DNA from: Haliotis cracherodii
Taxonomy: Eukaryota
Length of the DNA: 64,000 nt
NCBI RefSeq assembly: GCF_022045235.1
Contig: NW_027266264.1
Coordinates: 80,538,001 to 80,602,000, forward strand
Direction: 5' to 3'
Shown in pieces: positions 1-64,000 of this stretch. A program made the position numbers and the translations under genes. The notes under the pieces were generated by a model. The model was not told the origin of the DNA, made no database searches, and saw nothing but the letters and a program-made list of their open reading frames with translations. Positions within the stretch are counted from its first letter, which is position 1. Each line of letters starts with the position of its first letter.

Positions 1-614
1 GTTCAACAAAGGTTAAGACTGTTATTAAAGTATCAGAATAAGAATTCCAGTAATAAAATATGCAACAAAATGTAATATTCGTTACGATTCGTTTTGCATA
101 CTTATAAACAGGCGTTTGGGAAACAAAATATTCATGCGATTTAATAATCGTGGGAAGATATGTTGAATCATTTCCTGCTGGAATCGTTATTAGGTGTACT
201 CCCGGGATACTCAAAGACGCTAAACATGCCGGCAACCTAATGTTCAAAACAAGGGATAACAAAACATTTTGAAAAACTCATCCGTTTACACATATAACTC
301 CTAATAGTAAATGAAACCAAAACAACTTTGGTCGCTGAACGAATCTGGCAGCTATCAAGAAAAACAACAATAATCATTTACATGCACATTCCAGGAAGCA
401 GGTTAGGTTTTATGACGTGTTCTATGAAGTGATTTGTGACTGTGTCCTGTGATGTGTTTAATGACGTGTTTTATGGAGTGTTTTATGACGTGATTTATGA
501 CGTGTTCTTTGAAGTGATTTGTGACTGTGTTTTATGACGTGTTCTATGAAGTGATTTGTGACTGTGTTCTATGATGTGTTCTTGTCATGATGCAGTGATC
601 TATCTCTTCCCTAG

Positions 615-821
615 ATGACGAGCGGTGCGTCCTCCCCAGTGGAATGAACCCTGACCCCGACAACTGTGCCCAGTTCCTGGCCTGTACCAACCGGACAGTG
701 GTGGCCACGATGCAGTGTCCAGAGAACACGCTCTTCTCCACCAAGAACAACACGTGCGATTTGAGTTTCCTCGTGGCTGCTGAGTGTCGTACGAGACTCA
801 TCCCAGAACACGTCGTTGTTA
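615..821 (+). CDS. Gene A, penultimate exon: chitin-binding type-2 (peritrophin-A/CBM14) domain; 5' part of the gene lies upstream of the window
   Basis: Acceptor tcttccctAG (613-614) and donor GTAAGT (822), phase 1/1. Translates DDERCVLPSGMNPDPDNCAQFLACTNRTVVATMQCPENTLFSTKNNTCDLSFLVAAECRTRLIPEHVVV with Cys spacing 12-5-10-12-9. Confidence 0.88.
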
Positions 822-842
822 GTAAGTACACAAACATGCAGC

Positions 843-1012
843 CCCGTGAAGATCCGGGCTAGGGCTGTCTGACTCGCTGATTTGGTGGAAGCTTTTAATT
901 GTTTCCCAATTGTGTGGATCGATGCTCATGATGTCAATCACTGGATTGTCTGGTTCAGACTCGATTATTTCCAGAACGCCGTCATAAAGCTGAAATATTG
1001 CTGAGAGTTGCG
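843..1012 (+). mobile_element. SINE-like S3, internally deleted
   Basis: CCCGTGAAGATCCGGG start and S3 3' half. Confidence 0.7.
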
Positions 1013-1096
1013 AGAGCCGGAAGAATTTCGTTTTCATTTTGTCTACATGTATATACACCATAGCACATTATTTCTCACGCTCATGACATAAATTGA

Positions 1097-1377
1097 GGGG
1101 GCACGGGTGGCCCAGTCGTCTAAGGCGCCGCGACTCGCTGTGCAGAGTTGCGTCCCCTAGGCACGCCAGAAACCTATGATTGTGGGTTCGAAACCCGGTT
1201 CGCCCCGATTATGTTTCAAGGTTTGTCAGCACCATACCCGTGCTCGTGGGTTTCACCGAAGTGGTAAACGTCTGAGACCTGCATCACTTCGGGCTTTCCT
1301 CCCACATTAAGCTGACACGCCGTGATATAACTGGAATACTGTTAAAAGCGGCGTTAAACCCAACTCACTCACTCACT
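1097..1377 (+). mobile_element. SINE family S1 (tRNA-Leu-like head), full length
   Basis: A-box TGGCCCAGTCGTCTAAGGCG, B-box GGTTCGAAACC, (ACTC)n tail, TSD CATAAATTGA (1087-1096/1378-1387); five copies in the window. Confidence 0.85.
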
Positions 1378-1474
1378 CATAAATTGAATTGGGCGGCTAT
1401 ATTAAATAGTAGGGTCTGGGAAGTCTTTGTGGGGTAGCACATGTAGACTCTCCACTAGTGTTGTGTACATGTTA

Positions 1475-2100
1475 CAGTCAATGTAAAAACGTTGGCAATT
1501 TACAAAATGTCTAAAGTTTTCGTTCACTTTACAAACTGATAAAAAAATCGGTCAGTGTTTTCGACAAATTGACGACAATTATCAAGAAGTTCAAAAGGGC
1601 TTACTATCATTACAATATACCAATCATGCAAGGATTATATTGGTTGGTTGTTTTGTTGTTTAACGCCGCGCTCAGCAATATTACAGCTATATGACGGCGG
1701 TCTGTAAATAATCGAGTCTGGACCAGCCAATCCAGTGATTAATATCATGAGCATCGATCCACACAATTGGGATCGATGTCATGCATCAAACCAAGTCAGC
1801 GGGCCTGATCACCCGATCCCGTTAGTCGCCTCTTACGACAAGCATAGTCGCCTTTTACGGCAAGCATGGGTTGCTGAAGACCTATTCTATCCCGGATCTT
1901 TACGGTTTGGCAAATATTATAAGCCAAAATTGACAATAATAATTTCTTTTAATCCTATTAGATGGTTATGAAATTCAACATCTAAGTCTATGGAATTCGT
2001 TGTCATTATAAAGTAAATGGACCGATTTTTCGGTCCATTTGTAAAATGACTAAATATTTAGGCGTTTTGTAAATTACCTCAGTGATTTAGACATTGACTG
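1475..2100. mobile_element. Tc1/mariner-type MITE with long imperfect TIRs
   Basis: TA|CAGTCAATGT...ACATTGACTG|TA; inverted similarity continues about 120 bp; S3 SINE nested inside. Confidence 0.7.
1641..1905 (-). mobile_element. SINE-like S3 nested in a MITE
   Basis: Reverse complement of 12943-13210. Confidence 0.82.
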
Positions 2101-2184
2101 TAACATATTCAACGTAGCACATTGTCATTGTGCCTATTTACAACGTTGTGAACCTACAATAACATCAGCACATCTCATCTTCAG

Positions 2185-2393
2185 CCACCGCTAGTCCCAT
2201 CGTCGATACCCCTTGTGAGGGAACCACGAACGGTGACGTCATTGACCCCACCAACTGCGCCCGCTTCTTCAAGTGCAACTACGGCCGCGTCGTCGCCAGA
2301 ATCAAGTGTCCCGCAAACAGCGCCTTCTCCTCCGACAAGCGCAAGTGCGACTGGAGAGCCAATGTGGACTGCGAGGATCGCCCATTGTCTTGA
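2185..2393 (+). CDS. Gene A, terminal exon: CBM14/peritrophin-A domain
   Basis: Acceptor catcttcAG (2183-2184), phase 1, in frame with the previous exon. Translates TASPIVDTPCEGTTNGDVIDPTNCARFFKCNYGRVVARIKCPANSAFSSDKRKCDWRANVDCEDRPLS*, Cys spacing 13-5-10-12-7 with canonical CDW. This frame is absent from the ORF track. Confidence 0.9.
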
Positions 2394-2699
2394 GCTCTCC
2401 CAGTCACGTGTCCGTCTTTCGACCAAGGGTTCTGGTGTCCTATCGATTCTTATCACGTGACCTCGACTAATCTCACGGACTATCATCGTTGTTCTTAAAT
2501 ATGTGTTTGTAAATTTGTTTTGTTATGTTTTATCGGCTTTTGGGGGAAGGTGATGTCAAGTTCATCTCATATAACAATTCATTTTTCAATCATTTCATTA
2601 TGGAAAAAGAATTAAGCTTTTTGTTTTGTTTAAAAAAACACGTTTCAGGGGCACCCTGTCTCAGATGTCTGTGTTCAGGTAACAGAAATGATTCATTGT

Positions 2700-2990
2700 A
2701 AGGACGATACACGTATGAGCTGATAAGAAAATGTGCACATGTGCTGAGATCCTTCATTATAAGATAGATGCATTTATGAGCTGATAAGGAAACGTGCACA
2801 TGTACCGACATCCTTCATTCTAAGAACGATACACTTATGAGCTGATAAGGAAATGTGCACATGTGCTTGACATCCTTCATTATAAGAACGGTACATTTAT
2901 GAGCTGATAAGGAAATGTGCACATGTACTGACATCCTTCATTCTAAGAATGATGCACTTATGAGCTGATAAGAATTGTACATAAATACTA
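2700..2990. repeat. Tandem repeat of about 61 bp, about 5 units
   Basis: TATGAGCTGATAAGGAAATGTGCACATGTGCTGACATCCTTCATT repeated. Confidence 0.8.
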
Positions 2991-3479
2991 AGACTCTTCA
3001 TCATTTTTACCGGATATGAGAACAATAGCGCCTGAAAAAACCGTAGTGTTTCTTGTTGAGCTAGTGAATGATTGAATGACATTATGCAGTGTATGTGTTT
3101 CCTGAAGTAATAAACTGTTTTGATTAAATATTGTGATTGTTATTGATCCCACAATGGGACATAGCAAATGCCAATGCGTTCGAACAGGTACATGTATATG
3201 GGTTTTACTTAAATACGCCTGTCTCGATGGTATAGTTGTATTGGCGAAATCTCAGTGCATTGTACGCTTCCGACTATATCATGAGCTTGTGTTTATGAAT
3301 CACGTTCAAATAGTAATGATACCAGGTGTTCGTGAAAAGGTGAGCGTATGCTGTCCCACCGGTGACACCCGTCACAAACACATACAAAGGCAAGTCATAT
3401 GCTCACCTGTGTAAGTGAGTGAACGAGTATGGTTTTACGCCGCTTTTAGCAATATACACTGAGCAGAAAACCAAACACG

Positions 3480-5190
3480 GGTCTATATCAGCATTGCCAT
3501 ATATTTCCAACACTGGACAGAGAACAATTGTCTATGTCAGCATTCCCATATATTTCCAACACTGGACAGAGAACAATGGTCTGTGTCAGTGTTCCTATAT
3601 ATTTCCAACACAGGACAGAGAACAATGGTCTGTGTCAGCATTCCCATACATTTCCAACAATGGTCTGTGTCAGCATTCCCATATATTTCCAACACAGGAC
3701 AGAGAACAATAGTCTATATCAGCATTCCCATATATTTCCAACAATGGTCTGTGTCAGCATTCCCATATATTTTCAACAATAGTCTATGTCAGTATTCCCA
3801 TATATTTCTAACACTGGACAGAGAACAATGGTCTGTGTCAGTGTTCCTATACATTTCCAACACAGGACAGAGAACAATAGTCTATGTCAGTATTCCCATA
3901 TATTTCCAACAATGGTTTATGTCAGCATTCCCATATATTTCCAACACTGGACAGAGAACAATGGTCTATGTCAGTGTTCCCATATATTTCCAACAATGGT
4001 TTATGTCAGCATTCCCATATATTTCCAACACTGGACAGAGAACAATGGTCTATGTCAGTGTTCCCATATATTTCCAACAATGGTTTATGTCAGCATTCCC
4101 ATATATTTCCAACACTGGACAGAGAACGATGGTCTGTGTCAGTGTTCCCATATATTTCCAACAATGGTTTATGTCAGCATTCCCATATATTTCCAACACT
4201 GGACAGAGAACAATGGTCTATGTCAGTGTTCCCATATATTTCCAACACAGGACAGGGAACAATTGTCTATGTCAGTATTCCCATGTATTTCCAACACTGG
4301 ACAGAGAACAATAGTCTATGTCAGTATTCCCATATATTTCCAACACTGGACAGAGAACAATGGTCTGTGTCAGTGTTCCTATACATTTCCAACACAGGAC
4401 AGAGAACAATGGTCTATGTCAGTGTTCCCATATATTTCCAACACAGGACAGGGAACAATGGTCTATGTCAGTGTTCCCATGTATTTCCAACACTGGACAG
4501 AGAACAATAGTCTATGTCAGTGTTCCCATATATTTCCAAAACTGGACAGAGAACAATGGTCTATGTCAGTGTTCCCATATATTTCCAACACAGGACAGAG
4601 AACAATGGTCTGTGTCAGTCTTCCCATATATTTCCAACACTGGACAGAGAACAATGGTCTATGTCAGCATTCCCATATATTTCCAACAATAGCCTATGTC
4701 AGTACTCCCATGTATTTCCAACACTGGACAGAGAACAATGTTCTATATCAGCATTCCCATACATTTCCAGCACTGGACAGAGAACAATGGTCTGTGTCAG
4801 TGTTCCTAGATATTTCCAACACAGGACAGAGAACAATAGTCTATGTCAGTATTCCCATATATTTCCAAAACTGGACAGAGAACGTTGGTCTGTGTCAGTG
4901 TTCCCATATATTTCCAACAATGGTCTATGTCAGCATTCCCATATATTTCCAACGCTGGACAGAGAACAATGGTCTATGTCAGTGTTCCCATATATTTCCA
5001 ACACAGGACAGGGAACAATTGTCTATGTCAGTATTCCCATGTATTTCCAACACTGGACAGAGAACAATAGTCTATGTCAGTATTCCCAAATATTTCCAAC
5101 ACTGGACAGAGAACAAAGGTCTATGTCAGTATACCCATGTATTTCCAACACTGGACAGAGAACAATGGTCTGAGTCAGCATTTCTAACAT
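3480..5190. repeat. Minisatellite of mixed 49-bp and 35-bp units
   Basis: CAACACTGGACAGAGAACAATGGTCTATGTCAGCATTCCCATATATTTC; the short unit lacks 14 bp. Confidence 0.92.
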
Positions 5191-5844
5191 TAACCGACAG
5201 TGTGATTCAACACATTCCAAAAACAGTAAACAAACATTATCCTTCATTTTATTATTAAATTCGTCACGATATGGCTGAAATATTGCCGATGTGACGTAAA
5301 GCATAAACTCACTCACCCATATAATATTATTAAATCGATATAAACAGTTAATATACAATCCGAAAATGTGCTTGAAAATACATAGATGATTCGATAATGT
5401 CTTTACACCATTCTCAATTTAGATATTTAGTTAAATTGCTGGATAAATAACTTTCTGGGCTCGCGAAGATATCCCTCTCTCTTCAATGGTTCAAGTACGT
5501 TCAATAGATTGACTGTCAACCTGCTGTTAGTTCAGATGCTTAAATCACAACCCTGAAAGTCGGGATCCCGGATTTACATCCGCCGGACGGTCAAGTTTCT
5601 TGAATCAACCCGTTGTTACACATGTCATCACACGGACACTAGGTTTTAATAACGCCGCATGTATTAGGTTGTACATTACGGTCTTCCAGCGCGAGGATTT
5701 CTTCTTCATGCCTACTTCACCATACCCGTTTCTTCATTACGACTACTTTATGATAACCGTCTCTTCTTTGTGGCTAATTCGTGATAGCTGTTTCCTCTGT
5801 TATGCCTACTTTGTCATAACTGTTTTTCCTTTGTAGCTTCTTCA

Positions 5845-6430
5845 TGATAGCCGTTTCTTCTTCACGCCGACTCCGTGATAGCCGTTTCTTCTTCACGCCG
5901 ACTCCGTGATAGCCGTTTCTTCTTTACGCCTACTCCGTGATAGCCGTTTCTTCTTCACGCCTACTCCGTGATAGCCGTTTCAACTTCACGCCTACTCCGT
6001 GATAGCCGTTTCTTCTTTATATCTACTTCATGATAGCCGTTTCTTCTTCACGCCGACTCCGTGATAGCCGTTTCTTCTTTACGCCTACTCCGTGATAGCC
6101 GTTTCTTCTTCACGCCTACTCCGTGATAGCCGTTTCAACTTCACGCCTACTCCGTGATAGCCGTTTCTTCTTTATATCTACTTCATGATAGCCGTTTCTT
6201 CTTCACGCCGACTCCGTGATAGCCGTTTCTTCTTCACGCCGACTCCGTGATAGCCGTTTCTTCTTTACGCCTACTCCGTGATAGCCGTTTCTTCTTCACG
6301 CCTACTCCGTGATAGCCGTTTCAACTTCACGCCTACTCCGTGATAGCCGTTTCTGCTTTATATCTACTTCATGATCGCCGTTTCAACTTTACGCCTACAC
6401 CGTGATAGCCGTTTCTTTGTGCGCCCACTC
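5845..6430. repeat. 31-bp minisatellite with higher-order structure
   Basis: CCGTGATAGCCGTTTCTTCTTCACGCCTACT; degenerate flanks extend from about 5700 to 6590. Confidence 0.9.
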
Positions 6431-7045
6431 CGTGAGAGATTTACTTCTTTACGCCTACTTCACCATACCTGTTTCTTATTTACGACTGCTTCTTGACACT
6501 CATTTTCTTCTTTGTGGCTTATCTGTGATAGCTGTTTCCTCTTTTACGCCTACTTTGTCATAGCCGTATCTTCCTTTGTTTCTTCTTTACGACTACTGTC
6601 ACATTTAGAACATTCTCCAGATGTATTGGGTCTGGAAGCTATCTTTATCTTAAAAATATCTAAAATTAGGATAAGTTAGAGCTAATTTCTATAATACATG
6701 TAATTTAAGGTTGGAGTGAATTGACCTGTATCTCACCAGATCCTCTCTCATTGACAATCGAGTTTCCATCGATCTTTCTCATTTAAAGTTATTGTATTAC
6801 AAACATTTTTTCTCCATTTAGTTTTGCCAGAAAATATTCGTGTTCGGGTATAGGTCGAAATCACATGTTTATGTTTATATTTACCAGCTGTTAATATCAT
6901 TGTGTCAAATATGCTAGTGATAGTTTTGATATTATGAACACTGACTAAAGCTAAGTATGCACATATAAATACGTATCTTTGCAGACTAACATGAGTTTGT
7001 CTACCGAGGATTAATAGCTGCATTTGTCTAGTACGTATCCTTTAT

Positions 7046-7868
7046 GCCCCCGCCACACGGAATCAGCAGGAATCAAGCAGAACCAGCCGGAATGAAGAAT
7101 TTTCAAAATTCGTGCCATATTCGGGAGGGAAGTTCAAATTGACCAAGCTTTGTAAGAATGCCGTTCGAATACTTAGAATGCGCTTCGAATGATCATTGCA
7201 CATTCTGAGTGTATTAGCTCTCGAATGCAGCTCAAATGTAGTTGGAACACATTAGGAATATTTAGTATGCTGTCAGATTGCAATCATACGAGTGCGGTTC
7301 GATTGCTGCCCGAATACCGCATGAAGTCTGGTTGGAAGGTGCCTCGAATGCCGTTCGAATTCACCTTGAATACAGGCAGAACACTCCCGGAATGGCCCCC
7401 GAATATGGTTCGAACGTCCAAGAATTCAAATAGAATGCAGCTCGAATACTTAGAATGTACTTTGAATGTATTTCGAATGTACTTAGAATGTAACACGAAT
7501 GTCCCGAGCTGAATTCTTTTGATATAGAAATAGATTCCGGCAGCAATCGAGATGCATTCGAGGTGCATTCGGGGCAGGATTTGAAGTGGCTTGGCGTTTC
7601 GATTCTCCCTCGAATGCGATGAGAATGTTTCGAATGCTGTTGGAATACACTTTGTATGCCGTTCGATATTTCTCCACTTCGAATGCACCTCGAAAGTTTC
7701 GAGCATCAGCAAATCATTCGGGCCGGCCACAGGAATGGGCTCGAATATTTGGAATGCACTCAGGATGCAGTCAGAAGTTTTAGACTGCACTTCGAGCATC
7801 CTGGAATAAACAAAGAATTTCCATTCCGACGGCATTCCGGCTCATTCCGCCTCAAGTGTGACTAGGGT
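7046..7868. mobile_element. Probable non-autonomous DNA transposon rich in TTCGAA/GAATG/CATTC motifs
   Basis: Weak terminal inverted similarity (CCCCGCCACAC versus GTGTGACTAGGG); sharp composition boundaries; superfamily not assignable. Confidence 0.4.
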
Positions 7869-7869
7869 T

Positions 7870-8800
7870 TTCGAGTCCACATTCCAAGATTGTCTATAGT
7901 TGAATCAGTTGATGATTTTTGGTATAGACATTGAATAACTCTGCCAAAGTATCGTTGAGTATTTTCTATCTGAACAGAATCTTTAGTGCGTATGCCGCTG
8001 AGCAGCTCACACGCATAGAAGCTAGTAGAGAGAATAATTCGGTGCCATATTTTAACATATGCAATAATATGGAGATCATAACTATTTAATCCCACAGACT
8101 TAAGTGAGCTTTCTGTGCGTCTTGCGTTTTTGGCAACATCGAACAATCATATGTGTAATGTCAGTATAGAATCATCCCCCAAATGTTGCACTGTTCGAAT
8201 AGGAACACCACCCAGCTGGAATTTGATTGGATGACGTTGGGAAATAAATCTGAATATAACGGTATGGCTTTTGGTTAAACCTATTCTCCAGTCACATGCA
8301 TACTGCGTGACAGTGTTAAGAGCAACTTGAAGGCCTGTAGGTGTGTCAACAAACAATTGGGATTATTTAGTCCATATACAGTAATATCAGTCTTTTCCTC
8401 TAACTTCACAGATCAGATCATTAATATAAACAAGAAGGAACCAGGAAGAAAGCGCCCGTCCTTGCACTACATTCTGCTCAATAGAAAAAGTATGTGATAT
8501 TTCACCAAAGTAGGTGACATATGCACAACTAGTGCCGCAACTTTGATAGAGAAGATTCCACATCTTCCCCTAAATGCCAAAGTCATACAGTTTTACAAAT
8601 AGGCCAGCATGCCAAATACGACCATGGCCTTGTTCAGGAAGGCTGCATAGGCTGTGATTTCCTAGCCAAATAATAACTTACACATTACAGCACCATGCTC
8701 TTTTCGAAATCCGAACTGTAAAGGGCCTGGAAGGGATGGACAATGTATCATACACCATTCTTCCAATCGTTGTAGAATTACTTTTCAAATGGTTTTCCCA
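7870..8800 (-). mobile_element. Decayed LINE reverse-transcriptase fragment (CR1/L2-like)
   Basis: Minus-strand VVQGRALSSWFLLVYINDL (QG..SP.LF..YINDL motif), IWHAGLFVKLYDFGI and GLQVALNTVTQYACDW; stops and frameshifts. Confidence 0.7.
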
Positions 8801-9399
8801 GTTAGGATGAAAGAATAATGTAAATAGTACAGTTTGTCTTGTACATATAACTTCGTCACGTGAAATTATTCAACATTGTCCTCTTAAAAAAATACATGAA
8901 TTGTTTGAGAGGCATTACTTAGAAGTTGACGGATGACAAAGCAGACACAATTCATGGACAACAAATTCTTTAATACTGTAAAAAGTGACGTTTCGGTATA
9001 AATCCTTATACCATTGTCCAGCAAGACTGACTTGACAACGGTATAAGGATCTATACAGAAACGTCGCCTTTACATTATTAAAGAAGTTGTTATCCATAAA
9101 TTGTGTCTACGTTGTAAAAAAAATACATGTTTGAAGAAAATAGGAATAGACACCAGAGCTATTTGAATTGAGAAGATTTATCATAAACTGTTCATCTTTA
9201 TGCTCATCAACCACGTTTTGTACACTCCTAATTTACATTAGGACTATATAGGCTTGGACATTATGCAAGGAAATCCTGAATTCACAAAGTTGCTCTTTTT
9301 TCAGGTTGAAGCTGAGACTTGATACAATCAAAATTAGAGAGAAAATATGAAGACGTAACCTGCTGATACCAATTTTGGCTATACATGTCATTAAGTCTT

Positions 9400-10540
9400 T
9401 GTTTTGGCTATACATGTCATGAAGTCTTTGTTTTGTTGAATACAAGAATTACGTTTCACAACCAATTGCTTGTTAAATCCACACGAAAGAATATCCACAC
9501 ATAGATAGCATATTCCTCACTGCAGACATTCAGATGTTCTTACCTGTTTCAACAAATTGCTGTAATATTTCACACCAGTGAATCAAGTGTCTATGCTCAT
9601 TCATCCTTAGTAATGTCAACCAATGTTTGATTACTCGTATCTGACTGAAAAAGAACATAAAAAGAACAACGAACAGTTTCGCAAAGAACGGCTTTATTTG
9701 AAGCACGTTTACCAAACCCTAAATATCGATTAAAATACATAGTGGGAACTTATTTCAGTGCATCATAATACTTGCATCCCCAAATTTCAGATCGATGTAA
9801 TAGAAAATGTGCAGTGTTACAGTGCAACACCGTCGAGGCTGTAACACATGATTAATAATTGTTCTTCTTGAATAATTTGTAAATTGACCCTATTTTCTAG
9901 ATGCTTGAAGAGCTTGTTGTTTGCTAGCCATGGACCACATTGATATGGAAGAGAACAATAGCACCAAATACTTACAACATGTAACAAAAAGCATAAATAC
10001 TTAGTTCCGTACTGCAGACACCCAGATGTTCTTGCCTGTGTCATGAAGTTGCTGTAATATGTCATACTAGTGAGTCAGGTATCTATGTTCATCCATCCTG
10101 AAGAACTTCAACCAATGTTTGAGACCTCGTATCTGACTAGAAATATACCAGAGTATAAGGGCCAATTTCACAAGGCATGGCCTTATTTGAAACGCATTTA
10201 TCAACTCCTAAATGTCACATAAAATACAAAGTGGGAACTTGCTTCAGTGGATTCCTAATACTTGGGTCCCCAAACTTCGGATCCAAATAATAAGATATTT
10301 GCGCTTTTACAGTCAAGTCGCGGCCGTAGTACATGATTTGTAAAAAATAATTGTTCTTGAATAATTTGTAAATTGGCCAAATTGTTTCAGATGGTTATAG
10401 AGCTAGTTATTTGCTAGCCGTAGACCACATTAACCCTGAAGAGGCACTCCTAAATACTTATAATATGTAACAATCTTTAAGGTAGTATTACTGCATGTCC
10501 ATGTTTCATGTTTAGTTATCATATCCCCATTCTGAATACA
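9400..10540 (-). mobile_element. Two tandem decayed LINE C-terminal fragments
   Basis: Remnants of GSEVWG, RHLGVDKCVSNKA and QIRVIKHWLTLL motifs; the second copy is duplicated at 19380-19930. Confidence 0.6.
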
Positions 10541-10817
10541 TCGATACAGTACCATCACTATTTGCTAGAGATTCATTGACACATGGACCGCATCCGTGGT
10601 CTAGTGGTAAAGCATCCGCCCGGAAAGCGGAATGTCCGGGGTTCACCTCATTGACACATGCTTAGGCGGAATACTCGGAATCGTACAATAGACACAGCTT
10701 TTAGTAGAAATCTGTTATGATGATGGCAAAAGCTTTTTGCCGCTTTTATTTTATCCGGATTTACTTTTGGATCATCCTTACCTATCCCAGTGGGATATGA
10801 TAACGGGTGTTTTCTAC

Positions 10818-11870
10818 CACATGACATACTTATTACGCGAGAGTCAGAGGGAACCAGCGCAGCACATGACATACTCATTACGGGAGAGTCAGAGGGGAAA
10901 CCAGCGCAGCACATGACATACTCATTACGGGAGAGTCAGAGGGAAACCAGTGCAGCACATGACATACTTATTACGGGAGAGTCAGAGGGGAAACCAGCGC
11001 AGCACATGACATACTCATTACGGGAGAGTCAGAGGGGAAACCAGTGCAGTACATGACATACTCATTACGGGAGAGTCAGAGGGGAAACCAGCGCAGCACA
11101 TGACATACTCATTACGGGAGAGTCAGAGGGAAACCAGTGCAGCATATGACATACTTATTACGGGAGAGTCAGAGGGGAAACCAGCGCAGCACATGACATA
11201 CTCATTACGGGAGAGTCAGAGGGGAAACCAGCGCAGCACATGACATACTCATTACGGGAGAGTCAGAGGGGAAACCAGTGCAGTACATGACATACTCATT
11301 ACGGGAGAGTCAGAGGGGAAACCAGCGCAGCACATGACATACTCATTACGGGAGAGTCAGAGGGAAACCAGCGCAGCACATGACATACTCATTACGGGAG
11401 AGTCAGAGGGGAAACCAGCGCAGCACATGACATACTCATTACGGGAGAGTCAGAGGGGAAACCAGCGCAGCACATGACATACTCATTACGGGAGAGTCAG
11501 AGGGGAAACCAGCGCAGCACATGACATACTCATTACGGGAGAGTCAGAGGGGAAAATCAGCGCAGCACATGACATACTTATTACGCGAGAGTCAGAGGGG
11601 AAACCAGTGCAGTACATGACATACTTATTACGGGAGAGTCAGAGGGGAAACCAGCGCAGCACATGACATACTCATTACGGGAGAGTCAGAGGGGAAACCA
11701 GAGCAGCACATGACATACTCATTACGGGAGAGTCAGAGGGGAAACCAGCGCAGTACATGACATACTCATTACGGGAGAGTCAGAGGGAAACCAGCGCAGC
11801 ACATGACATACTCATTACGGGAGAGTCAGAGGGAAACCAGCGCAGCACATAACATGCTCATTACGGGAAA
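10818..11870. repeat. 46/47-bp minisatellite, about 22 units
   Basis: CATGACATACTCATTACGGGAGAGTCAGAGGGGAAACCAGCGCAGCA. Confidence 0.93.
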
Positions 11871-12942
11871 GTAAATCGTCAATGTCTCGCCCTTTGATAC
11901 GTCATGTAAAGAAAAGGGAGCTTTGTAGGCATATACGCTCTAACATCCATGGATTTGCAAAGGCCTTCACGTGACAAACATAACATTTAAAGAAAATGCC
12001 TCTTCATTTCCACCATTGATACAGTTAATTACAATAACCATCCCGATTTGTTTTTATCTGGCCGTGCAAACTGTGAGCTGTAATTACTTTAAAACCATCC
12101 GGTACACGAAACTCTCTTCATAAAGAGGAGAATCAACACTGACTAGACTCTTGGGTAATTAGACCGCCCTTTATTATGTTTTCGTCAATGCGAGCGTAAC
12201 GGGGCTCGTTACACACGAATCTGAAAAAATAGCTACAAAAAAACTTGCAAACGGTATGTGTTGCCGCCAAATGGGGAACTTAGTTAGTGTATTACGTGAT
12301 CCTGATTTGAACAATGCCAAGAATTAAGGCAGGGAGCTGACACAGGGTGCTCTCACTTTGCTGGCAGGTATTCTTCGTAAGTATATATCTCTAACGAGAC
12401 AAATACAAAAATTGTGGGGGATGAAGACTATAGTTTGTTCCAGGCTTGACAGACCCCAGCCCTCCGGCAAAGTGAGCGTAATTGTCAAGACATACATCAC
12501 ATAGACATATATAAGGTCTATAAATGAAACTAAAAACATGATGAGCAAACAAAAATTCATAATGAATAGCACAACTTTATTTATTTCACACAAAAAATAT
12601 ACATTTCACGTTGATATGGTGCCATCTTCATTTTTGGCTGGCTAGTCGCTTGTCCAGTTAACGTTACTATCTGAGAGAGATCCACCCTGTCAGCTGGAGG
12701 ATCGTTATCTCAGTGAAGCTCTGCTCTGATTTGATTAAGTTTATGAATTTGAATACTGATGACTGGCAGTGATTTGTGCCTTTTTTGAGTGCAAACACTC
12801 AACATGGTTAGTTGACCTTGGCCCAACTTTGGAAAATGGTTCCACAATACTGCTTCACCACCAAGGACCCCCTGATCAGTTGGGTCGTCAGCAAGCTTGC
12901 GCACACAAAACCCTGGAATTATGCCCATTGTACACCAAACTC

Positions 12943-13210
12943 GACCCGTGAAGATTCCGGGGTAGAATAGGTCTTCAGCAACCCATGCTTGCCGTACAAG
13001 GTGACTATGCTTGTCGTAAAAGGCGACTAACGGGATAGGGTGGTCAGTCTCGCTGACTTGGTTGATGCATGTCATCGATCCCAATTGCGTGGATCGATGC
13101 TGATGATATTAATCACTGGATTGTCTGGTCCAGACTCGATTATTTACAGACCGCCGTCATATAGCTGGAATATTGCTGAGTGCGGCGTAAAACAACCTAC
13201 CAACCAACCA
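12943..13210 (+). mobile_element. SINE-like family S3 (no tRNA head), full length
   Basis: Starts GACCCGTGAAGA, ends GCGGCGTAAAAC plus (CAAC)n; TSD ACACCAAACTC (12932-12942/13211-13221). Confidence 0.85.
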
Positions 13211-13561
13211 ACACCAAACTCTGTCCACCACGAGAATTAGGAATATATCTAACGTTGATCTGTCTAACTGCCATTTTGCAATTAGACTTAAAGGGGAGGG
13301 CATTAATTACTTAAGATTGGTTTACCGTCTTCATTTTATGTGTTTATTTAGTAAAACACATAGTTTACTGACATATGATCATTTTCTGATAAAATAGTTG
13401 AAAGGTGAATCTCAGGTGAAACAGACTATAGCTTTTAATTCACCGTATCGTTTTTTAAATCCCCCTCTTGTCTGCCGGTAAAGTGGGAACAATCCGATGA
13501 CACATGTAGAAACGTGCCCAATTTTGGGTGCAGTCCCTCCCCATCAGGGAAGAGCGATACA

Positions 13562-13622
13562 CTTCATTTAAATGAAGAATTTGCATAAGGCGTGTTTACC
13601 CGTGGGTTGGTAGTATATTAAA
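13562..13622 (+). promoter_or_regulatory. Putative gene B proximal promoter (conserved in gene C at about 23752-23812)
   Basis: Perfect 16-bp palindrome CTTCATTTAAATGAAG, ATTTGCAT octamer (ATTTACAT in C), TGTTTAC forkhead-like site and TATATTAAA about 85 bp before the ATG. Confidence 0.5.
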
Positions 13623-13700
13623 TCGATGGGTCGATGTTTCGTTCACTCGAAATTCAACTCTTCCCCTTCCCTTCTCTCCAGTAATACACGCTCAGCAACC

Positions 13701-13773
13701 ATGGTGTCGGCGGTTCTTGGCTTGCTGTTGGGATGCCTGGCAATGTCCAGTGCACAAGTGCAAGATGAAGATT
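13701..13773 (+). CDS. Gene B exon 1: signal peptide of a secreted 2xCBM14 protein (152 aa)
   Basis: Kozak-like accATGg; MVSAVLGLLLGCLAMSSAQVQDED; donor GTAAGT at 13774, phase 1; near-identical copy at 23891. Confidence 0.85.
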
Positions 13774-13782
13774 GTAAGTAGA

Positions 13783-13783
<1 letters not shown>

Positions 13784-13852
<69 letters not shown>
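13784..13852. repeat. (GT)n microsatellite at the start of gene B intron 1
   Basis: Perfect GT run beginning 10 bp after the donor. Confidence 0.95.
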
Positions 13853-13853
<1 letters not shown>

Positions 13854-15227
13854 GACTGACTCCGTGCCGATCAATCCTTGTTTTATGCCTTTACTGCCGA
13901 GCCTTAGGCAGGGTAACAATAAGTACCATTTTTGTGTATGCCCGACCGGCCACTCAGCATTGTAGCATTAGCGGTTGTTGTGATGGAAGATTTGTCGGAG
14001 AAGACCTATCACGGCAACATTCACTACTCAGAGCGCTGGGTATACCAAGTGGGGTGCCTGTGAGTCAGTGTCCTTCTGTTCAGCACGAAGAGCACTATCA
14101 CCTGTTACCACACAGTTTGTAAGAAAATACGTGGGTATATTTGGACAATAAAGGCAGTCGCAGCGCTAACACCACGAGCTGGAACAAGGCCCACAATACA
14201 ACCGCAGCGAGAGATAAGCGAGGGCACAGTCGCTTAAGTGTATACTCCTTGTGTCGAACCCGTTTGTGTCGAACCCGCTTGTGTCGTGCACCGTGGGACT
14301 TCCGGGTAAGAATAGGTCCATATCAACCTATGCTTTTCGGACAAGGCGACTAAATGAGTTGGGTGGTCAGTCTCTGTGCATGGGTTGATAGTGAGTTGAC
14401 GGCGCGGATCGTTGTTTGATCAAAGGTTTAACATTCAAGGCCTCAGCAAATCCTTCAAAAGGTTCTGGTAGGACATTATCACATTTGACGCATCAGTGAC
14501 AAAAAAAGATGTCACAAACATTCCCTCTTTTGACTTGTACCATATGTTCCCGGTTCCAGGTGAACAATTAACTTGCCTTTGCATGTGTTTGTGACGGGTG
14601 CCATCGGTGGGGCAGGATACCCTCACCTTTTCATGAACACCTGGCATCATGACTATTTGGTAGTGATTCATAATCATTTGCTCATGATATAGTCGGAATC
14701 GTACAATCGACTCTGGTAGATTTGTTATGAATATGGAAAGGGATTTGTTGCTTTTATTATCATGATATCAATCACTGGTTGCCTGGCCTAGTTTCGATTA
14801 TTTACAGGCCCCGCCATATTGTCAGAATATTGCTGAGTTTGGCATATGGGTCCTGACTGTAATTGGTACGTGTCGCAATGAAGGAAACGCTTTCATTGTA
14901 CATGGGTTGGCATTGTCGGACTAAATATACGCGAATGTCTTGAGAATTCCCATTGCAACAGAAGGCGTCAACAGAACAGCAGGGACCGTGTTGTTTGAAC
15001 CAGACTCGACCTCGATAGTCCCACATGTTGACACCTCCTTCATGTAGCCTACCTGCCATGATCTCGCCATTGACGTATGGAATGATACCGAAAATGGAGG
15101 TTGTCATGATTGACAGTGTAGGACCCATTTCGATGTCTGTACATTTATACCGACCTGACTGTGGTGGCACCGACGTTTCAGACTTTATGTGTGTACTAGA
15201 TTATATAACTGCTTCACTGTCTTTCAG

Positions 15228-15431
15228 ACGCGGTCCTATGTCAGAATAACTTCAACGATGAGTGGAAGTACGCGGCCCCAGGCTCGGGATGCAAGAGGTT
15301 CATCAGTTGCTATGGTCAGGATTACCACGGATTGCTTCAGTGTCCCGAGACGACTCTCTTCAATGAAAACACCCAGGAGTGTGAATACCCATTAGATTTC
15401 AACTGTCAGGTAGCCCTCAACGAAAACCCAG
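15228..15431 (+). CDS. Gene B exon 2: CBM14-like domain 1
   Basis: Acceptor ctttcAG, donor GTAACG. YAVLCQNNFNDEWKYAAPGSGCKRFISCYGQDYHGLLQCPETTLFNENTQECEYPLDFNCQVALNENP, Cys spacing 16-5-10-12-7. Confidence 0.88.
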
Positions 15432-15947
15432 GTAACGAAACATACATGATGCATATGATATTAATTATTTCGTAGCAATAGTGAAATAGCGTTGTCATCT
15501 CAGACGAGAACGTTAATATAATCTGATTGATTGTTTTGTGTATTCAACTAAGCATTGCCTAGCTTATCATTTATCATGGTTATAATTTACAGTTCAGATT
15601 GACAATGTACTTCCGTTTTGTGAACAGAAGGAATTCTGAGACGTGACTTTCTTTATTCCCCGAATGCACAAGATGCTTCAAGGGACCGTGACTGTCTTTT
15701 CAAATGGCTGGTTATGTGCAACGTTGGCGGGTTAAATAATCTTTTAAGTCATATAGTCTATATCAGTTATTTCAGTTACTAGTATTTATAAACTTAGTTG
15801 AACCCAGTTTCCGATAATAACCGTTGAATGTTTGAAGATGATCAACAGCGGATACGGGGTACGTTCCCGAAGCAAGAGAGTCAACTGACTTTGAAAGTTC
15901 AATTTTCTTCTTGCCGAACTAGGCTGGAATTATGGAGTTATATCTTG

Positions 15948-16113
15948 AGTAAGTGAGTGAGTATGGTTTTACGCCGCTTTTAGCAATATCCCAGCAATAT
16001 CACGGCGGGGGGCACCAGAAATGGGCTTCACACATTGTACCCATGTCGGGAATCGAACCCGGGTCTTCGGCGTGACAAGCAAACGCTTTAACCACTAGGC
16101 TACCCGACCGCCC
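15948..16113 (-). mobile_element. SINE family S2 (tRNA-Asp-like head), gene B intron 2
   Basis: Minus-strand head TAGCCTAGTGGTTAAAGCG..GTCACGCCGAAGACCCGGGTTCGATTCCC; TSD GAGTTATATCTTG (15935-15947/16114-16126). Confidence 0.85.
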
Positions 16114-17003
16114 GAGTTATATCTTGGCTGGCCAAACGAGTCTATTCACAGTCCAATCAAAATCGCGTTAGGAATTTGACATCCGGTTCGTTAACTGCCG
16201 GGCAGATTTCGGTCGATTGCAGAGTTTGTAATGCATGTGTGCCGTCTACTCGGCGTCAACAGATATTTCGCAAATCCAAAATCCAAAACGATTGAGCCCA
16301 GAAATTCCAGCATAGTTTGGCAAGGGTGGAAACTGGGCTTTTACAGTCAGCTGACTCTTTCCTCGGGAAGATGGTCACTGGTTTGCCATGAATCCGAAAC
16401 CGGACCGGAAATACTGTGGCTTTTCCACGGTCCATAACAATACACTAAACAGCTCATCCAACCCTCACTCACTCAGTAGCTCATCAACCCCTCACTCACC
16501 CTAAAGGATAAATGTCAACAGGAAGGGACAATCGTGAATCGAGAAAGGAATCAATATCTTGCTATTTTCTTTTTGATATTATACATCAAGAAATACCTAT
16601 TGAGCATATAGTATATATTGTTAGGATGACAGTCTAGTGGGGATGTTGACAGGATTTCCTTCAGGCGGTTTGTTACTACGTGACTTAAGCAAAATTTCAC
16701 AAATACGGAATAAACTTAAGATTTTCGAATGTTATGCCTCCCGTTAAGCCTGATAACTAATGTCAGTAGCCTTTAACTTATCAATAATAATATCAAAATA
16801 TGACATTTTTTAAATTTTTTCTTTCTCTATTTAATGAAATCACATAAGTAAGTTTGACATATTTCTATTAATATCGACTACTGTGAGGAAACGTCTGATT
16901 GATATTGCTTCAGGGACATAGGCGTATGATTCGAAGATGGTTACGGTTCTAAGGTGATTTCTGTTGAACGCTGTATTGTACTTACGTATGTGTTTGCTTC
17001 CAG

Positions 17004-17185
17004 ATTGTCTGACCGGCGTGGATTCCTACAATTGCTCAGTTTTCACGTACTGCCATCTTAACACCCAGTACAACTTCAGCTGCAACCAAGACCTCTACTA
17101 CTCTCAGAGCAAACTCACCTGTGTGTACGCTGAGGATCTGACAGAGGATGACAGACTCAAATGCAACCTCCGCAACGGACGATAG
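17004..17185 (+). CDS. Gene B exon 3: CBM14-like domain 2 and stop
   Basis: Acceptor tttgcttccAG. CLTGVDSYNCSVFTYCHLNTQYNFSCNQDLYYSQSKLTCVYAEDLTEDDRLKCNLRNGR*; AATAAA at 17220-17225. Confidence 0.87.
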
Positions 17186-17519
17186 GATTCAGCATAAGCA
17201 ATGTATTATCTGAACTTCAAATAAAGCCATTCAGACAATTATAACTTTGTGATGCATATATTTTCAAACGACGAGCGAGACAATAATAGTTCATATGCTG
17301 TCAAGTGAGTGGGGGTCAGCATGGCGTGTTGATGCAGCATCTGCCTGCTGCATCACGGCGGCCTAAATAACGACATAAGTTCTGAGAAGGTCGTTAAATG
17401 TATGGTCCCAGCCACCTCGGAGGAATGACACACCTAATAAGTGAGACCTCTGGCGGGGAACGACTTCAAAATTCAAAAACACTTCCTTTTTATGCAAATT
17501 GTGTGAGTGCTAGCAGCTA

Positions 17520-17688
17520 NNNNNNNNNNNNNNNNNNNNNNNNNNNNNNNNNNNNNNNNNNNNNNNNNNNNNNNNNNNNNNNNNNNNNNNNNNNNNNNNN
17601 NNNNNNNNNNNNNNNNNNNNNNNNNNNNNNNNNNNNNNNNNNNNNNNNNNNNNNNNNNNNNNNNNNNNNNNNNNNNNNNNNNNNNNNN
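17520..17688. other. Assembly gap (others at 24020-24185, 27500-27665, 50978-51285, 56859-57012)
   Basis: Runs of N. Confidence 0.99.
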
Positions 17689-17769
17689 CCCGTCCTCGTG
17701 TTATGCCCTCTCCATCCTATCTCCACAGAATATCCTTTGTCGGGCCTACGGTACCGTTACTATCTATAT

Positions 17770-19170
17770 TCTTCCCTCCTCGTTATGAATGCTGTTGATA
17801 ACGGTTGTCGGGTATAAGACCATGTACGTTCCTCGTTATGAATGCTATTGATGAAGGTTGTTGGGTATAAGACCATGTACGTTCATCGTTATGAATGCTG
17901 TTGATGAAGGTTGTCGGGTATAAGACCATGTACGTTCCTCGTTATGAATGCTATTGATGAAGGTTGTTGGGTATAAGACCATGTACGTTCATCGTTATGA
18001 ATGCTGTTGATGAAGGTTGTTGGGTATAAGACCATGTACGTTCCTCGTTATGAATGTTGTTGATAAGGGTTGTCGGGTATAAGACCATTTATCATAGACC
18101 ATGGGTAGGTTTCTCGGCAGGATAAAGCCAACGGATAAAAACGATATCCGTTGGGGTCATTTGCGGATAGAGATGCAAATATCAAAGGTCAAGTAGGGAC
18201 TACTTTCCTGTTTATAAACAAACATGGCGTCGCCCTCGTCATTCGGCAATCGAGTTAGAATTAACCATCGGGAATCTGGATAAACTACAGGGATAATTGT
18301 TATCATTATCAAAAGAACAGTCTAATATACTGAAAATCAGTGTCTAACTGTGACGTAGCTAAGGCATTTTATAAGTTTAGGCAACTTTGGAGATATAAAT
18401 TTCGAAACAATTTTGCGAGGGCACGAGGCCTAGCCAAGCGGGATCAGTAGCCATGACTGGTAGACCTCTGCGGCTTGAAACCTTCTCCACAAATTGAAAT
18501 AGTTGGATTTGGCCGAAATATGTTTGAATTGTTACCTTGTTTCGTTTTGTCGCTCTGTGTACATCTGACTACACTTCTTAACGTTATGACAAGACAGACC
18601 GACTGTCAACAACGTCTGACCGTGGCCGTGACGTCTCATAGACTAGGGTTAGAGTAGCTTCCCTTTGACAAAGGGCAGTTACTCTAGTGGACAGAGAGAT
18701 GGATTGCCGCGAAAGGCAATTAAAAACAATTGTTGTTTTGCGTATATGTTGCTTCGTGTACGTTCCTCGTTATGAATGCTGTTGATGAAGGTTGTCGGGT
18801 ATAAGATCATGTACGTTCCTCGTTATGAATGTTGTTGATGAAGGTTGTTGGGTATAAGACCATGTACGTTCCTCGCTATGAATGTTGGTGATGAAGGTTG
18901 TCGGGTATAAGACCATGTACGTTCCTCGTTGTGAATGCTGTTGATGAAGGTTGTCGGGTATAAGACCATGTACGTTCCTCGTTATGAATGTTGTTGATAA
19001 GGGTTGTCGGGTATAAGACCATGTATGTTCCTCGTTATGAATGCTATTGATGAAGGTTGTTGGGTATAAGACCATGTACGTTCCTCGTTGTGAATGCTGT
19101 TGATACAGATTGTCGAGCATGACACCGAGACCATGGTCGTTTCTCGTTATCATTGCTGTTGACAAGGGTT
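17770..19170. repeat. 53-bp minisatellite split by an unrelated segment of about 660 bp (about 18092-18756)
   Basis: GTTCCTCGTTATGAATGCTGTTGATGAAGGTTGTCGGGTATAAGACCATGTAC on both sides. Confidence 0.85.
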
Positions 19171-19379
19171 AACTAATACACCATCCTACCCCTATATAAT
19201 CTTGTAATCCTATTTTTTTTGTCACTCCACACCTATTTAGTGCGTCACCATACTGCTAACTAATACATCACCCTACTTCTATTTAATGCAACCCCGTAAT
19301 CCCGTGATGCCAATTTGGCAATCCATGTCATTATCTTTCTTAACAGGCGAATCCGATAATAGCTCTTCACATCTCTTGT

Positions 19380-19930
19380 TAACTCCACACGAAAAAATAT
19401 CCACACATAAATACTAAGTTCCGTACTGCAGACACCCAGATGCTCTTGCCTGTGTCATGAAGTTGCTGTAATATGTCATACTAGTGAGTCAGGTATCTAT
19501 GTTCATCCATCCTGAAGAACTTCAACCAATGTTTGAGACCTCGTATCTGACTAGAAATATACTAGAGTATAAGGGTCAGTTTCACAAGCCATGGCCTTAT
19601 TTGAAACGCATTTATCAACTCCTAAATGTCGCTTAAAGTACAAAGTGAGAACTTGCTTCAGTGGATTCCTAATACTTGGGTCACCAAATTTCGGATCCAA
19701 ATAATAAGATATGTGCGCTTTACAGTCACATCGTGGCCGTAGTACAAGATTTATATTTGTTTGTTGAATAATTTGTAAATTGGCCAAATTGTTTTAGATG
19801 GTTGTAAAGCTAGTTCACATTAATCTTGAAGAGACACTCCTTAATACTTATAACATGTAACAACCTTTAAGGTAGTATTAGTTTATGTCCATATCCTTTG
19901 TCTAATAATAATGCCCCCGTTCTAAATATT
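19380..19930 (-). mobile_element. Decayed LINE fragment, duplicate of about 9990-10530
   Basis: Near-identical to the segment upstream of gene B; part of the B/C duplication. Confidence 0.65.
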
Positions 19931-20089
19931 TCAACACTTGTGCCACCGGTGGGGCAGGATATGCTCACCTTTTTGTGAAAACTTGGTATCATCGCTATAT
20001 GATAGTGATTCATTAACACATGTTTATGATATAATCAAAATGGTACAAAGGACACTGCTTTTAGTAGAGGCCAAGCTGTATAACCACAG

Positions 20090-22660
20090 GTGTATTGTTG
20101 ACAATAACAACCTTCGTCAGTTTATTGAAATATGGACCACAATATCGGGAGCAGCCTCCTACCAATTGGGATGACAACTTGAAATTCATGATGGATGTTG
20201 TCGAAGCATATACCCCAAAATACAGAAGAGGAACACGTTGTCTGTCTTTCGGGGTGGATTAATTCAGTGCATGATGTTGTAATTGGTGGAATGCACAAAC
20301 TTAACAAGCCAGCTGTTATTCAAAGTATGGCTGTCCTATATGGAAACGTTGTAGTTGTTCCCACTGACAAAGCATTAAATAACATAACCATTACATGTAA
20401 GCTTCACTACATTAATTGTTTGATCAAAAACTTGGCATAAGCGACATATCAAATTGAGTCCATTATAAGGACAGTATGTTAACTGAGGAAGAAATTTACC
20501 AAAACCTTATATCAGTACTATCAACGTTTGACTTGACTATAAAACCTGAAGACATGTCCATTCCTCATTTAAACTGGATTGAAAGCTTCCTAAAAATTCG
20601 TACAAGGAGAGAAAAAATGGTGGGTCAAAAAAAGGTATTTGAAACAAGTGATATTATATACCATGTGGATTCTCCCAGGACATGCTTGAATCACAGAAAA
20701 GAACAAAGTTAAATTTTGTCAAAACATTTGACTTTCAACTTCATGCACCCATACCCACCGTGACACACGTAGGAAGGGAAAACTTCATTCCTTGACCAAT
20801 GGCGCATTTGTTACCAAACGTGGTGACCAGTCCGCCCTGGTCAAGATGCAACCCTAGTTATAATGCCATGTTTTTCTCAGAACGTAATTCCACAGTGCAA
20901 AATTCCCTGGTCATAAAGCCTTCCTGGTTATAAAGCCATGTTTTTCTCAGAACGGAATTCCACAGTGCAAAATTCCCTGTTCATAAAGCCATCATGGTTT
21001 TAATGCCATGTTTTTCTCAGAACGGATTTCCACAGTGCAAAATTCCCTGGTTATAAAGCCATCATGGTTTTAATGCCATGTTTTTCTCAGAACGGAATTC
21101 CACAGTGCAAAATTCCCTGGTTATAAAGCCATCCTGGTTATAATGCCATGTTTTTCTCAGAGCGGAATTCCACAGTGCAAAATTCCCTGGTTATAAAGCC
21201 ATCATGGTTATAATGCCATGTTTTTCTCAGAGCGGATTTCCACAGTGCAAAATTCCCTGGTTATAAAGCCATCATGGTTATGATGCCAATGCCAATGTTA
21301 GTCAGATCAAACGTTCCAGTTCACTGGTAATAATGCCATTTGTTTAAATTGTTACAAAAAATGCCAATGGAGTTAATCTTGTTGAGATTACCCCCTCTTC
21401 TAAATCATCCAACTAATTGCATTGATCATGTGTTTTCACAGCTATTCCTCACACACAGGCTAATCCTTGAGCATGTTAAGATTCATTTCCCGCCACCTAC
21501 AATCGCTCTTGATGCTATTATCCAATACCTTAAACTCCAGCTTAATCGTCCCATAGACTACACCCAGTGAAGATGATGTGATGACACCGCCACTACCGGC
21601 AACGTCTACGTGCAAACACTACACCATGGAGGTGATGGGGAGTCTTGAGGCAGAAGCAAGGGCTTTGGAACAGTGCTCATACTTGATTGACACACTGACA
21701 CAATTATCATGTCAAAGACTTACATTGTTTGTGTGCCCACGTTTGACTCCACGGTCGGCGATGTAAAAGGTGTAGTCCTGTTTGAAACAATAGCTTGGTT
21801 TGAATGGATGTGTCTTGGTTCTTACTAAATCTTCTGGTCTGGTTTTCACCTCCCTGGTTATAGAGCCACCCTGGTTATAGAGCCCCCCTGGTTAAAGTGC
21901 CATATTTTCCGGGAACGAAAGGTGGCATTATGACCAGAGAGGACTGTAGTTACATGTCGATCTTCGGAGGTTCAGGACAATCTGTCAATAATGAAAGCAA
22001 ATGCCATGTGAAGTATGCTGAGAAAACAATATCTGGAAAGCTGGACTTCCTCATTGATAATATCAACGTAAAATCTGGGGGTAAGACATTCAGACAAGAA
22101 GGAGCCATCCCCATGGTTCACCAATTGTGTTCACTTCCTTTCTGATAGGTTTCTTTATGCATATGGATCGGAATTTCTGCTCGGATTGGCGAAGTCAAAA
22201 CAGGTAATTCGGCCAAGAAGTTTAACATAAGGTTCAGGTACGTTCGGATATCGTTCGGATATCGTTCAAAACCCACCAAAAACCACCAAATAGCCAATTC
22301 CCTTCTACTGATTTACCCACCCCTCCTAGAAACAAAGGGGACCAGTGAGACCGCCTCGTATTTCATGTTTAGATCTATGCCTACAGATTCAGATTGACAT
22401 AAAACTCTCCACAAAACCGAATGACAAGAGGGATGACTTCAACTTCCCAACAGTCAACTTCCTCTTCATGTCGAGCGATATTCCTGCAGCGCCAGCCTTC
22501 GGTGTCTACATTCACAACTTTTGAGGTACAATCGAGCATGCTCTCTCTACCAAGGATTGAAAGAGCGTCACATCCGCAACTTAAGGACTCAGCAAAGACT
22601 TCAAAGCTTGTTTTGGTAGACCATAGGAAGTGGAGGTCATTTCCAAATTTAACATGATGT
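20090..22660 (+). mobile_element. Decayed Penelope-like element RT, interrupted by a MITE
   Basis: Motif remnants VVVPTDKALNNI, KTFDF, FLIDNI..FRQ..IPM(GTNC) and KRDDFNFPTVNFLFMSSDIPAAPAFGVYI; frameshifted. Confidence 0.7.
20828..21946. mobile_element. Tc1/pogo-like MITE containing a 70-bp minisatellite
   Basis: CAGTCCGCCCTGGTCAAGATGCAACC versus GGTGGCATTATGACCAGAGAGGACTG|TA; about six 70-bp units at 20858-21290. Confidence 0.6.
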
Positions 22661-23890
22661 CCGATGCAATTCCCTATTTTTGCTTATTCAATATGTTCCC
22701 GTGACTTTTTTCAGGTGAACAAGTAGCTTTTGCATGTATTTGTGACGGGTGCCACGGGTGGGATACCTCTTCGCGAACACCTGGTATCATCATTATTTTT
22801 TAATAGTAATTCATAAACAAATGCTTATGATTTAGTCGGAATCGTAAATGGACTCAAATTGTAGCAGAGAGATTACTTATTAATATGGAGAGGGTTTTAT
22901 CGCATATGCCTATGTAAAATGTTTTGTATTGCTTTTGTTTTATCACGATTTTTTTGTGTATCATCCTAACTGAGAGTCTAGCGTAGTGCGACATGTATAC
23001 GGGTGTCATATACACAGATCTCAATACGCATTTATTAAAAACAACACTATTTGACAAGCTCATTACGGGAGAGTCAGAGGGTATACCAGCACATCACGTG
23101 ACATGATCATTACGGGAGAGTCAGAGGGTAAACCAGTCATGTCTCGCCCTGTGGCCTGTCCCGTAAAGACACGTCAGTATTGTTGGCATATATGCTCTTA
23201 ACATCAGACAGACAGACATCCGTAGATTTGCAAACACCCTCTCACGACAAACATAGCATTTAAAGGAAATGCCTCTTCATTTCCACCATTGATACAGTTA
23301 ATTACAATAACCATCCCGATTTGTTTTTATCTGGCTGTGCAAACTGTGAGCAGTAATGACTTTAAACCACACGGTAGACGAAACTGTCTTCATGAAGAAG
23401 GGAAGCGGACTTACTACACATGGAATAATTAGACCACCCTTTATCATGTTTTCGTCATGGGATGCGAACGTAACGGAGGCGTTACACAAGAATCTGAGAA
23501 ATAGCAACGAATAAACTTCAGTGCACAGTTGAATCGGGTTTGTGTACAAGATGCAATTCTCAGCGACGTGCTAAACGTGCTACGCAAGGGTATGTGTTTC
23601 CGCCAAATAGGGAACTGAGTTGGTGTCTTACGTGATTCTGGTACTAATTAAACTAATTGTACAAGTCCAGGGCTTAAGGAAGCGAACTGACACACGTGTA
23701 AGGATGCAGTAAGATGGGTGTAGCCCCGCCTCGTCCGAGAATAGCGACACACTTCATTTAAATGAAGAATTTACATAAGGCGTGTTTACTAGTGGGTCAG
23801 TAGTATATTAAATCGATCGGTCGATTATCGTCCATTCTAAGTACAGCAACTCTTCCTTCCCTTCTCTCCAGTAATACACGCTCAGCAACC

Positions 23891-23963
23891 ATGGTGTCAG
23901 CGGTTCTTGGCTTGCTGTTGGGATGCCTGGCAATGTCCAGTGCACAAGTGCCAGAAGAAGATT
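23891..23963 (+). CDS. Gene C exon 1: signal peptide (paralog of B; 148 aa protein)
   Basis: MVSAVLGLLLGCLAMSSAQVPEED; donor GTAAGT at 23964. Confidence 0.85.
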
Positions 23964-24238
23964 GTAAGTAGAATTGAACTGAACTTGTCAGGAGGTAAAG
24001 TGGGTTGTACTTCGCTTCANNNNNNNNNNNNNNNNNNNNNNNNNNNNNNNNNNNNNNNNNNNNNNNNNNNNNNNNNNNNNNNNNNNNNNNNNNNNNNNNN
24101 NNNNNNNNNNNNNNNNNNNNNNNNNNNNNNNNNNNNNNNNNNNNNNNNNNNNNNNNNNNNNNNNNNNNNNNNNNNNNNNNNNNNNGGTGGAACTGTCCCG
24201 TCAATATTCACTTATGGCACTTAGTATACACAGTGCCA

Positions 24239-24497
24239 GGGGGCACGGGTGGCCCAGTCGTCTAAGGCGCCGCGATTCGCTGTGCAGAGTTGCGTCCCTT
24301 GGGCACGCCAGAAACCTATGAATGTGGGTTCGATAGTTTCTAGGTTTGTCAGCACCATACCCTTGGTGGGTTTCACCGAAGTGGTAAACGTCTGAGACCT
24401 GCATCACTTCGGGCTTTCCTCCCCGATAAGCTGACACGCCATGATATAACTGGAATACTGTTAGAAGCGGCGTTAAACCCAACTCACTCACTCACTC
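24239..24497 (+). mobile_element. SINE S1 in gene C intron 1
   Basis: Homologous to 1097-1377 with a short internal deletion. Confidence 0.8.
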
Positions 24498-25021
24498 AGT
24501 GGGTTCCACGTTTGATCTACCTGTGAATCAGTGTGCTTCTTGTCAACCAGCAAAACTCTATCATCTGTTACCCTACAGTAGTGTAAGAAAATACGTGAGT
24601 ATATTTTGACAATAACGCCACGCGGTGGAACAAGACACATAATTCAACGGCAGAGAACACACCTTGTGTTCCTCCCTTATGTGAGAGCACAGTCGTAGGG
24701 CTTCACATCCTTCACGCCGTGGGGATTCCGGGTAAGAATAGGTCCACAGCCACCTATGTTCTTCCTACAAGGCGACTAAATGAATACGGTGACTTGGTGC
24801 CATGGTTAACGGCACGGATCGTTGTTCATAATATCAATCACTGGTTTGCCTGGCCCGGATTCCATTATTTACAGTCCACCTTCATATGGTTGGAATACGC
24901 TAACATCGCAAGGAAGCAAAGGTATTACATGGTTTGACATTACCCGACTAATGTACGAGAATGTCTTGAGGATTCCCATTACAACAGAAGGTATCAGAAC
25001 AGCAGGGATCGTGTTGTTTGA

Positions 25022-25379
25022 GATGAGGTGAAGTGAAATGGGGTTTAACGTCGCGTCCAAGATTGTTGCACATATATAGCGACGAGCATGTACGTGTGTG
25101 TGTTTGTGTGGCTTCTTGTACTAGTCCGGACTGATGCCGACTTATAGTACCAGCTCACCAGCTACCATGCCACAGTTTAACATGAATACCCCACTCAGAC
25201 ACTGTATACTGACTCCGAGCCGACCAGTCCCGACCAGTTAGCCCCTTAATACCGGGCGCCAGACAGGGTAACAACAAGTACCATCTTTTAACGGCTTTTG
25301 GTATGACGCGGTCTGAGATCGAACCCCGGACCTTCCGCTCTCCGAGCGGACGTTCTACCACTAGACCACGGGGGCGGTC
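25022..25379 (-). mobile_element. SINE family S4 (tRNA head with Meta/MESC-like core), gene C intron 1
   Basis: A and B boxes; core GTCATACCAAAAGCCGTTAAAAGATGGTACTTGTTGTTACCCTGTCTGGCGC resembles the MetaSINE/MESC core (from memory); TSD TCGTGTTGTTTGA (25009-25021/25380-25392); empty site in B near 14987. Confidence 0.85.
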
Positions 25380-25612
25380 TCGTGTTGTTTGAACCAGACT
25401 CGACCTCGATAGTCCCACATGTTGACATCTCCTTCATGAAGCTTACTTACCATCATCTCGCCATTGACGTATGAAATAATACCGAAAATGCAGGTTTTCA
25501 TTATTGACAGTGTAGGACCCATTTCGATGTCTGTACATTTATACCGACCTGACTGTGGTGGCACCGAAGTTTCCGACTCTATGTGTGTACTAATATGACT
25601 TTTTCACTGTCT

Positions 25613-25878
25613 GGCCCAGTCGTCTAAGGCGCCGCGATTCGCTGTGCAGAGTTGCGTCCCTTAGGCACGCCAGAAACCTATGATTGTGGGTTCGAATCCC
25701 GGTTCGCCCCGATTATGTTTCTAGGTTTGTCAGCACCATACCCGTGCTCGTGGGTTTCACCGAAGTGGTAAACGTCTGAGACCTGCATCACTTCGGGCTT
25801 TCCTCCCACATTAAGCTGACACGCCGTGATATGACTGGAAAACTGTTAAAAGCGGCGTTGAACTTAACTCACTCACTG
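25613..25878 (+). mobile_element. SINE S1 inserted in the polypyrimidine tract of gene C exon 2
   Basis: TSD TTTCACTGTCT (25602-25612/25879-25889); absent at the equivalent site in gene B. Confidence 0.85.
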
Positions 25879-25894
25879 TTTCACTGTCTTTTAG

Positions 25895-26098
25895 ACGCGG
25901 TCCTATGTCAGGATAACTACAACGGTGACTGGAAGTACGTGGCCCCAGGCTCGGGATGCAAGAGGTTCATCAATTGTGGTGGTCAGGATTACCACGGATT
26001 GCTTCAGTGCCCCGAGACGACTCTCTTCAATGAAAACGCCCAGGATTGTGTATACGCAGCGGATTCCAATTGTCAGGAACCCTTCAACGAAAACCCAG
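25895..26098 (+). CDS. Gene C exon 2: CBM14-like domain 1
   Basis: Acceptor gtcttttAG, donor GTAACG; same 204-nt length as B exon 2. YAVLCQDNYNGDWKYVAPGSGCKRFINCGGQDYHGLLQCPETTLFNENAQDCVYAADSNCQEPFNENP. Confidence 0.88.
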
Positions 26099-26200
26099 GT
26101 AACGAAACATAAGTTCGCGTATGATATTCATTATCTTGTAGCACATGCTAAATAGAGTTGTCATTAATAGAATCTGATTGATTGTTTTATGTATTCAATT

Positions 26201-26375
26201 AGTGAGTGAGTGAGTGAGTGAGTATGGTTTTACGCCGCTTTTAGCAGTATTCCAGCAATATCACGGCGGGGGACACCAGAAATGGGCTTCACACATTTTA
26301 CCCATGTCGGGAATCGAACCCGAGTGTTCGGCGTGACGAGCGAACGCTTTAACCACTGGGCTACCCGACCGCCCC
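26201..26375 (-). mobile_element. SINE S2, gene C intron 2
   Basis: Homologous to 15948-16113 but at a different site; imperfect TSD TGTATTCA(A)TTA. Confidence 0.82.
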
Positions 26376-27121
26376 TGTATTCATTAACCATTGCCTAGCA
26401 ACTGGTTATTATTTACAATTCAGATTGGCAATGTACATCCGTTTTCTGAAAAAAGGAATCCTTAGATGTGACTTAATTCCCCGAATGGACAGGAAGTTTA
26501 AGGGACCATGACTGTCTTTTCAAATGGCTGGTTATGTAAAAAGTTGGCGGGTGAATAGACTTTTACGTCATGTATTCTATTCAGTTATTTCAGTCATTTA
26601 ATAAACTAATATGAACATATATTATATTCGCTAATGACCGTTGAAAGAGCTACAGCGGACACGGAATACGTTTACAAAACGAAGTAGCTCATCCACCCCT
26701 CACTCAACCGAAAGGATAAATTTCAACAGTTTGGGACGATCGTGAATCGAGAAGGGAATCAATATGTTGCCTTTTTGTAATGATATTATACATGAATAAA
26801 GACAAATCCGTTGAGAAACAGTGACGGTAGAAGATATTGCTAGGATGCCAATATGACTTCCTTCAGTTTTAATGTTACTTAGTGTAAGGACTAATTTCAG
26901 TAACCTTTAACGTATCAAAATTAACAAAACCACATTTCATTATATTTGTTTTCTATTTAACGAAATAACCTGCTAATATTAATAGTATTAGAAGGATTCT
27001 TTTAATCCTGACTTCGGTGAAAAGGTCTTATGTTTATAGATAAAGGGACATACAGTCGATGATGGTTACAATTCTGTGATTTCTGTTGAACGCTGTATTG
27101 TACGTATGTGTTTGCTTCCAG

Positions 27122-27291
27122 ACTGTGTGACCGGCGTGGATCCCTACAACTGCTCAGCCTTCACATACTGCCATCTTAACACCCAGTACAACTTCAGCTG
27201 CAACCAAGACCTCTACTACTCTCAGAGCAAACTCATCTGTGTGTACGCTGATGATCTGACGGAGGACGACAAATACCTGTGCGGCTTCTAG
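27122..27291 (+). CDS. Gene C exon 3: CBM14-like domain 2 and stop
   Basis: Acceptor tttgcttccAG. CVTGVDPYNCSAFTYCHLNTQYNFSCNQDLYYSQSKLICVYADDLTEDDKYLCGF*; AATAAA at 27368-27373. Confidence 0.87.
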
Positions 27292-28193
27292 ACACACCCA
27301 CCCTGCCCATCCCCCGGGGTCAAAGACCCCCATGATTCAATATAAACAATGTATTCTCTGAATTCCAAATAAAGCTCATCAGACAATATGTTTGTGTCTA
27401 TACTTTCAAACGTAGAGCATTTACAAAACTTTATATACTGGTAAATATTGTCTTGAGTGAGTGAGTGGGTTTATGAGCGAGTGAGTGAGTGAGTGAGTGN
27501 NNNNNNNNNNNNNNNNNNNNNNNNNNNNNNNNNNNNNNNNNNNNNNNNNNNNNNNNNNNNNNNNNNNNNNNNNNNNNNNNNNNNNNNNNNNNNNNNNNNN
27601 NNNNNNNNNNNNNNNNNNNNNNNNNNNNNNNNNNNNNNNNNNNNNNNNNNNNNNNNNNNNNNNNNCCTGCAACTTCTTGGTGTGTAGTCCTTCACGGTAC
27701 CACCTGTCCAGGTGTCATATGTGTAAGTGCCTGTGAATCTGATTTGTACATCTAATATCAATATTTATCATTTAAGTAAAGCATTTATCCATGACATAAG
27801 CTTATGACATAAAAACATGTATGTCATACCCCAATGACATAAGTATGCAAATTAGATATGCAAATTAGATAACCGGAAGTGGGACTTTTTTCGCCGGTGC
27901 ACGTAAGTAGGTGTTTACAAACATGGATACATTTGATGTTCGAGACATTATTTCAATTATTCTGCAAAAGTCTGTTCAAGTATTTTGTTTAAAATAATCC
28001 GAGGAACTTTTTTTCTCAGCGAAGGAATATGCCATAAAGGAGTTAAGAGGTTGTTTATTTTGGTTTACACGGCTATGGAAAACATTTATCACTACGCACG
28101 ATCTATACGTAAGATTTCGACAAGTTGCTGATGTTAATGTTTAATGCAATTATTCCTTAATTGGGAAGTAAAAATGTGAGAATGATAAATATA

Positions 28194-28333
28194 ATTCATC
28201 ACTCGTGTTTTTTAATATGGGAAATATCAACCTCGTCCCGTTAATCGGTATTTGCCTCGCGAAAGGCTCGGCAAATACCGATCTATTAAGACTCGGTTGA
28301 TATTTCCCATGTTAAAAAACACTCGTGATGAAT
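28194..28333. repeat. 140-bp imperfect palindrome
   Basis: ATTCATCACTCGTGTTTTTTAATATGGGAAATATCAACC versus GGTTGATATTTCCCATGTTAAAAAACACTCGTGATGAAT; inner stem ATCGGTATTTGCC/GGCAAATACCGAT. Confidence 0.75.
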
Positions 28334-30160
28334 CCTCTATATATTATACATCTTATCAATATTTGACTTATTACCTTACGATATGCACTTCATTTAAACA
28401 AGTGTAAATTCTAAACATGTTAAATTTTAAACGAATTAAACATTTTAACGAAATTCATTGTCATAATACACGAGTTTAGGTATAAAACGTGTGCGTGCAT
28501 ATAACTATTCAATCATTCTGAGCTGCACGAGCCGAATCTGGTATCCGTGCAACGTTATGTGTATCAAGAGAGTCTGAGTGGTGAGCATCATCTTTATTCC
28601 CATTGAATGTACAATGACTTCGTATGGAATGTATAGAGTGAGTTAAAATGGTGTCAAGCTGAATGTTGTCCCTTTCCAGCAACATCACGACGGCGGACAC
28701 CAAAACTGGTCTTCACACATTTTGACCTAATTGGGAATCGAACCGGGATTTATGGCGTGTAGTCCCTTCTATTCATATAACTAGACAAACATTAAACATA
28801 CAAAGTTCAACATTAAACATACAAAGTTCAACATTAAAGATACAAAGTTCAACATTAAACATACAAAGAGTGGTTCTGTTATTGGTGAATTCAATGAAAC
28901 CAGGTTTTAATATTGAGCATTAATATCACATCATGAAAATATTAATCTGTTTGCAAACATGACTATTTTGCTAGAAATAGTACATAGTGTTGCCTTATTT
29001 AATAACAAGTGTTACTGCTTTTCAACCACGTTGAAATCTGTTTCCTGATACCGATAGAGGTCACATACATTGTAATGAAAACAGGTGCAGTCGTTACAAC
29101 TCGTCCCTTTCCGTAACCTGCCAGTGGGCTTGTCCTGGAATAACACGAGTTGGTCACGAATGGAACAGGTGGTCTTCCAATGCATGGTTGTGTCGCCACG
29201 TGTTCAGTCGAGCGATGCATACCATCACACACCCAACCAGTGTTAGCCTTGCGATGTCGCGAGGCGGTAAGCCTCTACTGGTACCAGGCCGTAGGTTCAG
29301 GTCTTTTTACTGCGGGCTGTTAACCTCAACATGAGACAGGAAAGTACTGAATTGCTCGGTGTTTTGGACATGTGTGAATACATGTCAATGTTTTTCTACA
29401 TATTACGGAACGGGATAGGTTCATGAAGGTCATTTGTAAGATGTATTTCTTTCTCTCTCATCTCTGTCATGACGATTTGAGGCGACCGTGAATCCTTGAG
29501 GTTTATCACGTTATGAACAGCTATTCTGGTTCCTGTTACGCCTGCCGTTGTTTCCAACCTTTGGAATCTGAAAATGTCTGCTATTAGCTTCGTTTGGACC
29601 TTCGACATTTGAAAATGTCTTTTACATACCTATGTTTGGAAAAAGCATCCTGCTGTTGAGAAAAGTCTATGATACCTTCTTTCTAAATACCATTTAATGA
29701 TAAACTTTACCTTATTTTATATACATTGTGGATGTATCATCAACATTCATATCCACAGAATCATTCAGGTTCATACATACCAGTTACCTATCAGTGCCCG
29801 GGGTGGCCTCTTCTTCCCGTACCTTATCCTCCTGTCCGTATCGGCTTTTCTATCCCCCACCCAACCACACATTCTCACCCTCTCTGTCTCTGTGTCCCCC
29901 CACCCCCCCACCCCCCCCCCCCACCCCCAAGCCACTTCCACTTTCATCTTTCCCTCTCTCACTATAATGTCCAACCATATACGTTCCGTTTATCCCATAA
30001 GCTCGACAAATAAGCTTCGCTACATGACGTTCACGCATACGTTCACGTGAACAAACAACTTAAAACACTTGTATATGTTTTTTTCAAGATGCAGCATACT
30101 TTAGACAAAAGACATTTCGAAGTCACATTTTCACAAGTAGTCATTTACAAAAGGGGAGTG

Positions 30161-30190
30161 CACCTGTTCCACGTGCCCCTATAATAAACA
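30161..30190 (+). promoter_or_regulatory. E-box plus TATA core promoter of gene D
   Basis: CACGTGccccTATAATAAA; the same cassette precedes E, F and G. Confidence 0.6.
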
Positions 30191-30285
30191 GGTCTCACAG
30201 CATTTCGGCAGTTCTGCTTTTGGAGTTTTCACATCTACACGTCAAACCGATTCTTCGCCTTTTTAAACAACAGGTTTTATACAAG

Positions 30286-30352
30286 ATGTTGACGTTCTCT
30301 AGTATCGGTATTGCTCTTCTGGGACTTTTCTTCACTGTAGACGGACAAACAG
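30286..30352 (+). CDS. Gene D exon 1: signal peptide of a secreted 2xCBM14 protein (150 aa)
   Basis: MLTFSSIGIALLGLFFTVDGQT; donor GTAAGT at 30353, phase 1; TATA box about 105 bp upstream; homologous exon in E, F and G. Confidence 0.85.
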
Positions 30353-30909
30353 GTAAGTGTTTCTTCACCTGGACTTATGTAAACTGTCAGCGTAACATCA
30401 GCCTGGTGACGTAGCCTTAACGCCACACCGACGTCAGTGTTAAACGGTTGTAGATAGAGATGCGCTAGTTTGTTGAACAGACTCGTTATCTTAACGTGTT
30501 GAACCAAGGCATCAAAACAGACTTCCTTTGTTCGGTGTCGCGTAAAAGATAACAGTCAATGTGAACGTTAGCATGATTGAGAGATCCTGGTTAACACTAT
30601 ACTTCGACGTGGGTAAAACTTGACGATCAGTTATTGATATTTAACTTAACTTTATATTATCACTAATTGATAATGAATCTATAACGACACGCCATATTAG
30701 CAGTTAATGATACTGCATCTATAATTATATATCATATTAGTAGTTATTGATACTGCATCTTTAATTATATATCATGTAAGCAGTAATTGATACTGCATCT
30801 GCAATTAAGTACCATATTATCAATAGTTGACACTCCATCTTTGAATTAAACACAATATTATCGGTTGTTGATACTGAAATAGTGACGTTATAAAGGTTTG
30901 TTCTTATGC

Positions 30910-31310
30910 AATGTTGTTCCGTCACAATAGTTTCTTCAGAGGCCGTCATGCAAAATTGTTCAGTCAGAATAGTTTCTTCAGAGATCATCATACTAAATGG
31001 TTCAGTCACAATAGTTTCTTCAGAGGCCGTAGTTTCTTCAGAGGCCGTCCTACAAAATTGTTCAGTCACAATAGTTTCTTCAGAGACCGTCCAACAAAAT
31101 TGTTTAGTCACAATAGTTTCTTCAGAGACCGTAATACTAAATTGTTCAGTCACAATAGTTTCTTCAGAGACCGTAATACTAAATTGTTCAGTCACAATAG
31201 TTTCTTCAGAAACCATCATACAAATTTGTTCAGTCACAATATTTTGTTCAGAGACCGTCATACTAAATTTTCAGTCACAATAGTTTCTTCAGAGGCCGTC
31301 ATACTGAATT
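30910..31310. repeat. 42-bp minisatellite, gene D intron 1
   Basis: AATTGTTCAGTCACAATAGTTTCTTCAGAGACCGTCATACTA. Confidence 0.85.
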
Positions 31311-31544
31311 ATAGTTAATTTAGGTTGAGCCGTAATACTTTCTTTAGGGTCAGTCCTAAGTATTGGTTAGATAGCGGGGCGCCGAGGACTCTAGGTTATA
31401 CCCCATGGTCCAAATGTTCTAACCTATTTAAATCATGGCCAACATTCAAAGTACCTTGGCACCTTAACTATTTAACAGCTTTGTTTTGTTCACCTTATTT
31501 CAAAATATATTCAAGAGCTCTAAACTAGGAAAACTGTTTAAGTA

Positions 31545-32380
31545 GAGTGAGCCCTCATGATTGTGTGGAGTCAACCCTAATGGTTATGTAGAGTCAGGCA
31601 GAATGATTCTGTAGAGTCAGCCCTAATGGTTGTGTGGAGTCAACCCTAATGGTTGTGTAGAGTCAGCCAGAATGATTCTGTAGAGTCAGCCCTAATGGTT
31701 GTGTGGAGTCAACTCTAATGGTTGTGTAGAGTCAGGCAGAATGATTCTGTAGAGTCAGTCCTAATGGTTGTGTAGAGTCAGGCAGAGTGATTCTGTAGAG
31801 TCAGTCCTAATGGTTGTGTAGAGTCAGCCAGAGTGATTCTGTAGAGTCAGCCCTAATGGTTGTGTGGAGTCAACCTTAATGGTTGTGTAGAGTCAGGCAG
31901 AATGATTCTGTAGAGTCAATCCTAATGGTTGTGTAGAGTCAGCCAGAGTGATTCTGTAGAGTCAGCCCTAATGGTTGTGTGGAGTCAACCTTAATGGTTG
32001 TGTAGAGTCAGGCAGAATGATTCTGTAGAGTCAATCCTAATGGTTGTGTAGAGTCAGCCAGAGTGATTCTGTAGAGTCAGCCCTAATGGTTGTGTGGAGT
32101 CAACCTTAATGGTTGTGTAGAGTCAGGCAGAATGATTCTTTAGAGTCAGTCCTAATGGTTGTGTGGAGTCAACCCTAATGGTTGTGTAGAGTCAGGCAGA
32201 ATGAATATGTAGAGTTAGCCCTAATGGTTGTGTAGAGTCAGCCAGAGTGATTTTGTAGAGTCAGTCCCCATGGTTATGTAGAGTCAGTTAGAATGACTCT
32301 GTAGATTCAAGCCACATGGTTGTGTAGAGTCAGTCAGAATGTTTCTTTAAAGTCACTCGTAATGGTTGTGTAGAGTCAGT
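31545..32380. repeat. Minisatellite of about 23-24 bp, gene D intron 1 (short paralog at 40230-40460 in E)
   Basis: AATGGTTGTGTAGAGTCAGTCCT variants. Confidence 0.85.
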
Positions 32381-32456
32381 CATAGATGAGGGTAAGTCAT
32401 CAGTGACTTCTTCACTTGTAAGCAACAGCTGCTGTATTTGATCGTGTTTGTTGCAG

Positions 32457-32663
32457 TGGCACCAGATCCCCGGTGTGATGCGTTCCGGGATGGCATAGGG
32501 AACATCATGGTGGAAGGCATGGATTGCAGATACTACCTCTCGTGCTGGAACTTCATCATCGATCACGAACCCATGCACTGTGCTGGCGGGACGATCTTCA
32601 ACCCAGACACTGGCATGTGTGATGCGGAGGAATGCAACGAAGGAAACACTCAATCTCAATACG
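32457..32663 (+). CDS. Gene D exon 2: CBM14-like domain 1
   Basis: Acceptor tttgttgcAG, donor GTTAGT. VAPDPRCDAFRDGIGNIMVEGMDCRYYLSCWNFIIDHEPMHCAGGTIFNPDTGMCDAEECNEGNTQSQY, Cys spacing 16-5-11-12-4. Confidence 0.88.
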
Positions 32664-32704
32664 GTTAGTGCTCAACTACTGATACCTTTTGGTCACAACT
32701 ACCA

Positions 32705-33058
32705 GGCCGCCTCCGTGGTCTTGTGGTAGAGCGTCCGCTCGGAGAGCGGAAGGTCAGGGGTTCGATCCCCGGCCGCGTCATACTGAAAGACGTTAAAAGA
32801 TGGTACTTGTTGTTACCCTGTCTGGCGCTCGGCATTAAGGGGCTAAAACAAGGACTGGTCGGCTCAGTATACTGTCTGTATACTGTCTGAGTGGGGTATT
32901 CATGTTAAACTGTGGCGTGGTATCTCAGTGAGCTAGCACTATAAATCGGCATCAGTCCGGACTAGTACAAGCAGCCACACACACACGTGCATGCACGTCG
33001 CTATATAAGTGCAATAATCTTGGACGCGACGTTAAACCCAATTTCACCTCACCTCACC
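32705..33058 (+). mobile_element. SINE S4, gene D intron 2
   Basis: Full-length homolog with (CACCT)n tail; empty site in gene E near 40760. Confidence 0.85.
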
Positions 33059-33562
33059 ACACTGTGACAACAAATATCACAACTATTATCTAGTGACACT
33101 GGAACAACAGAACTGCTACTGCAACAGCTACACAACTTATACCAGGAGAACTCTTACAGCCGTACTGACCACCCGGCAGTAATGACATCGATACGACCTC
33201 ATACTACTGTTTTTACCACTGACTGACTACCGCCTGTAGTACGTAACATTATTCAATTAATTAAATACCAAATAAATGATGTCAGCATATGGCTAGATAA
33301 GATAGATATCCCTTTGGGGACCCGGGTTAGAATAGGTCTCCTTGACGATTGATTATCGTTCTCCTACGTTGTTCATCATATCAATCACTGGTTTGTAGGC
33401 CAATACTCGATTATTTTCATGCTGCTAGAATGAGTTGGAATATTAATGACAGGGTATAAAAGAGTATTCGCTGCCGACATATATATGATGAAGCCATTTT
33501 TATACAAATGTACTGTAAAAGTACCGGAAAAGTCAAAAGGTCTCATTCTCTATTTTGAACAG

Positions 33563-33741
33563 TGTGTCAAGAGGGTGCTCTACAGGGTGACTGTTCCCGC
33601 TACAACTTGTGTTTCAACACTCCCAATGTCACCTTCCAATGTGGCGAGCAAACCTACTACCACAACGAAATGCTCGTGTGCGTAAATCCCAGCGAATACC
33701 CGGACTTGCCAGAAGAACAGGGATGTGCCTACAATCCCTAG
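33563..33741 (+). CDS. Gene D exon 3: CBM14-like domain 2 and stop
   Basis: Acceptor ttttgaacAG. CQEGALQGDCSRYNLCFNTPNVTFQCGEQTYYHNEMLVCVNPSEYPDLPEEQGCAYNP*; AATAAA at 33968-33973. This frame is absent from the ORF track. Confidence 0.87.
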
Positions 33742-36559
33742 TAACAGCATCCACAACAACTGCAGCATCTACATCTTCAACAACTGCAGCATCTACATCC
33801 ACAACAACTGCAGCATCTACATCTTCAACAACTGCAGCACTTTTTGCTTATGACAAATGTTTCTGAGGACAGTCCTTTAAGATGGGGTGGACAAAGAATT
33901 GTAATTTGTTTTTAGACAAAGAGCAATACAGTTTTCATAACACCATAACATTATCTTACAATTGAACAATAAAATTAAAAGAAATATTTAATTATTTCCT
34001 GTTTTGTCTTACTTTACACCCAAAATAGTCTTTTAATTTCTAACCGTGTCTGGCATCCGAACTGCATACCGCATTCAGTGGTAGATTCGGACGGTATCTT
34101 CCAGCATGTGGCGATTCACCAGACTCAAATACTGGAGCAAATACAACACTATGAAAGCGCAAGCGCAAGGGACAGAGAACATGTCCTATTGTCATTGGCA
34201 AGGACAGCATAGCACCACGTCACTGCCAGAAACCTAACGTGACAAATAGTTCCTGCCATCATTCATCCATGTCACGAGGGACAGTGGCAAAACTAAACTA
34301 TGAGGAGTTGAGTACCCCCCATCCCGTCGGTGCACCTACTGCCCTGGTTATTCATCTGACTAATGAAATGAGAATAACGTATTTAGCGAAGCTGGAGTTA
34401 ATGGTACAAAGAGTCTCGAATGCCTGTTAACCAATCCAATAGCAGCGTTGGTTATTCGTGTTTTTGTCACAGGGCCGTTTCATTCAACATTATATGACCT
34501 TTAAACTTCAGACGTGAATCAACGATGTTCATAAACATAGCTAATGTGACATTTCTTTGACCTCAAGTTGCCCTTTTGACTATTATCAGGATAAAAAGAT
34601 TGTTATTTTGCCTACAATGTGTACGGGGGAGTTGGGGTGTGAGGAGAGGGGTGTGTGATATTTGTCTCGGTGGCAAGTGGCCTTTAGTTCTTTAGGACCA
34701 ACACACAGGGGGAAAGACTGTACACACATCAACTGGGGGATGAACATCCATATTATGTATTTGGAAACTGTGTGGTACAAAGTGCAGTCAGAACGTTTTT
34801 CTGTGAAACTGTGAAAAGGAATGATTCAAAAATCTAAATGGAGGGATTAAAAGGAGACATTTACAAAACATTCCGTGTAAGCAGGACGTACTAATTCTTT
34901 TCGCGAACACCTGGTGTCATCACTGATTTTCAGTCATCCTTTCATATATTTCCCCCCCCCTATTTTGCATTTAACTTCTGTTTCGGCAGTTAACTTTGAC
35001 TGATTATTCTCTAGCGTTGACGTTGTATATTTAATAAAAGCGACAAAGCCCTTTTCACATTAATAAGAAATCTCTGAGTCGATTGCACGATTATCGCTAA
35101 ACAAAATCATCGGTTGTAAGATCATCGATAAAAAAATAGAATAGAAGTAGGTCACGGGGGTTGTTATTGTCATCCCGATAAAACTTCCTTACTTGGAATC
35201 AGTTTTGCTATGAAATTAATAAATGATGACGTAGTGGAATTGTGGAATGCTGATGACGACAGTGACGGGACAGTGACACCAGACGTACCTGTGCGTCTGT
35301 TGCATCCCGACTTGACCCTTGACCCTGGGCAGGCAAAGTAGGAACCAGATGCAGCACAACGACACCCCGTTAATAGGAACGGTTACGTTCCCACTGAACT
35401 CGTCCACATAAACACATTTCCGAATTAAGGAATTTTGGGTCCTTGGCCCCGTTTCGCAAAGCGTTCCTAGTCTGTGTTAAACTGTGGGAGTTAAGATCAT
35501 CTTAGCACTACTATCACTTAGTTGAACGGGGCCCAGAGCTCTTGTACACATGTGCCCATCAGTAGACATCCAGAACACGGGGCCATACTAGTTCCAAGGA
35601 TACCACGGTGCTTGCTGTACACACCAGAAACACAAACAAATAGCCACTAGGCTACCCGACCGCCCCTGCACAACTATGAAAGAATCGTGCCGACCAAGCA
35701 CCACTATAACTGTAGCCGCCAATTTTGACGCATCAGTGACAAAGCTGATATCCGACGCAGTTCCATATTTTGACTTGTACCATATTTTCCTGTTGTCTTT
35801 TTTAGGTTAGAATTGACTTGCCTTTGCATGTGTTTGTGACGGGGAGCATACCCTCACCTTATCGTGAACACCTGGTGTCATCACGATTAAATAATGATTC
35901 ATAAACACTTGCTCATGATATAGTCGCAATTGTACAATCGACTCTGTGTTTGGCAGATATTTCTTATGAATATGGAAAGGATTTTGTCTCATTCATTTAG
36001 GAGTATATAATGCTAACAAGCTAAAATATTCTTAAGACAGTTATCGTATGATAACAAGTGCATTTCTTAATTTGGATAGTAAAATATATCCGACGTTGCC
36101 CAAACACAACTGCGTCTTCTGTAAATCATTAAACTTATTTAAAATGTCACATACGCTATAACATCTTGTGGTGTTGGTGGAGGTGAAATGGGACTAAACA
36201 TTACTTCACCGATAATGTGACACGCATGCAGGGTGTGTGTGGCTGCAAATACGAGTGCGACTTATCCGGTTTTATGGTGCTAGCCCACTGAGAAATTAGT
36301 TTTATCCCCTTAATACCGAGTACCAGGCAGGGTAACAACAAGTCCAAATTTTTAACGTCTTTTGGCAATAAACGGCCGTGGATGAACACAACATTTATTA
36401 AAAAGGTTACGCGATTTCAGTAATATGCGGGCGATGAAGAAAACATCTTGGATGTTGAAAGTTAAAACATGTTTTTCCTCGAAAAGTTTGATGGCATATC
36501 ATCAGCAATGCAGTGGGGCTACTCGACATCTGAATTTAAACTTGGACTTTTCTATACAT

Positions 36560-37920
36560 TGTAACGGAACGGCCAAAGACTGGCCGATAATTACTCGTGG
36601 ATAAACTACTAATATAAATGGACGCTGCACCAGCCACAATATGTGACACAATAAATACCAGAGCTTGGAGACGACGTTTAGCGAAAATATATCACAAGGA
36701 TCTACAAAGTTACGAATGTCGAAACAGAATGATCACACAACAAGAAGGTAAAGTTCAATAACGAGTTTATTAATTAATAACTGAACTGAAAAATCTTATA
36801 CATTAGCTCGAGGTCTGGAGACACGATACCTACTGTCAACTGTACTGGAAACATCACTCGCTCGCCGTTGTCTGTGACATCGTGACTCTGTACCCCACGA
36901 TTGATATATCTGAACAATTAAAGTGTACAATAATCTTTGAAACTTGAAATTGTACGACTTTGGCTGCAACCGGAACTGGATCCATCCAATGTAAACAATA
37001 CATTCCGGAAGTCACGTGACCCAGAATGAATAACAATGAGGCCACACCTCCAAGGGCTGTCAAAATGCGATGTAGGTCAAATCCCAGTTAAAGCTTGGAA
37101 TTAAATATAATATATTTAATTTCTATATTATAGGATCGATTCTAAACATCGGTAGCTGCAACCCCATGACTATAACGGCATCACCGCGCATCTTGATAAC
37201 ATTAACAATCCGGTCAGAATAACCTCGGAGCTCCCGATCGCGATGGCAATCGACGACCGTCAAAACATCTTTTTATAGACTGTAAACTGTAATATTTTAT
37301 ACAGACGACACATCACTTGCGACTTGTGATGACTACAACTCTAACTTGTATGCTTGAATAATTACGATCTTGTAATATTCCATCGGAATGAATCCAGAAT
37401 CGCTGTCGGAATCTCGAAACGTCCGGACGTCAACAAGACATCATAAGGTAAATAGTCACTAACCCACGATCAGATTCAGACCAAGTATCACTTTTAGGCA
37501 TATAAATTAAACGTGATACAATAAAAATCTCTTGGAATGCGATAAATAGAACTTAGCGGTGACGAAACCCTGGAACACTACCTTCCTTGTCAAAGACAGA
37601 ACTGCCGCCGCCGAAGTTAACCTTGAAGGTCTATTTATAGGTGGCCTAAAGTCACATGATACGCAAACGTGACGTCAGAAAATCCAAGATAGCGACTGTA
37701 AGCAAGACTAACGCGACTCAAGTTGAATTAACTGTTATACTTGACTCTGCAACTTGGAAAAACATTGCATAAAGGTATGTCATCCTAATAACATACAGCA
37801 TGATGCTGGTACTATGACTGAAATTAGTGCGATGGCTGGGTGTTGCCCCACTGTCATAAAAGGCTGTAAGTGCGAACATTGAAGTACCTATTACCTTGAT
37901 ATAACAGGAAATTTGTTACA
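36560..37920 (-). mobile_element. Probable solo LTR (about 1.36 kb)
   Basis: TGTAAC...GTTACA termini; flanks ACAT/ATAT (4-bp TSD with one mismatch); minus-strand TATAAATAG near 37635. Confidence 0.45.
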
Positions 37921-38164
37921 ATATGTAATCTATAACGCATCAATAGACGCATCTTCAGTCGACAACTACAAATGCACCATAGTCCATCTTCGTGACAATA
38001 ATCCAACAGAAATGATCTCAGTATAACTCAGTTTCAATATATCCAGCAACACGTTCAGTTCGTGAGTGATCATCATTGAAACAGGCATAGAATAAACGCA
38101 TGGGCCACCTTAGCACGTTTGGATTATTTTGTCAATTTTGATACGGAAGTTTTCAATCCTCTTC

Positions 38165-38330
38165 GGGGCGGTGGGGAAGCCTAGTGGTAAAAGCGTTGCT
38201 CGTCAAGCCGAAGACCTAGGTTTGTTTTCCCGCATGGGTACAAATTGTGAAGACTTCTTCTGATGCCCCCCGCCGTGATATTGCAGGAATATTGCTTAAA
38301 AACGGCGTAAAACCATTCTCACTCACTCAC
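38165..38330 (+). mobile_element. SINE S2, diverged
   Basis: Same head and tail; approximate TSD TCAA(T)CCTCTTC. Confidence 0.75.
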
Positions 38331-39235
38331 TCAACCTCTTCCAAACACAAGTAGTTGATAATTACACAACCCCTTGCCAAGACATATGGATTCAAAATAC
38401 GCATCTTCGACACAGGTTCCAGGAAGCAACTTTCACAGCTCGTACCATCCCCATATGGGCGTATCTGCGAGGACAATCCAACGACATCTACGCATCAACG
38501 GTTTCCGTCCGAGGCGCCCAGCCAGTTGAACTAACCTGTCCGCAGAACATCAACCCCGACGTCTTCAGTACCTCGGTGGAGAAATGTCACTGATGAGTCA
38601 GGTTGTCTTATTAATGGCAATATGTTACACTGACATGCAAGATCCCCTGACCTGTCTCAATTCTGAACATGTGATATGACTCCAATCTCTCTCTCTTTCT
38701 CTCTCCCGCTCTTTCTATCTCTCTCTCTCTATCTCACTCTCTTTCTCCCTCTTTCTCTCTCTCTCTGTCCCTTATACTCTGTATTTCCTGAGCCCCCTCC
38801 ATCCCTGTCCCCCCGCTCTATCTCCACCGTGCATGTCTTATTATCAAACAACATCCAGGGTATACCCAAACCCTTCCATGTGACCTATACACGTCTCCAT
38901 AAATACACTGCACCCAGTATCCTTCTTTCACTTTGATATTTATCTCGTTGTAATCCTCTACAAAACTATTTTTTATTCGGTTCAACATTTGCTCCGATTG
39001 TCTTGCCATGTCTGATGACGTTACCGAAGAATGTCACCGTGTGTGAAATGGTTCCACAATGTACATTCCGATCATCCCATAAACTCGACAAATATACATT
39101 GCTACAAGTCGTCGACACATAGCACGATCAAACAACTTAAAAGACTTGTACATTTTTCTACAAGATGCAGCATACTTCAGACAAAAGACATTTCGAAGTC
39201 ACATTTTCACAAGTAGTCATTTACATAAGGGGAGT

Positions 39236-39262
39236 GCTGTTCCACGTGCCCCTATAATAAAC
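39236..39262 (+). promoter_or_regulatory. E-box plus TATA core promoter of gene E
   Basis: CACGTGccccTATAATAAA. Confidence 0.6.
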
Positions 39263-39358
39263 AGGTCTCACAGCATTTCGGCAGTTCTGCTTTTGGAGTA
39301 TTCACATCTACACGTCAAACCGATTCGTCACCTTTTTAAACAACAGAGTTTATACAAG

Positions 39359-39425
39359 ATGTTGAAATTCTCTGGTATCGGTATTGCTCTTCTGGGACTT
39401 GTCCTCGCTATTGACGGACAAAGAG
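39359..39425 (+). CDS. Gene E exon 1: signal peptide (152 aa protein)
   Basis: MLKFSGIGIALLGLVLAIDGQR; donor GTAAGT at 39426. Confidence 0.85.
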
Positions 39426-39574
39426 GTAAGTGATTCTTCACCTGGAGTTGCCTTAACGCTCAACGACGCCATTGTTAAACGGTTGTAGACAGAGATGCGT
39501 TACCTTGTTGAACAGATTCGTTGTCGTTGTGCGTTGAACCTATGCGTAAAAGGTAACACGTTAGCATGATTGAG

Positions 39575-39742
39575 TGAGTGAGTGAGTGAGTATGGTTTTA
39601 CGCCGCTTTTAGCAATATTCCAGCAATATCACGGTGGGGGACACCAGAAATGGGCTTCACACATTGTACCCATGTCGGGAATCGAACCCGGGTCTTCGGC
39701 GTGACGAGCGAACGCTTTAACCACCAGGCTACCCGACTGCCC
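39575..39742 (-). mobile_element. SINE S2, gene E intron 1
   Basis: TSD TTAGCATGATTGAG (39561-39574/39743-39756); empty site in gene D near 30568. Confidence 0.87.
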
Positions 39743-40517
39743 TTAGCATGATTGAGGAATCAAGGTGGGTAAAACTTGACTACCAATAACTGATACTGCG
39801 GTTGTGAGTATAGGTTAGAGGGGGGAGGGCTGAGGATGCCAATGCAGGGTACGCATGCTCTCACCTGTTTAAACAATGGCGAACATTCAAAGAACCTTAG
39901 CACCTAAAATGTTCAAACAGAATTATCATGTTGACCTTATTTTAAAAGATATCGTCACTGTGTGATGCACGTGAAATATGTTCCCTGTGCCTGTGGCTGC
40001 TCGAGTGATGAAATGCACGTCCCAGGGCAAATATGCAATTTATACATGCGATTAGGCTCCAACTCCTGTTGCTCTTACCTATACTTAGGACCCTACTTAG
40101 TGAGCCCTACTGGGTAAATAGAGCCAGTCATTATGTTCAATAGAGTCCGTTCATATGGTTCATAAGGGCCCCTCGGTGTGGTTCTGTAGATGCATCCCTA
40201 ATTGTTCTTTGACGTCAGTCCTGGTGTTTCTGAGTTAGTCCTAAAGGTTATGTAGAGTTAGTCCTAATGGTTGTGTAGAGTCAGTCCTAACGGTTGTGTA
40301 GATTCAGTCCTAATGGTTGTGTAGAGTCAGTCCTAACGGTTGTGTAGAATCAGTCCTAATGATTGTGTAGAGTCAGTCCTAATGGTTGTCTAGAGTCAGT
40401 CAGAATAGTTCTGTGCATAGAATGTGTTTTTTAAGTCACTCGCAATGGTTGTGTAGAGGCAGTCAAAGATGAGGGTAAGTCATCAGTGAAGTCTACATCT
40501 GATCCTGTTTGTTGCAG

Positions 40518-40724
40518 TGGCACCGGATCCCCGGTGTGATGTGTTCCGGGATGGCACAGGGAACATCATGGTGGACGGCATGGGGTGTAAATACTACCTC
40601 TCGTGCTGGAACTTCATCATCGCTTACGAACCCATGCCCTGTGCTGGCGGCTCCATCTTCAATCCAGACACTGGCATGTGTGATGCGGTGGAATGCTTCG
40701 ATAGAAGCGTTCTGTCTCAATATG
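40518..40724 (+). CDS. Gene E exon 2: CBM14-like domain 1
   Basis: Acceptor gttgcAG, donor GTTAGT; 207 nt as in D. VAPDPRCDVFRDGTGNIMVDGMGCKYYLSCWNFIIAYEPMPCAGGSIFNPDTGMCDAVECFDRSVLSQY. Confidence 0.88.
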
Positions 40725-40878
40725 GTTAGTGCTCAACTATTGTTACCTCTTGGTCACAACTACCACTGTGACTACAAATATCACAACTATTATCAACAGC
40801 ATCATAACGACAACCAGTTACACTGGAACAACAGAACTGCTGCTACAGCAACAACTACGCTACTTGTACTAATCGTCT

Positions 40879-41084
40879 AGTCGTCTAAGGCGCCGCGATT
40901 CGCCGCGCACAGTTGTAGAGTTGTGTTTCTAGGTTTGTAGGCACCATACCCGTGCAATGTTTCACCGGAGTGGTAAACGTCCGAGACCTGCATTCGGGCT
41001 TTCCTCCCACATTAAGCTGACACGCCGCGATATAACTGGAAGACTGTTAAATTCGGCGTTAAACCCAACTCACTCACTCACTCA
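40879..41084 (+). mobile_element. SINE S1, internally deleted, gene E intron 2
   Basis: GTCGTCTAAGGCGCCGCG through AAACCCAACTCACTCAC. Confidence 0.75.
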
Positions 41085-41246
41085 TTGTCTTGTTTGTCAG
41101 CTATGTTCATGACACAGATTTAAGGTGAAATATTTATTGGTCATTAACAGCATCGGTCACATGTGCAGGCCGACATTATAACATTCTAATTTACTGTAAA
41201 AGCTATGCGAAGACTTTCAGGTCACATCATACTCTTTTTTGAACAG

Positions 41247-41431
41247 ACTGTCAACCGGGTTCTCTGGCGGAAGATTGTACCCGCTTCAACATCTGTTTCA
41301 ACACGTTCCATATCTCATACACTTTCCAATGTGGCGAGGGAACCTACTACCACAACGAACTACTCGTGTGCGTCAACCCCAAAGAGTACCCTGGTGTGCC
41401 ACGGAACCAGGGATGCGTCTACAACATCTAG
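41247..41431 (+). CDS. Gene E exon 3: CBM14-like domain 2 and stop
   Basis: Acceptor ttttgaacAG. CQPGSLAEDCTRFNICFNTFHISYTFQCGEGTYYHNELLVCVNPKEYPGVPRNQGCVYNI*. Confidence 0.87.
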
Positions 41432-42150
41432 TAACCGCTGCCACGACAACTGCAGCACCTACATCTACAACTCCTAGTAACCGCAGCCACGACTGAAGCA
41501 CCTACATCTACAACCCCTAGTAACCGCTGCCACGACAACTGCAGCAACTACATCTACAACCCCTAGTAACCGCAGCCCCGACAACTGCAGCAACTACATC
41601 TACAACCCCTAGTAACCGCTGCCACGACAACTGCAGCAACTACATCTACAACCCTAGTAACCGCAGCCCCGACAACTGCAGCAACTACATCTACAACCCC
41701 TAGTAACCGCAGCCACGATGACTGCAGCACCTACATCTACAACCCTAGTAACCGCAGCCGCGACAACTGCAGCACCTACATCTACAACCCCTAGTAACCG
41801 CAGCCGCGACAACTGCAGCACCTACATCTACAACCCCTAGTAACCGCAGCCACGACAACTGCAGCACCTACATCTACAACCCTAGTAACTGCAGCCGCGA
41901 CAACTGCAGCACCTACATCTACAACCCCTAGTAACCACAGCCACGACAACTGCAGCACCTACATCTACAACCCTAGTAACCGCAGCCGCGACAACTGCAG
42001 CAACTACATCTACAACCCCTAGTAACCGCAGCCACGATGACTGCAGCACCTACATCTACAACCCCTAGTAACCACAGCCACGACAACTGCAGCAACTACA
42101 TCTACAACAACTGCAGCAACTACATCTACAACAACTGCAGCACCTGCATC
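41418..42150 (+). repeat. 45/46-bp minisatellite in the gene E 3' UTR, overlapping the stop codon
   Basis: CTACATCTACAACCCCTAGTAACCGCAGCCACGACAACTGCAGCAC, about 15 units. Confidence 0.9.
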
Positions 42151-43747
42151 TACTCTGCTAGTAACTATCGTGTTGCCGATGACCAGTGTTTATGAGGACG
42201 ATCATTCAAGGTTGGGGTAGATATAGTATTGCATGTATTACTTATTGAAACATAACAATAACGCTTCATAAACGCATTAAAATGATGTTACAAATAAACA
42301 ATAAGATTAAAAGATTAATTATTTATTTACTATTTTGTCTGTCTTTTCATCCAAAATAGTTTTTCAATTTCCAACCATGCCTTCTGTTGTCTTGAATGTT
42401 GTAACCTTTATCATACAACTTTTGAGACGAAAGACGCTATTTGTAATCTTGGTAGAAAGAGCATGTTCCATTGTAACTCAAAGGTTGTAAAATGTAGACA
42501 TCAAAGGCTGGAGCTGCTGGAATATTGCTCGACATATTGGAAAGATGAAGTCACCTCTCTTGTCATACAGTGTTGTAGATGATAATTGTAGATCTAAGTA
42601 TGAATCAGATGTGTCAGTTTCACTTGTCTCATATTTCTAGCTCAGGTGGGTCAATGAGTGGAGGGGAATTGTATATTTGATAATTATTGAGCACATCAGT
42701 TTGAGGTATACCTGAAGCTGAAGTTAAACTTCTTGACCACATTCCCTTGTTTCCATTTTGCTAATCTGTCAAAAGGTTCTGACTCTTATGCACAATCAAA
42801 AAGCGACAAAAACATTTCCATACTAGTCGGGGTATGAGCATCTGTATTGTGTGTCACAGAATCTAAATTGTGTATTAACATCCACCAACAGCCTTCATAA
42901 ACAAACTCATTAGAATCTTCTAACCAGCGACATTTCCATCAGTGAACATCGAAAACTGAACTTTTATATCCATTTTGACATATATAATGTACTAAAAACA
43001 ACTACTGCTGTCGAACTGCTGAATTCATTCTGAATATATAGAGTGAGTGAATATTGTTTTACGCTGTTTTTAGACATTTCCCAGCAATGACACGACGGAA
43101 GACATAGAAAAGGTCTTCACACAATTTGCACTAGTTTGGAATCGAACCCGGATTTACTGTGTGTGGAGCAGACGCATTGTCTATCACACCGCATTTAATA
43201 TAACTTGACAAACATTAAACATAAAAAGAGAGTGCTTCTGTTGTTAGTTAATTTAATGAAAACAAGCTTTTGTAGGCATTAGCATCACAGCATAGAAATA
43301 TGTATCTGTTTAAAAATATGGCTATTTTGCTAGAAATGGTCGCTGGTGTTTTGTTATTAATGAACTAGTATTACTTTTCTTCACCCCGTTGAAACCTGTA
43401 TTCCTGATACCGATAGAGGTCACATACGTTGTAATGAGAACAGGTGGTCTTCTAATGCATGGTTGTGTCGCCATGTGTCCAGTCCAGCGATACCGTCACA
43501 CAAAGCCACACGTAAGACTTGCGATGTCGCGAGGCGGAAAGTCTCTGCTAGTCCTGCACCATGACTGTGGAATATATTTATTTTATGGAAAATAATAATC
43601 TAGAAACTCATACAAAAGCAAGTCTAGCCAGCTCTAGCTAGCAAATCAGCATAGGGAGATTTTTTTAGAGTCAAGAAGGATATTGTGTAATATAAGATTT
43701 CATAGACTAAATGTTAGTCTAAGTCTCCGCTTGTTCCAGAGGTTCGG

Positions 43748-43858
43748 GGCCCCGTTCCACAAAGCGATCTTAGTGCTACGTTGATCGTAGCCTATGATAA
43801 TGTATGGGAGTTACGACCAACGATCTTAGCACTAAGATCGCTTTGTGGAAGGGGTTCC
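43748..43858. mobile_element. Small palindromic MITE
   Basis: TTCCACAAAGCGATCTTAGTGCTA / TAGCACTAAGATCGCTTTGTGGAA; degenerate relative near 35445-35534. Confidence 0.65.
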
Positions 43859-44365
43859 GGGTCTTTTTTCGAGGCGCTGTTAACCTCAACACGAAACAGG
43901 AAAGTACTGATCATGAGTTGTTGGGTGTTGTGGACACATTCGGAATACGTGGATACTGTCCGTGGGTTTTCCCTCACAAGATACGGGAGCAAGTACGGAA
44001 CGGGATCAGTTTGTGGAGGTCAGTTTATCTTATTTCACTGCCATGGCGATATGAGGCGACCGTGAATCTCTGAGGTTCATCACGTTGTGATCAGCCATAC
44101 TGGTTCCTGTTTCACCTTCCGTTTCTTCCAACCTCTGACATTAGAAAATGTCTGCTATTAGCTTCTTTTTGACATCTGAAAATGTCTTTTATGTAACTGT
44201 TTGGAAACAGCATGCTGCCGTTGAGAAAAGTCCACACTAGTTCCTTCCTGAATACCATTCTACCTAGAAACCTTAGTTTATGGACTTTGTGGAATTATCA
44301 TCAACACCCATATCCATGGAAGCATTCAGGTTAATACAAACTGTATTCGATTCCCGAATTCAAAC

Positions 44366-44695
44366 GACCGCCTCCGATGTCTAGTGGTAGAGCGTGCGCA
44401 CGGAGAGCGGAAAGTCAGGGGTTCGATCCCGGCCGCGTCATACTAAAAGACGTTAAAAGATGGTTCTTGTTGTTACGCTGTCTGGCCCTCGGCATTTAGG
44501 GGCTAAAACAAGGACTGGTCGGCTCGGAGTCAGTATACTATGTCTGAGTGGGGTATTCGTGTTAAACTGCGGCATGGTATCTCAGTGAGCTGACACTATA
44601 AATCGGCATCAGTCCGGACTAGTACAAGCAGCCACACAAACACACGTGCATGCACGTCGCTAAAAATGTCCAATAATCTTGGACGCGACGTTAAA
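44366..44695 (+). mobile_element. SINE S4
   Basis: Homolog; TSD CCGAATT(C/G)AAAC. Partial copies near 36178-36380 (-), 58307-58395 and 61692-61822. Confidence 0.82.
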
Positions 44696-45474
44696 CCGAA
44701 TTGAAACAATATGTTAATCCGGAAATCTGTACGTAAAAGTACTTAGTGTGAAACCAACAAACAACCAACAAGTGGTATACAATCAACAAATGTATTACAC
44801 AATTATTTAAGTTAACAAATCAATACAAATTAATTCACAGCAATTACAATGGCAGTAAACAACAGAGTGGTTGTACAATATAAATAAAATAAAATAAAAA
44901 TACAGTGGTGATAGCAAAAGTCAGTGATAATAATATATATTCACCCAGCGGCGACAGTGGTCAAGCTTCCGAGATGGGCTAGGCAAGGAATGAGGGATGA
45001 TGAGCGATCCTCACAAAGAAACTGGTACCAAAGCGATGAATATGCATGAGACGAACTGTGTGAAAGAATGTGTGAGAGTTGAGGCAGGCACTACCTACCT
45101 AGCTTCCGGAACTTTCCAGGCAATTCATGTGCATTTCATGTCCATAACGTAACATAAAACAGACGTTTGTACACAACGGACGTTTCTACACCAGTTAACG
45201 AACATGTGACTGACATCGTTCAATCCAAAATATTTCATTTGTATTGAATGTTTCATCAATAAACAAAATCAACATTCTCATTATCTCCTGTGCGTTTAAG
45301 TTTTTGAAGAGTGAATATTGCGCATTTTTCCACACAACATAAGGGCGTGCTCAAAGCCCTATTACTACCGGTTCAATGGTTCAGTGTGCACTCGACAATC
45401 ATTCTCAGCTCCCTGGGGAGTGTACAATCCACGCTGCCTGAGAGGGGCTTGAAGGTTAACAACCACAAAGGGTT

Positions 45475-45746
45475 ACCTCCACCCACCCAGCAAGATCTAA
45501 CAACGGATACAAAGGGCTACCTCCACCCTCCCAGCAAGATCTAACAACGGATACAAAGGGCTACCTCCAACCACCCAGCAAGATCTAACAACGGATACAA
45601 ATGGCTACCTCCACCCGCCCAGCAAGATCTAACAACGGATACAAAGGGCTACCTCCACCCGCCCAGCAAGATCTAACAACGGATACAAAGGGCTACCTCC
45701 ACCCTCCCAGCAAGATCTAACAACGGATACAAAGGGCTACCTCCAC
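45475..45746. repeat. 44-bp tandem repeat, about 6 units
   Basis: ACCTCCACCCACCCAGCAAGATCTAACAACGGATACAAAGGGCT. Confidence 0.9.
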
Positions 45747-45939
45747 AAAGGGAATCAACCCCCAAAAGTTCTAGAACTTGTACTTCACCCACCTTCCCCC
45801 GAGTTATCTCCCCTCCTTATACTTTCCTTTGTGTTTCCATTTCGCATGCCCTCATTCTCCCGTTCTCTCTGTGAATATGATCGCTGTATGACAGTTAATG
45901 AGTTGGTACGAAATAGTTCAATTAGATTTTACCAGCCAC

Positions 45940-46320
45940 TCCTCTCCGTTCGGCTATCTCACTCGCCCCCTCTCCTCTCTCTCTCCTTCTCTCTCTGTGT
46001 AGCTCTCTCTATATCTCCTCTCTATCTCTCTCTTTAGCTCTCTCTCACTCTGTAGCTCTCTCTGTCTCACCTTCGCTCTCTCTCTCTCCTATCTCTTTCA
46101 CTCTCTCTGTAGCTCTTTATCTCTCCTCTCTCCTTCGCTCTCTCTCGCTCTCGCCCTCTGTAGCTATCTTTCACCTTTCTTTCACTCTCTCTGTAGCTCT
46201 CTCTTTCTCCTCTCTCTCTCTCCTTCTCACTCTGTGTAGCTCTCGCTATCTCTCCTCTTTCTCCCACTCTCTATAGCTCGGTCTCTCTTCTCTCTCTCCT
46301 TCTCTCCCTCTCCTCTCTCC
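45940..46320. repeat. CT-rich low-complexity tract
   Basis: Degenerate (CT)n; a shorter equivalent lies at 38686-38770 upstream of E. Confidence 0.85.
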
Positions 46321-46900
46321 ACACTCGATATTTTACCTCGGTTTGTCTGTTTAGCTCTTTCGATATTGTTATCTATTCTCTCTCACCTCACATTGCCCCC
46401 TTTCTTCCAAAATGTCTCCCCGCGAATCTCTTACAGTCAACCAGCATCCCGGATCTACCTAAACAGCCTGGCATATACACACAGGGCGAGGTTACATATG
46501 TAGTTTACACTTCCCATACATTAAACCCTCCACGCTGACCTATTCACGTCCTCACCAATACACTGCACCCAGTGTCATTAATGTACTTTGATATTTGTCT
46601 CGTTGTAATCCGCTATACAAAACTAGTTTTAATTCAGTTCAACATTTACTTCGATTTTCTTGCCATTCCTATGACGTTGCAGGAGAATGTTACTGTTCCA
46701 CCATATACGTTCCCATCATTCCTTCAGCTTCCCAAGTATGCCTCGCTGCATGCCGTACACAAGGAGCGTGACCAAACAACGCAAAACCTCGGGTCTGTTT
46801 CATTACAACCAAAATACTTTGGACAAATTACAATCCGGGGAATATTCATGCAGTGGCTTTTAGTCACATTCTCATAAGTAGACATTTACATAAGGGGAGG

Positions 46901-46930
46901 GCACCTGTTCCATGTGCCCCTATAATAGAC
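46901..46930 (+). promoter_or_regulatory. E-box plus TATA core promoter of gene F
   Basis: CATGTGccccTATAATAG; CANNTG retained. Confidence 0.55.
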
Positions 46931-47026
46931 GGGTCTCGCAGCATTTCGGCAGTTCTGCTTTTGGAGTTTTCACATACACACGTTAACCGGATTCCTCGTC
47001 TCTATACGCAACAGAATTTATACAAG

Positions 47027-47093
47027 ATGTTGAAATTCTCTGGTATCGGTATTGCTCTTCTGGGACTTGTCCTCGCTATTGACGGACAGATGG
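47027..47093 (+). CDS. Gene F exon 1: signal peptide (154 aa protein)
   Basis: MLKFSGIGIALLGLVLAIDGQM; donor GTAAGT at 47094. Confidence 0.85.
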
Positions 47094-47238
47094 GTAAGTA
47101 GTTCTCCCCTTGGTGTGTTAAGTAAACTGTCAACGTTACATCAGCCTGTTGACGTTGCCTTAACGCTACACCGACGTCAGTGTTAAACGGATTTAGATAG
47201 AGATGGCTTGCCCTGTTCAACAGACGTCGACCGAGTCG

Positions 47239-47281
<43 letters not shown>

Positions 47282-47957
47282 ACAATATGTATGCACGTGG
47301 TTTGCATCGGTAATGCGATAGTTAAGAAGGAAATAACGTTTGCCAGCTGTGTATGCGTTGTATGTGATATGCATTCAAATTCCCTGGTCATTCTTGATAT
47401 TTCATGTATATTTCTCCATCTACGGGCCGCATTTGAACTCAATAGTTTATGCAGAATAAGAACTCGGGCATGTTTTGTTACATTTAATAGCAACCCTTCG
47501 GCTGTTGCCACCGTTTGGGATACTGGGATACTTGTCGGTGATGTGTCTCAAGGCATTGACTTGGTGCATGCAGAGGCCTTGCTAATTTAATAGATATTTG
47601 GTGCAGGAAGAAGGGTTTTAATTGGTGTCCTTGTGTTAGTTCTTCCAGTTATGGTCTACATGAACGGTATTACTGAGGATTAAACAGTGTTATCGAACGC
47701 TAGGCAGAGTGACATCTTTTAACGTGTATTTGTATCACGCTGCCGGGGATCGAACACCGACCTTCCTCTTTCCGGACAGACACGCTATTCACCAGACCAA
47801 GAAGGCGGTGATGGCACAGATAAGCATGATGACAAGATGATATGGCCAGTTTGAACTTGCAACCTATTCATCTGTGTCTTTAATTTAAACATAATCTTGA
47901 ACGTGACTTTAAACTCCATTTCACCTCACCTAATTAATCACACATCAGTAAGATCCT

Positions 47958-48160
47958 TGTTTGTTGTTTAACGCCGCACTCAACAATATTCCAGCTATTT
48001 GACGGCTGTCTGTAAATAATCGAGTCTGAACCAGACAATCCAGTGATTGACATAATGAACATCGATCCATGCAATTGGAATACGATGGCATGCATCATCA
48101 CCCAAGTCAGCAAGCCTGACCAGCCGGTCCCGTTAGTCCCCTCTTTCGACAAGCATAGTA
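47958..48160 (-). mobile_element. SINE-like S3, 5'-truncated
   Basis: Homology to S3. Confidence 0.75.
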
Positions 48161-48479
48161 GAAATATGTTTCACTTCAGGAGTTAGAGTCAGTACTAATT
48201 AAATTCTAACTCCATAATTTGATGCTAAACCTCACCACTTCATTGCATTTTGGGGCTACTATGATGGGAGACATTGAAGCCTGGCGTGTCACCTTTCTCT
48301 TCCATCACTCTCAACAAAGCAATTCTTGTTTCAGCCAAAGCAATGAACGGTTCGAAGTTGAATTGGTCGTAGAATTTTGTATCTTTTTTTTTGTAGAATG
48401 ACTTGAATAAATCAAAAGTATTCCTTCTTATCTAGTTCTGGAATGTTTTTGGATAGAATAGGTTCCCTTTCAACACGAA

Positions 48480-49630
48480 TATAAATCTGTGAGGTGATTT
48501 GAGTAGAATTTGTACCCAGTGAAAACGGTTATACACTTGTGGAGTAACTTGAGTAGAATGTGTACCCTGTACACGCGGTTATATACTTGTGAGTTAAATG
48601 AGTAGAATGTGTGCCCAGTGCACGCGGTTATATACTTGTGGGGTAACTTGAGTAGAATGTGCACCCAGTACACATGATAACTTGAGTAAAATGTGTGCCC
48701 AGTACACGCGGTTATATATACTTGTGAGGTAACTTGAGTAGAATGTGTGCCCAGTACACATGGTTATATACTTGTTGGGTAACTTGAGTAGAATGTGTGC
48801 CCAGTACACGCGGTTATATACTTGTGAGGTAACTTGAGTAGAATGTGTGCCCAGTACACATGGTTATATACTTGTTGGGTAACTTGAGTAGAATGTGTGC
48901 CCAGTACACGCGGTTATATACTTGTGAGGTAACTTGAGTAGAATGTGTGCCCTGTACATATGGTTATATACTTGTGGGGTAGCTTGAGTAGAATGTGTAC
49001 ACGGAACACGTGGTTATATACTTGTGAGGTAACTTGAGTAGAATGTGTACCCAGTACATACAGTTACACACTTGTGAGGGGTAACTTGAGTAGAATGTGT
49101 ACCCTGTACAAACGGTTATATACTTGTGAGGGGTAACTTGAGTAGAATGTGTGCCCAATATATGCGGTTATGTACTTGTGGGGTACATGGAGTAGAATTT
49201 GTACCCAATACATGCGGTTACATACTTGTGAGGTAACTTGAGTAGAACATATACCCAGTACAAACGGTTATATACTTGTGAGGTAACTTGAGTAGAATGT
49301 GTACCCAGTACAAACGGTTATATACTTGTGGGGTAACTTGAGTAGAATGTGTACCCAGTACACGCGGTTATATACTTGTGGGGTAACTTGAGTAGAATGT
49401 GTACACCAGTACATACGGTGACATACTTGTGGGGTAACTTGAGTAGAATGTGTACCCAGTACATACGGTGACATACTTGTGGGGTAACTTGAGTAGAATG
49501 TGTCCCCAGTACACACGGTGACATGCTTGTGGGGTAACTTGAGTAGAATGTGCACCCAGTACATACGGTGACATACTTGTGGGGTAACTTGAGTAGAATG
49601 TGTCCCCAGTACATACGGTGACATACTTGA
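48480..49630. repeat. Minisatellite of about 50 bp, gene F intron 1
   Basis: CTTGTGAGGTAACTTGAGTAGAATGTGTGCCCAGTACACGCGGTTATATA. Confidence 0.92.
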
Positions 49631-49700
49631 TGGGGGTAAGTATAAGTAAAACATCCCCAGTATCCAATCACATAATTAACCTCAGGATATACTGTATATA

Positions 49701-50040
49701 CGAGGGGCGTTCAATAAGTTTTGCAACTTCAATATAAGACCAAGTCGCAGAATATCTTTTGACTTTTATTTTTCAATATAATCTCCATTCATCTCAATAC
49801 ACTTATTCCATTTTAATACCACTTTTATAGAAATCCGCAGATTGGCCCTCTAACCACGCCTCTGTGGCAGCCTTTATGTCCTCGTCATCCTGGAAGCGTC
49901 TTCCACGTAGGGCAGATTTCATTTGCTGGAACAGGAGATCGTCACTGGGGGCTAGGTCTGAGCTGTACAGTTAAATCACCCACCCTACAGCCCAGACTTA
50001 GCCCCCAGTGACTATTTCATGTTCCGGCAAATGAAATCTA
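49701..50040. mobile_element. Mariner transposase 3'-end fragment with TIR and inverted duplicate
   Basis: TA|CGAGGGGCGTTCAATAAGT TIR; minus-strand YSSDLAPSDDLLFQQMKSALRGRRFQDDEDIKAATEAW; plus-strand HPPYSPDLAPSDYFMFRQMKS. Confidence 0.75.
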
Positions 50041-50298
50041 CCAGTCGTATATAAATCCTTCAGAGCCAGTCGTATATAGTTTCTTCGGAGCAATTCGTAT
50101 TCAGTTTCTTCCGAGCGAGCCGTATATAGTTTCTTCGGAGCAATTCGTATAGTTTCTTCAGAGCCAATCGTATATAGTATCTTCAGAAACAGGCCTGTAT
50201 AGTATCGTTAGAGCCAGTCGCATATTCTTTCTGTAGAGGCCGCCAGAGAGAGTGAGTGGAGAACACTATCCTGTACTATGCATCGTGTTTACTTTCAG

Positions 50299-50502
50299 GG
50301 GTTTCGGATCCCCGTTGCGATGAGATGCCTGACGGCAAAGGGAACGTAATGGCCAACGGCAAGTCTTGCAAAGAGTTCCTCCAGTGCTGGGACTACCTCA
50401 TCTATGGTCCGATGCCCTGCGCTGGGGGCACCATGTTCAACTCAACAACCGGCGATTGTGATGCAACGGAATGCATCGAAGGCAGATCAGGAACTCCGGA
50501 CG
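50299..50502 (+). CDS. Gene F exon 2: CBM14-like domain 1
   Basis: Acceptor tactttcAG; donor GTGCGT placed by phase and homology. VSDPRCDEMPDGKGNVMANGKSCKEFLQCWDYLIYGPMPCAGGTMFNSTTGDCDATECIEGRSGTPD. Confidence 0.85.
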
Positions 50503-50575
50503 GTGCGTTCACAAGCACAACTACAATTTCTAACTTTAACAGCTACGTTTACTATCGTATTACGACTACTGTACC

Positions 50576-50576
<1 letters not shown>

Positions 50577-50619
<43 letters not shown>

Positions 50620-51449
50620 TGGTTGGTTGGTTTGTCTTTTAACGCCGCACTCAGCAATAATTCCGCTATATGCCGGCGGTCTGTAAATAATCGAGTCTGG
50701 ACCAGACAATCCAGTGATTGATATCATGAGCATCGTTCCACGCCATTGGGATACGATTTTATGCATCAACCAAGTCAGCGAGCCTGACCACCCGATCCCG
50801 TTAGTCGCCTCTTACGACAGGCATAGACGCCTTCTACGGCAAGGATGGGTTGCTGAAGACCTATTCTACCCCAGATCTTCACGGGCCACTACTACTACTA
50901 CCACCACCACAAATACTTCTACTACTACTGCTGCTACAACCACTACCACTACCTGCAACTCCACTACTACTACATTTNNNNNNNNNNNNNNNNNNNNNNN
51001 NNNNNNNNNNNNNNNNNNNNNNNNNNNNNNNNNNNNNNNNNNNNNNNNNNNNNNNNNNNNNNNNNNNNNNNNNNNNNNNNNNNNNNNNNNNNNNNNNNNN
51101 NNNNNNNNNNNNNNNNNNNNNNNNNNNNNNNNNNNNNNNNNNNNNNNNNNNNNNNNNNNNNNNNNNNNNNNNNNNNNNNNNNNNNNNNNNNNNNNNNNNN
51201 NNNNNNNNNNNNNNNNNNNNNNNNNNNNNNNNNNNNNNNNNNNNNNNNNNNNNNNNNNNNNNNNNNNNNNNNNNNNNNNNNNNNNTACCTCCATTACTAC
51301 TACTACTACTACTACTACCTCCACTACTACTACTACTACTGCTGCTGCTTCTGCTACTACTACCACTACCTCCCTTACTACTATTACTACCACATTTAAT
51401 ACTACTAGTACTACTACTACCACTACCTCCAGTACTACTACTACAGCTG

Positions 51450-51480
<31 letters not shown>

Positions 51481-51700
51481 CGCTACTACTACCTCCACTA
51501 CGTCACGCCGAAGACCCGGGTTCGATTCCCGACATGGGTACAATGTGTGAATTTCTGGCGTCCCCCGCCGTGATATTGCTGGAATATTGCTATAAGCGGC
51601 GTAAAACCATACTCACTTACTACTACTACTACTACTACTACTACTACCTCAACTACTACTACTACTACTACTATTACTACTACTACTACTAGCACTACTG
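50577..51700. repeat. (ACT)n-rich microsatellite field in gene F intron 2 (contains SINEs and a gap)
   Basis: ACT/ACC/GCT triplet runs. Confidence 0.85.
50619..50886 (-). mobile_element. SINE-like S3 inserted into the (ACT)n tract of gene F intron 2
   Basis: Full-length reverse copy flanked by ACT repeats. Confidence 0.82.
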
Positions 51701-51791
51701 CCAGAGGGACTCATGACTAGTTTCATTCAACCTGTGCCGGCGATTTAACTAGATCGGGTTGTCATGCTGCAGTTTTGTGTTCTTTTTCCAG

Positions 51792-51985
51792 GGTGTGCTT
51801 CGACTGGTTCTCTACCGGAGGACTGCAGCCAATTCATCACCTGTGCCAACGGTTTGGAGTACCAGTACCAATGCGGCGAGGGAACCTACTACAGCAACGA
51901 TCTGCTCGTGTGTGTCCACCCCAAAGAGTATCCTGACATTCCAGAAAAACAGGGATGTGAATACATGGCCCAACAACCTCAGTAA
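51792..51985 (+). CDS. Gene F exon 3: CBM14-like domain 2 and stop
   Basis: Acceptor ctttttccAG. CASTGSLPEDCSQFITCANGLEYQYQCGEGTYYSNDLLVCVHPKEYPDIPEKQGCEYMAQQPQ*; AATAAA at 52140-52145. Confidence 0.87.
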
Positions 51986-52301
51986 CTACACCAGCTGCAC
52001 CCTCAGCGCTTGCAACTATCTCTCCCTGGCCAGCTAATGGCTATCTCACGGGGATGTCATTGACAGAAGTTAGTATATGTTTCGCCAAACTGCATTGCAT
52101 TAATATGGTTCAAAAACAGATTAAAACAACAAGAGGATGAATAAAATTGTCAATCAATATTTTCGTGTTTTCGTTCCTTAACATTACTTTGTAACAAAGC
52201 TATTCGAAAAAAATCGAATTATATGGTACCTCTGTATTGTGGTGTTATTTTTGTATACTAATTTATTCTAATCACGTCCTGGACAAGTGATTTGTTGAAT
52301 T

Positions 52302-52516
52302 GTTTGTTTGTTGTTTAACGCAACACTCGGCAATATTTCAGCTATATGACGGCGGTCTGTAAACAATCGAGTCTGGACCAGAAAATGCAGTGATTAACAT
52401 TATAAACATTGATCTACGCATTTGCGCATTCACGCGTATGCATTAATCAAGTCAGCGAGCCTGACAACCCGATGCCTCTAGTCGCTTCTTACGATGATCA
52501 TTGGTTGCTGAAGATC
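52302..52516 (-). mobile_element. SINE-like S3 downstream of gene F
   Basis: Homology to S3; positionally equivalent to the 63154-63378 copy downstream of G. Confidence 0.72.
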
Positions 52517-52559
52517 ACTCTCCCTTCTGTTAAGCCATGTGTTTTCAATACAAAATCTT

Positions 52560-54040
52560 TAAAGAGTGTCTTACAGATACTGTGCCGTCATACTGCGCAT
52601 CAAATGACATTATGTACATGGAGCAGAAAGGGATGTTGGGGTTGTAAGGATCAACTACTAGTTCAGAAAATTATCCTTGAAGAGGCTAAAACGTACCACC
52701 GTAACCTCTCAGTGTGTTGGACTATAGAAAAGCTTATTATTCTGTACCTCACGAACAGATTTTGAGGTCACTGAATGTAATGTCCCCGAGCGACTACTTG
52801 TCTTGCTCAAGTCTTTAATGAATTGCTAGTTAACTCAACTTGAGATGTATTCGCAGGGGCAGGTGTTGACTTCGGAACCCATTTCTACTAGAAAAGGAAC
52901 ATTTCAGGGCGATTCTTTTAGTCCTTTGCTTTTCTGTTTGTCACTAAATCATTTAAGCTTTTTGCTCAGCAAAGAGGAAGGTTATCCCCCGGAATCTCCT
53001 AAGCACAGATCCCCAACACCCCTTACTCTCCTCCTTTACATGGATGACCTTGAACGTATTGCCAATGGAGGATCTACACTAAAAAAACAGATTCTGCTTG
53101 TCGAGTCCTTTTCTTATGTTATCGGCATGTCCTTTGGACTCGACAAATGCACCATTCTTCATTTGAAACGTGGCAAGGTATAAGAGGGAGGATCAGTCAG
53201 TTTACTTCGGGGAGGAGTTATTGACAATCTTGTGGAAGGTCTGGCCTGTACGTACTTAGAGATGCAGGTTAGGGACAAACTGCAGAATGCCCATATCAAG
53301 GAAAATCTTCGGGCAGATTACAAATGTTGACTTAAGACATTCTGGAGTTCAGAGCTGAACGCTCGCAATAAAGTCAAAGCCACAAAAAAACAGATGCTGT
53401 ACCCGTCCTTTCGTATTCTTTTGGTGTTGTTGATTTGACGAAACAAGAAATTCAGGGTACTGACGCCCTCACACGAAGAATCATGTCAGACAATAGATCC
53501 CACCACCCTCGCTCTTCTCTCAATCGCTTATATTTACCAATAATGATGGGGCGGCGTGGTTGGATTAATGTGGAGGCTCTTCATGATAGAATTGTTTTGT
53601 GCACTTTTGCACACATTTATTTGTCTGATGATCCTCTTGTTAAGCACATCAAGACTCATGAAAACAAGGCATTCCACAGTTTTCTAAAACGAGCCAAGTA
53701 TGTGGGACATAATCTCAGTGCCAGTGTTCATATTGTTGATGGTTCTGTACTGCTGGACGGTACAGAAATGAGTGTCAACCAAGCGAAGTGCCATATCAAA
53801 TCGGCCCAGACTCAGTTTTACAGGAAGAGGTTATCTGAACGACCACTGCATCGAGTTTATATGCAGTGAGTTGGGAAGAACAACATCCCTGCAGAGTCCT
53901 TCGCTTGGATGAAGTCGACTGGCCTGAAACGTGAAGCATAAAGCTTTCTGTTTGCTGCTCGGGACAGGTACTTCCCACCCGAAACCGTCAAAGTGTGATT
54001 CTGCATCAAAATGTGGATATGAAATGTAAATTATGAACCT
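52560..54040 (+). mobile_element. Decayed non-LTR retrotransposon RT (R4/Dong-like)
   Basis: EQKGC, GCKDQLL, FQGDSFSPLLFCL, LLYMDDL, GMSFGLDKC and HHPRSSLNRLYLP across frameshifted ORFs 52409, 52845 and 53435. Confidence 0.8.
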
Positions 54041-57000
54041 CCCAATCTGTTGACTGACATTTGGAGATTACCCGGTTTGTTTTTTTTGCCAAAAATACAG
54101 CCCTTCTGACAATCTGGGTAATGCAGAAGGCTGCAGAGTTTGTGAGTCTTCACAATTTCCTTTCCGTCAACGCGCATGTTGACGGGGAATTAGCTCTTGG
54201 GGGGAAAGAAGGACAAAATCGACATAACTGTCCAGGAACGCTTTATGCACAACATGTAAACAATAAACAACAATTCCACAATGAGCGGAATACCTGCACT
54301 GAAAACACAAACACAGCAATGAGCGGACCTTCCAGCTTAGGCGTACAAGAGGTGAGCGGAGCTCCAGCTCACCTCAGGGCGTTTCCTACGAGCGGCACAT
54401 CCTGCTCGAGGTCGTCCCTATGCCAGCACTCGGAATACCAAGCCTGACTAACACCGTAGTAACTGTGTAATGGTAACGCATATATAGTAATGAACAACAA
54501 TGGACAGACAATGTGACAACGACGTTGCTTTGGACACTGGACATGTTGGCGTGATTAACCAACACAGTTCATGGGATGATCAATTAGGGCAATAAATGCC
54601 ATACTATAAAAAGCAGTAGTTAAAGGGAAGTGATATGGTAGTCCAGGCTGACTGACAGTCAAAATACAATGAAATGTTGGTGAGGATTAACAACGGGGAT
54701 TAGTGTCTTATAAATAATGACAATTAAGTTACGGAGACATATACATGTCATGGCTACAGGGTAATGAGCCTTTGCAATCAAATGTACTTCAGACAATGGT
54801 AGTCGTAAATCAGTCGCTATGACATTTCTATGGCAAGGTCGTGCAGTCCTATAAAAAATGTTGTATAAAGCTACAAAAGTTTAAAACGGTTGCGTTTTTT
54901 GCACCACACCAGTTAAAGGAAATGTGACTAAAATCGTTCAAATGCATTTGTATTAATATTATTAATACTCATTATCTCCTGTGCGTTTCTTTTTTTCTTT
55001 TTCTTTTTTGTGGCGGGGAGGGGGGGGGGGGGGGGGGGGAGTGTATTACCTCGCTAAAGAGAATTTAGAACTGATTCTTGGTAGAATGTGAATTTGAAAC
55101 CTCGCGTTGCGCGTTCGGTTCCGATTTCAATTTAGCACTGTTATATCTACAGGTAACGTAGCTCTACACTGAAAACACAGTGTATGTCCTAATTCTACGT
55201 TACATAAATTGGGAAATTACTCGATTCTAATAGGTCAGTCAGAAGTTATCAAATCCCAAGAAAATCCCTTTGATTGAAAAAGCCAAATATGTATAACCAT
55301 ACTTTCTTCAGTCATTGTGAGTAGGCATTAGAAAATGATGATATATGTTCATAATAAATGCAAAATGCAAATTTGCAGTTACCACGATTTTCAAAGAACG
55401 TGTGGCAGTACATTTTGTGCGGAAAACACGGTAGAAATATACTGAGAGAATGCATTTCAAGTTTTGGGGAAAATAGAGAGCTTGAAATGTGGCGCCTTTC
55501 TTAACAAACGACTTACCCGTAAAGATCCGGGTTAGAATAGGTCTTTCAGCAACCCATGCTTGTCGTAAGAGGCGACTAACGGGGTCGGGTGGTCATGCTC
55601 GCTTTGTATTGAATGTTTCATGAATATTCAAAATGCTCAAAACCCTATTATTACCCCGGTCAGTGGATCAGTGTGCTCTCACTAATCATTCTCAGCTCCC
55701 AGGGGAGTATACAACCCACGCTGCCTGTGAGGCGCTAGAAGGTTAACAGCCACAAGCCTTCTCATCCTATCGGGTACTCATTCACTGCTGGGTGAACAGA
55801 GGCACTTTTCGAACAAATCACTTGCGCAAGGAGGCACCATATGTTTTATATGGGCATAAAATAAAGTAGTTTTATTTGATTTCATCCTTGCTACATCTGT
55901 CCGATCGTAGATTGTATTCAACCTCATTTCTCAATAATCCAATTGAAAAAGCTACTAAATTAAATGTTTAATATGACATCAAAAACATTCTTTTCTAAAA
56001 GTCCATATCCAAAATGCAGTGGGTAGTTACAGCGCACATGTCTTCGTTAATTAATACATGATAAAACAGTCTACCATAACACTGAAAAATGTTCTGATTG
56101 GTCAAAATATCAATAAAGACAGGTTTCTAATTCTATAAGATACCCCATCATAGGCATGCCTTTTCACACAAAATTTTGCAAATGACTACATCAATCTATC
56201 GATAGCCTATATATATATATCGATACATATAACAATGTACCAATTAGACCTGAATACGTTCGATATCGGAACATTATCAGATGCTTTTGTCAACCTTTCA
56301 CACACATCTATGTCAAAACACATACTGTTATAAAACACACACTAACACTGGTCCCAGGGTAGACTATATTTTGTGGTTACTGATGGTTGTGATGCGGTTT
56401 GTTGTAACTGACAATATCTTCCTCACAACTTCTCTTCATGGCTGTCTTCAACATTGGCCCGAGGCCACACTTTTTTGCTTGCTTTACAAATTTGTACAGG
56501 AAAATGTCTGTCGTTAGGTGGGGGAAAAAAAGAAATTTGGTTTGGGTTTCTCCTCCACTACAGGGGGAGAGGTGGGGAGGGGTGGGGAGTGGTAGGGAGG
56601 GGCTGGTAGGAAAGTAATTATGGTTTAATGTGGGAGGAAAGCTGCAACACATATGATGCTTTAAGCAAACCTGGAGAATCAAACGCGAATCACTTTGGGC
56701 CCACTACCAGTATCAAATATAAATTATTGAATAAGTTCTCCTGACTGACAACTAACCGTTTATCTACCTGTAACTTGCACTTTATTTTGACTTTCATGAC
56801 CGAGTACAAAAGTGTGGCTTATTTGAAAGAAAGAAGACGAAAGAGGAATTTGTTACCANNNNNNNNNNNNNNNNNNNNNNNNNNNNNNNNNNNNNNNNNN
56901 NNNNNNNNNNNNNNNNNNNNNNNNNNNNNNNNNNNNNNNNNNNNNNNNNNNNNNNNNNNNNNNNNNNNNNNNNNNNNNNNNNNNNNNNNNNNNNNNNNNN

Positions 57001-57500
57001 NNNNNNNNNNNNACCATGTCTCCTCCGCGAATCTCATCCAGCATCCCGGGTCTTCACAAACAGGCTGACTCATACACACAGGGCGAGGTTACATCTGACG
57101 TTTACACTTCCCATCCATTAAACTCTCCACGCTGACCTATTCACGTCTCCACCAATACACTGCATCCAATGTCATTAAGTTAATTTGATATTTATCTCGT
57201 TGTAATCCGCTATACAAAACTAGTTTTTATTCGGTTCAACATTTGCTTCGATTCTCTTGCCGTTCTCGGTGACGTTGCAGAAGAATGTCACCGCGTGTGA
57301 AATGCTTCCACCATATACCTCCTCAGATATCATCCCATCAGCTCGACAAATAGGCTTTACTTCATGCCTTCGAAACGGACATGGATCAAACACGGCAAAA
57401 CCTCGGGTGCATTTCGTTATAACAAAATACAACATACTATGGACAAATAAAAATCCGGGGAACATTTATTGTCATAGTAGGCATTTACTTAAGGGGAGGG

Positions 57501-57529
57501 TTCCTGTTCCACGTGCCCCTATAATAGAC
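57501..57529 (+). promoter_or_regulatory. E-box plus TATA core promoter of gene G
   Basis: CACGTGccccTATAATAG. Confidence 0.6.
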
Positions 57530-57625
57530 GGGTCTTGCGGCATTTCGACAGTTCTGCTTTTGGAGTTTTCACATACACACGTTAACCGGATTCCTCGTCG
57601 TTATACGCAACAGAATTTATACAAG

Positions 57626-57692
57626 ATGTTGAAGTTCTCTGGCATTGGTATTGCTCTTCTGGGACTTGTCCTCGCTATTGACGGACAGATGG
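57626..57692 (+). CDS. Gene G exon 1: signal peptide (151 aa protein)
   Basis: MLKFSGIGIALLGLVLAIDGQM; donor GTAAGT at 57693. Confidence 0.85.
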
Positions 57693-58017
57693 GTAAGTAG
57701 TTATCCCCCTAGAGTCAGTTATGTAAACTGTCGACGTACATCAGCCTGATGACGTTGCCTTAACGCTACACCGACGTCATTGTTAGTCGGTTGTAGATAG
57801 AGATGAGTTACCATGTTGAACAGACGCTTTGTCTTAACACGTCGACAGAGTCGGCGCTCTGAGTGAAGTGTCGTTCAAGATAACTCTGGAGTCGATTAAT
57901 GTATTGTTTCAGTGTACAGATGTGTAGTTTCACGAGCTCTCTATGTTATCTATGGACAATGGGGTAGCCTTACGGTTACAGCATTCAGTCGCCCTACCGA
58001 AGTCTCACGTGTAAAGA

Positions 58018-58295
58018 GGGGGAACGAGTGGCCCAGTCGTCTAAGGCGCCGCGATTCGCTGTGCAGAGTTGCGTCCCTTGGGCACGCCAGAAACCTATGA
58101 TCGTGGGTTCGAATCCCGGTTTGCCCCGATTATGTTTCTAGGTTTGTCAGCACCATACCCGTGCTCGTGGGTTTCACCGAAGTGGTAAACGTCTGAGACC
58201 TGCATCACTTCGGGCTTTCCTCCAACATTAAGCTGACACGCTGCGATATAACTGGAATACTATTAAAAGCAGCGTTAAACCCAACTCACTCACTT
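58018..58295 (+). mobile_element. SINE S1 in gene G intron 1, nested among older SINE fragments
   Basis: TSD ACGTGTAAAGA (58007-58017/58296-58306). Confidence 0.85.
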
Positions 58296-58559
58296 ACGTG
58301 TAAAGAACCGTCTCTGTGGTCTTGTGGTAGAGCGTCTAAAACGCGCACACACACACACTAACACACTAACACACACACTAATTCACCTCACCTCATGTGT
58401 GAAGATCTTCAGCGATGTCCTCTGCTTTGATATGGCTGTTTTTCCATTAGGCACCACTTAAAGCCCGCTCACTATGTGATATTACAGTAACAGCAAACAT
58501 CTTCCACGTTTACACGTATGGTACCGCTCTGATCTTATTATAGCATTATTAAATCATGT

Positions 58560-58720
58560 GTGAGTGAGTATGGTCTTACGTCACTTCTAGCACATACCAG
58601 CAAAATCACGACAGGGGACACCAGAAATAAGCTTCACAGATTATAAGCGTGTGGGGAATCGAACCTGGGTCTTCAGCGTTACGGGGGAACGCTTTAACCA
58701 TTAGGCTACCCCACCAGCCC
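58560..58720 (-). mobile_element. SINE S2, diverged
   Basis: Homology to S2; further partial copies near 3414-3455, 28635-28760, 43021-43170 and 51500-51617. Confidence 0.7.
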
Positions 58721-58949
58721 ATCGTTCACATGCACTCAAATTGTTAATGAAATATGTAGTTCCATAAAAGAACAATATGTGTGCACGCCTCTTACATCAA
58801 TAATGCGATAGTTAAGATGGAAATAACGTTTGTCAGGAATGTATCTGTTGTATGTGAATTGCATTCAAACTTCCCTGTTCATTTTGATATTTTCATGGAT
58901 ATTTATCTATCTACATGCCGCATTTGAACTAAATATTTTATGCATGATA

Positions 58950-60185
58950 AGAATGTGTACCAGGTACACACGATAATATACTTAGGAGTTACTTGTAGAA
59001 TGTGTGCTGTTATACATTTGCGGATTAACTTGAGTAGAATATGTGCTCCGCAAACACGGTTATATACTTGTAGGGTAACTTTGAGTAGAATGTGTGCCCA
59101 GTACACATGGTTATATACTTGTGAGGTCCCCAGTACACATGGTTATATACTTGTGAGGTAACTTTGAGTAGAATGGGTGCCCAGCACACATGGTTATATA
59201 CTTGTGGAGTAACTTGAGTAGAATGTGTGCCCAGTACACTCGGTTATATGTTTGTGAGTTAACTTGAGTAGAATGTGTGCCCAGTACACATGGTTATATA
59301 CTTGTGAGGTAACTGGAGTAGAACGTGAGGAATGCACACTCGGTTATATACTTGTAGGGTAACTTTGAGTAGAATGTGTGCCCAGTACACATGGTTATAT
59401 ACTTGTAGGGTAACTTGAGTAGATTGTGTGCCCAGTACACATGGTTATATACTTGTAGGGTAACTTTGAGCAGAACGTGTGCCCAGTACACATGGTTATA
59501 TACTTGTAGGGTAACTTGAGTAGATTGTGTGCCCAGTACACATGGTTATATACTTGTAGGGTAACTTTGAGTAGAATGTGTGCCCAGTACACATGGTTAT
59601 ATACTTGTAGGGTAACTTTGAGTAGAATGTGTGCCCAGTACACATGGTTATATACTTGTAGGGTAACTTGAGTAGAATGTGTGCCAATTACACGCTGTTA
59701 TATACTTGTGAGGTAACTTGAGTAGAATGTGTGCACAGCACACTCGGTTATATACTTGTAGGGTAACTTTGAATAGAATGTGTGCCAATTACACGCTGTT
59801 ATATACTTGTGAGGTAACTTGAGTAGAATGTGTGCACAGCACACTCGGTTATATACTTGTAGGGTAACTTTGAATAGAATGTGTGCCAATTACACGCTGT
59901 TATATATACTTGTGAGGTAACTTGAGTAGAATGTGTGCCCAGTACACGCGGTTATATACTTGTAGGGTAGCTTTAGCAGAATGTGTGCCCAGTACATGCG
60001 GTTATATATACTTGTGAGGTAACTTTAGCAGAATGTGTGCCCAGTACACGCGGTTATATATACTTGTGAGGTAACTTTAGCAGAATGTGTGCCCAGTACA
60101 CGCGGTTATATATACTTGTGAGGTAACTTTAGCAGAATGTGTGCCCAGTACACGTGGTTATATATACTTGTGAGGTAACTTTAGA
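58950..60185. repeat. Minisatellite of about 50-51 bp, gene G intron 1 (paralog of the F array)
   Basis: Same unit with array-specific variants. Confidence 0.92.
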
Positions 60186-60499
60186 GGGACAAATCCTCAC
60201 ATCCGAACCTGTCCGCTTGTGATTTTAATAGGATAGAACTGGGCCTACTGTTGATGTTTGTTGCTTAGAATTTTGCTCCCAGTACCTAAATAATCAGTTT
60301 TATAATATACAATATATATTTTAACATGTTGTTTGCAGCATTTCAGGTGTCACCAGTACTCACGCTTGTCTACTAATAATACATCCGACACCAGAGATGT
60401 GCTGGACAAATGAAGTCTTTATCTCACTATTGGGGTGATTTCTGGATTCAGTAAAACATATTTTCGTTTTTCTTCAAATGCTGCCAAACAGGTATTCTC

Positions 60500-61140
60500 A
60501 TGTAGTTTTTTCGGAGCCAGTCGTATATAGTTTCGTCAGATCCATCCGTATATTGGTACTTCAGAGCCAGTCGTATATAATTTCTTCAGGGCCAGTCGTA
60601 TATAGTTTCTTCAGAGCCAGTCGTATAAAGTTTCTTCAGAGCCAGTCGTATATAGTTTCTTCGGAGCCAGTCGTATATAGTTTCTTCAGAGCCAGTCGTA
60701 TATAGTTTCTCCAGATACAGTCGAATATAATTTCTTCTGAGCGAGTCGTATTTACTTCCTTCGGAGCAAGTCGTATAAGTTTCTTCAGAGCCAGTCGTAT
60801 ATAGTTTTTTTCAGAGCCAGTCGTGTATTGTTTCTTCAGAGACTGTTGTATATAGTTTCTCCAGATACAATCAAATACAGTTTCTTCAGAGCCAGTCGTA
60901 TTATATTTCTTCAGAGCCATTCGTATATAGTTTCTTCAGAGACAGTCGCATACAGTTCCTTCGGAGACAGTCTTATTTGCTTCCTTCAGAGACAGTTTCT
61001 TCATAGATAATCGTATAAAGTTCCTTCAGAGTATGTCGTATAGAGTTTCTTCAGAGCCAGCCGTATAGAGTGTCTTCAGATCCAGCTCTATACAGTTTCT
61101 TCAGAGGGAGTGGTATATAGTTGTTTTTTCAGAGACAGTC
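60500..61140. repeat. Degenerate repeat of about 25-27 bp before G exon 2 (shorter paralog at 50040-50240 in F)
   Basis: TAGTTTCTTCAGAGCCAGTCGTATA. Confidence 0.8.
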
Positions 61141-61176
61141 GCACTAAGTGTCTAACCTCTCCTTGTTTACCTTCAG

Positions 61177-61380
61177 GAATACGTGATACCCGGTGTGATA
61201 ATCTGCCGGACGGCACAGGGAACGTGGTGGCCAACGGCAAGGCTTGCAGAGAGTTCCTCCTGTGCTGGAAATACAACATCTACGGCCCTTTGCCCTGCCC
61301 TGGTGACACATTGTTCAACTCAACAAGCGGCAATTGTGATGCAACGCAATGCTTCGATGACAGACAAGGACCTGTGGACG
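61177..61380 (+). CDS. Gene G exon 2: CBM14-like domain 1
   Basis: Acceptor taccttcAG, donor GTGGGT; 204 nt as in F. IRDTRCDNLPDGTGNVVANGKACREFLLCWKYNIYGPLPCPGDTLFNSTSGNCDATQCFDDRQGPVD. Confidence 0.85.
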
Positions 61381-61519
61381 GTGGGTTCTCGAGTACCACT
61401 ACAATTATTAATGTAACAGCTACGTTGACTGCTACTACAACTACTGAACCCTCTACTACGTCTACGACAAGTTCTACCGTTAAAGAATAACTTATAATGA
61501 ATATATCCATGTGATCGTT

Positions 61520-61569
61520 GCTACTTATGCTGCTGCCACTACTACTAATACTACTACTACTACTTCTAC

Positions 61570-61626
<57 letters not shown>

Positions 61627-62042
61627 CTGCACAACTACAACCACTACACTACTCCCTCCACTACTACCATTACCACACCTACACTACTACTAAAACAAGG
61701 ACTGGTCGGCTCGGAGTAAGTATACTGTGTCTGAGTGGGGTATTCATGTTAAACTGCGGCATGGTATCTCAGTGAACTCGCACTATAAATCGGCATCAGT
61801 CCGGACTAGTACAAGCAGCCACAACTACTACTACCATTACCACGCCTACACTACTACTACCACCACTACTACTGCTATATCCACCACTACCTCCACTAGT
61901 ACTACTACTACTACTTCTTCTTCTACTACTACTACTACTACCACTACTACTACAACTACTACTACCACCCCTACGACTACTACTACCACTACTACTACTA
62001 CTACTTCTACTACTTCTACTACTACTACTACTACTACCACTT
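61520..62042. repeat. (ACT)n-rich microsatellite field in gene G intron 2
   Basis: ACT/ACC runs interrupted by an S4 fragment. Confidence 0.85.
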
Positions 62043-62350
62043 GTGCCATAGGAAGCCATCGTGATGGTCCGGATTTGACTAGTTTCATTCAAATTGTGTC
62101 GGTAATTAAACTGGATCAGGTTGTCAGGCTCGGTGTCTTTGTTGTTTGGGTGTCATTGTACCCCGACGGCGCCGGAAACTGCTCAGACTCTTTTATGTAC
62201 GGACTGTTGTCATGTACATTATAGCTGGAATAGTGTTTAAACGAAAACGAAAAACTAAATAAATATGAAGCGTGAAGTATTCCCCCAACATGCCAGAGAT
62301 GTTAAATGTTTTTTCAATGAAGTGATGCGCTCCAACACACAGTCTAAATA

Positions 62351-62525
62351 CAGTAAACAACGGTTAAAACGAATACGCTTAAAAGGAACTGACTGATATA
62401 ATGAACTTAGTTTTTAGTCCCGGCAATTTGTTGTATATATGCTGTATAAATGCTTATAACAAACTACGGTTATAACGAACTAAAATAAGTGGTCCCTTTG
62501 AGTTCGTTATAACCGTAGTTTACTG
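62351..62525. mobile_element. Tc1/pogo-type MITE about 25 bp upstream of the gene G exon 3 acceptor
   Basis: TA|CAGTAAACAACGGTTAAAACGAA / TTCGTTATAACCGTAGTTTACTG|TA; absent in gene F. Confidence 0.75.
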
Positions 62526-62551
62526 TACTGCATTTTGTGTGTTTTTTCAAG

Positions 62552-62736
62552 GGTGTGCCTTCACGGGTGCTCTACCGGAGGACTGCAGCCAATTCATCAC
62601 GTGTGCCAACGGTTTGGAATGGCGGTACCAATGCGGCAAGGGAACCTACTACAGCAACAGGCTGCTCGTGTGCGTTAGCCCCTTAGAGTACCCGGAAATC
62701 CCAACAACACAGGGATGTGCCTACTTTCCATTATAA
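62552..62736 (+). CDS. Gene G exon 3: CBM14-like domain 2 and stop
   Basis: Acceptor ttttttcaAG. CAFTGALPEDCSQFITCANGLEWRYQCGKGTYYSNRLLVCVSPLEYPEIPTTQGCAYFPL*. Confidence 0.86.
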
Positions 62737-63153
62737 CTTCAGTAACTGCGTCTACATCAGATACACCTTCAGCGCTTGCAACAATCTCGCCCTGACTAGC
62801 TGATCGCTATCTCACGGGAAAGAAGTCATTCAGAAAAGTTAAGATATATTTTTTAAAAACCGCATTGTAGTAATATGTTTCACAAACATGAAAACAACCC
62901 AAGAGAACGAATAACAATTTAAATCAATATTCCTCTGTTGTTTTATTGCTTTGATATTAATTGTAACACTGCTATTGAAAAAAGTTGAATTACTTTGCAC
63001 CTCGTAATTTTGGTATTATTTTTGTTTGTTTTACTTCCAATGACTGTGTGAGGCGGCAACGTGGACTACCTGGACAAGTGGTCTGTTGCAAAGTGTTCCT
63101 TATCATAACAAAGACATAGTAGTGTTTTTTGATTTGATCCGTCCGATCGTACA

Positions 63154-63378
63154 TTGTTTGTTTGTTTAACGCCGCACTCAAAATATTTCAGCTGTATGAT
63201 GGCGGTCTGTAAATAATCGAGTCTGGACCAGACAATCCAATGATTGACATCATAAGCATCGATCTGAGCAAATTGGGATACGATTTTATGCATCAACCAA
63301 GTCAGCGAGCCTGGCCACCCGATCCCGTTAGTTGCATCTACGACATGCATGGGTTGCTGAAGCCCTATTCTAACCCGC
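63154..63378 (-). mobile_element. SINE-like S3 downstream of gene G
   Basis: Homology to S3. Confidence 0.75.
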
Positions 63379-64000
63379 GTCCATCGTGCATTGTATTCAA
63401 CCTTCTTATTAAGAAACAGCTAAAGCTTCAGACAACGTCACTAATTTCACGTCAAGGATATATTAAATGTGCGATTCGGTAAATAAAAGAAAAAAGTGGT
63501 TCATATCACACTAAAAATCTGTTCTAAAAGTCGCAATTCTTTTCCACATTCGAAAACAAAAAGGTAGTTACTGTTACATAACCTCTTTGTTAATAATACA
63601 TGATAGCATTGCCAATTAATAAAGCAGTCTACCCTAAAACTGAAGAAAACTTTATTCTGTTTGGTCAAAATATCAATAAAGTCTGGTATCTAATTCCATT
63701 AGATACCTCAACATATTGGCATGCCTTTTCACACACAAATTTGGAAGTGACTACATCGATCTATCGATACCATCTCAATACTTATAACTACGGTTGCCGA
63801 TAACTGATTGGAACTGAATACGTTCGCCCTTCAGTGTTTCCGCCCCTCCGTCCTTCGGCCGTCTGTCGGTCACGTCTCGTTTCCAGAGCAGAGAGATATC
63901 TTAACCAAACTTGGTATACATATACTCTTCCCAAAAAAAGAAACGCAATACGGATATTGTTGGCCATAAAAGCAAAATTAGCGGACCAAGAACGCAAAAT

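Follow-up and report, generated by a model that had tools for sequence, protein, structure and literature searches.

The window, by which we mean the whole stretch of DNA analyzed (64,000 nt of the chromosome contig NW_027266264.1 of the black abalone, Haliotis cracherodii), carries six intact paralogs from an array in which at least eight genes stand in tandem, and the secreted proteins with two CBM14 domains that these genes are predicted to encode probably serve as bivalent cross-linkers or coats of a chitin-containing matrix. A six-frame scan for the six-cysteine pattern returned six domain pairs on the + strand and, in addition, two domains that belong to a gene upstream. Splice sites and reading frames place the pairs in six tandem genes of one orientation (g1 to g6; 13701-62736) with three exons apiece, exon 1 encoding a predicted signal peptide and exons 2 and 3 one six-cysteine domain each (Table 1). 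All 12 introns are GT..AG and all 12 are phase 1; the CDS lengths are all divisible by 3, no stop codon arises at an exon junction, and every domain exon has exactly six cysteines. The products of g1 to g6 are 152, 148, 150, 152, 154, and 151 aa long, respectively. This confirms the first-pass annotation, which had proposed six co-oriented three-exon phase-1/phase-1 genes spliced in frame to 148-154 aa with 12 cysteines and no premature stop; start (13701), end (62736), and lengths are the same.

Table 1 Exons of the CBM14 genes and assembly gaps, in window positions unless contig positions are stated. Exon 3 coordinates of g1 to g6 include the stop codon; the acceptor of g1 exon 3 was placed by g1/g2 alignment.
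Feature	Position	Strand	Content	PF01607 (bits)
Upstream three-domain gene, exon 1	contig 80537244-80537553	+	before window start
Upstream three-domain gene, exon 2	615-821	+	second CBM14 domain; phase-1 sites	39.1
Upstream three-domain gene, exon 3	2185-2393	+	third CBM14 domain, TGA stop	51.1
g1 exon 1	13701-13773	+	ATG and predicted signal peptide; phase-1 donor
g1 exon 2	15228-15431	+	CBM14 domain 1; Cys spacing 16-5-10-12-7	29.9
g1 exon 3	17004-17185	+	CBM14 domain 2, TAG stop	32.7
Gap	17520-17688		334 nt past g1 stop
g2 exon 1	23891-23963	+	predicted signal peptide
Gap	24020-24185		g2 intron 1, 56 nt past donor
g2 exon 2	25895-26098	+	CBM14 domain 1	30.0
g2 exon 3	27122-27291	+	CBM14 domain 2, stop	36.2
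Gap	27500-27665		208 nt past g2 stop
g3 exon 1	30286-30352	+	predicted signal peptide; leader most diverged of the six
g3 exon 2	32457-32663	+	CBM14 domain 1	34.1
g3 exon 3	33563-33741	+	CBM14 domain 2, stop	27.5
g4 exon 1	39359-39425	+	predicted signal peptide
g4 exon 2	40518-40724	+	CBM14 domain 1	29.6
g4 exon 3	41247-41431	+	CBM14 domain 2, stop	26.9
g5 exon 1	47027-47093	+	predicted signal peptide
g5 exon 2	50299-50502	+	CBM14 domain 1	30.0
Gap	50978-51285		g5 intron 2
g5 exon 3	51792-51985	+	CBM14 domain 2, stop	41.5
Gap	56859-57012		613 nt ahead of g6 ATG
g6 exon 1	57626-57692	+	predicted signal peptide
g6 exon 2	61177-61380	+	CBM14 domain 1	26.7
g6 exon 3	62552-62736	+	CBM14 domain 2, stop	38.0

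None of the five assembly gaps in the array region touches or abuts an exon of g1 to g6. The H. rufescens orthologs, which come from an independent assembly, are equal in length (148 aa and 154 aa), and this indirectly supports the continuity of g2 and g5 across their intronic gaps. The count of six genes in the first-pass annotation stands, but the array is bigger: at least two more two-domain genes lie downstream of the window, and all four of their domain exons pass the PF01607 cut-off. The array is flanked on both sides by three-domain CBM14 genes, the order along the locus being three-domain genes, a run of eight or more two-domain genes, and one further three-domain gene, with symmetric phase-1 domain exons throughout. 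The seventh CBM14 gene that had been noticed upstream does exist, but it is a three-domain gene with its first exon before the window start. CBM14 is hugely expanded across the H. cracherodii genome (at least 589 candidate domain exons).

PF01607 (CBM_14) matched all 12 domain exons of g1 to g6 at 26.7-41.5 bits (Pfam gathering cut-off: 22.1 bits). When an AlphaFold2 model of modest confidence (mean pLDDT 63; about 80 for domain 2) was searched with Foldseek, the meaningful matches were all CBM14 (EHEP, tachycitin, the CBM14 of CHIT1, Avr4, and Der p 23); Avr4, CHIT1, and Der p 23 superpose over 47-48 residues with rmsd of 1.7-3.9 Å. Judged by profile score and predicted fold, the domains are members of CBM14, beyond the resemblance claimed for them at first. 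The cysteines of domain 1 are spaced 16-5-10/11-12-4/7 and those of domain 2 are spaced 8/9-5-9/11-12-13/14, so that the pattern quoted earlier (CX(13-20)C at its start) does not cover domain 2, whose first spacing of 8-9 residues is out of range. The CX5C core is present in every domain, as is the conserved aromatic that follows Cys4. All 12 cysteines are invariant among 18 Haliotis proteins, drawn from four species, in which the aromatics F69 and Y124 vary little or not at all; three disulfides should lock each domain. Exon 1, read by eye with rules of thumb, codes for a hydrophobic core with a small-residue site behind it (SSA/Q in g1 and g2, IDG/Q in g4 to g6), and the mature proteins are calculated to be acidic (pI 4.0-4.5) and of 14-15 kDa.

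Annotation based on open reading frames had been expected to miss these genes. This expectation was not borne out: RefSeq holds identical H. cracherodii models for g1 (XP_071107756.1), g2 (XP_071107766.1), g4 (XP_071080459.1), g5 (XP_071080559.1), and g6 (XP_071080646.1), all of them generated automatically and called "uncharacterized protein." As RefSeq had already predicted at least five of the six, the array is a correct but ordinary finding. A word-based search, which may have overlooked one, recovered no RefSeq protein for g3, and we found no functional study of the RefSeq Haliotis models.

At least two genes (g4 and g6) are transcribed with the predicted splicing. Junction evidence comes from the contigs of one RNA-like public run (X1), the RNA nature of which is a guess; exon depth in this run was ~5300-5600, and unique intron bins had depth 0. 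The g6 exon 1-2 joint lies at 57691/2 to 61176/7 (GT..AG), and a 246-nt contig spans g6 exon 2 and extends 28 nt into exon 1 and 12 nt into exon 3. Contigs starting at 62551 have a loose end that consists of the final 16 nt of g6 exon 2, so the exon 2-3 joint is marked from both sides by reciprocal loose ends. A g4 contig leads from the 5′ flank (39311-39340) through exon 1 to the first part of exon 2, the exon 1-2 joint being a loose end. The overhangs at these joints (28, 16, and 12 nt) are shorter than the 31 nt of the bridging rule. Spliced transcripts at the predicted junctions, by which the gene models could be checked, were thus seen for both joints of g6 and the first joint of g4.

Orthologs of array genes occur in H. 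rufescens, H. rubra, and H. asinina, the H. rufescens peritrophin-44-like protein XP_046359019.2 being the ortholog of g2. In a HMMER pass over 1.84 billion representatives, full-length relatives of ~150 aa came from Haliotis alone among the nameable matches, and the earlier claim of a lineage-specific family holds as far as tested. Birth-and-death expansion, also claimed earlier, fits the tree, in which g2, g4, g5, and g6 have 1:1 orthologs between H. cracherodii and H. rufescens, and H. asinina and H. rufescens have extra lineage-specific duplicates. Paralogs show dN/dS of ~0.5-0.6 with conserved cysteines. The overall dN/dS of g3-g6 is ~1.0, and exon 1 of g3-g4 reaches 1.2. These two values, the strongly diverged g3 leader, and the missing RefSeq match of g3 would suit a reading in which some copies, above all g3, are silent or decaying duplicates with frames kept intact by youth rather than function. 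We consider this improbable: g3 retains its ATG, four splice sites, 12 cysteines, and both Pfam matches, the database search may simply have passed it over, and dS between g3 and g4 (~0.29) reflects a time long enough for a silent copy to gain a stop or a frameshift.

In the explanation that we favor, the signal peptide would direct secretion of a protein made of two CBM14 domains, each encoded by its own phase-1 exon. With each domain bound to one chitin chain, this small protein would be bivalent and would cross-link or coat a chitin-containing extracellular matrix. A mode of action of this kind is proposed for Ag-Aper1 and for the chitin-binding proteins of squid beak. The array proteins might act in the gut lining, the radula, or the shell matrix, or on chitinous microbes. 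Repeated tandem duplication within Haliotis would have given rise to the family, with fast evolution outside the invariant cysteines. The CBM14 fold is no guarantee of chitin binding, given that neither EHEP nor Der p 23 binds chitin, although both show the fold and its hallmark aromatics (PMC5271319, PMC10619976), and because of the link to EHEP "chitin-binding" should not be assumed for the array proteins.

The proteins might instead be immune effectors, i.e., tachycitin-like secreted lectins that recognize fungi, parasites, or other invaders by their chitin or similar glycans, or infection-induced proteins, with no part in a structural matrix. Tachycitin is among the fold matches, and tandem expansion with fast evolution is typical of immune gene families. 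H. iris exposed to HaHV-1 reportedly up-regulates peritrophin-A-domain genes (reviewed in PMC7558354), and genes of this type are among candidate selected loci in H. rubra (PMC9327721), but both studies concern broad CBM14 gene classes and loci other than these. With an overall dN/dS < 1, and with no antimicrobial activity in EHEP, the nearest solved relative (PMC5271319), we regard an immune role as unlikely.

We give still less weight to an EHEP-like digestive counter-defense, in which a kelp grazer would secrete the proteins into its digestive fluid, where they would bind brown-algal phlorotannins rather than chitin and shield glycosidases. Abalone feed on brown algae, which counts in its favor. 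Among solved structures, EHEP of Aplysia kurodai (PDB 8IN3, 8IN4, 8IN6) comes first by sequence for the family profile (E 1.7e-10, with both domains covered), for g5, and for g5 domain 2 alone, and it is the best Foldseek match as well. This gastropod protein of 25 kDa is small, secreted, and multi-CBM14, and its ligands are algal polyphenols and not chitin (PMC5271319). However, its ligand pocket, lined by residues of PAD1, PAD2, and PAD3, is formed by three domains in a triangle (PMC10619976), and the array proteins have two. Identity to EHEP is just ~19-26%, and superposition of the two domains on 8IN3/8IN6 was poor (rmsd 13.6-16 Å), the domain arrangement therefore being unmatched; the similarity may reflect no more than common gastropod CBM14 ancestry. 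Equally doubtful is the broader proposal that the array and the flanking three-domain genes together are the abalone counterpart of Aplysia EHEP, diversified in the gut as binders of dietary algal polyphenols or other non-chitin ligands. If it were true, EHEP would not be an Aplysia-only invention, as its describers held, but one of a wider gastropod family, and the tandem expansion of that family would track algal chemical defense.

What the analysis provides is a clean, checked annotation of a Haliotis-restricted, minimal two-domain CBM14 subfamily in an endangered abalone. The larger, ordered locus with its symmetric phase-1 domain exons combines a textbook exon-shuffling architecture with birth-and-death evolution. 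Its practical value is that it supplies candidate proteins for a part in chitin matrix, immunity, or digestion. The proteins are of the known CBM14 type, and the array reveals no new kind of system.

Compared with CBM14/peritrophin-A domains in general (ChtBD2, PF01607), those of the array are set apart solely by the short loop of 8-9 residues between Cys1 and Cys2 of domain 2. The likeness to EHEP is that of small gastropod proteins, secreted (by prediction in the array) and built only of CBM14 domains that short linkers join; the difference is that EHEP arranges three domains in a triangle to form its pocket, whereas the array proteins have two. The flanking three-domain genes are closer to EHEP than the array genes are, in architecture alone. 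The chitin-binding squid beak protein DgCBP-3 (PDB 7BWE) is the second-best solved sequence match (37.9 bits, to domain 1) and shares a mollusc CBM14 domain; its solved chain, however, is a single 64-residue domain of a cephalopod beak protein. Insect matches in the large HMMER search were giant multi-domain proteins with 30-38% identity per domain, and we know of no insect-type peritrophic matrix in abalone. Ag-Aper1 of Anopheles gambiae, a two-domain insect peritrophin, has a signal peptide, two tandem CBM14 domains, and little else in about 150 aa. For this protein, PMC5271319 refers to Shen and Jacobs-Lorena 1998. The array proteins have the same minimal architecture, the signal peptide by prediction, with no orthology. 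Ag-Aper1 is a proposed bivalent chitin cross-linker, and this is the role that we put forward for the array proteins.

Scanning all six frames for the six-cysteine pattern gave six plus-strand pairs of domain-sized open frames (15.2–62.7 kb), each preceded by a short ATG-initiated open frame that encodes a hydrophobic leader and ends in a GTAAGT-type donor in phase 1, together with two further six-cysteine open frames close to the window start. We set acceptors and donors from frame, polypyrimidine tract and paralogue alignment; the resulting genes (g1–g6) have three exons each, every intron is GT-AG and in phase 1, and the coding sequences (447–465 nt) carry no stop at the junction codons. 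The products are, in order, 152, 148, 150, 152, 154 and 151 aa long, the predicted mature forms being 130–134 aa (14.4–15.5 kDa, pI 4.0–4.5), and every domain exon encodes exactly six cysteines. The first-pass annotation had described six genes at 13701–62736 encoding proteins of 148–154 aa; the spliced models have the same start, end and length range, and the observation is confirmed and extended by the intact phase-1 models and by two similar genes downstream.

All 12 domain exons, searched singly in the profile check proposed earlier, matched CBM_14 (PF01607) at 26.7–41.5 bits (gathering score 22.1). Full-length work (search, fold and tree) used the RefSeq proteins recovered, which within the array are those of g1, g2, g4, g5 and g6. 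The cysteine spacing is 16-5-10/11-12-4/7 in domain 1 and 8/9-5-9/11-12-13/14 in domain 2, so that the six-cysteine domains previously quoted hold, but the first loop of domain 2 (8/9) is shorter than the quoted consensus. Aligning 18 members of the family from four Haliotis species shows Y124 and each of the 12 cysteines to be invariant, and F69 to be nearly invariant. For g5, an AlphaFold2 model of modest confidence was built from this shallow alignment (pLDDT 63 on average, about 80 in domain 2); in the PDB, Foldseek matched it meaningfully to CBM14 structures alone: EHEP (a polyphenol-binding protein of Aplysia kurodai), tachycitin, the CHIT1 CBM14 domain, Avr4, Der p 23 and Blo t 12.

None of the public sequencing runs listed is recorded as RNA, and of the four compared with the window a single small one (X1) behaves like RNA. 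Over 57600–62740, word depth in X1 is about 5300–7400 on the three g6 exons and 0 in unique intron bins; its intronic contigs are few (depth 3–17). One X1 contig of 246 nt spans exon 2 of g6 completely, with 28 nt of exon 1 before it and 12 nt of exon 3 after it (joint 57691/2–61176/7, GT..AG), and contigs beginning at 62551 bear the final 16 nt of g6 exon 2, in agreement with the window sequence. A further contig that aligned over exon 1 of g6 represents the g4 transcript: at the 5′ side its loose end is identical to 39311–39340, and at the 3′ side it runs from the end of g4 exon 1 into the start of g4 exon 2. Thus the predicted splicing is seen for both introns of g6 and for intron 1 of g4, in contigs of a single run with overhangs below the 31-nt bridging rule. 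No spliced joints were found in the other three runs (X2, X19 and X22); X19 and X22 have DNA-like intron coverage and contigs about 5% different from the window, and X2 gave few contigs, all of low depth. Interspersed repeat copies, some of them inverted, at 58019–58294, 61690–61814 and 62450–62527 reached enormous depth and produced hundreds of false joints in all runs compared.

A word search returned a RefSeq "uncharacterized protein [Haliotis cracherodii]" of 151 aa identical to the g6 model, and identical RefSeq proteins exist for g5 (XP_071080559.1), g4 (XP_071080459.1), g2 (XP_071107766.1) and g1 (XP_071107756.1); none was recovered for g3 by word searches and cluster look-ups. Five of the six genes had therefore already been predicted, contrary to the expectation that annotation would miss them; apart from this, and from chitin or a glycan as the ligand, which stays a proposal, the earlier interpretation of the array is supported. 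Family orthologues were also retrieved from three other abalones (H. rufescens, H. rubra and H. asinina), and that of g2 in H. rufescens bears the name "peritrophin-44-like". Literature searches returned no functional study of these predicted genes and nothing relevant on an abalone "peritrophin-44", and shell proteomes published for H. asinina and H. laevigata contain chitin-binding proteins, but none that could be tied to this family. We regard g1–g6 as new, uncharacterized members of the well-known CBM14 kind, a result of modest interest.

Five N runs lie in the window, three of them intergenic, and none touches an exon. One begins 56 nt into intron 1 of g2 and another lies in the middle of intron 2 of g5. 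In an independently assembled genome, that of H. rufescens, the orthologues agree in length and exon content (g2: P0012, 148 aa; g5: P0010, 154 aa, 92% identical), and this gives indirect support to the continuity of both genes across the intronic gaps. Further N runs follow the stops of g1 and g2 by 334 and 208 nt. At least four g1-type loci are present in H. rufescens (P0013, P0009, P0014 and P0016), while the H. cracherodii assembly contains a single g1 and a single g2, each with a gap close behind; collapsed copies are therefore possible, and copies of the g1/g2 type may be under-assembled in H. cracherodii. One H. rufescens g1-type model (246 aa) strings together exons of two neighbouring copies.

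The maximum-likelihood tree resolves four clades: the g1/g2 type, the g3/g4 type, the g5/g6 type and the downstream type. Starred pairs of H. cracherodii and H. rufescens orthologues were obtained for g2, g4 and g6, and the fork that holds the g5 pair is unresolved; species-own duplicates occur in H. asinina (a pair in the g3/g4 clade) and in H. rufescens (a pair in the g1 clade). The array is therefore older than the split of these species and still turning over. Between sister paralogues, dN/dS is 0.49–0.62 (Nei-Gojobori); exon 2 of g1 and g2 gives an exon-level value above 1 (1.10), and its 18 nonsynonymous and 4 synonymous changes are the expectation under equal rates. Exon 1, the leader, is nearly identical in g4, g5 and g6 (39359–39425, 47027–47093 and 57626–57692): between g4 and g5, its dS is 0.10, against 0.72–0.84 in the domain exons. 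Near-identical leaders on old paralogues point to gene conversion or to a recent leader held in common. RefSeq treats the H. rufescens orthologues of g5 and g6 as a single gene, LOC124136986, with isoforms X1–X3; ambiguous mapping, given identical leaders, could explain this, as could genuine read-through splicing.

A phmmer search with g5 over 1.84 billion representatives gave 369 matches at E ≤ 0.001. Among the named matches, all full-length ones of about 150 aa are from Haliotis; the remaining top matches are giant multi-CBM14 proteins (e.g., of beetles) at 30–38% identity per domain, and a 215-aa Elysia protein and unnamed metagenome sequences also occur. The earlier suggestion of a lineage-specific family is thus borne out among named matches, with other vetigastropods thinly sampled, and this sequence comparison supports a two-domain family that would be restricted to Haliotis.

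Several open frames and repeats near the exons were considered and rejected as coding. The exon 2 frames of g5 (50503–50639) and g6 (61381–61487) stay open beyond the donor, and intron 2 carries long stretches of (ACT)n, one frame of which gives poly-Thr; in g5 the tract gives poly-Tyr in the exon frame. A mucin linker encoded by the Thr-rich frame past the g6 exon 2 donor or by the intron 2 poly-Thr ORF (61727–62224) found no support, X1 depth being about 20 there vs. about 5300 on exon 2, so the open extension is not in the main transcript (the (ACT)n tracts themselves were skipped in the read comparison). Minisatellites begin at or just past the stops of g4 (41418–42153) and g3 (33748–33839), in or near the 3′ UTR. 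A coding role for them was rejected; the g4 period is 46 nt, not a multiple of three, and its unit, judged by the consensus alone, appears to repeat the final exon 3 codons and the stop. Intron 1 of g3–g6 closes with minisatellites of 23–25 nt that reach the exon 2 acceptor (30906–32381, 40117–40401, 50041–50232 and 60503–61122, respectively). The unit in g3 (30906–31304), g5 and g6 includes TTTCTTCAG, and the g4 array and the second g3 array (31542–32381) have a different one, GAGTCAGTCCTAATGGTTGTGTA; every TTTCTTCAG-type unit resembles a splice acceptor. A 490-aa ORF at 3786–5258 (region 3583–5258) is a translated tandem DNA repeat with units such as ...IPIYFQHWTENNGLCQCSHIFPT... and was rejected as a gene; its HNH_2 and IgG_binding_B Pfam matches are artefacts with no valid stretch.

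Genome-wide, PF01607 gave at least 589 candidate domain exons, many in tandem clusters, and all 150 that were scored exceeded the cut-off. Strong matches to g6 and to g1 exon 2 are confined to the window (G000:C1:80538001-80602000), with weak ones just downstream. On another contig, G000:C5:2005204-2103517 holds at least nine CBM14 domain matches with identical scores, a spacing of about 8 kb and one in-frame TGA apiece; these form a tandem array of recent origin, built on a domain that is either broken or split by an intron. In the flanks (20 kb upstream and 50 kb downstream), two additional two-domain, three-exon genes lie downstream at G000:C1:80615516-80635270, with leader exons at C1:80615516 and C1:80628217 and phase-1 sites; their four domain exons all pass PF01607, and the first gene has an H. 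asinina orthologue (P0108, 147 aa).

Three-domain CBM14 genes bordering the array (C1, contig carrying the window)
Gene	Location
Upstream gene 1	C1:80527877-80534813
Upstream gene 2	C1:80537244 to window 2393
Downstream gene	C1:80638090-80643255

Three-domain CBM14 genes border the array, two upstream in tandem and one downstream. Exon 1 of each encodes a putative signal peptide and domain 1, each later exon one domain, and all introns are in phase 1; domain 1 of the second upstream gene scores 18.1 bits, below the PF01607 cut-off. A CBM14 gene does precede the array, as first proposed for a seventh gene, but it has three domains and its first exon lies upstream of the window start.

The simplest reading of the sequences is that the g1–g6 products would be bivalent chitin binders. 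Peritrophin-A genes, as a domain class rather than these loci, have been reported to respond to herpesvirus in H. iris (PMC7558354) and to be close to sites under selection in H. rubra (PMC9327721). Among solved structures, the squid beak chitin-binding protein ranks second in sequence similarity; first, in sequence as in fold, is EHEP, a digestive-fluid protein with three CBM14 domains, which precipitates brown-algal phlorotannins, with no chitin binding or antimicrobial activity shown and, according to its authors, no homologues outside Aplysia (PMC5271319, PMC10619976). This match warns against assuming chitin as the ligand and raises an EHEP-like role for g1–g6, which we nevertheless consider improbable because the EHEP pocket requires three domains and these products have two, identity is low, and the two-domain superposition on EHEP is poor. 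Literature searches for an abalone phlorotannin-binding protein returned nothing relevant. The flanking three-domain genes, with products of about 240 aa and EHEP as their best PDB match, resemble EHEP in having its three-domain architecture.

Follow-up and report, generated by a model that had tools for sequence, protein, structure and literature searches.

The 64-kb window analysed here, meaning the whole stretch of Haliotis cracherodii DNA under study, carries part of a cluster of 11 tandem genes that encode a predicted signal peptide followed by two CBM14 (peritrophin-A) domains. A search by title and abstract opening, over a collection with few subscription journals, found no paper on this cluster; the B/C cluster is previously uncharacterised and belongs to the known CBM14 family. 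The features referred to below are as follows.

617..2390, forward strand: paralog A, two CBM14 exons (about 617-820 and about 2187-2390)
13701..13773, forward strand: gene B exon 1, signal peptide and 6 mature residues; gene model equal to NCBI protein P0006
15228..15431, forward strand: gene B exon 2, CBM14 domain 1, cysteine spacing 16-5-10-12-7, short linker; Pfam E 6.3e-7, above the cut-off
15377..15394, forward strand: hypervariable patch of gene B (codons 50-55, residues 75-80) surrounding Tyr78, which lines up with Trp465 of chitotriosidase
17004..17185, forward strand: gene B exon 3, CBM14 domain 2, spacing 8-5-9-12-13, B-type tail; Pfam E 8.4e-8
23891..23963, forward strand: gene C exon 1, signal peptide; gene model is NCBI protein P0002
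25895..26098, forward strand: gene C exon 2, CBM14 domain 1; Pfam E 5.9e-7
25980..26037, forward strand: gene C stretch of 58 bases, identical to B 15313-15370 with the X1 allele at 26010
26044..26061, forward strand: gene C codons 50-55, with 13 of 35 variant rows (four runs), 11 of them replacements
27122..27291, forward strand: gene C exon 3, CBM14 domain 2, short C-type tail
30286..33741, forward strand: paralog D, exons 30286-30352, 32457-32663, 33563-33741
39359..41431, forward strand: paralog E, exons 39359-39425, 40518-40724, 41247-41431
47027..51985, forward strand: paralog F, exons 47027-47093, 50299-50502, 51792-51985
57626..62736, forward strand: paralog G, exons 57626-57692, 61177-61380, 62552-62736

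The first exon of paralog A was not located within the window. Genes B and C have open frames and canonical splice sites, exon 2 of each being bordered by AG/GT in phase 1, and their proteins of 148-152 amino acids consist of the leader and two CBM14 domains and nothing else. Both genes are also transcribed. In the X1 and X2 contigs, from runs assigned as RNA by guess and supported in that assignment by exon-only cover and splice joints, the three exons reach word depths in the thousands while single-copy intron bins stand at 0-2, and the exon 2-3 joint at GT..AG is present. Run X1 contains C-type contigs that match at 0 differences (depth 2271 and 2598), including the C-type end, alongside B-type contigs (2963-3422), depths that cannot rank genes or tissues. 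Exons 1-2 were almost uncovered in run X15, and run X13 gave a depth of only 27; neither value is taken as evidence. B and C are thus intact, transcribed genes and not pseudogenes, and the spliced, abundant contigs of both types remove the refutation by lack of expression that the first-pass annotation had named.

CBM14 (Pfam PF01607) was found in all nine exons scanned, with scores of 29.9-32.7 bits for the B and C exons against a gathering score of 22.1, and the cysteine spacings of both domains fit C-x-C-x5-C-x9/10-C-x12-C-x-C. A fold predicted from a 34-sequence alignment (pLDDT 81) matches only CBM14 proteins in structure searches: the best 8 VIA matches are all CBM14 (Z 3.4-6.5), and the ESM Atlas returned only CBM14 clusters, below 0.9. 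The first model, built from a 10-sequence alignment, had been set aside at pLDDT 51. The suggestion that a conserved leader and cysteine scaffold might mark a toxin-like family is not supported, both domains being CBM14. Knottin- or conotoxin-type toxins would carry a propeptide and a toxin fold; no such fold occurs among the top structure matches, which does not by itself exclude a family, but only 6 residues lie between the leader and exon 2.

With secreted peritrophin-A/CBM14 (Pfam PF01607) proteins, B and C share the signal peptide, the fold, domains with six cysteines that score above the Pfam cut-off, and a 12-residue C4-C5 hairpin with Phe or Tyr at C4+6. They differ in having just two domains and no mucin spacer; in their domain 2 the C1-C2 gap is short (8), and the C5-C6 segment is helical and long (13). 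Their chitin binding is predicted and a gut site putative. The H. rufescens ortholog of C is named 'peritrophin-44-like' at NCBI. In the chitin-binding module of human chitotriosidase (CBM14; Pro451, Leu454, Trp465), Cys450-Cys463 is in register with Cys63-Cys76 and Cys119-Cys132. Pro451 is kept at C4+1 in domain 1 only, Leu454 at C4+4 in domain 2 only, and the Trp465 position is aromatic in both domains of B and C. That aromatic, at C5+2, is however Tyr and not Trp, no single domain holds all three high-impact residues, a catalytic domain is absent, and domain 1 of H. asinina and H. rubra carries Asp at the Trp465 position. The domain 2 aromatic is kept in 10/10 proteins, neither domain of paralogs D, E, F, G and I has an aromatic at C5+2, and C5-C6 spacing differs across the cluster from 4 to 14 residues. 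Binding residues are reported not to be conserved across the CBM14 family.

The first-pass annotation had proposed an excess of amino-acid change in domain 1 between B and C. Its counts for exon 2 (16 amino-acid-changing and 3 silent codons among 67 full codons) are correct, and its statements that the cysteines are invariant and that the domain-2 core differs little (5/48 residues) are borne out; the excess itself is not shown (dN/dS 1.24 by counting, Fisher p 0.47). Because there are 3.7 replacement sites for every silent site (18 replacement changes over 158 sites, 4 silent changes over 43), a count of 16:3 is close to neutral expectation. Estimates that include transition bias are 1.61-1.69 (p 0.26-0.28), and the likelihood estimate is 1.55, with a 95% profile interval of roughly 0.6-5 that reflects low power and p 0.45 against a ratio of 1. 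A test limited to sites variable in the outgroups, from which positions alike in all four H. asinina and H. rubra proteins had been dropped, likewise gave no excess (p 0.15-0.33). Nor did the suggested check against neighbouring introns yield one: exon-2 replacement divergence (0.114) is not above that of flanking intron stretches (34/329 = 0.103, p 0.42), nor is it higher than that of all aligned non-coding B/C sequence (143/1084 = 0.132, p 0.61). For the 3' part of intron 2, a global alignment gave 0.29, probably through misalignment, and the local value of 0.185 was used. Overall, domain 1 has diverged between B and C at about the neutral rate and not clearly faster.

Two further parts of the original argument are weakened. 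The 18-residue signal peptides of B and C are indeed identical, but as a sign of selection this is weak evidence: only 18 codons are involved, E, F and G share a leader too, and leaders group by species, as gene conversion predicts. Exon 1 as a whole differs between B and C by 2 replacements and 1 silent change. For D and E, the counts of 16 replacement and about 5 silent codons in exon 2 were reproduced (16 and 5 of 68), whereas the parallel excess was not, dN/dS being 0.67; F and G give 0.83, again with no excess. Site models on D-G found no signal within domain 1 (M8a/M8 p 0.21, M1a/M2a p 0.84) and a weak one across the Cys-to-Cys cores of both domains (M8a/M8 p 0.024, M1a/M2a p 0.20). A result from the full exons (M1a/M2a p 0.003) was set aside, as its top sites lie in the linker and C-terminal ends. 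Positive selection across the whole of domain 1, acting on an immune-recognition protein, is on these grounds improbable, given that no test of it is significant, that D/E and F/G fall below 1 and that the mature proteins are acidic (pI 4.05-4.45). Point estimates above 1 (1.24-1.69) and the rapid shift in copy number, with 4 B-like loci in H. rufescens, do speak for it, as does the up-regulation of peritrophin-A-domain genes in Haliotis iris after herpesvirus challenge reported in a review (PMC7558354) and in a table (PMC9327721), the link of those genes to this cluster being putative.

What does separate the domains is constraint. Between B and C, dN/dS is 0.26-0.37 in domain 2 against 1.2-1.6 in domain 1 (p 0.016 with one silent clock, p 0.043 with free clocks, p 0.078 in a plain Fisher test), and replacement divergence lies below the non-coding level in domain 2 (5/111 against 143/1084, p 0.006) and not in domain 1. 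Domain 1 is therefore less constrained than domain 2 in this pair. Recent conversion of domain 2 was rejected as the cause of this contrast in H. cracherodii, silent divergence not being reduced there (0.15 in domain 2, 0.09 in domain 1).

Within domain 1, variation is concentrated in one place. Of 28 replacement variants, codons 50-55 hold 11 (p 0.004 after correction for the scan; p 0.004 or 0.0006 against the exon-wide silent rate); this window around residue 78 was picked after inspection of the data. Residues 75, 79 and 80 are the three most variable of the 67 domain-1 columns in 10 proteins, and the same codons have changed repeatedly, to different residues, among close B copies. The earlier claim of variable inter-cysteine loops accordingly survives in reduced form, as one short loop that concentrates variation and not as a domain-wide replacement excess. 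Silent variants occur in the patch too (2/7, on about 4 silent sites, p 0.21), together with several multi-base changes, so that the patch may be a local hot spot of mutation or of micro-conversion. B and C carry local, modest signs of diversifying selection; the six-codon loop, which lies beside the likely ligand-binding aromatic, is probably its target, and this loop likely tunes what the protein binds.

Relaxed constraint alone, under which a redundant domain 1 drifted neutrally after homogenisation and the loop is a tolerant surface or a mutation hot spot, appears somewhat unlikely to us. Every whole-domain test is compatible with dN/dS 1, the pooled ratio outside codons 50-55 is 0.89-1.19 (ortholog dN/dS being derived from unphased variant rows), silent changes in the patch are somewhat high as well, and the C5-C6 spacing is variable. 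Yet across 10 proteins of four species, 26 of the 67 domain-1 residues never vary, which, with an average near 1, implies that some sites exceed 1. The repeated alteration of the same codons, the high expression and the near fixation of C domain 1 between two species (2/67 residues differ) also argue against drift alone.

Comparison among abalones adds a history to these rates. B-type and C-type tails are present in all four species with records, while the remainder of the gene has been reshuffled inside each species, a pattern indicative of an ancient duplication combined with gene conversion. In the tree of the exon-3 core, H. asinina B pairs with H. asinina C (96/94), a pairing that exon 2 rejects (AU p 0.0015); the exon-3 core also rejects a single B clade, and exon 2 alone does not (AU p 0.084). 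The two H. asinina proteins differ at 3/48 residues in domain 2 and at 24/66 in domain 1. C differs from its H. rufescens ortholog at 3/148 residues, as against 17-21 for B and the H. rufescens B-like copies (p 0.001), which are not one-to-one orthologs of B; between species, B changes as much in domain 2 (7-10/60) as in domain 1 (4-7/67). From these trees we infer conversion as the cause of the mosaic. The 58-base identity between B and C (permutation p 0.011 with the X1 allele, p 0.37 with the reference allele) may possibly represent a conversion tract or purifying selection. A similar pattern is known from the divergence peaks under gene conversion at primate red/green opsin exon 5 and RHD/RHCE (PMC3924837), in which tandem paralogs are partly homogenised within species and one part stays paralog-specific, as is clearest in H. 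asinina. H. cracherodii differs in that its introns are as diverged as exon 2, so that a peak is absent, as is any sign of strong conversion still under way.

We give slightly better than even credence to an account in which B and C are transcribed tandem genes with a conversion history, domain 2 is under purifying selection, domain 1 is approximately neutral and one loop is probably diversifying. An old duplication would have produced B-type and C-type genes, after which gene conversion or unequal crossing-over would repeatedly have transferred leader and domain 2 sequence from one to the other. The common ancestor of H. cracherodii and H. rufescens may have seen almost the entire gene copied in this way, with only the tail spared, and domain 1 would then have re-diverged on both branches, with C nearly freezing and B continuing to duplicate and change. 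The proteins would be secreted into a lining built on chitin or mucus, that of the gut being the likeliest, where the conserved domain 2 would serve as anchor and the variable domain-1 loop would tune binding to dietary or microbial molecules; this functional part, a gut-lining role with an anchoring domain 2 and a tuning loop, is put forward tentatively, as a possibility falling short of even chances.

A structural role, with the proteins binding chitin in the matrix of shell, periostracum or radula and turning over quickly in sequence as mollusc secretomes do, we consider rather unlikely. The acidity of the proteins and the domain 2 aromatic kept in all 10 of them would suit it, and CBM14 proteins are reported from abalone shell matrix (ML5H8; PMC2989941) and from scaly-foot snail mantle and scales (PMC7142155). 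ML5H8 as described there, however, is a 10-kDa protein of pI 10 with four of the six cysteines, unlike B and C, which also lack the vWA or low-complexity domains of Pif/BMSP, shell matrix proteins reported to combine a vWA domain with chitin-binding domains (PMC11291548). A scaffold would, moreover, not be expected to carry a focused hypervariable loop.

The best structural match raises another possible function. EHEP of Aplysia kurodai (PDB 8IN3, 8IN6) comes from a gastropod that grazes on seaweed and is likewise small, secreted and built of tandem CBM14 domains, with tandem paralogs; it is reported to have CBM14 domains, to bind phlorotannin and not to bind chitin (PMC5271319, PMC10619976). 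The abalone proteins could by this token be abundant gut proteins that bind brown-algal phlorotannins, shield digestive enzymes and diversify with a kelp diet. In structure searches EHEP ranks first (Foldseek E 5e-5; VIA Z 6.5, rmsd 2.6 over 60 residues), and no other solved match extends over the signal peptide and both domains; like EHEP, B is rich in Asn, Tyr and Cys, D, E, F, G and I resemble it in lacking the C5+2 aromatic, and in one abalone CBM14 gene the variation is reported to run parallel to that of amylase and cellulases (PMC11989308). Against this, identity is 22-30%, the overall TM-score is 0.31, the Z-score is tied with Avr4 and Der p 23, and the sequence E of 0.008 falls behind that of a squid beak protein (0.003), so that the match likely reflects tandem CBM14 architecture only. 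The EHEP tannin site is the centre of a three-domain triangle, whereas the cluster proteins have two domains and few prolines (4-7); the first cysteine gap of domain 2 (8) is shorter than the x15 given for EHEP, and at C5+2 H. cracherodii B and C keep a tyrosine, which is missing from EHEP. The vent snail Gigantopelta, which is not known to graze kelp, has a related protein with the same domain-2 tail. A tannin-binding function is on balance distinctly unlikely. Its extended form, in which the cluster would be an abalone anti-tannin arsenal, independent of or alongside Aplysia EHEP, with conversion keeping leader and domain 2, selection diversifying the domain-1 loop against kelp phlorotannins, and gut-secreted proteins mostly without the chitin-binding aromatic, is a long shot.

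If that anti-tannin reading were true, the cluster would be a marine counterpart of the tannin-binding salivary proteins of mammals and would make a herbivore-seaweed arms race readable in DNA. If the ligand were phlorotannin, the published claim that no other organism has a functional counterpart of EHEP would be overturned, with a bearing on kelp digestion by abalone, and a microbial ligand would make these candidate genes for disease resistance. The remaining value, useful but modest, lies in a highly expressed 11-gene cluster of an endangered abalone, with a modular history in which leader and domain 2 are shared while domain 1 and tail are paralog-specific, and in one candidate specificity loop that is directly testable.

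B and C, two of the tandem paralogs A to G in the window, are each encoded by three exons specifying, in order, a signal peptide, CBM14 (peritrophin-A) domain 1, and CBM14 domain 2 with a B-type or C-type tail.

Exons of genes B and C (window positions, forward strand)
Gene B: 13701-13773, 15228-15431, 17004-17185; open frame, GT-AG introns
Gene C: 23891-23963, 25895-26098, 27122-27291; open frame, GT-AG introns

Both gene models are identical to database proteins labelled Haliotis cracherodii, and genes of this type already stand in the NCBI annotation as uncharacterised or peritrophin-44-like; the Pfam cut-off was passed by 9/9 exons scanned. Within 264 kb around the window there are 11 two-domain genes on a single strand, the cluster starting ~5 kb before the window and ending 41 kb past it, and genome searches with exons 2 and 3 of B, whose yields are lower bounds, found no close copies outside it. 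Immediately upstream of gene A (617-2390) lies its recent tandem twin (-5296 to -3190; exons 96% and 87% identical), and gene J at the far cluster end is of the same type. Leaders of E, F and G (39359-39425, 47027-47093, 57626-57692) are identical in protein although their domains are only 54-74% identical; another leader is common to H. asinina and H. rubra, for each of which one F/G-like record was retrieved. Intron 2 of F (50558-51703) and of G (61521-62043) carries long ACT-type trinucleotide runs, non-coding in the database models of both genes.

Sequencing runs were compared as assembled contigs, taken to be RNA by guess and bearing coded tissue labels. Among four runs compared with B, X1 and X2 covered all three exons at word depths of ~1,500-11,000, with single-copy intron bins at 0-2, and in their contigs exon 2 runs directly into exon 3 across a GT..AG junction; X15 gave next to nothing and X19 was DNA-like. 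On C exon 2 (four runs), X1 yielded contigs matching C with 0 differences (depth 2271 and 2598) and others with B's letters (2963-3422), the loose ends running on into exons 1 and 3. These exon-joined B- and C-type contigs indicate that both genes are transcribed and spliced in at least one sample. X2, from an organism coded B, additionally contains a third abundant B-like transcript type (depth 1850; matched to 25895-26009 and 15391-17010); it is rich in replacements across the first half of domain 1, and its joint to exon 3 is shorter.

The first-pass annotation had proposed an excess of amino-acid change in domain 1 between B and C, read as immune-recognition or toxin-like. Its exon-2 codon counts were reproduced (of 67 B/C codons, 16 are replacement and 3 silent; of 68 D/E codons, 16 and 5), but they lacked normalisation by sites, and no site-normalised test of the whole exon departed significantly from neutrality. 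For B/C, 18 replacement changes at 158 sites and 4 silent changes at 43 sites give a dN/dS of 1.24 (p 0.47), or 1.61-1.69 with transition bias (p 0.26-0.28); the estimate from a codon likelihood model is 1.55, and its 95% interval holds 0.6 to 5 (p 0.45 against 1). In every X1 contig base 26010 has B's letter, which makes one of the three silent differences either a polymorphism or a product of conversion. B/C non-coding divergence is 0.132 (143/1084 sites; heterogeneity p 0.019) vs 0.114 at exon-2 replacement sites, and dN/dS is 0.67 for D/E and 0.83 for F/G. With exon-2 dN/dS near 1, non-coding divergence equally high, and the other pairs below 1, the excess is not demonstrated; given how few the data are, a true one may exist. 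Polarised by hand from a protein alignment with the rubra C-type protein as outgroup, the 16 replacements fall 6 on the B side and 4 on the C side, with 6 unplaceable.

The contrast between the two domains is real, though of limited size. Replacement changes in the exon-3 core number 5 at 111 sites and silent changes 5 at 33 (dN/dS 0.26-0.28), the replacement divergence lying below non-coding divergence (p 0.006); the rates differ between domains at p 0.016 with a shared silent clock, 0.043 with free clocks and 0.078 by Fisher test. Within domain 1, 26/67 exon-2 residues are invariant in 10 proteins, and the most variable columns are 75, 80 and 79 (6, 6 and 5 states); five columns around residue 78 gave a permutation p of 0.00014, for a window picked after seeing the data. 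The 35 variant rows on C exon 2, unphased, classified by hand with a codon table, and excluding rows near contig ends and one gapped row pair, comprise 28 replacement and 7 silent changes, a ratio 1.08-1.43 of neutral (p 0.26-0.53). Codons 50-55 hold 11 replacement and 2 silent rows. For the replacements the scan-corrected p is 0.004, and a comparison with the silent rate of the whole exon gives p 0.004 or 0.0006; for an enrichment of silent rows p is 0.21. This patch of variants offers the best evidence for putative selection, tempered, however, by multi-base changes in these codons, by the unphased rows, and by domain 1 of D-G, which gives no matching signal (p 0.21). Cys63-Cys76 is in register with Cys450-Cys463 of chitotriosidase, and residues 77 and 79 with Thr464 and Asn466, which puts Tyr78 at the position of Trp465, reported as the main chitin-binding residue (PMC5459812, PMC4844120).

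Tails are diagnostic in 4/4 species: C-type proteins stop at residue 148 and B-type proteins continue. The records comprise one B-type and one C-type sequence apiece for asinina and rubra; in H. rufescens there are four B-like loci and a single C ortholog. Between cracherodii and asinina, 17 informative sites (residues 3-140) group B and C by species and 2 (145, 147) by type; the rubra-asinina comparison gives 13 sites by type, 3 by species and 2 across; between cracherodii and rufescens, 14-17 group by type and 0 by species. Asinina B and C differ at 3/48 residues in the domain-2 core and 24/66 in exon 2, and they pair in the exon-3 tree (96/94). This pairing, singled out once the exon-3 tree had been seen, is rejected by exon 2 (AU p 0.0015). 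A single B clade is rejected by the exon-3 core and not by exon 2 alone (p 0.084). The simplest reading of these alignments would be an old duplication with repeated gene conversion; in the common ancestor of cracherodii and rufescens, conversion would have overwritten nearly the whole gene, after which B and C diverged again. Such a history would resemble the divergence-under-conversion systems described in a review (PMC3924837); unlike them, cracherodii B/C lacks a divergence peak, because its introns are as diverged as exon 2. P0004, a 246-aa H. rufescens protein annotated with two domain-1 copies and a leader-like stretch between, is probably two partial genes fused by annotation, and its second domain 1, a B-type core with a C-type linker, is a visible recombinant.

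Since the cracherodii-rufescens split, C has changed at 3/148 residues and the B-like copies, which are not one-to-one orthologs of cracherodii B, at 17-21 (p 0.001); between species, domain 2 of B has changed no less than its domain 1. Rates are very uneven within the cluster: the downstream gene I is unchanged against rufescens (P0161, P0019; ~93520-97270; 0/128 residues in exons 2-3) while its neighbours G (13/151) and B differ by 9-14%. The B/C duplication unit reaches ~4 kb upstream of each gene (9469-10538 / 19375-19928; 10818-12246 / 23052-23518), with ~22 copies of a 47-base minisatellite before B vs ~2 before C. A ~165-base short interspersed repeat, extremely abundant in DNA and RNA contigs, occupies differing intron sites in B and C (15946-16113, 26203-26374, 39571-39742, others). 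A three-domain protein of the vent snail Gigantopelta aegis (P0046, 210 aa) shares the unusual domain-2 tail at its end, an indication that the subfamily predates abalones.

A predicted model of B (pLDDT 81, pTM 0.74) retrieved with Foldseek first the Aplysia protein EHEP (E 5e-5, TM-score 0.31), then tachycitin, chitotriosidase, Avr4 and Der p 23; VIA-align Z scores were effectively tied (EHEP 6.5, Avr4 5.8, Der p 23 5.8, Avr4 5.7), with matches mostly on domain 1. EHEP is described as a phlorotannin binder of sea-hare digestive fluid that neither binds chitin nor is antimicrobial (PMC5271319, PMC10619976). CBM14 proteins are also reported from the abalone shell (PMC2989941), from the mantle and scales of the scaly-foot snail (PMC7142155) and from the mussel mantle rim (PMC5549309), and CBM14 genes among H. 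iris herpesvirus-response genes (PMC7558354, PMC9327721) and in an H. discus hannai set varying with digestive enzymes (PMC11989308); these reports do not establish a link to the cracherodii cluster. An aromatic residue at C5+2 is present in domain 2 of 10/10 B/C proteins, the domain-1 position being Asp in asinina and rubra. In D, E, F, G (30286-62736) and I (~90217-97270) neither domain has it, so these proteins may lack the canonical mode of chitin binding.

The observation of the first-pass annotation is thus borne out in part, and its interpretation likewise in part. B and C add to an established protein family; their history is mosaic, and one loop is a candidate for selection. We consider it possible, though somewhat short of an even chance, that their proteins are secreted to a surface lining, most likely the gut, where domain 2 would serve as an anchor and the domain-1 loop would set ligand preference.
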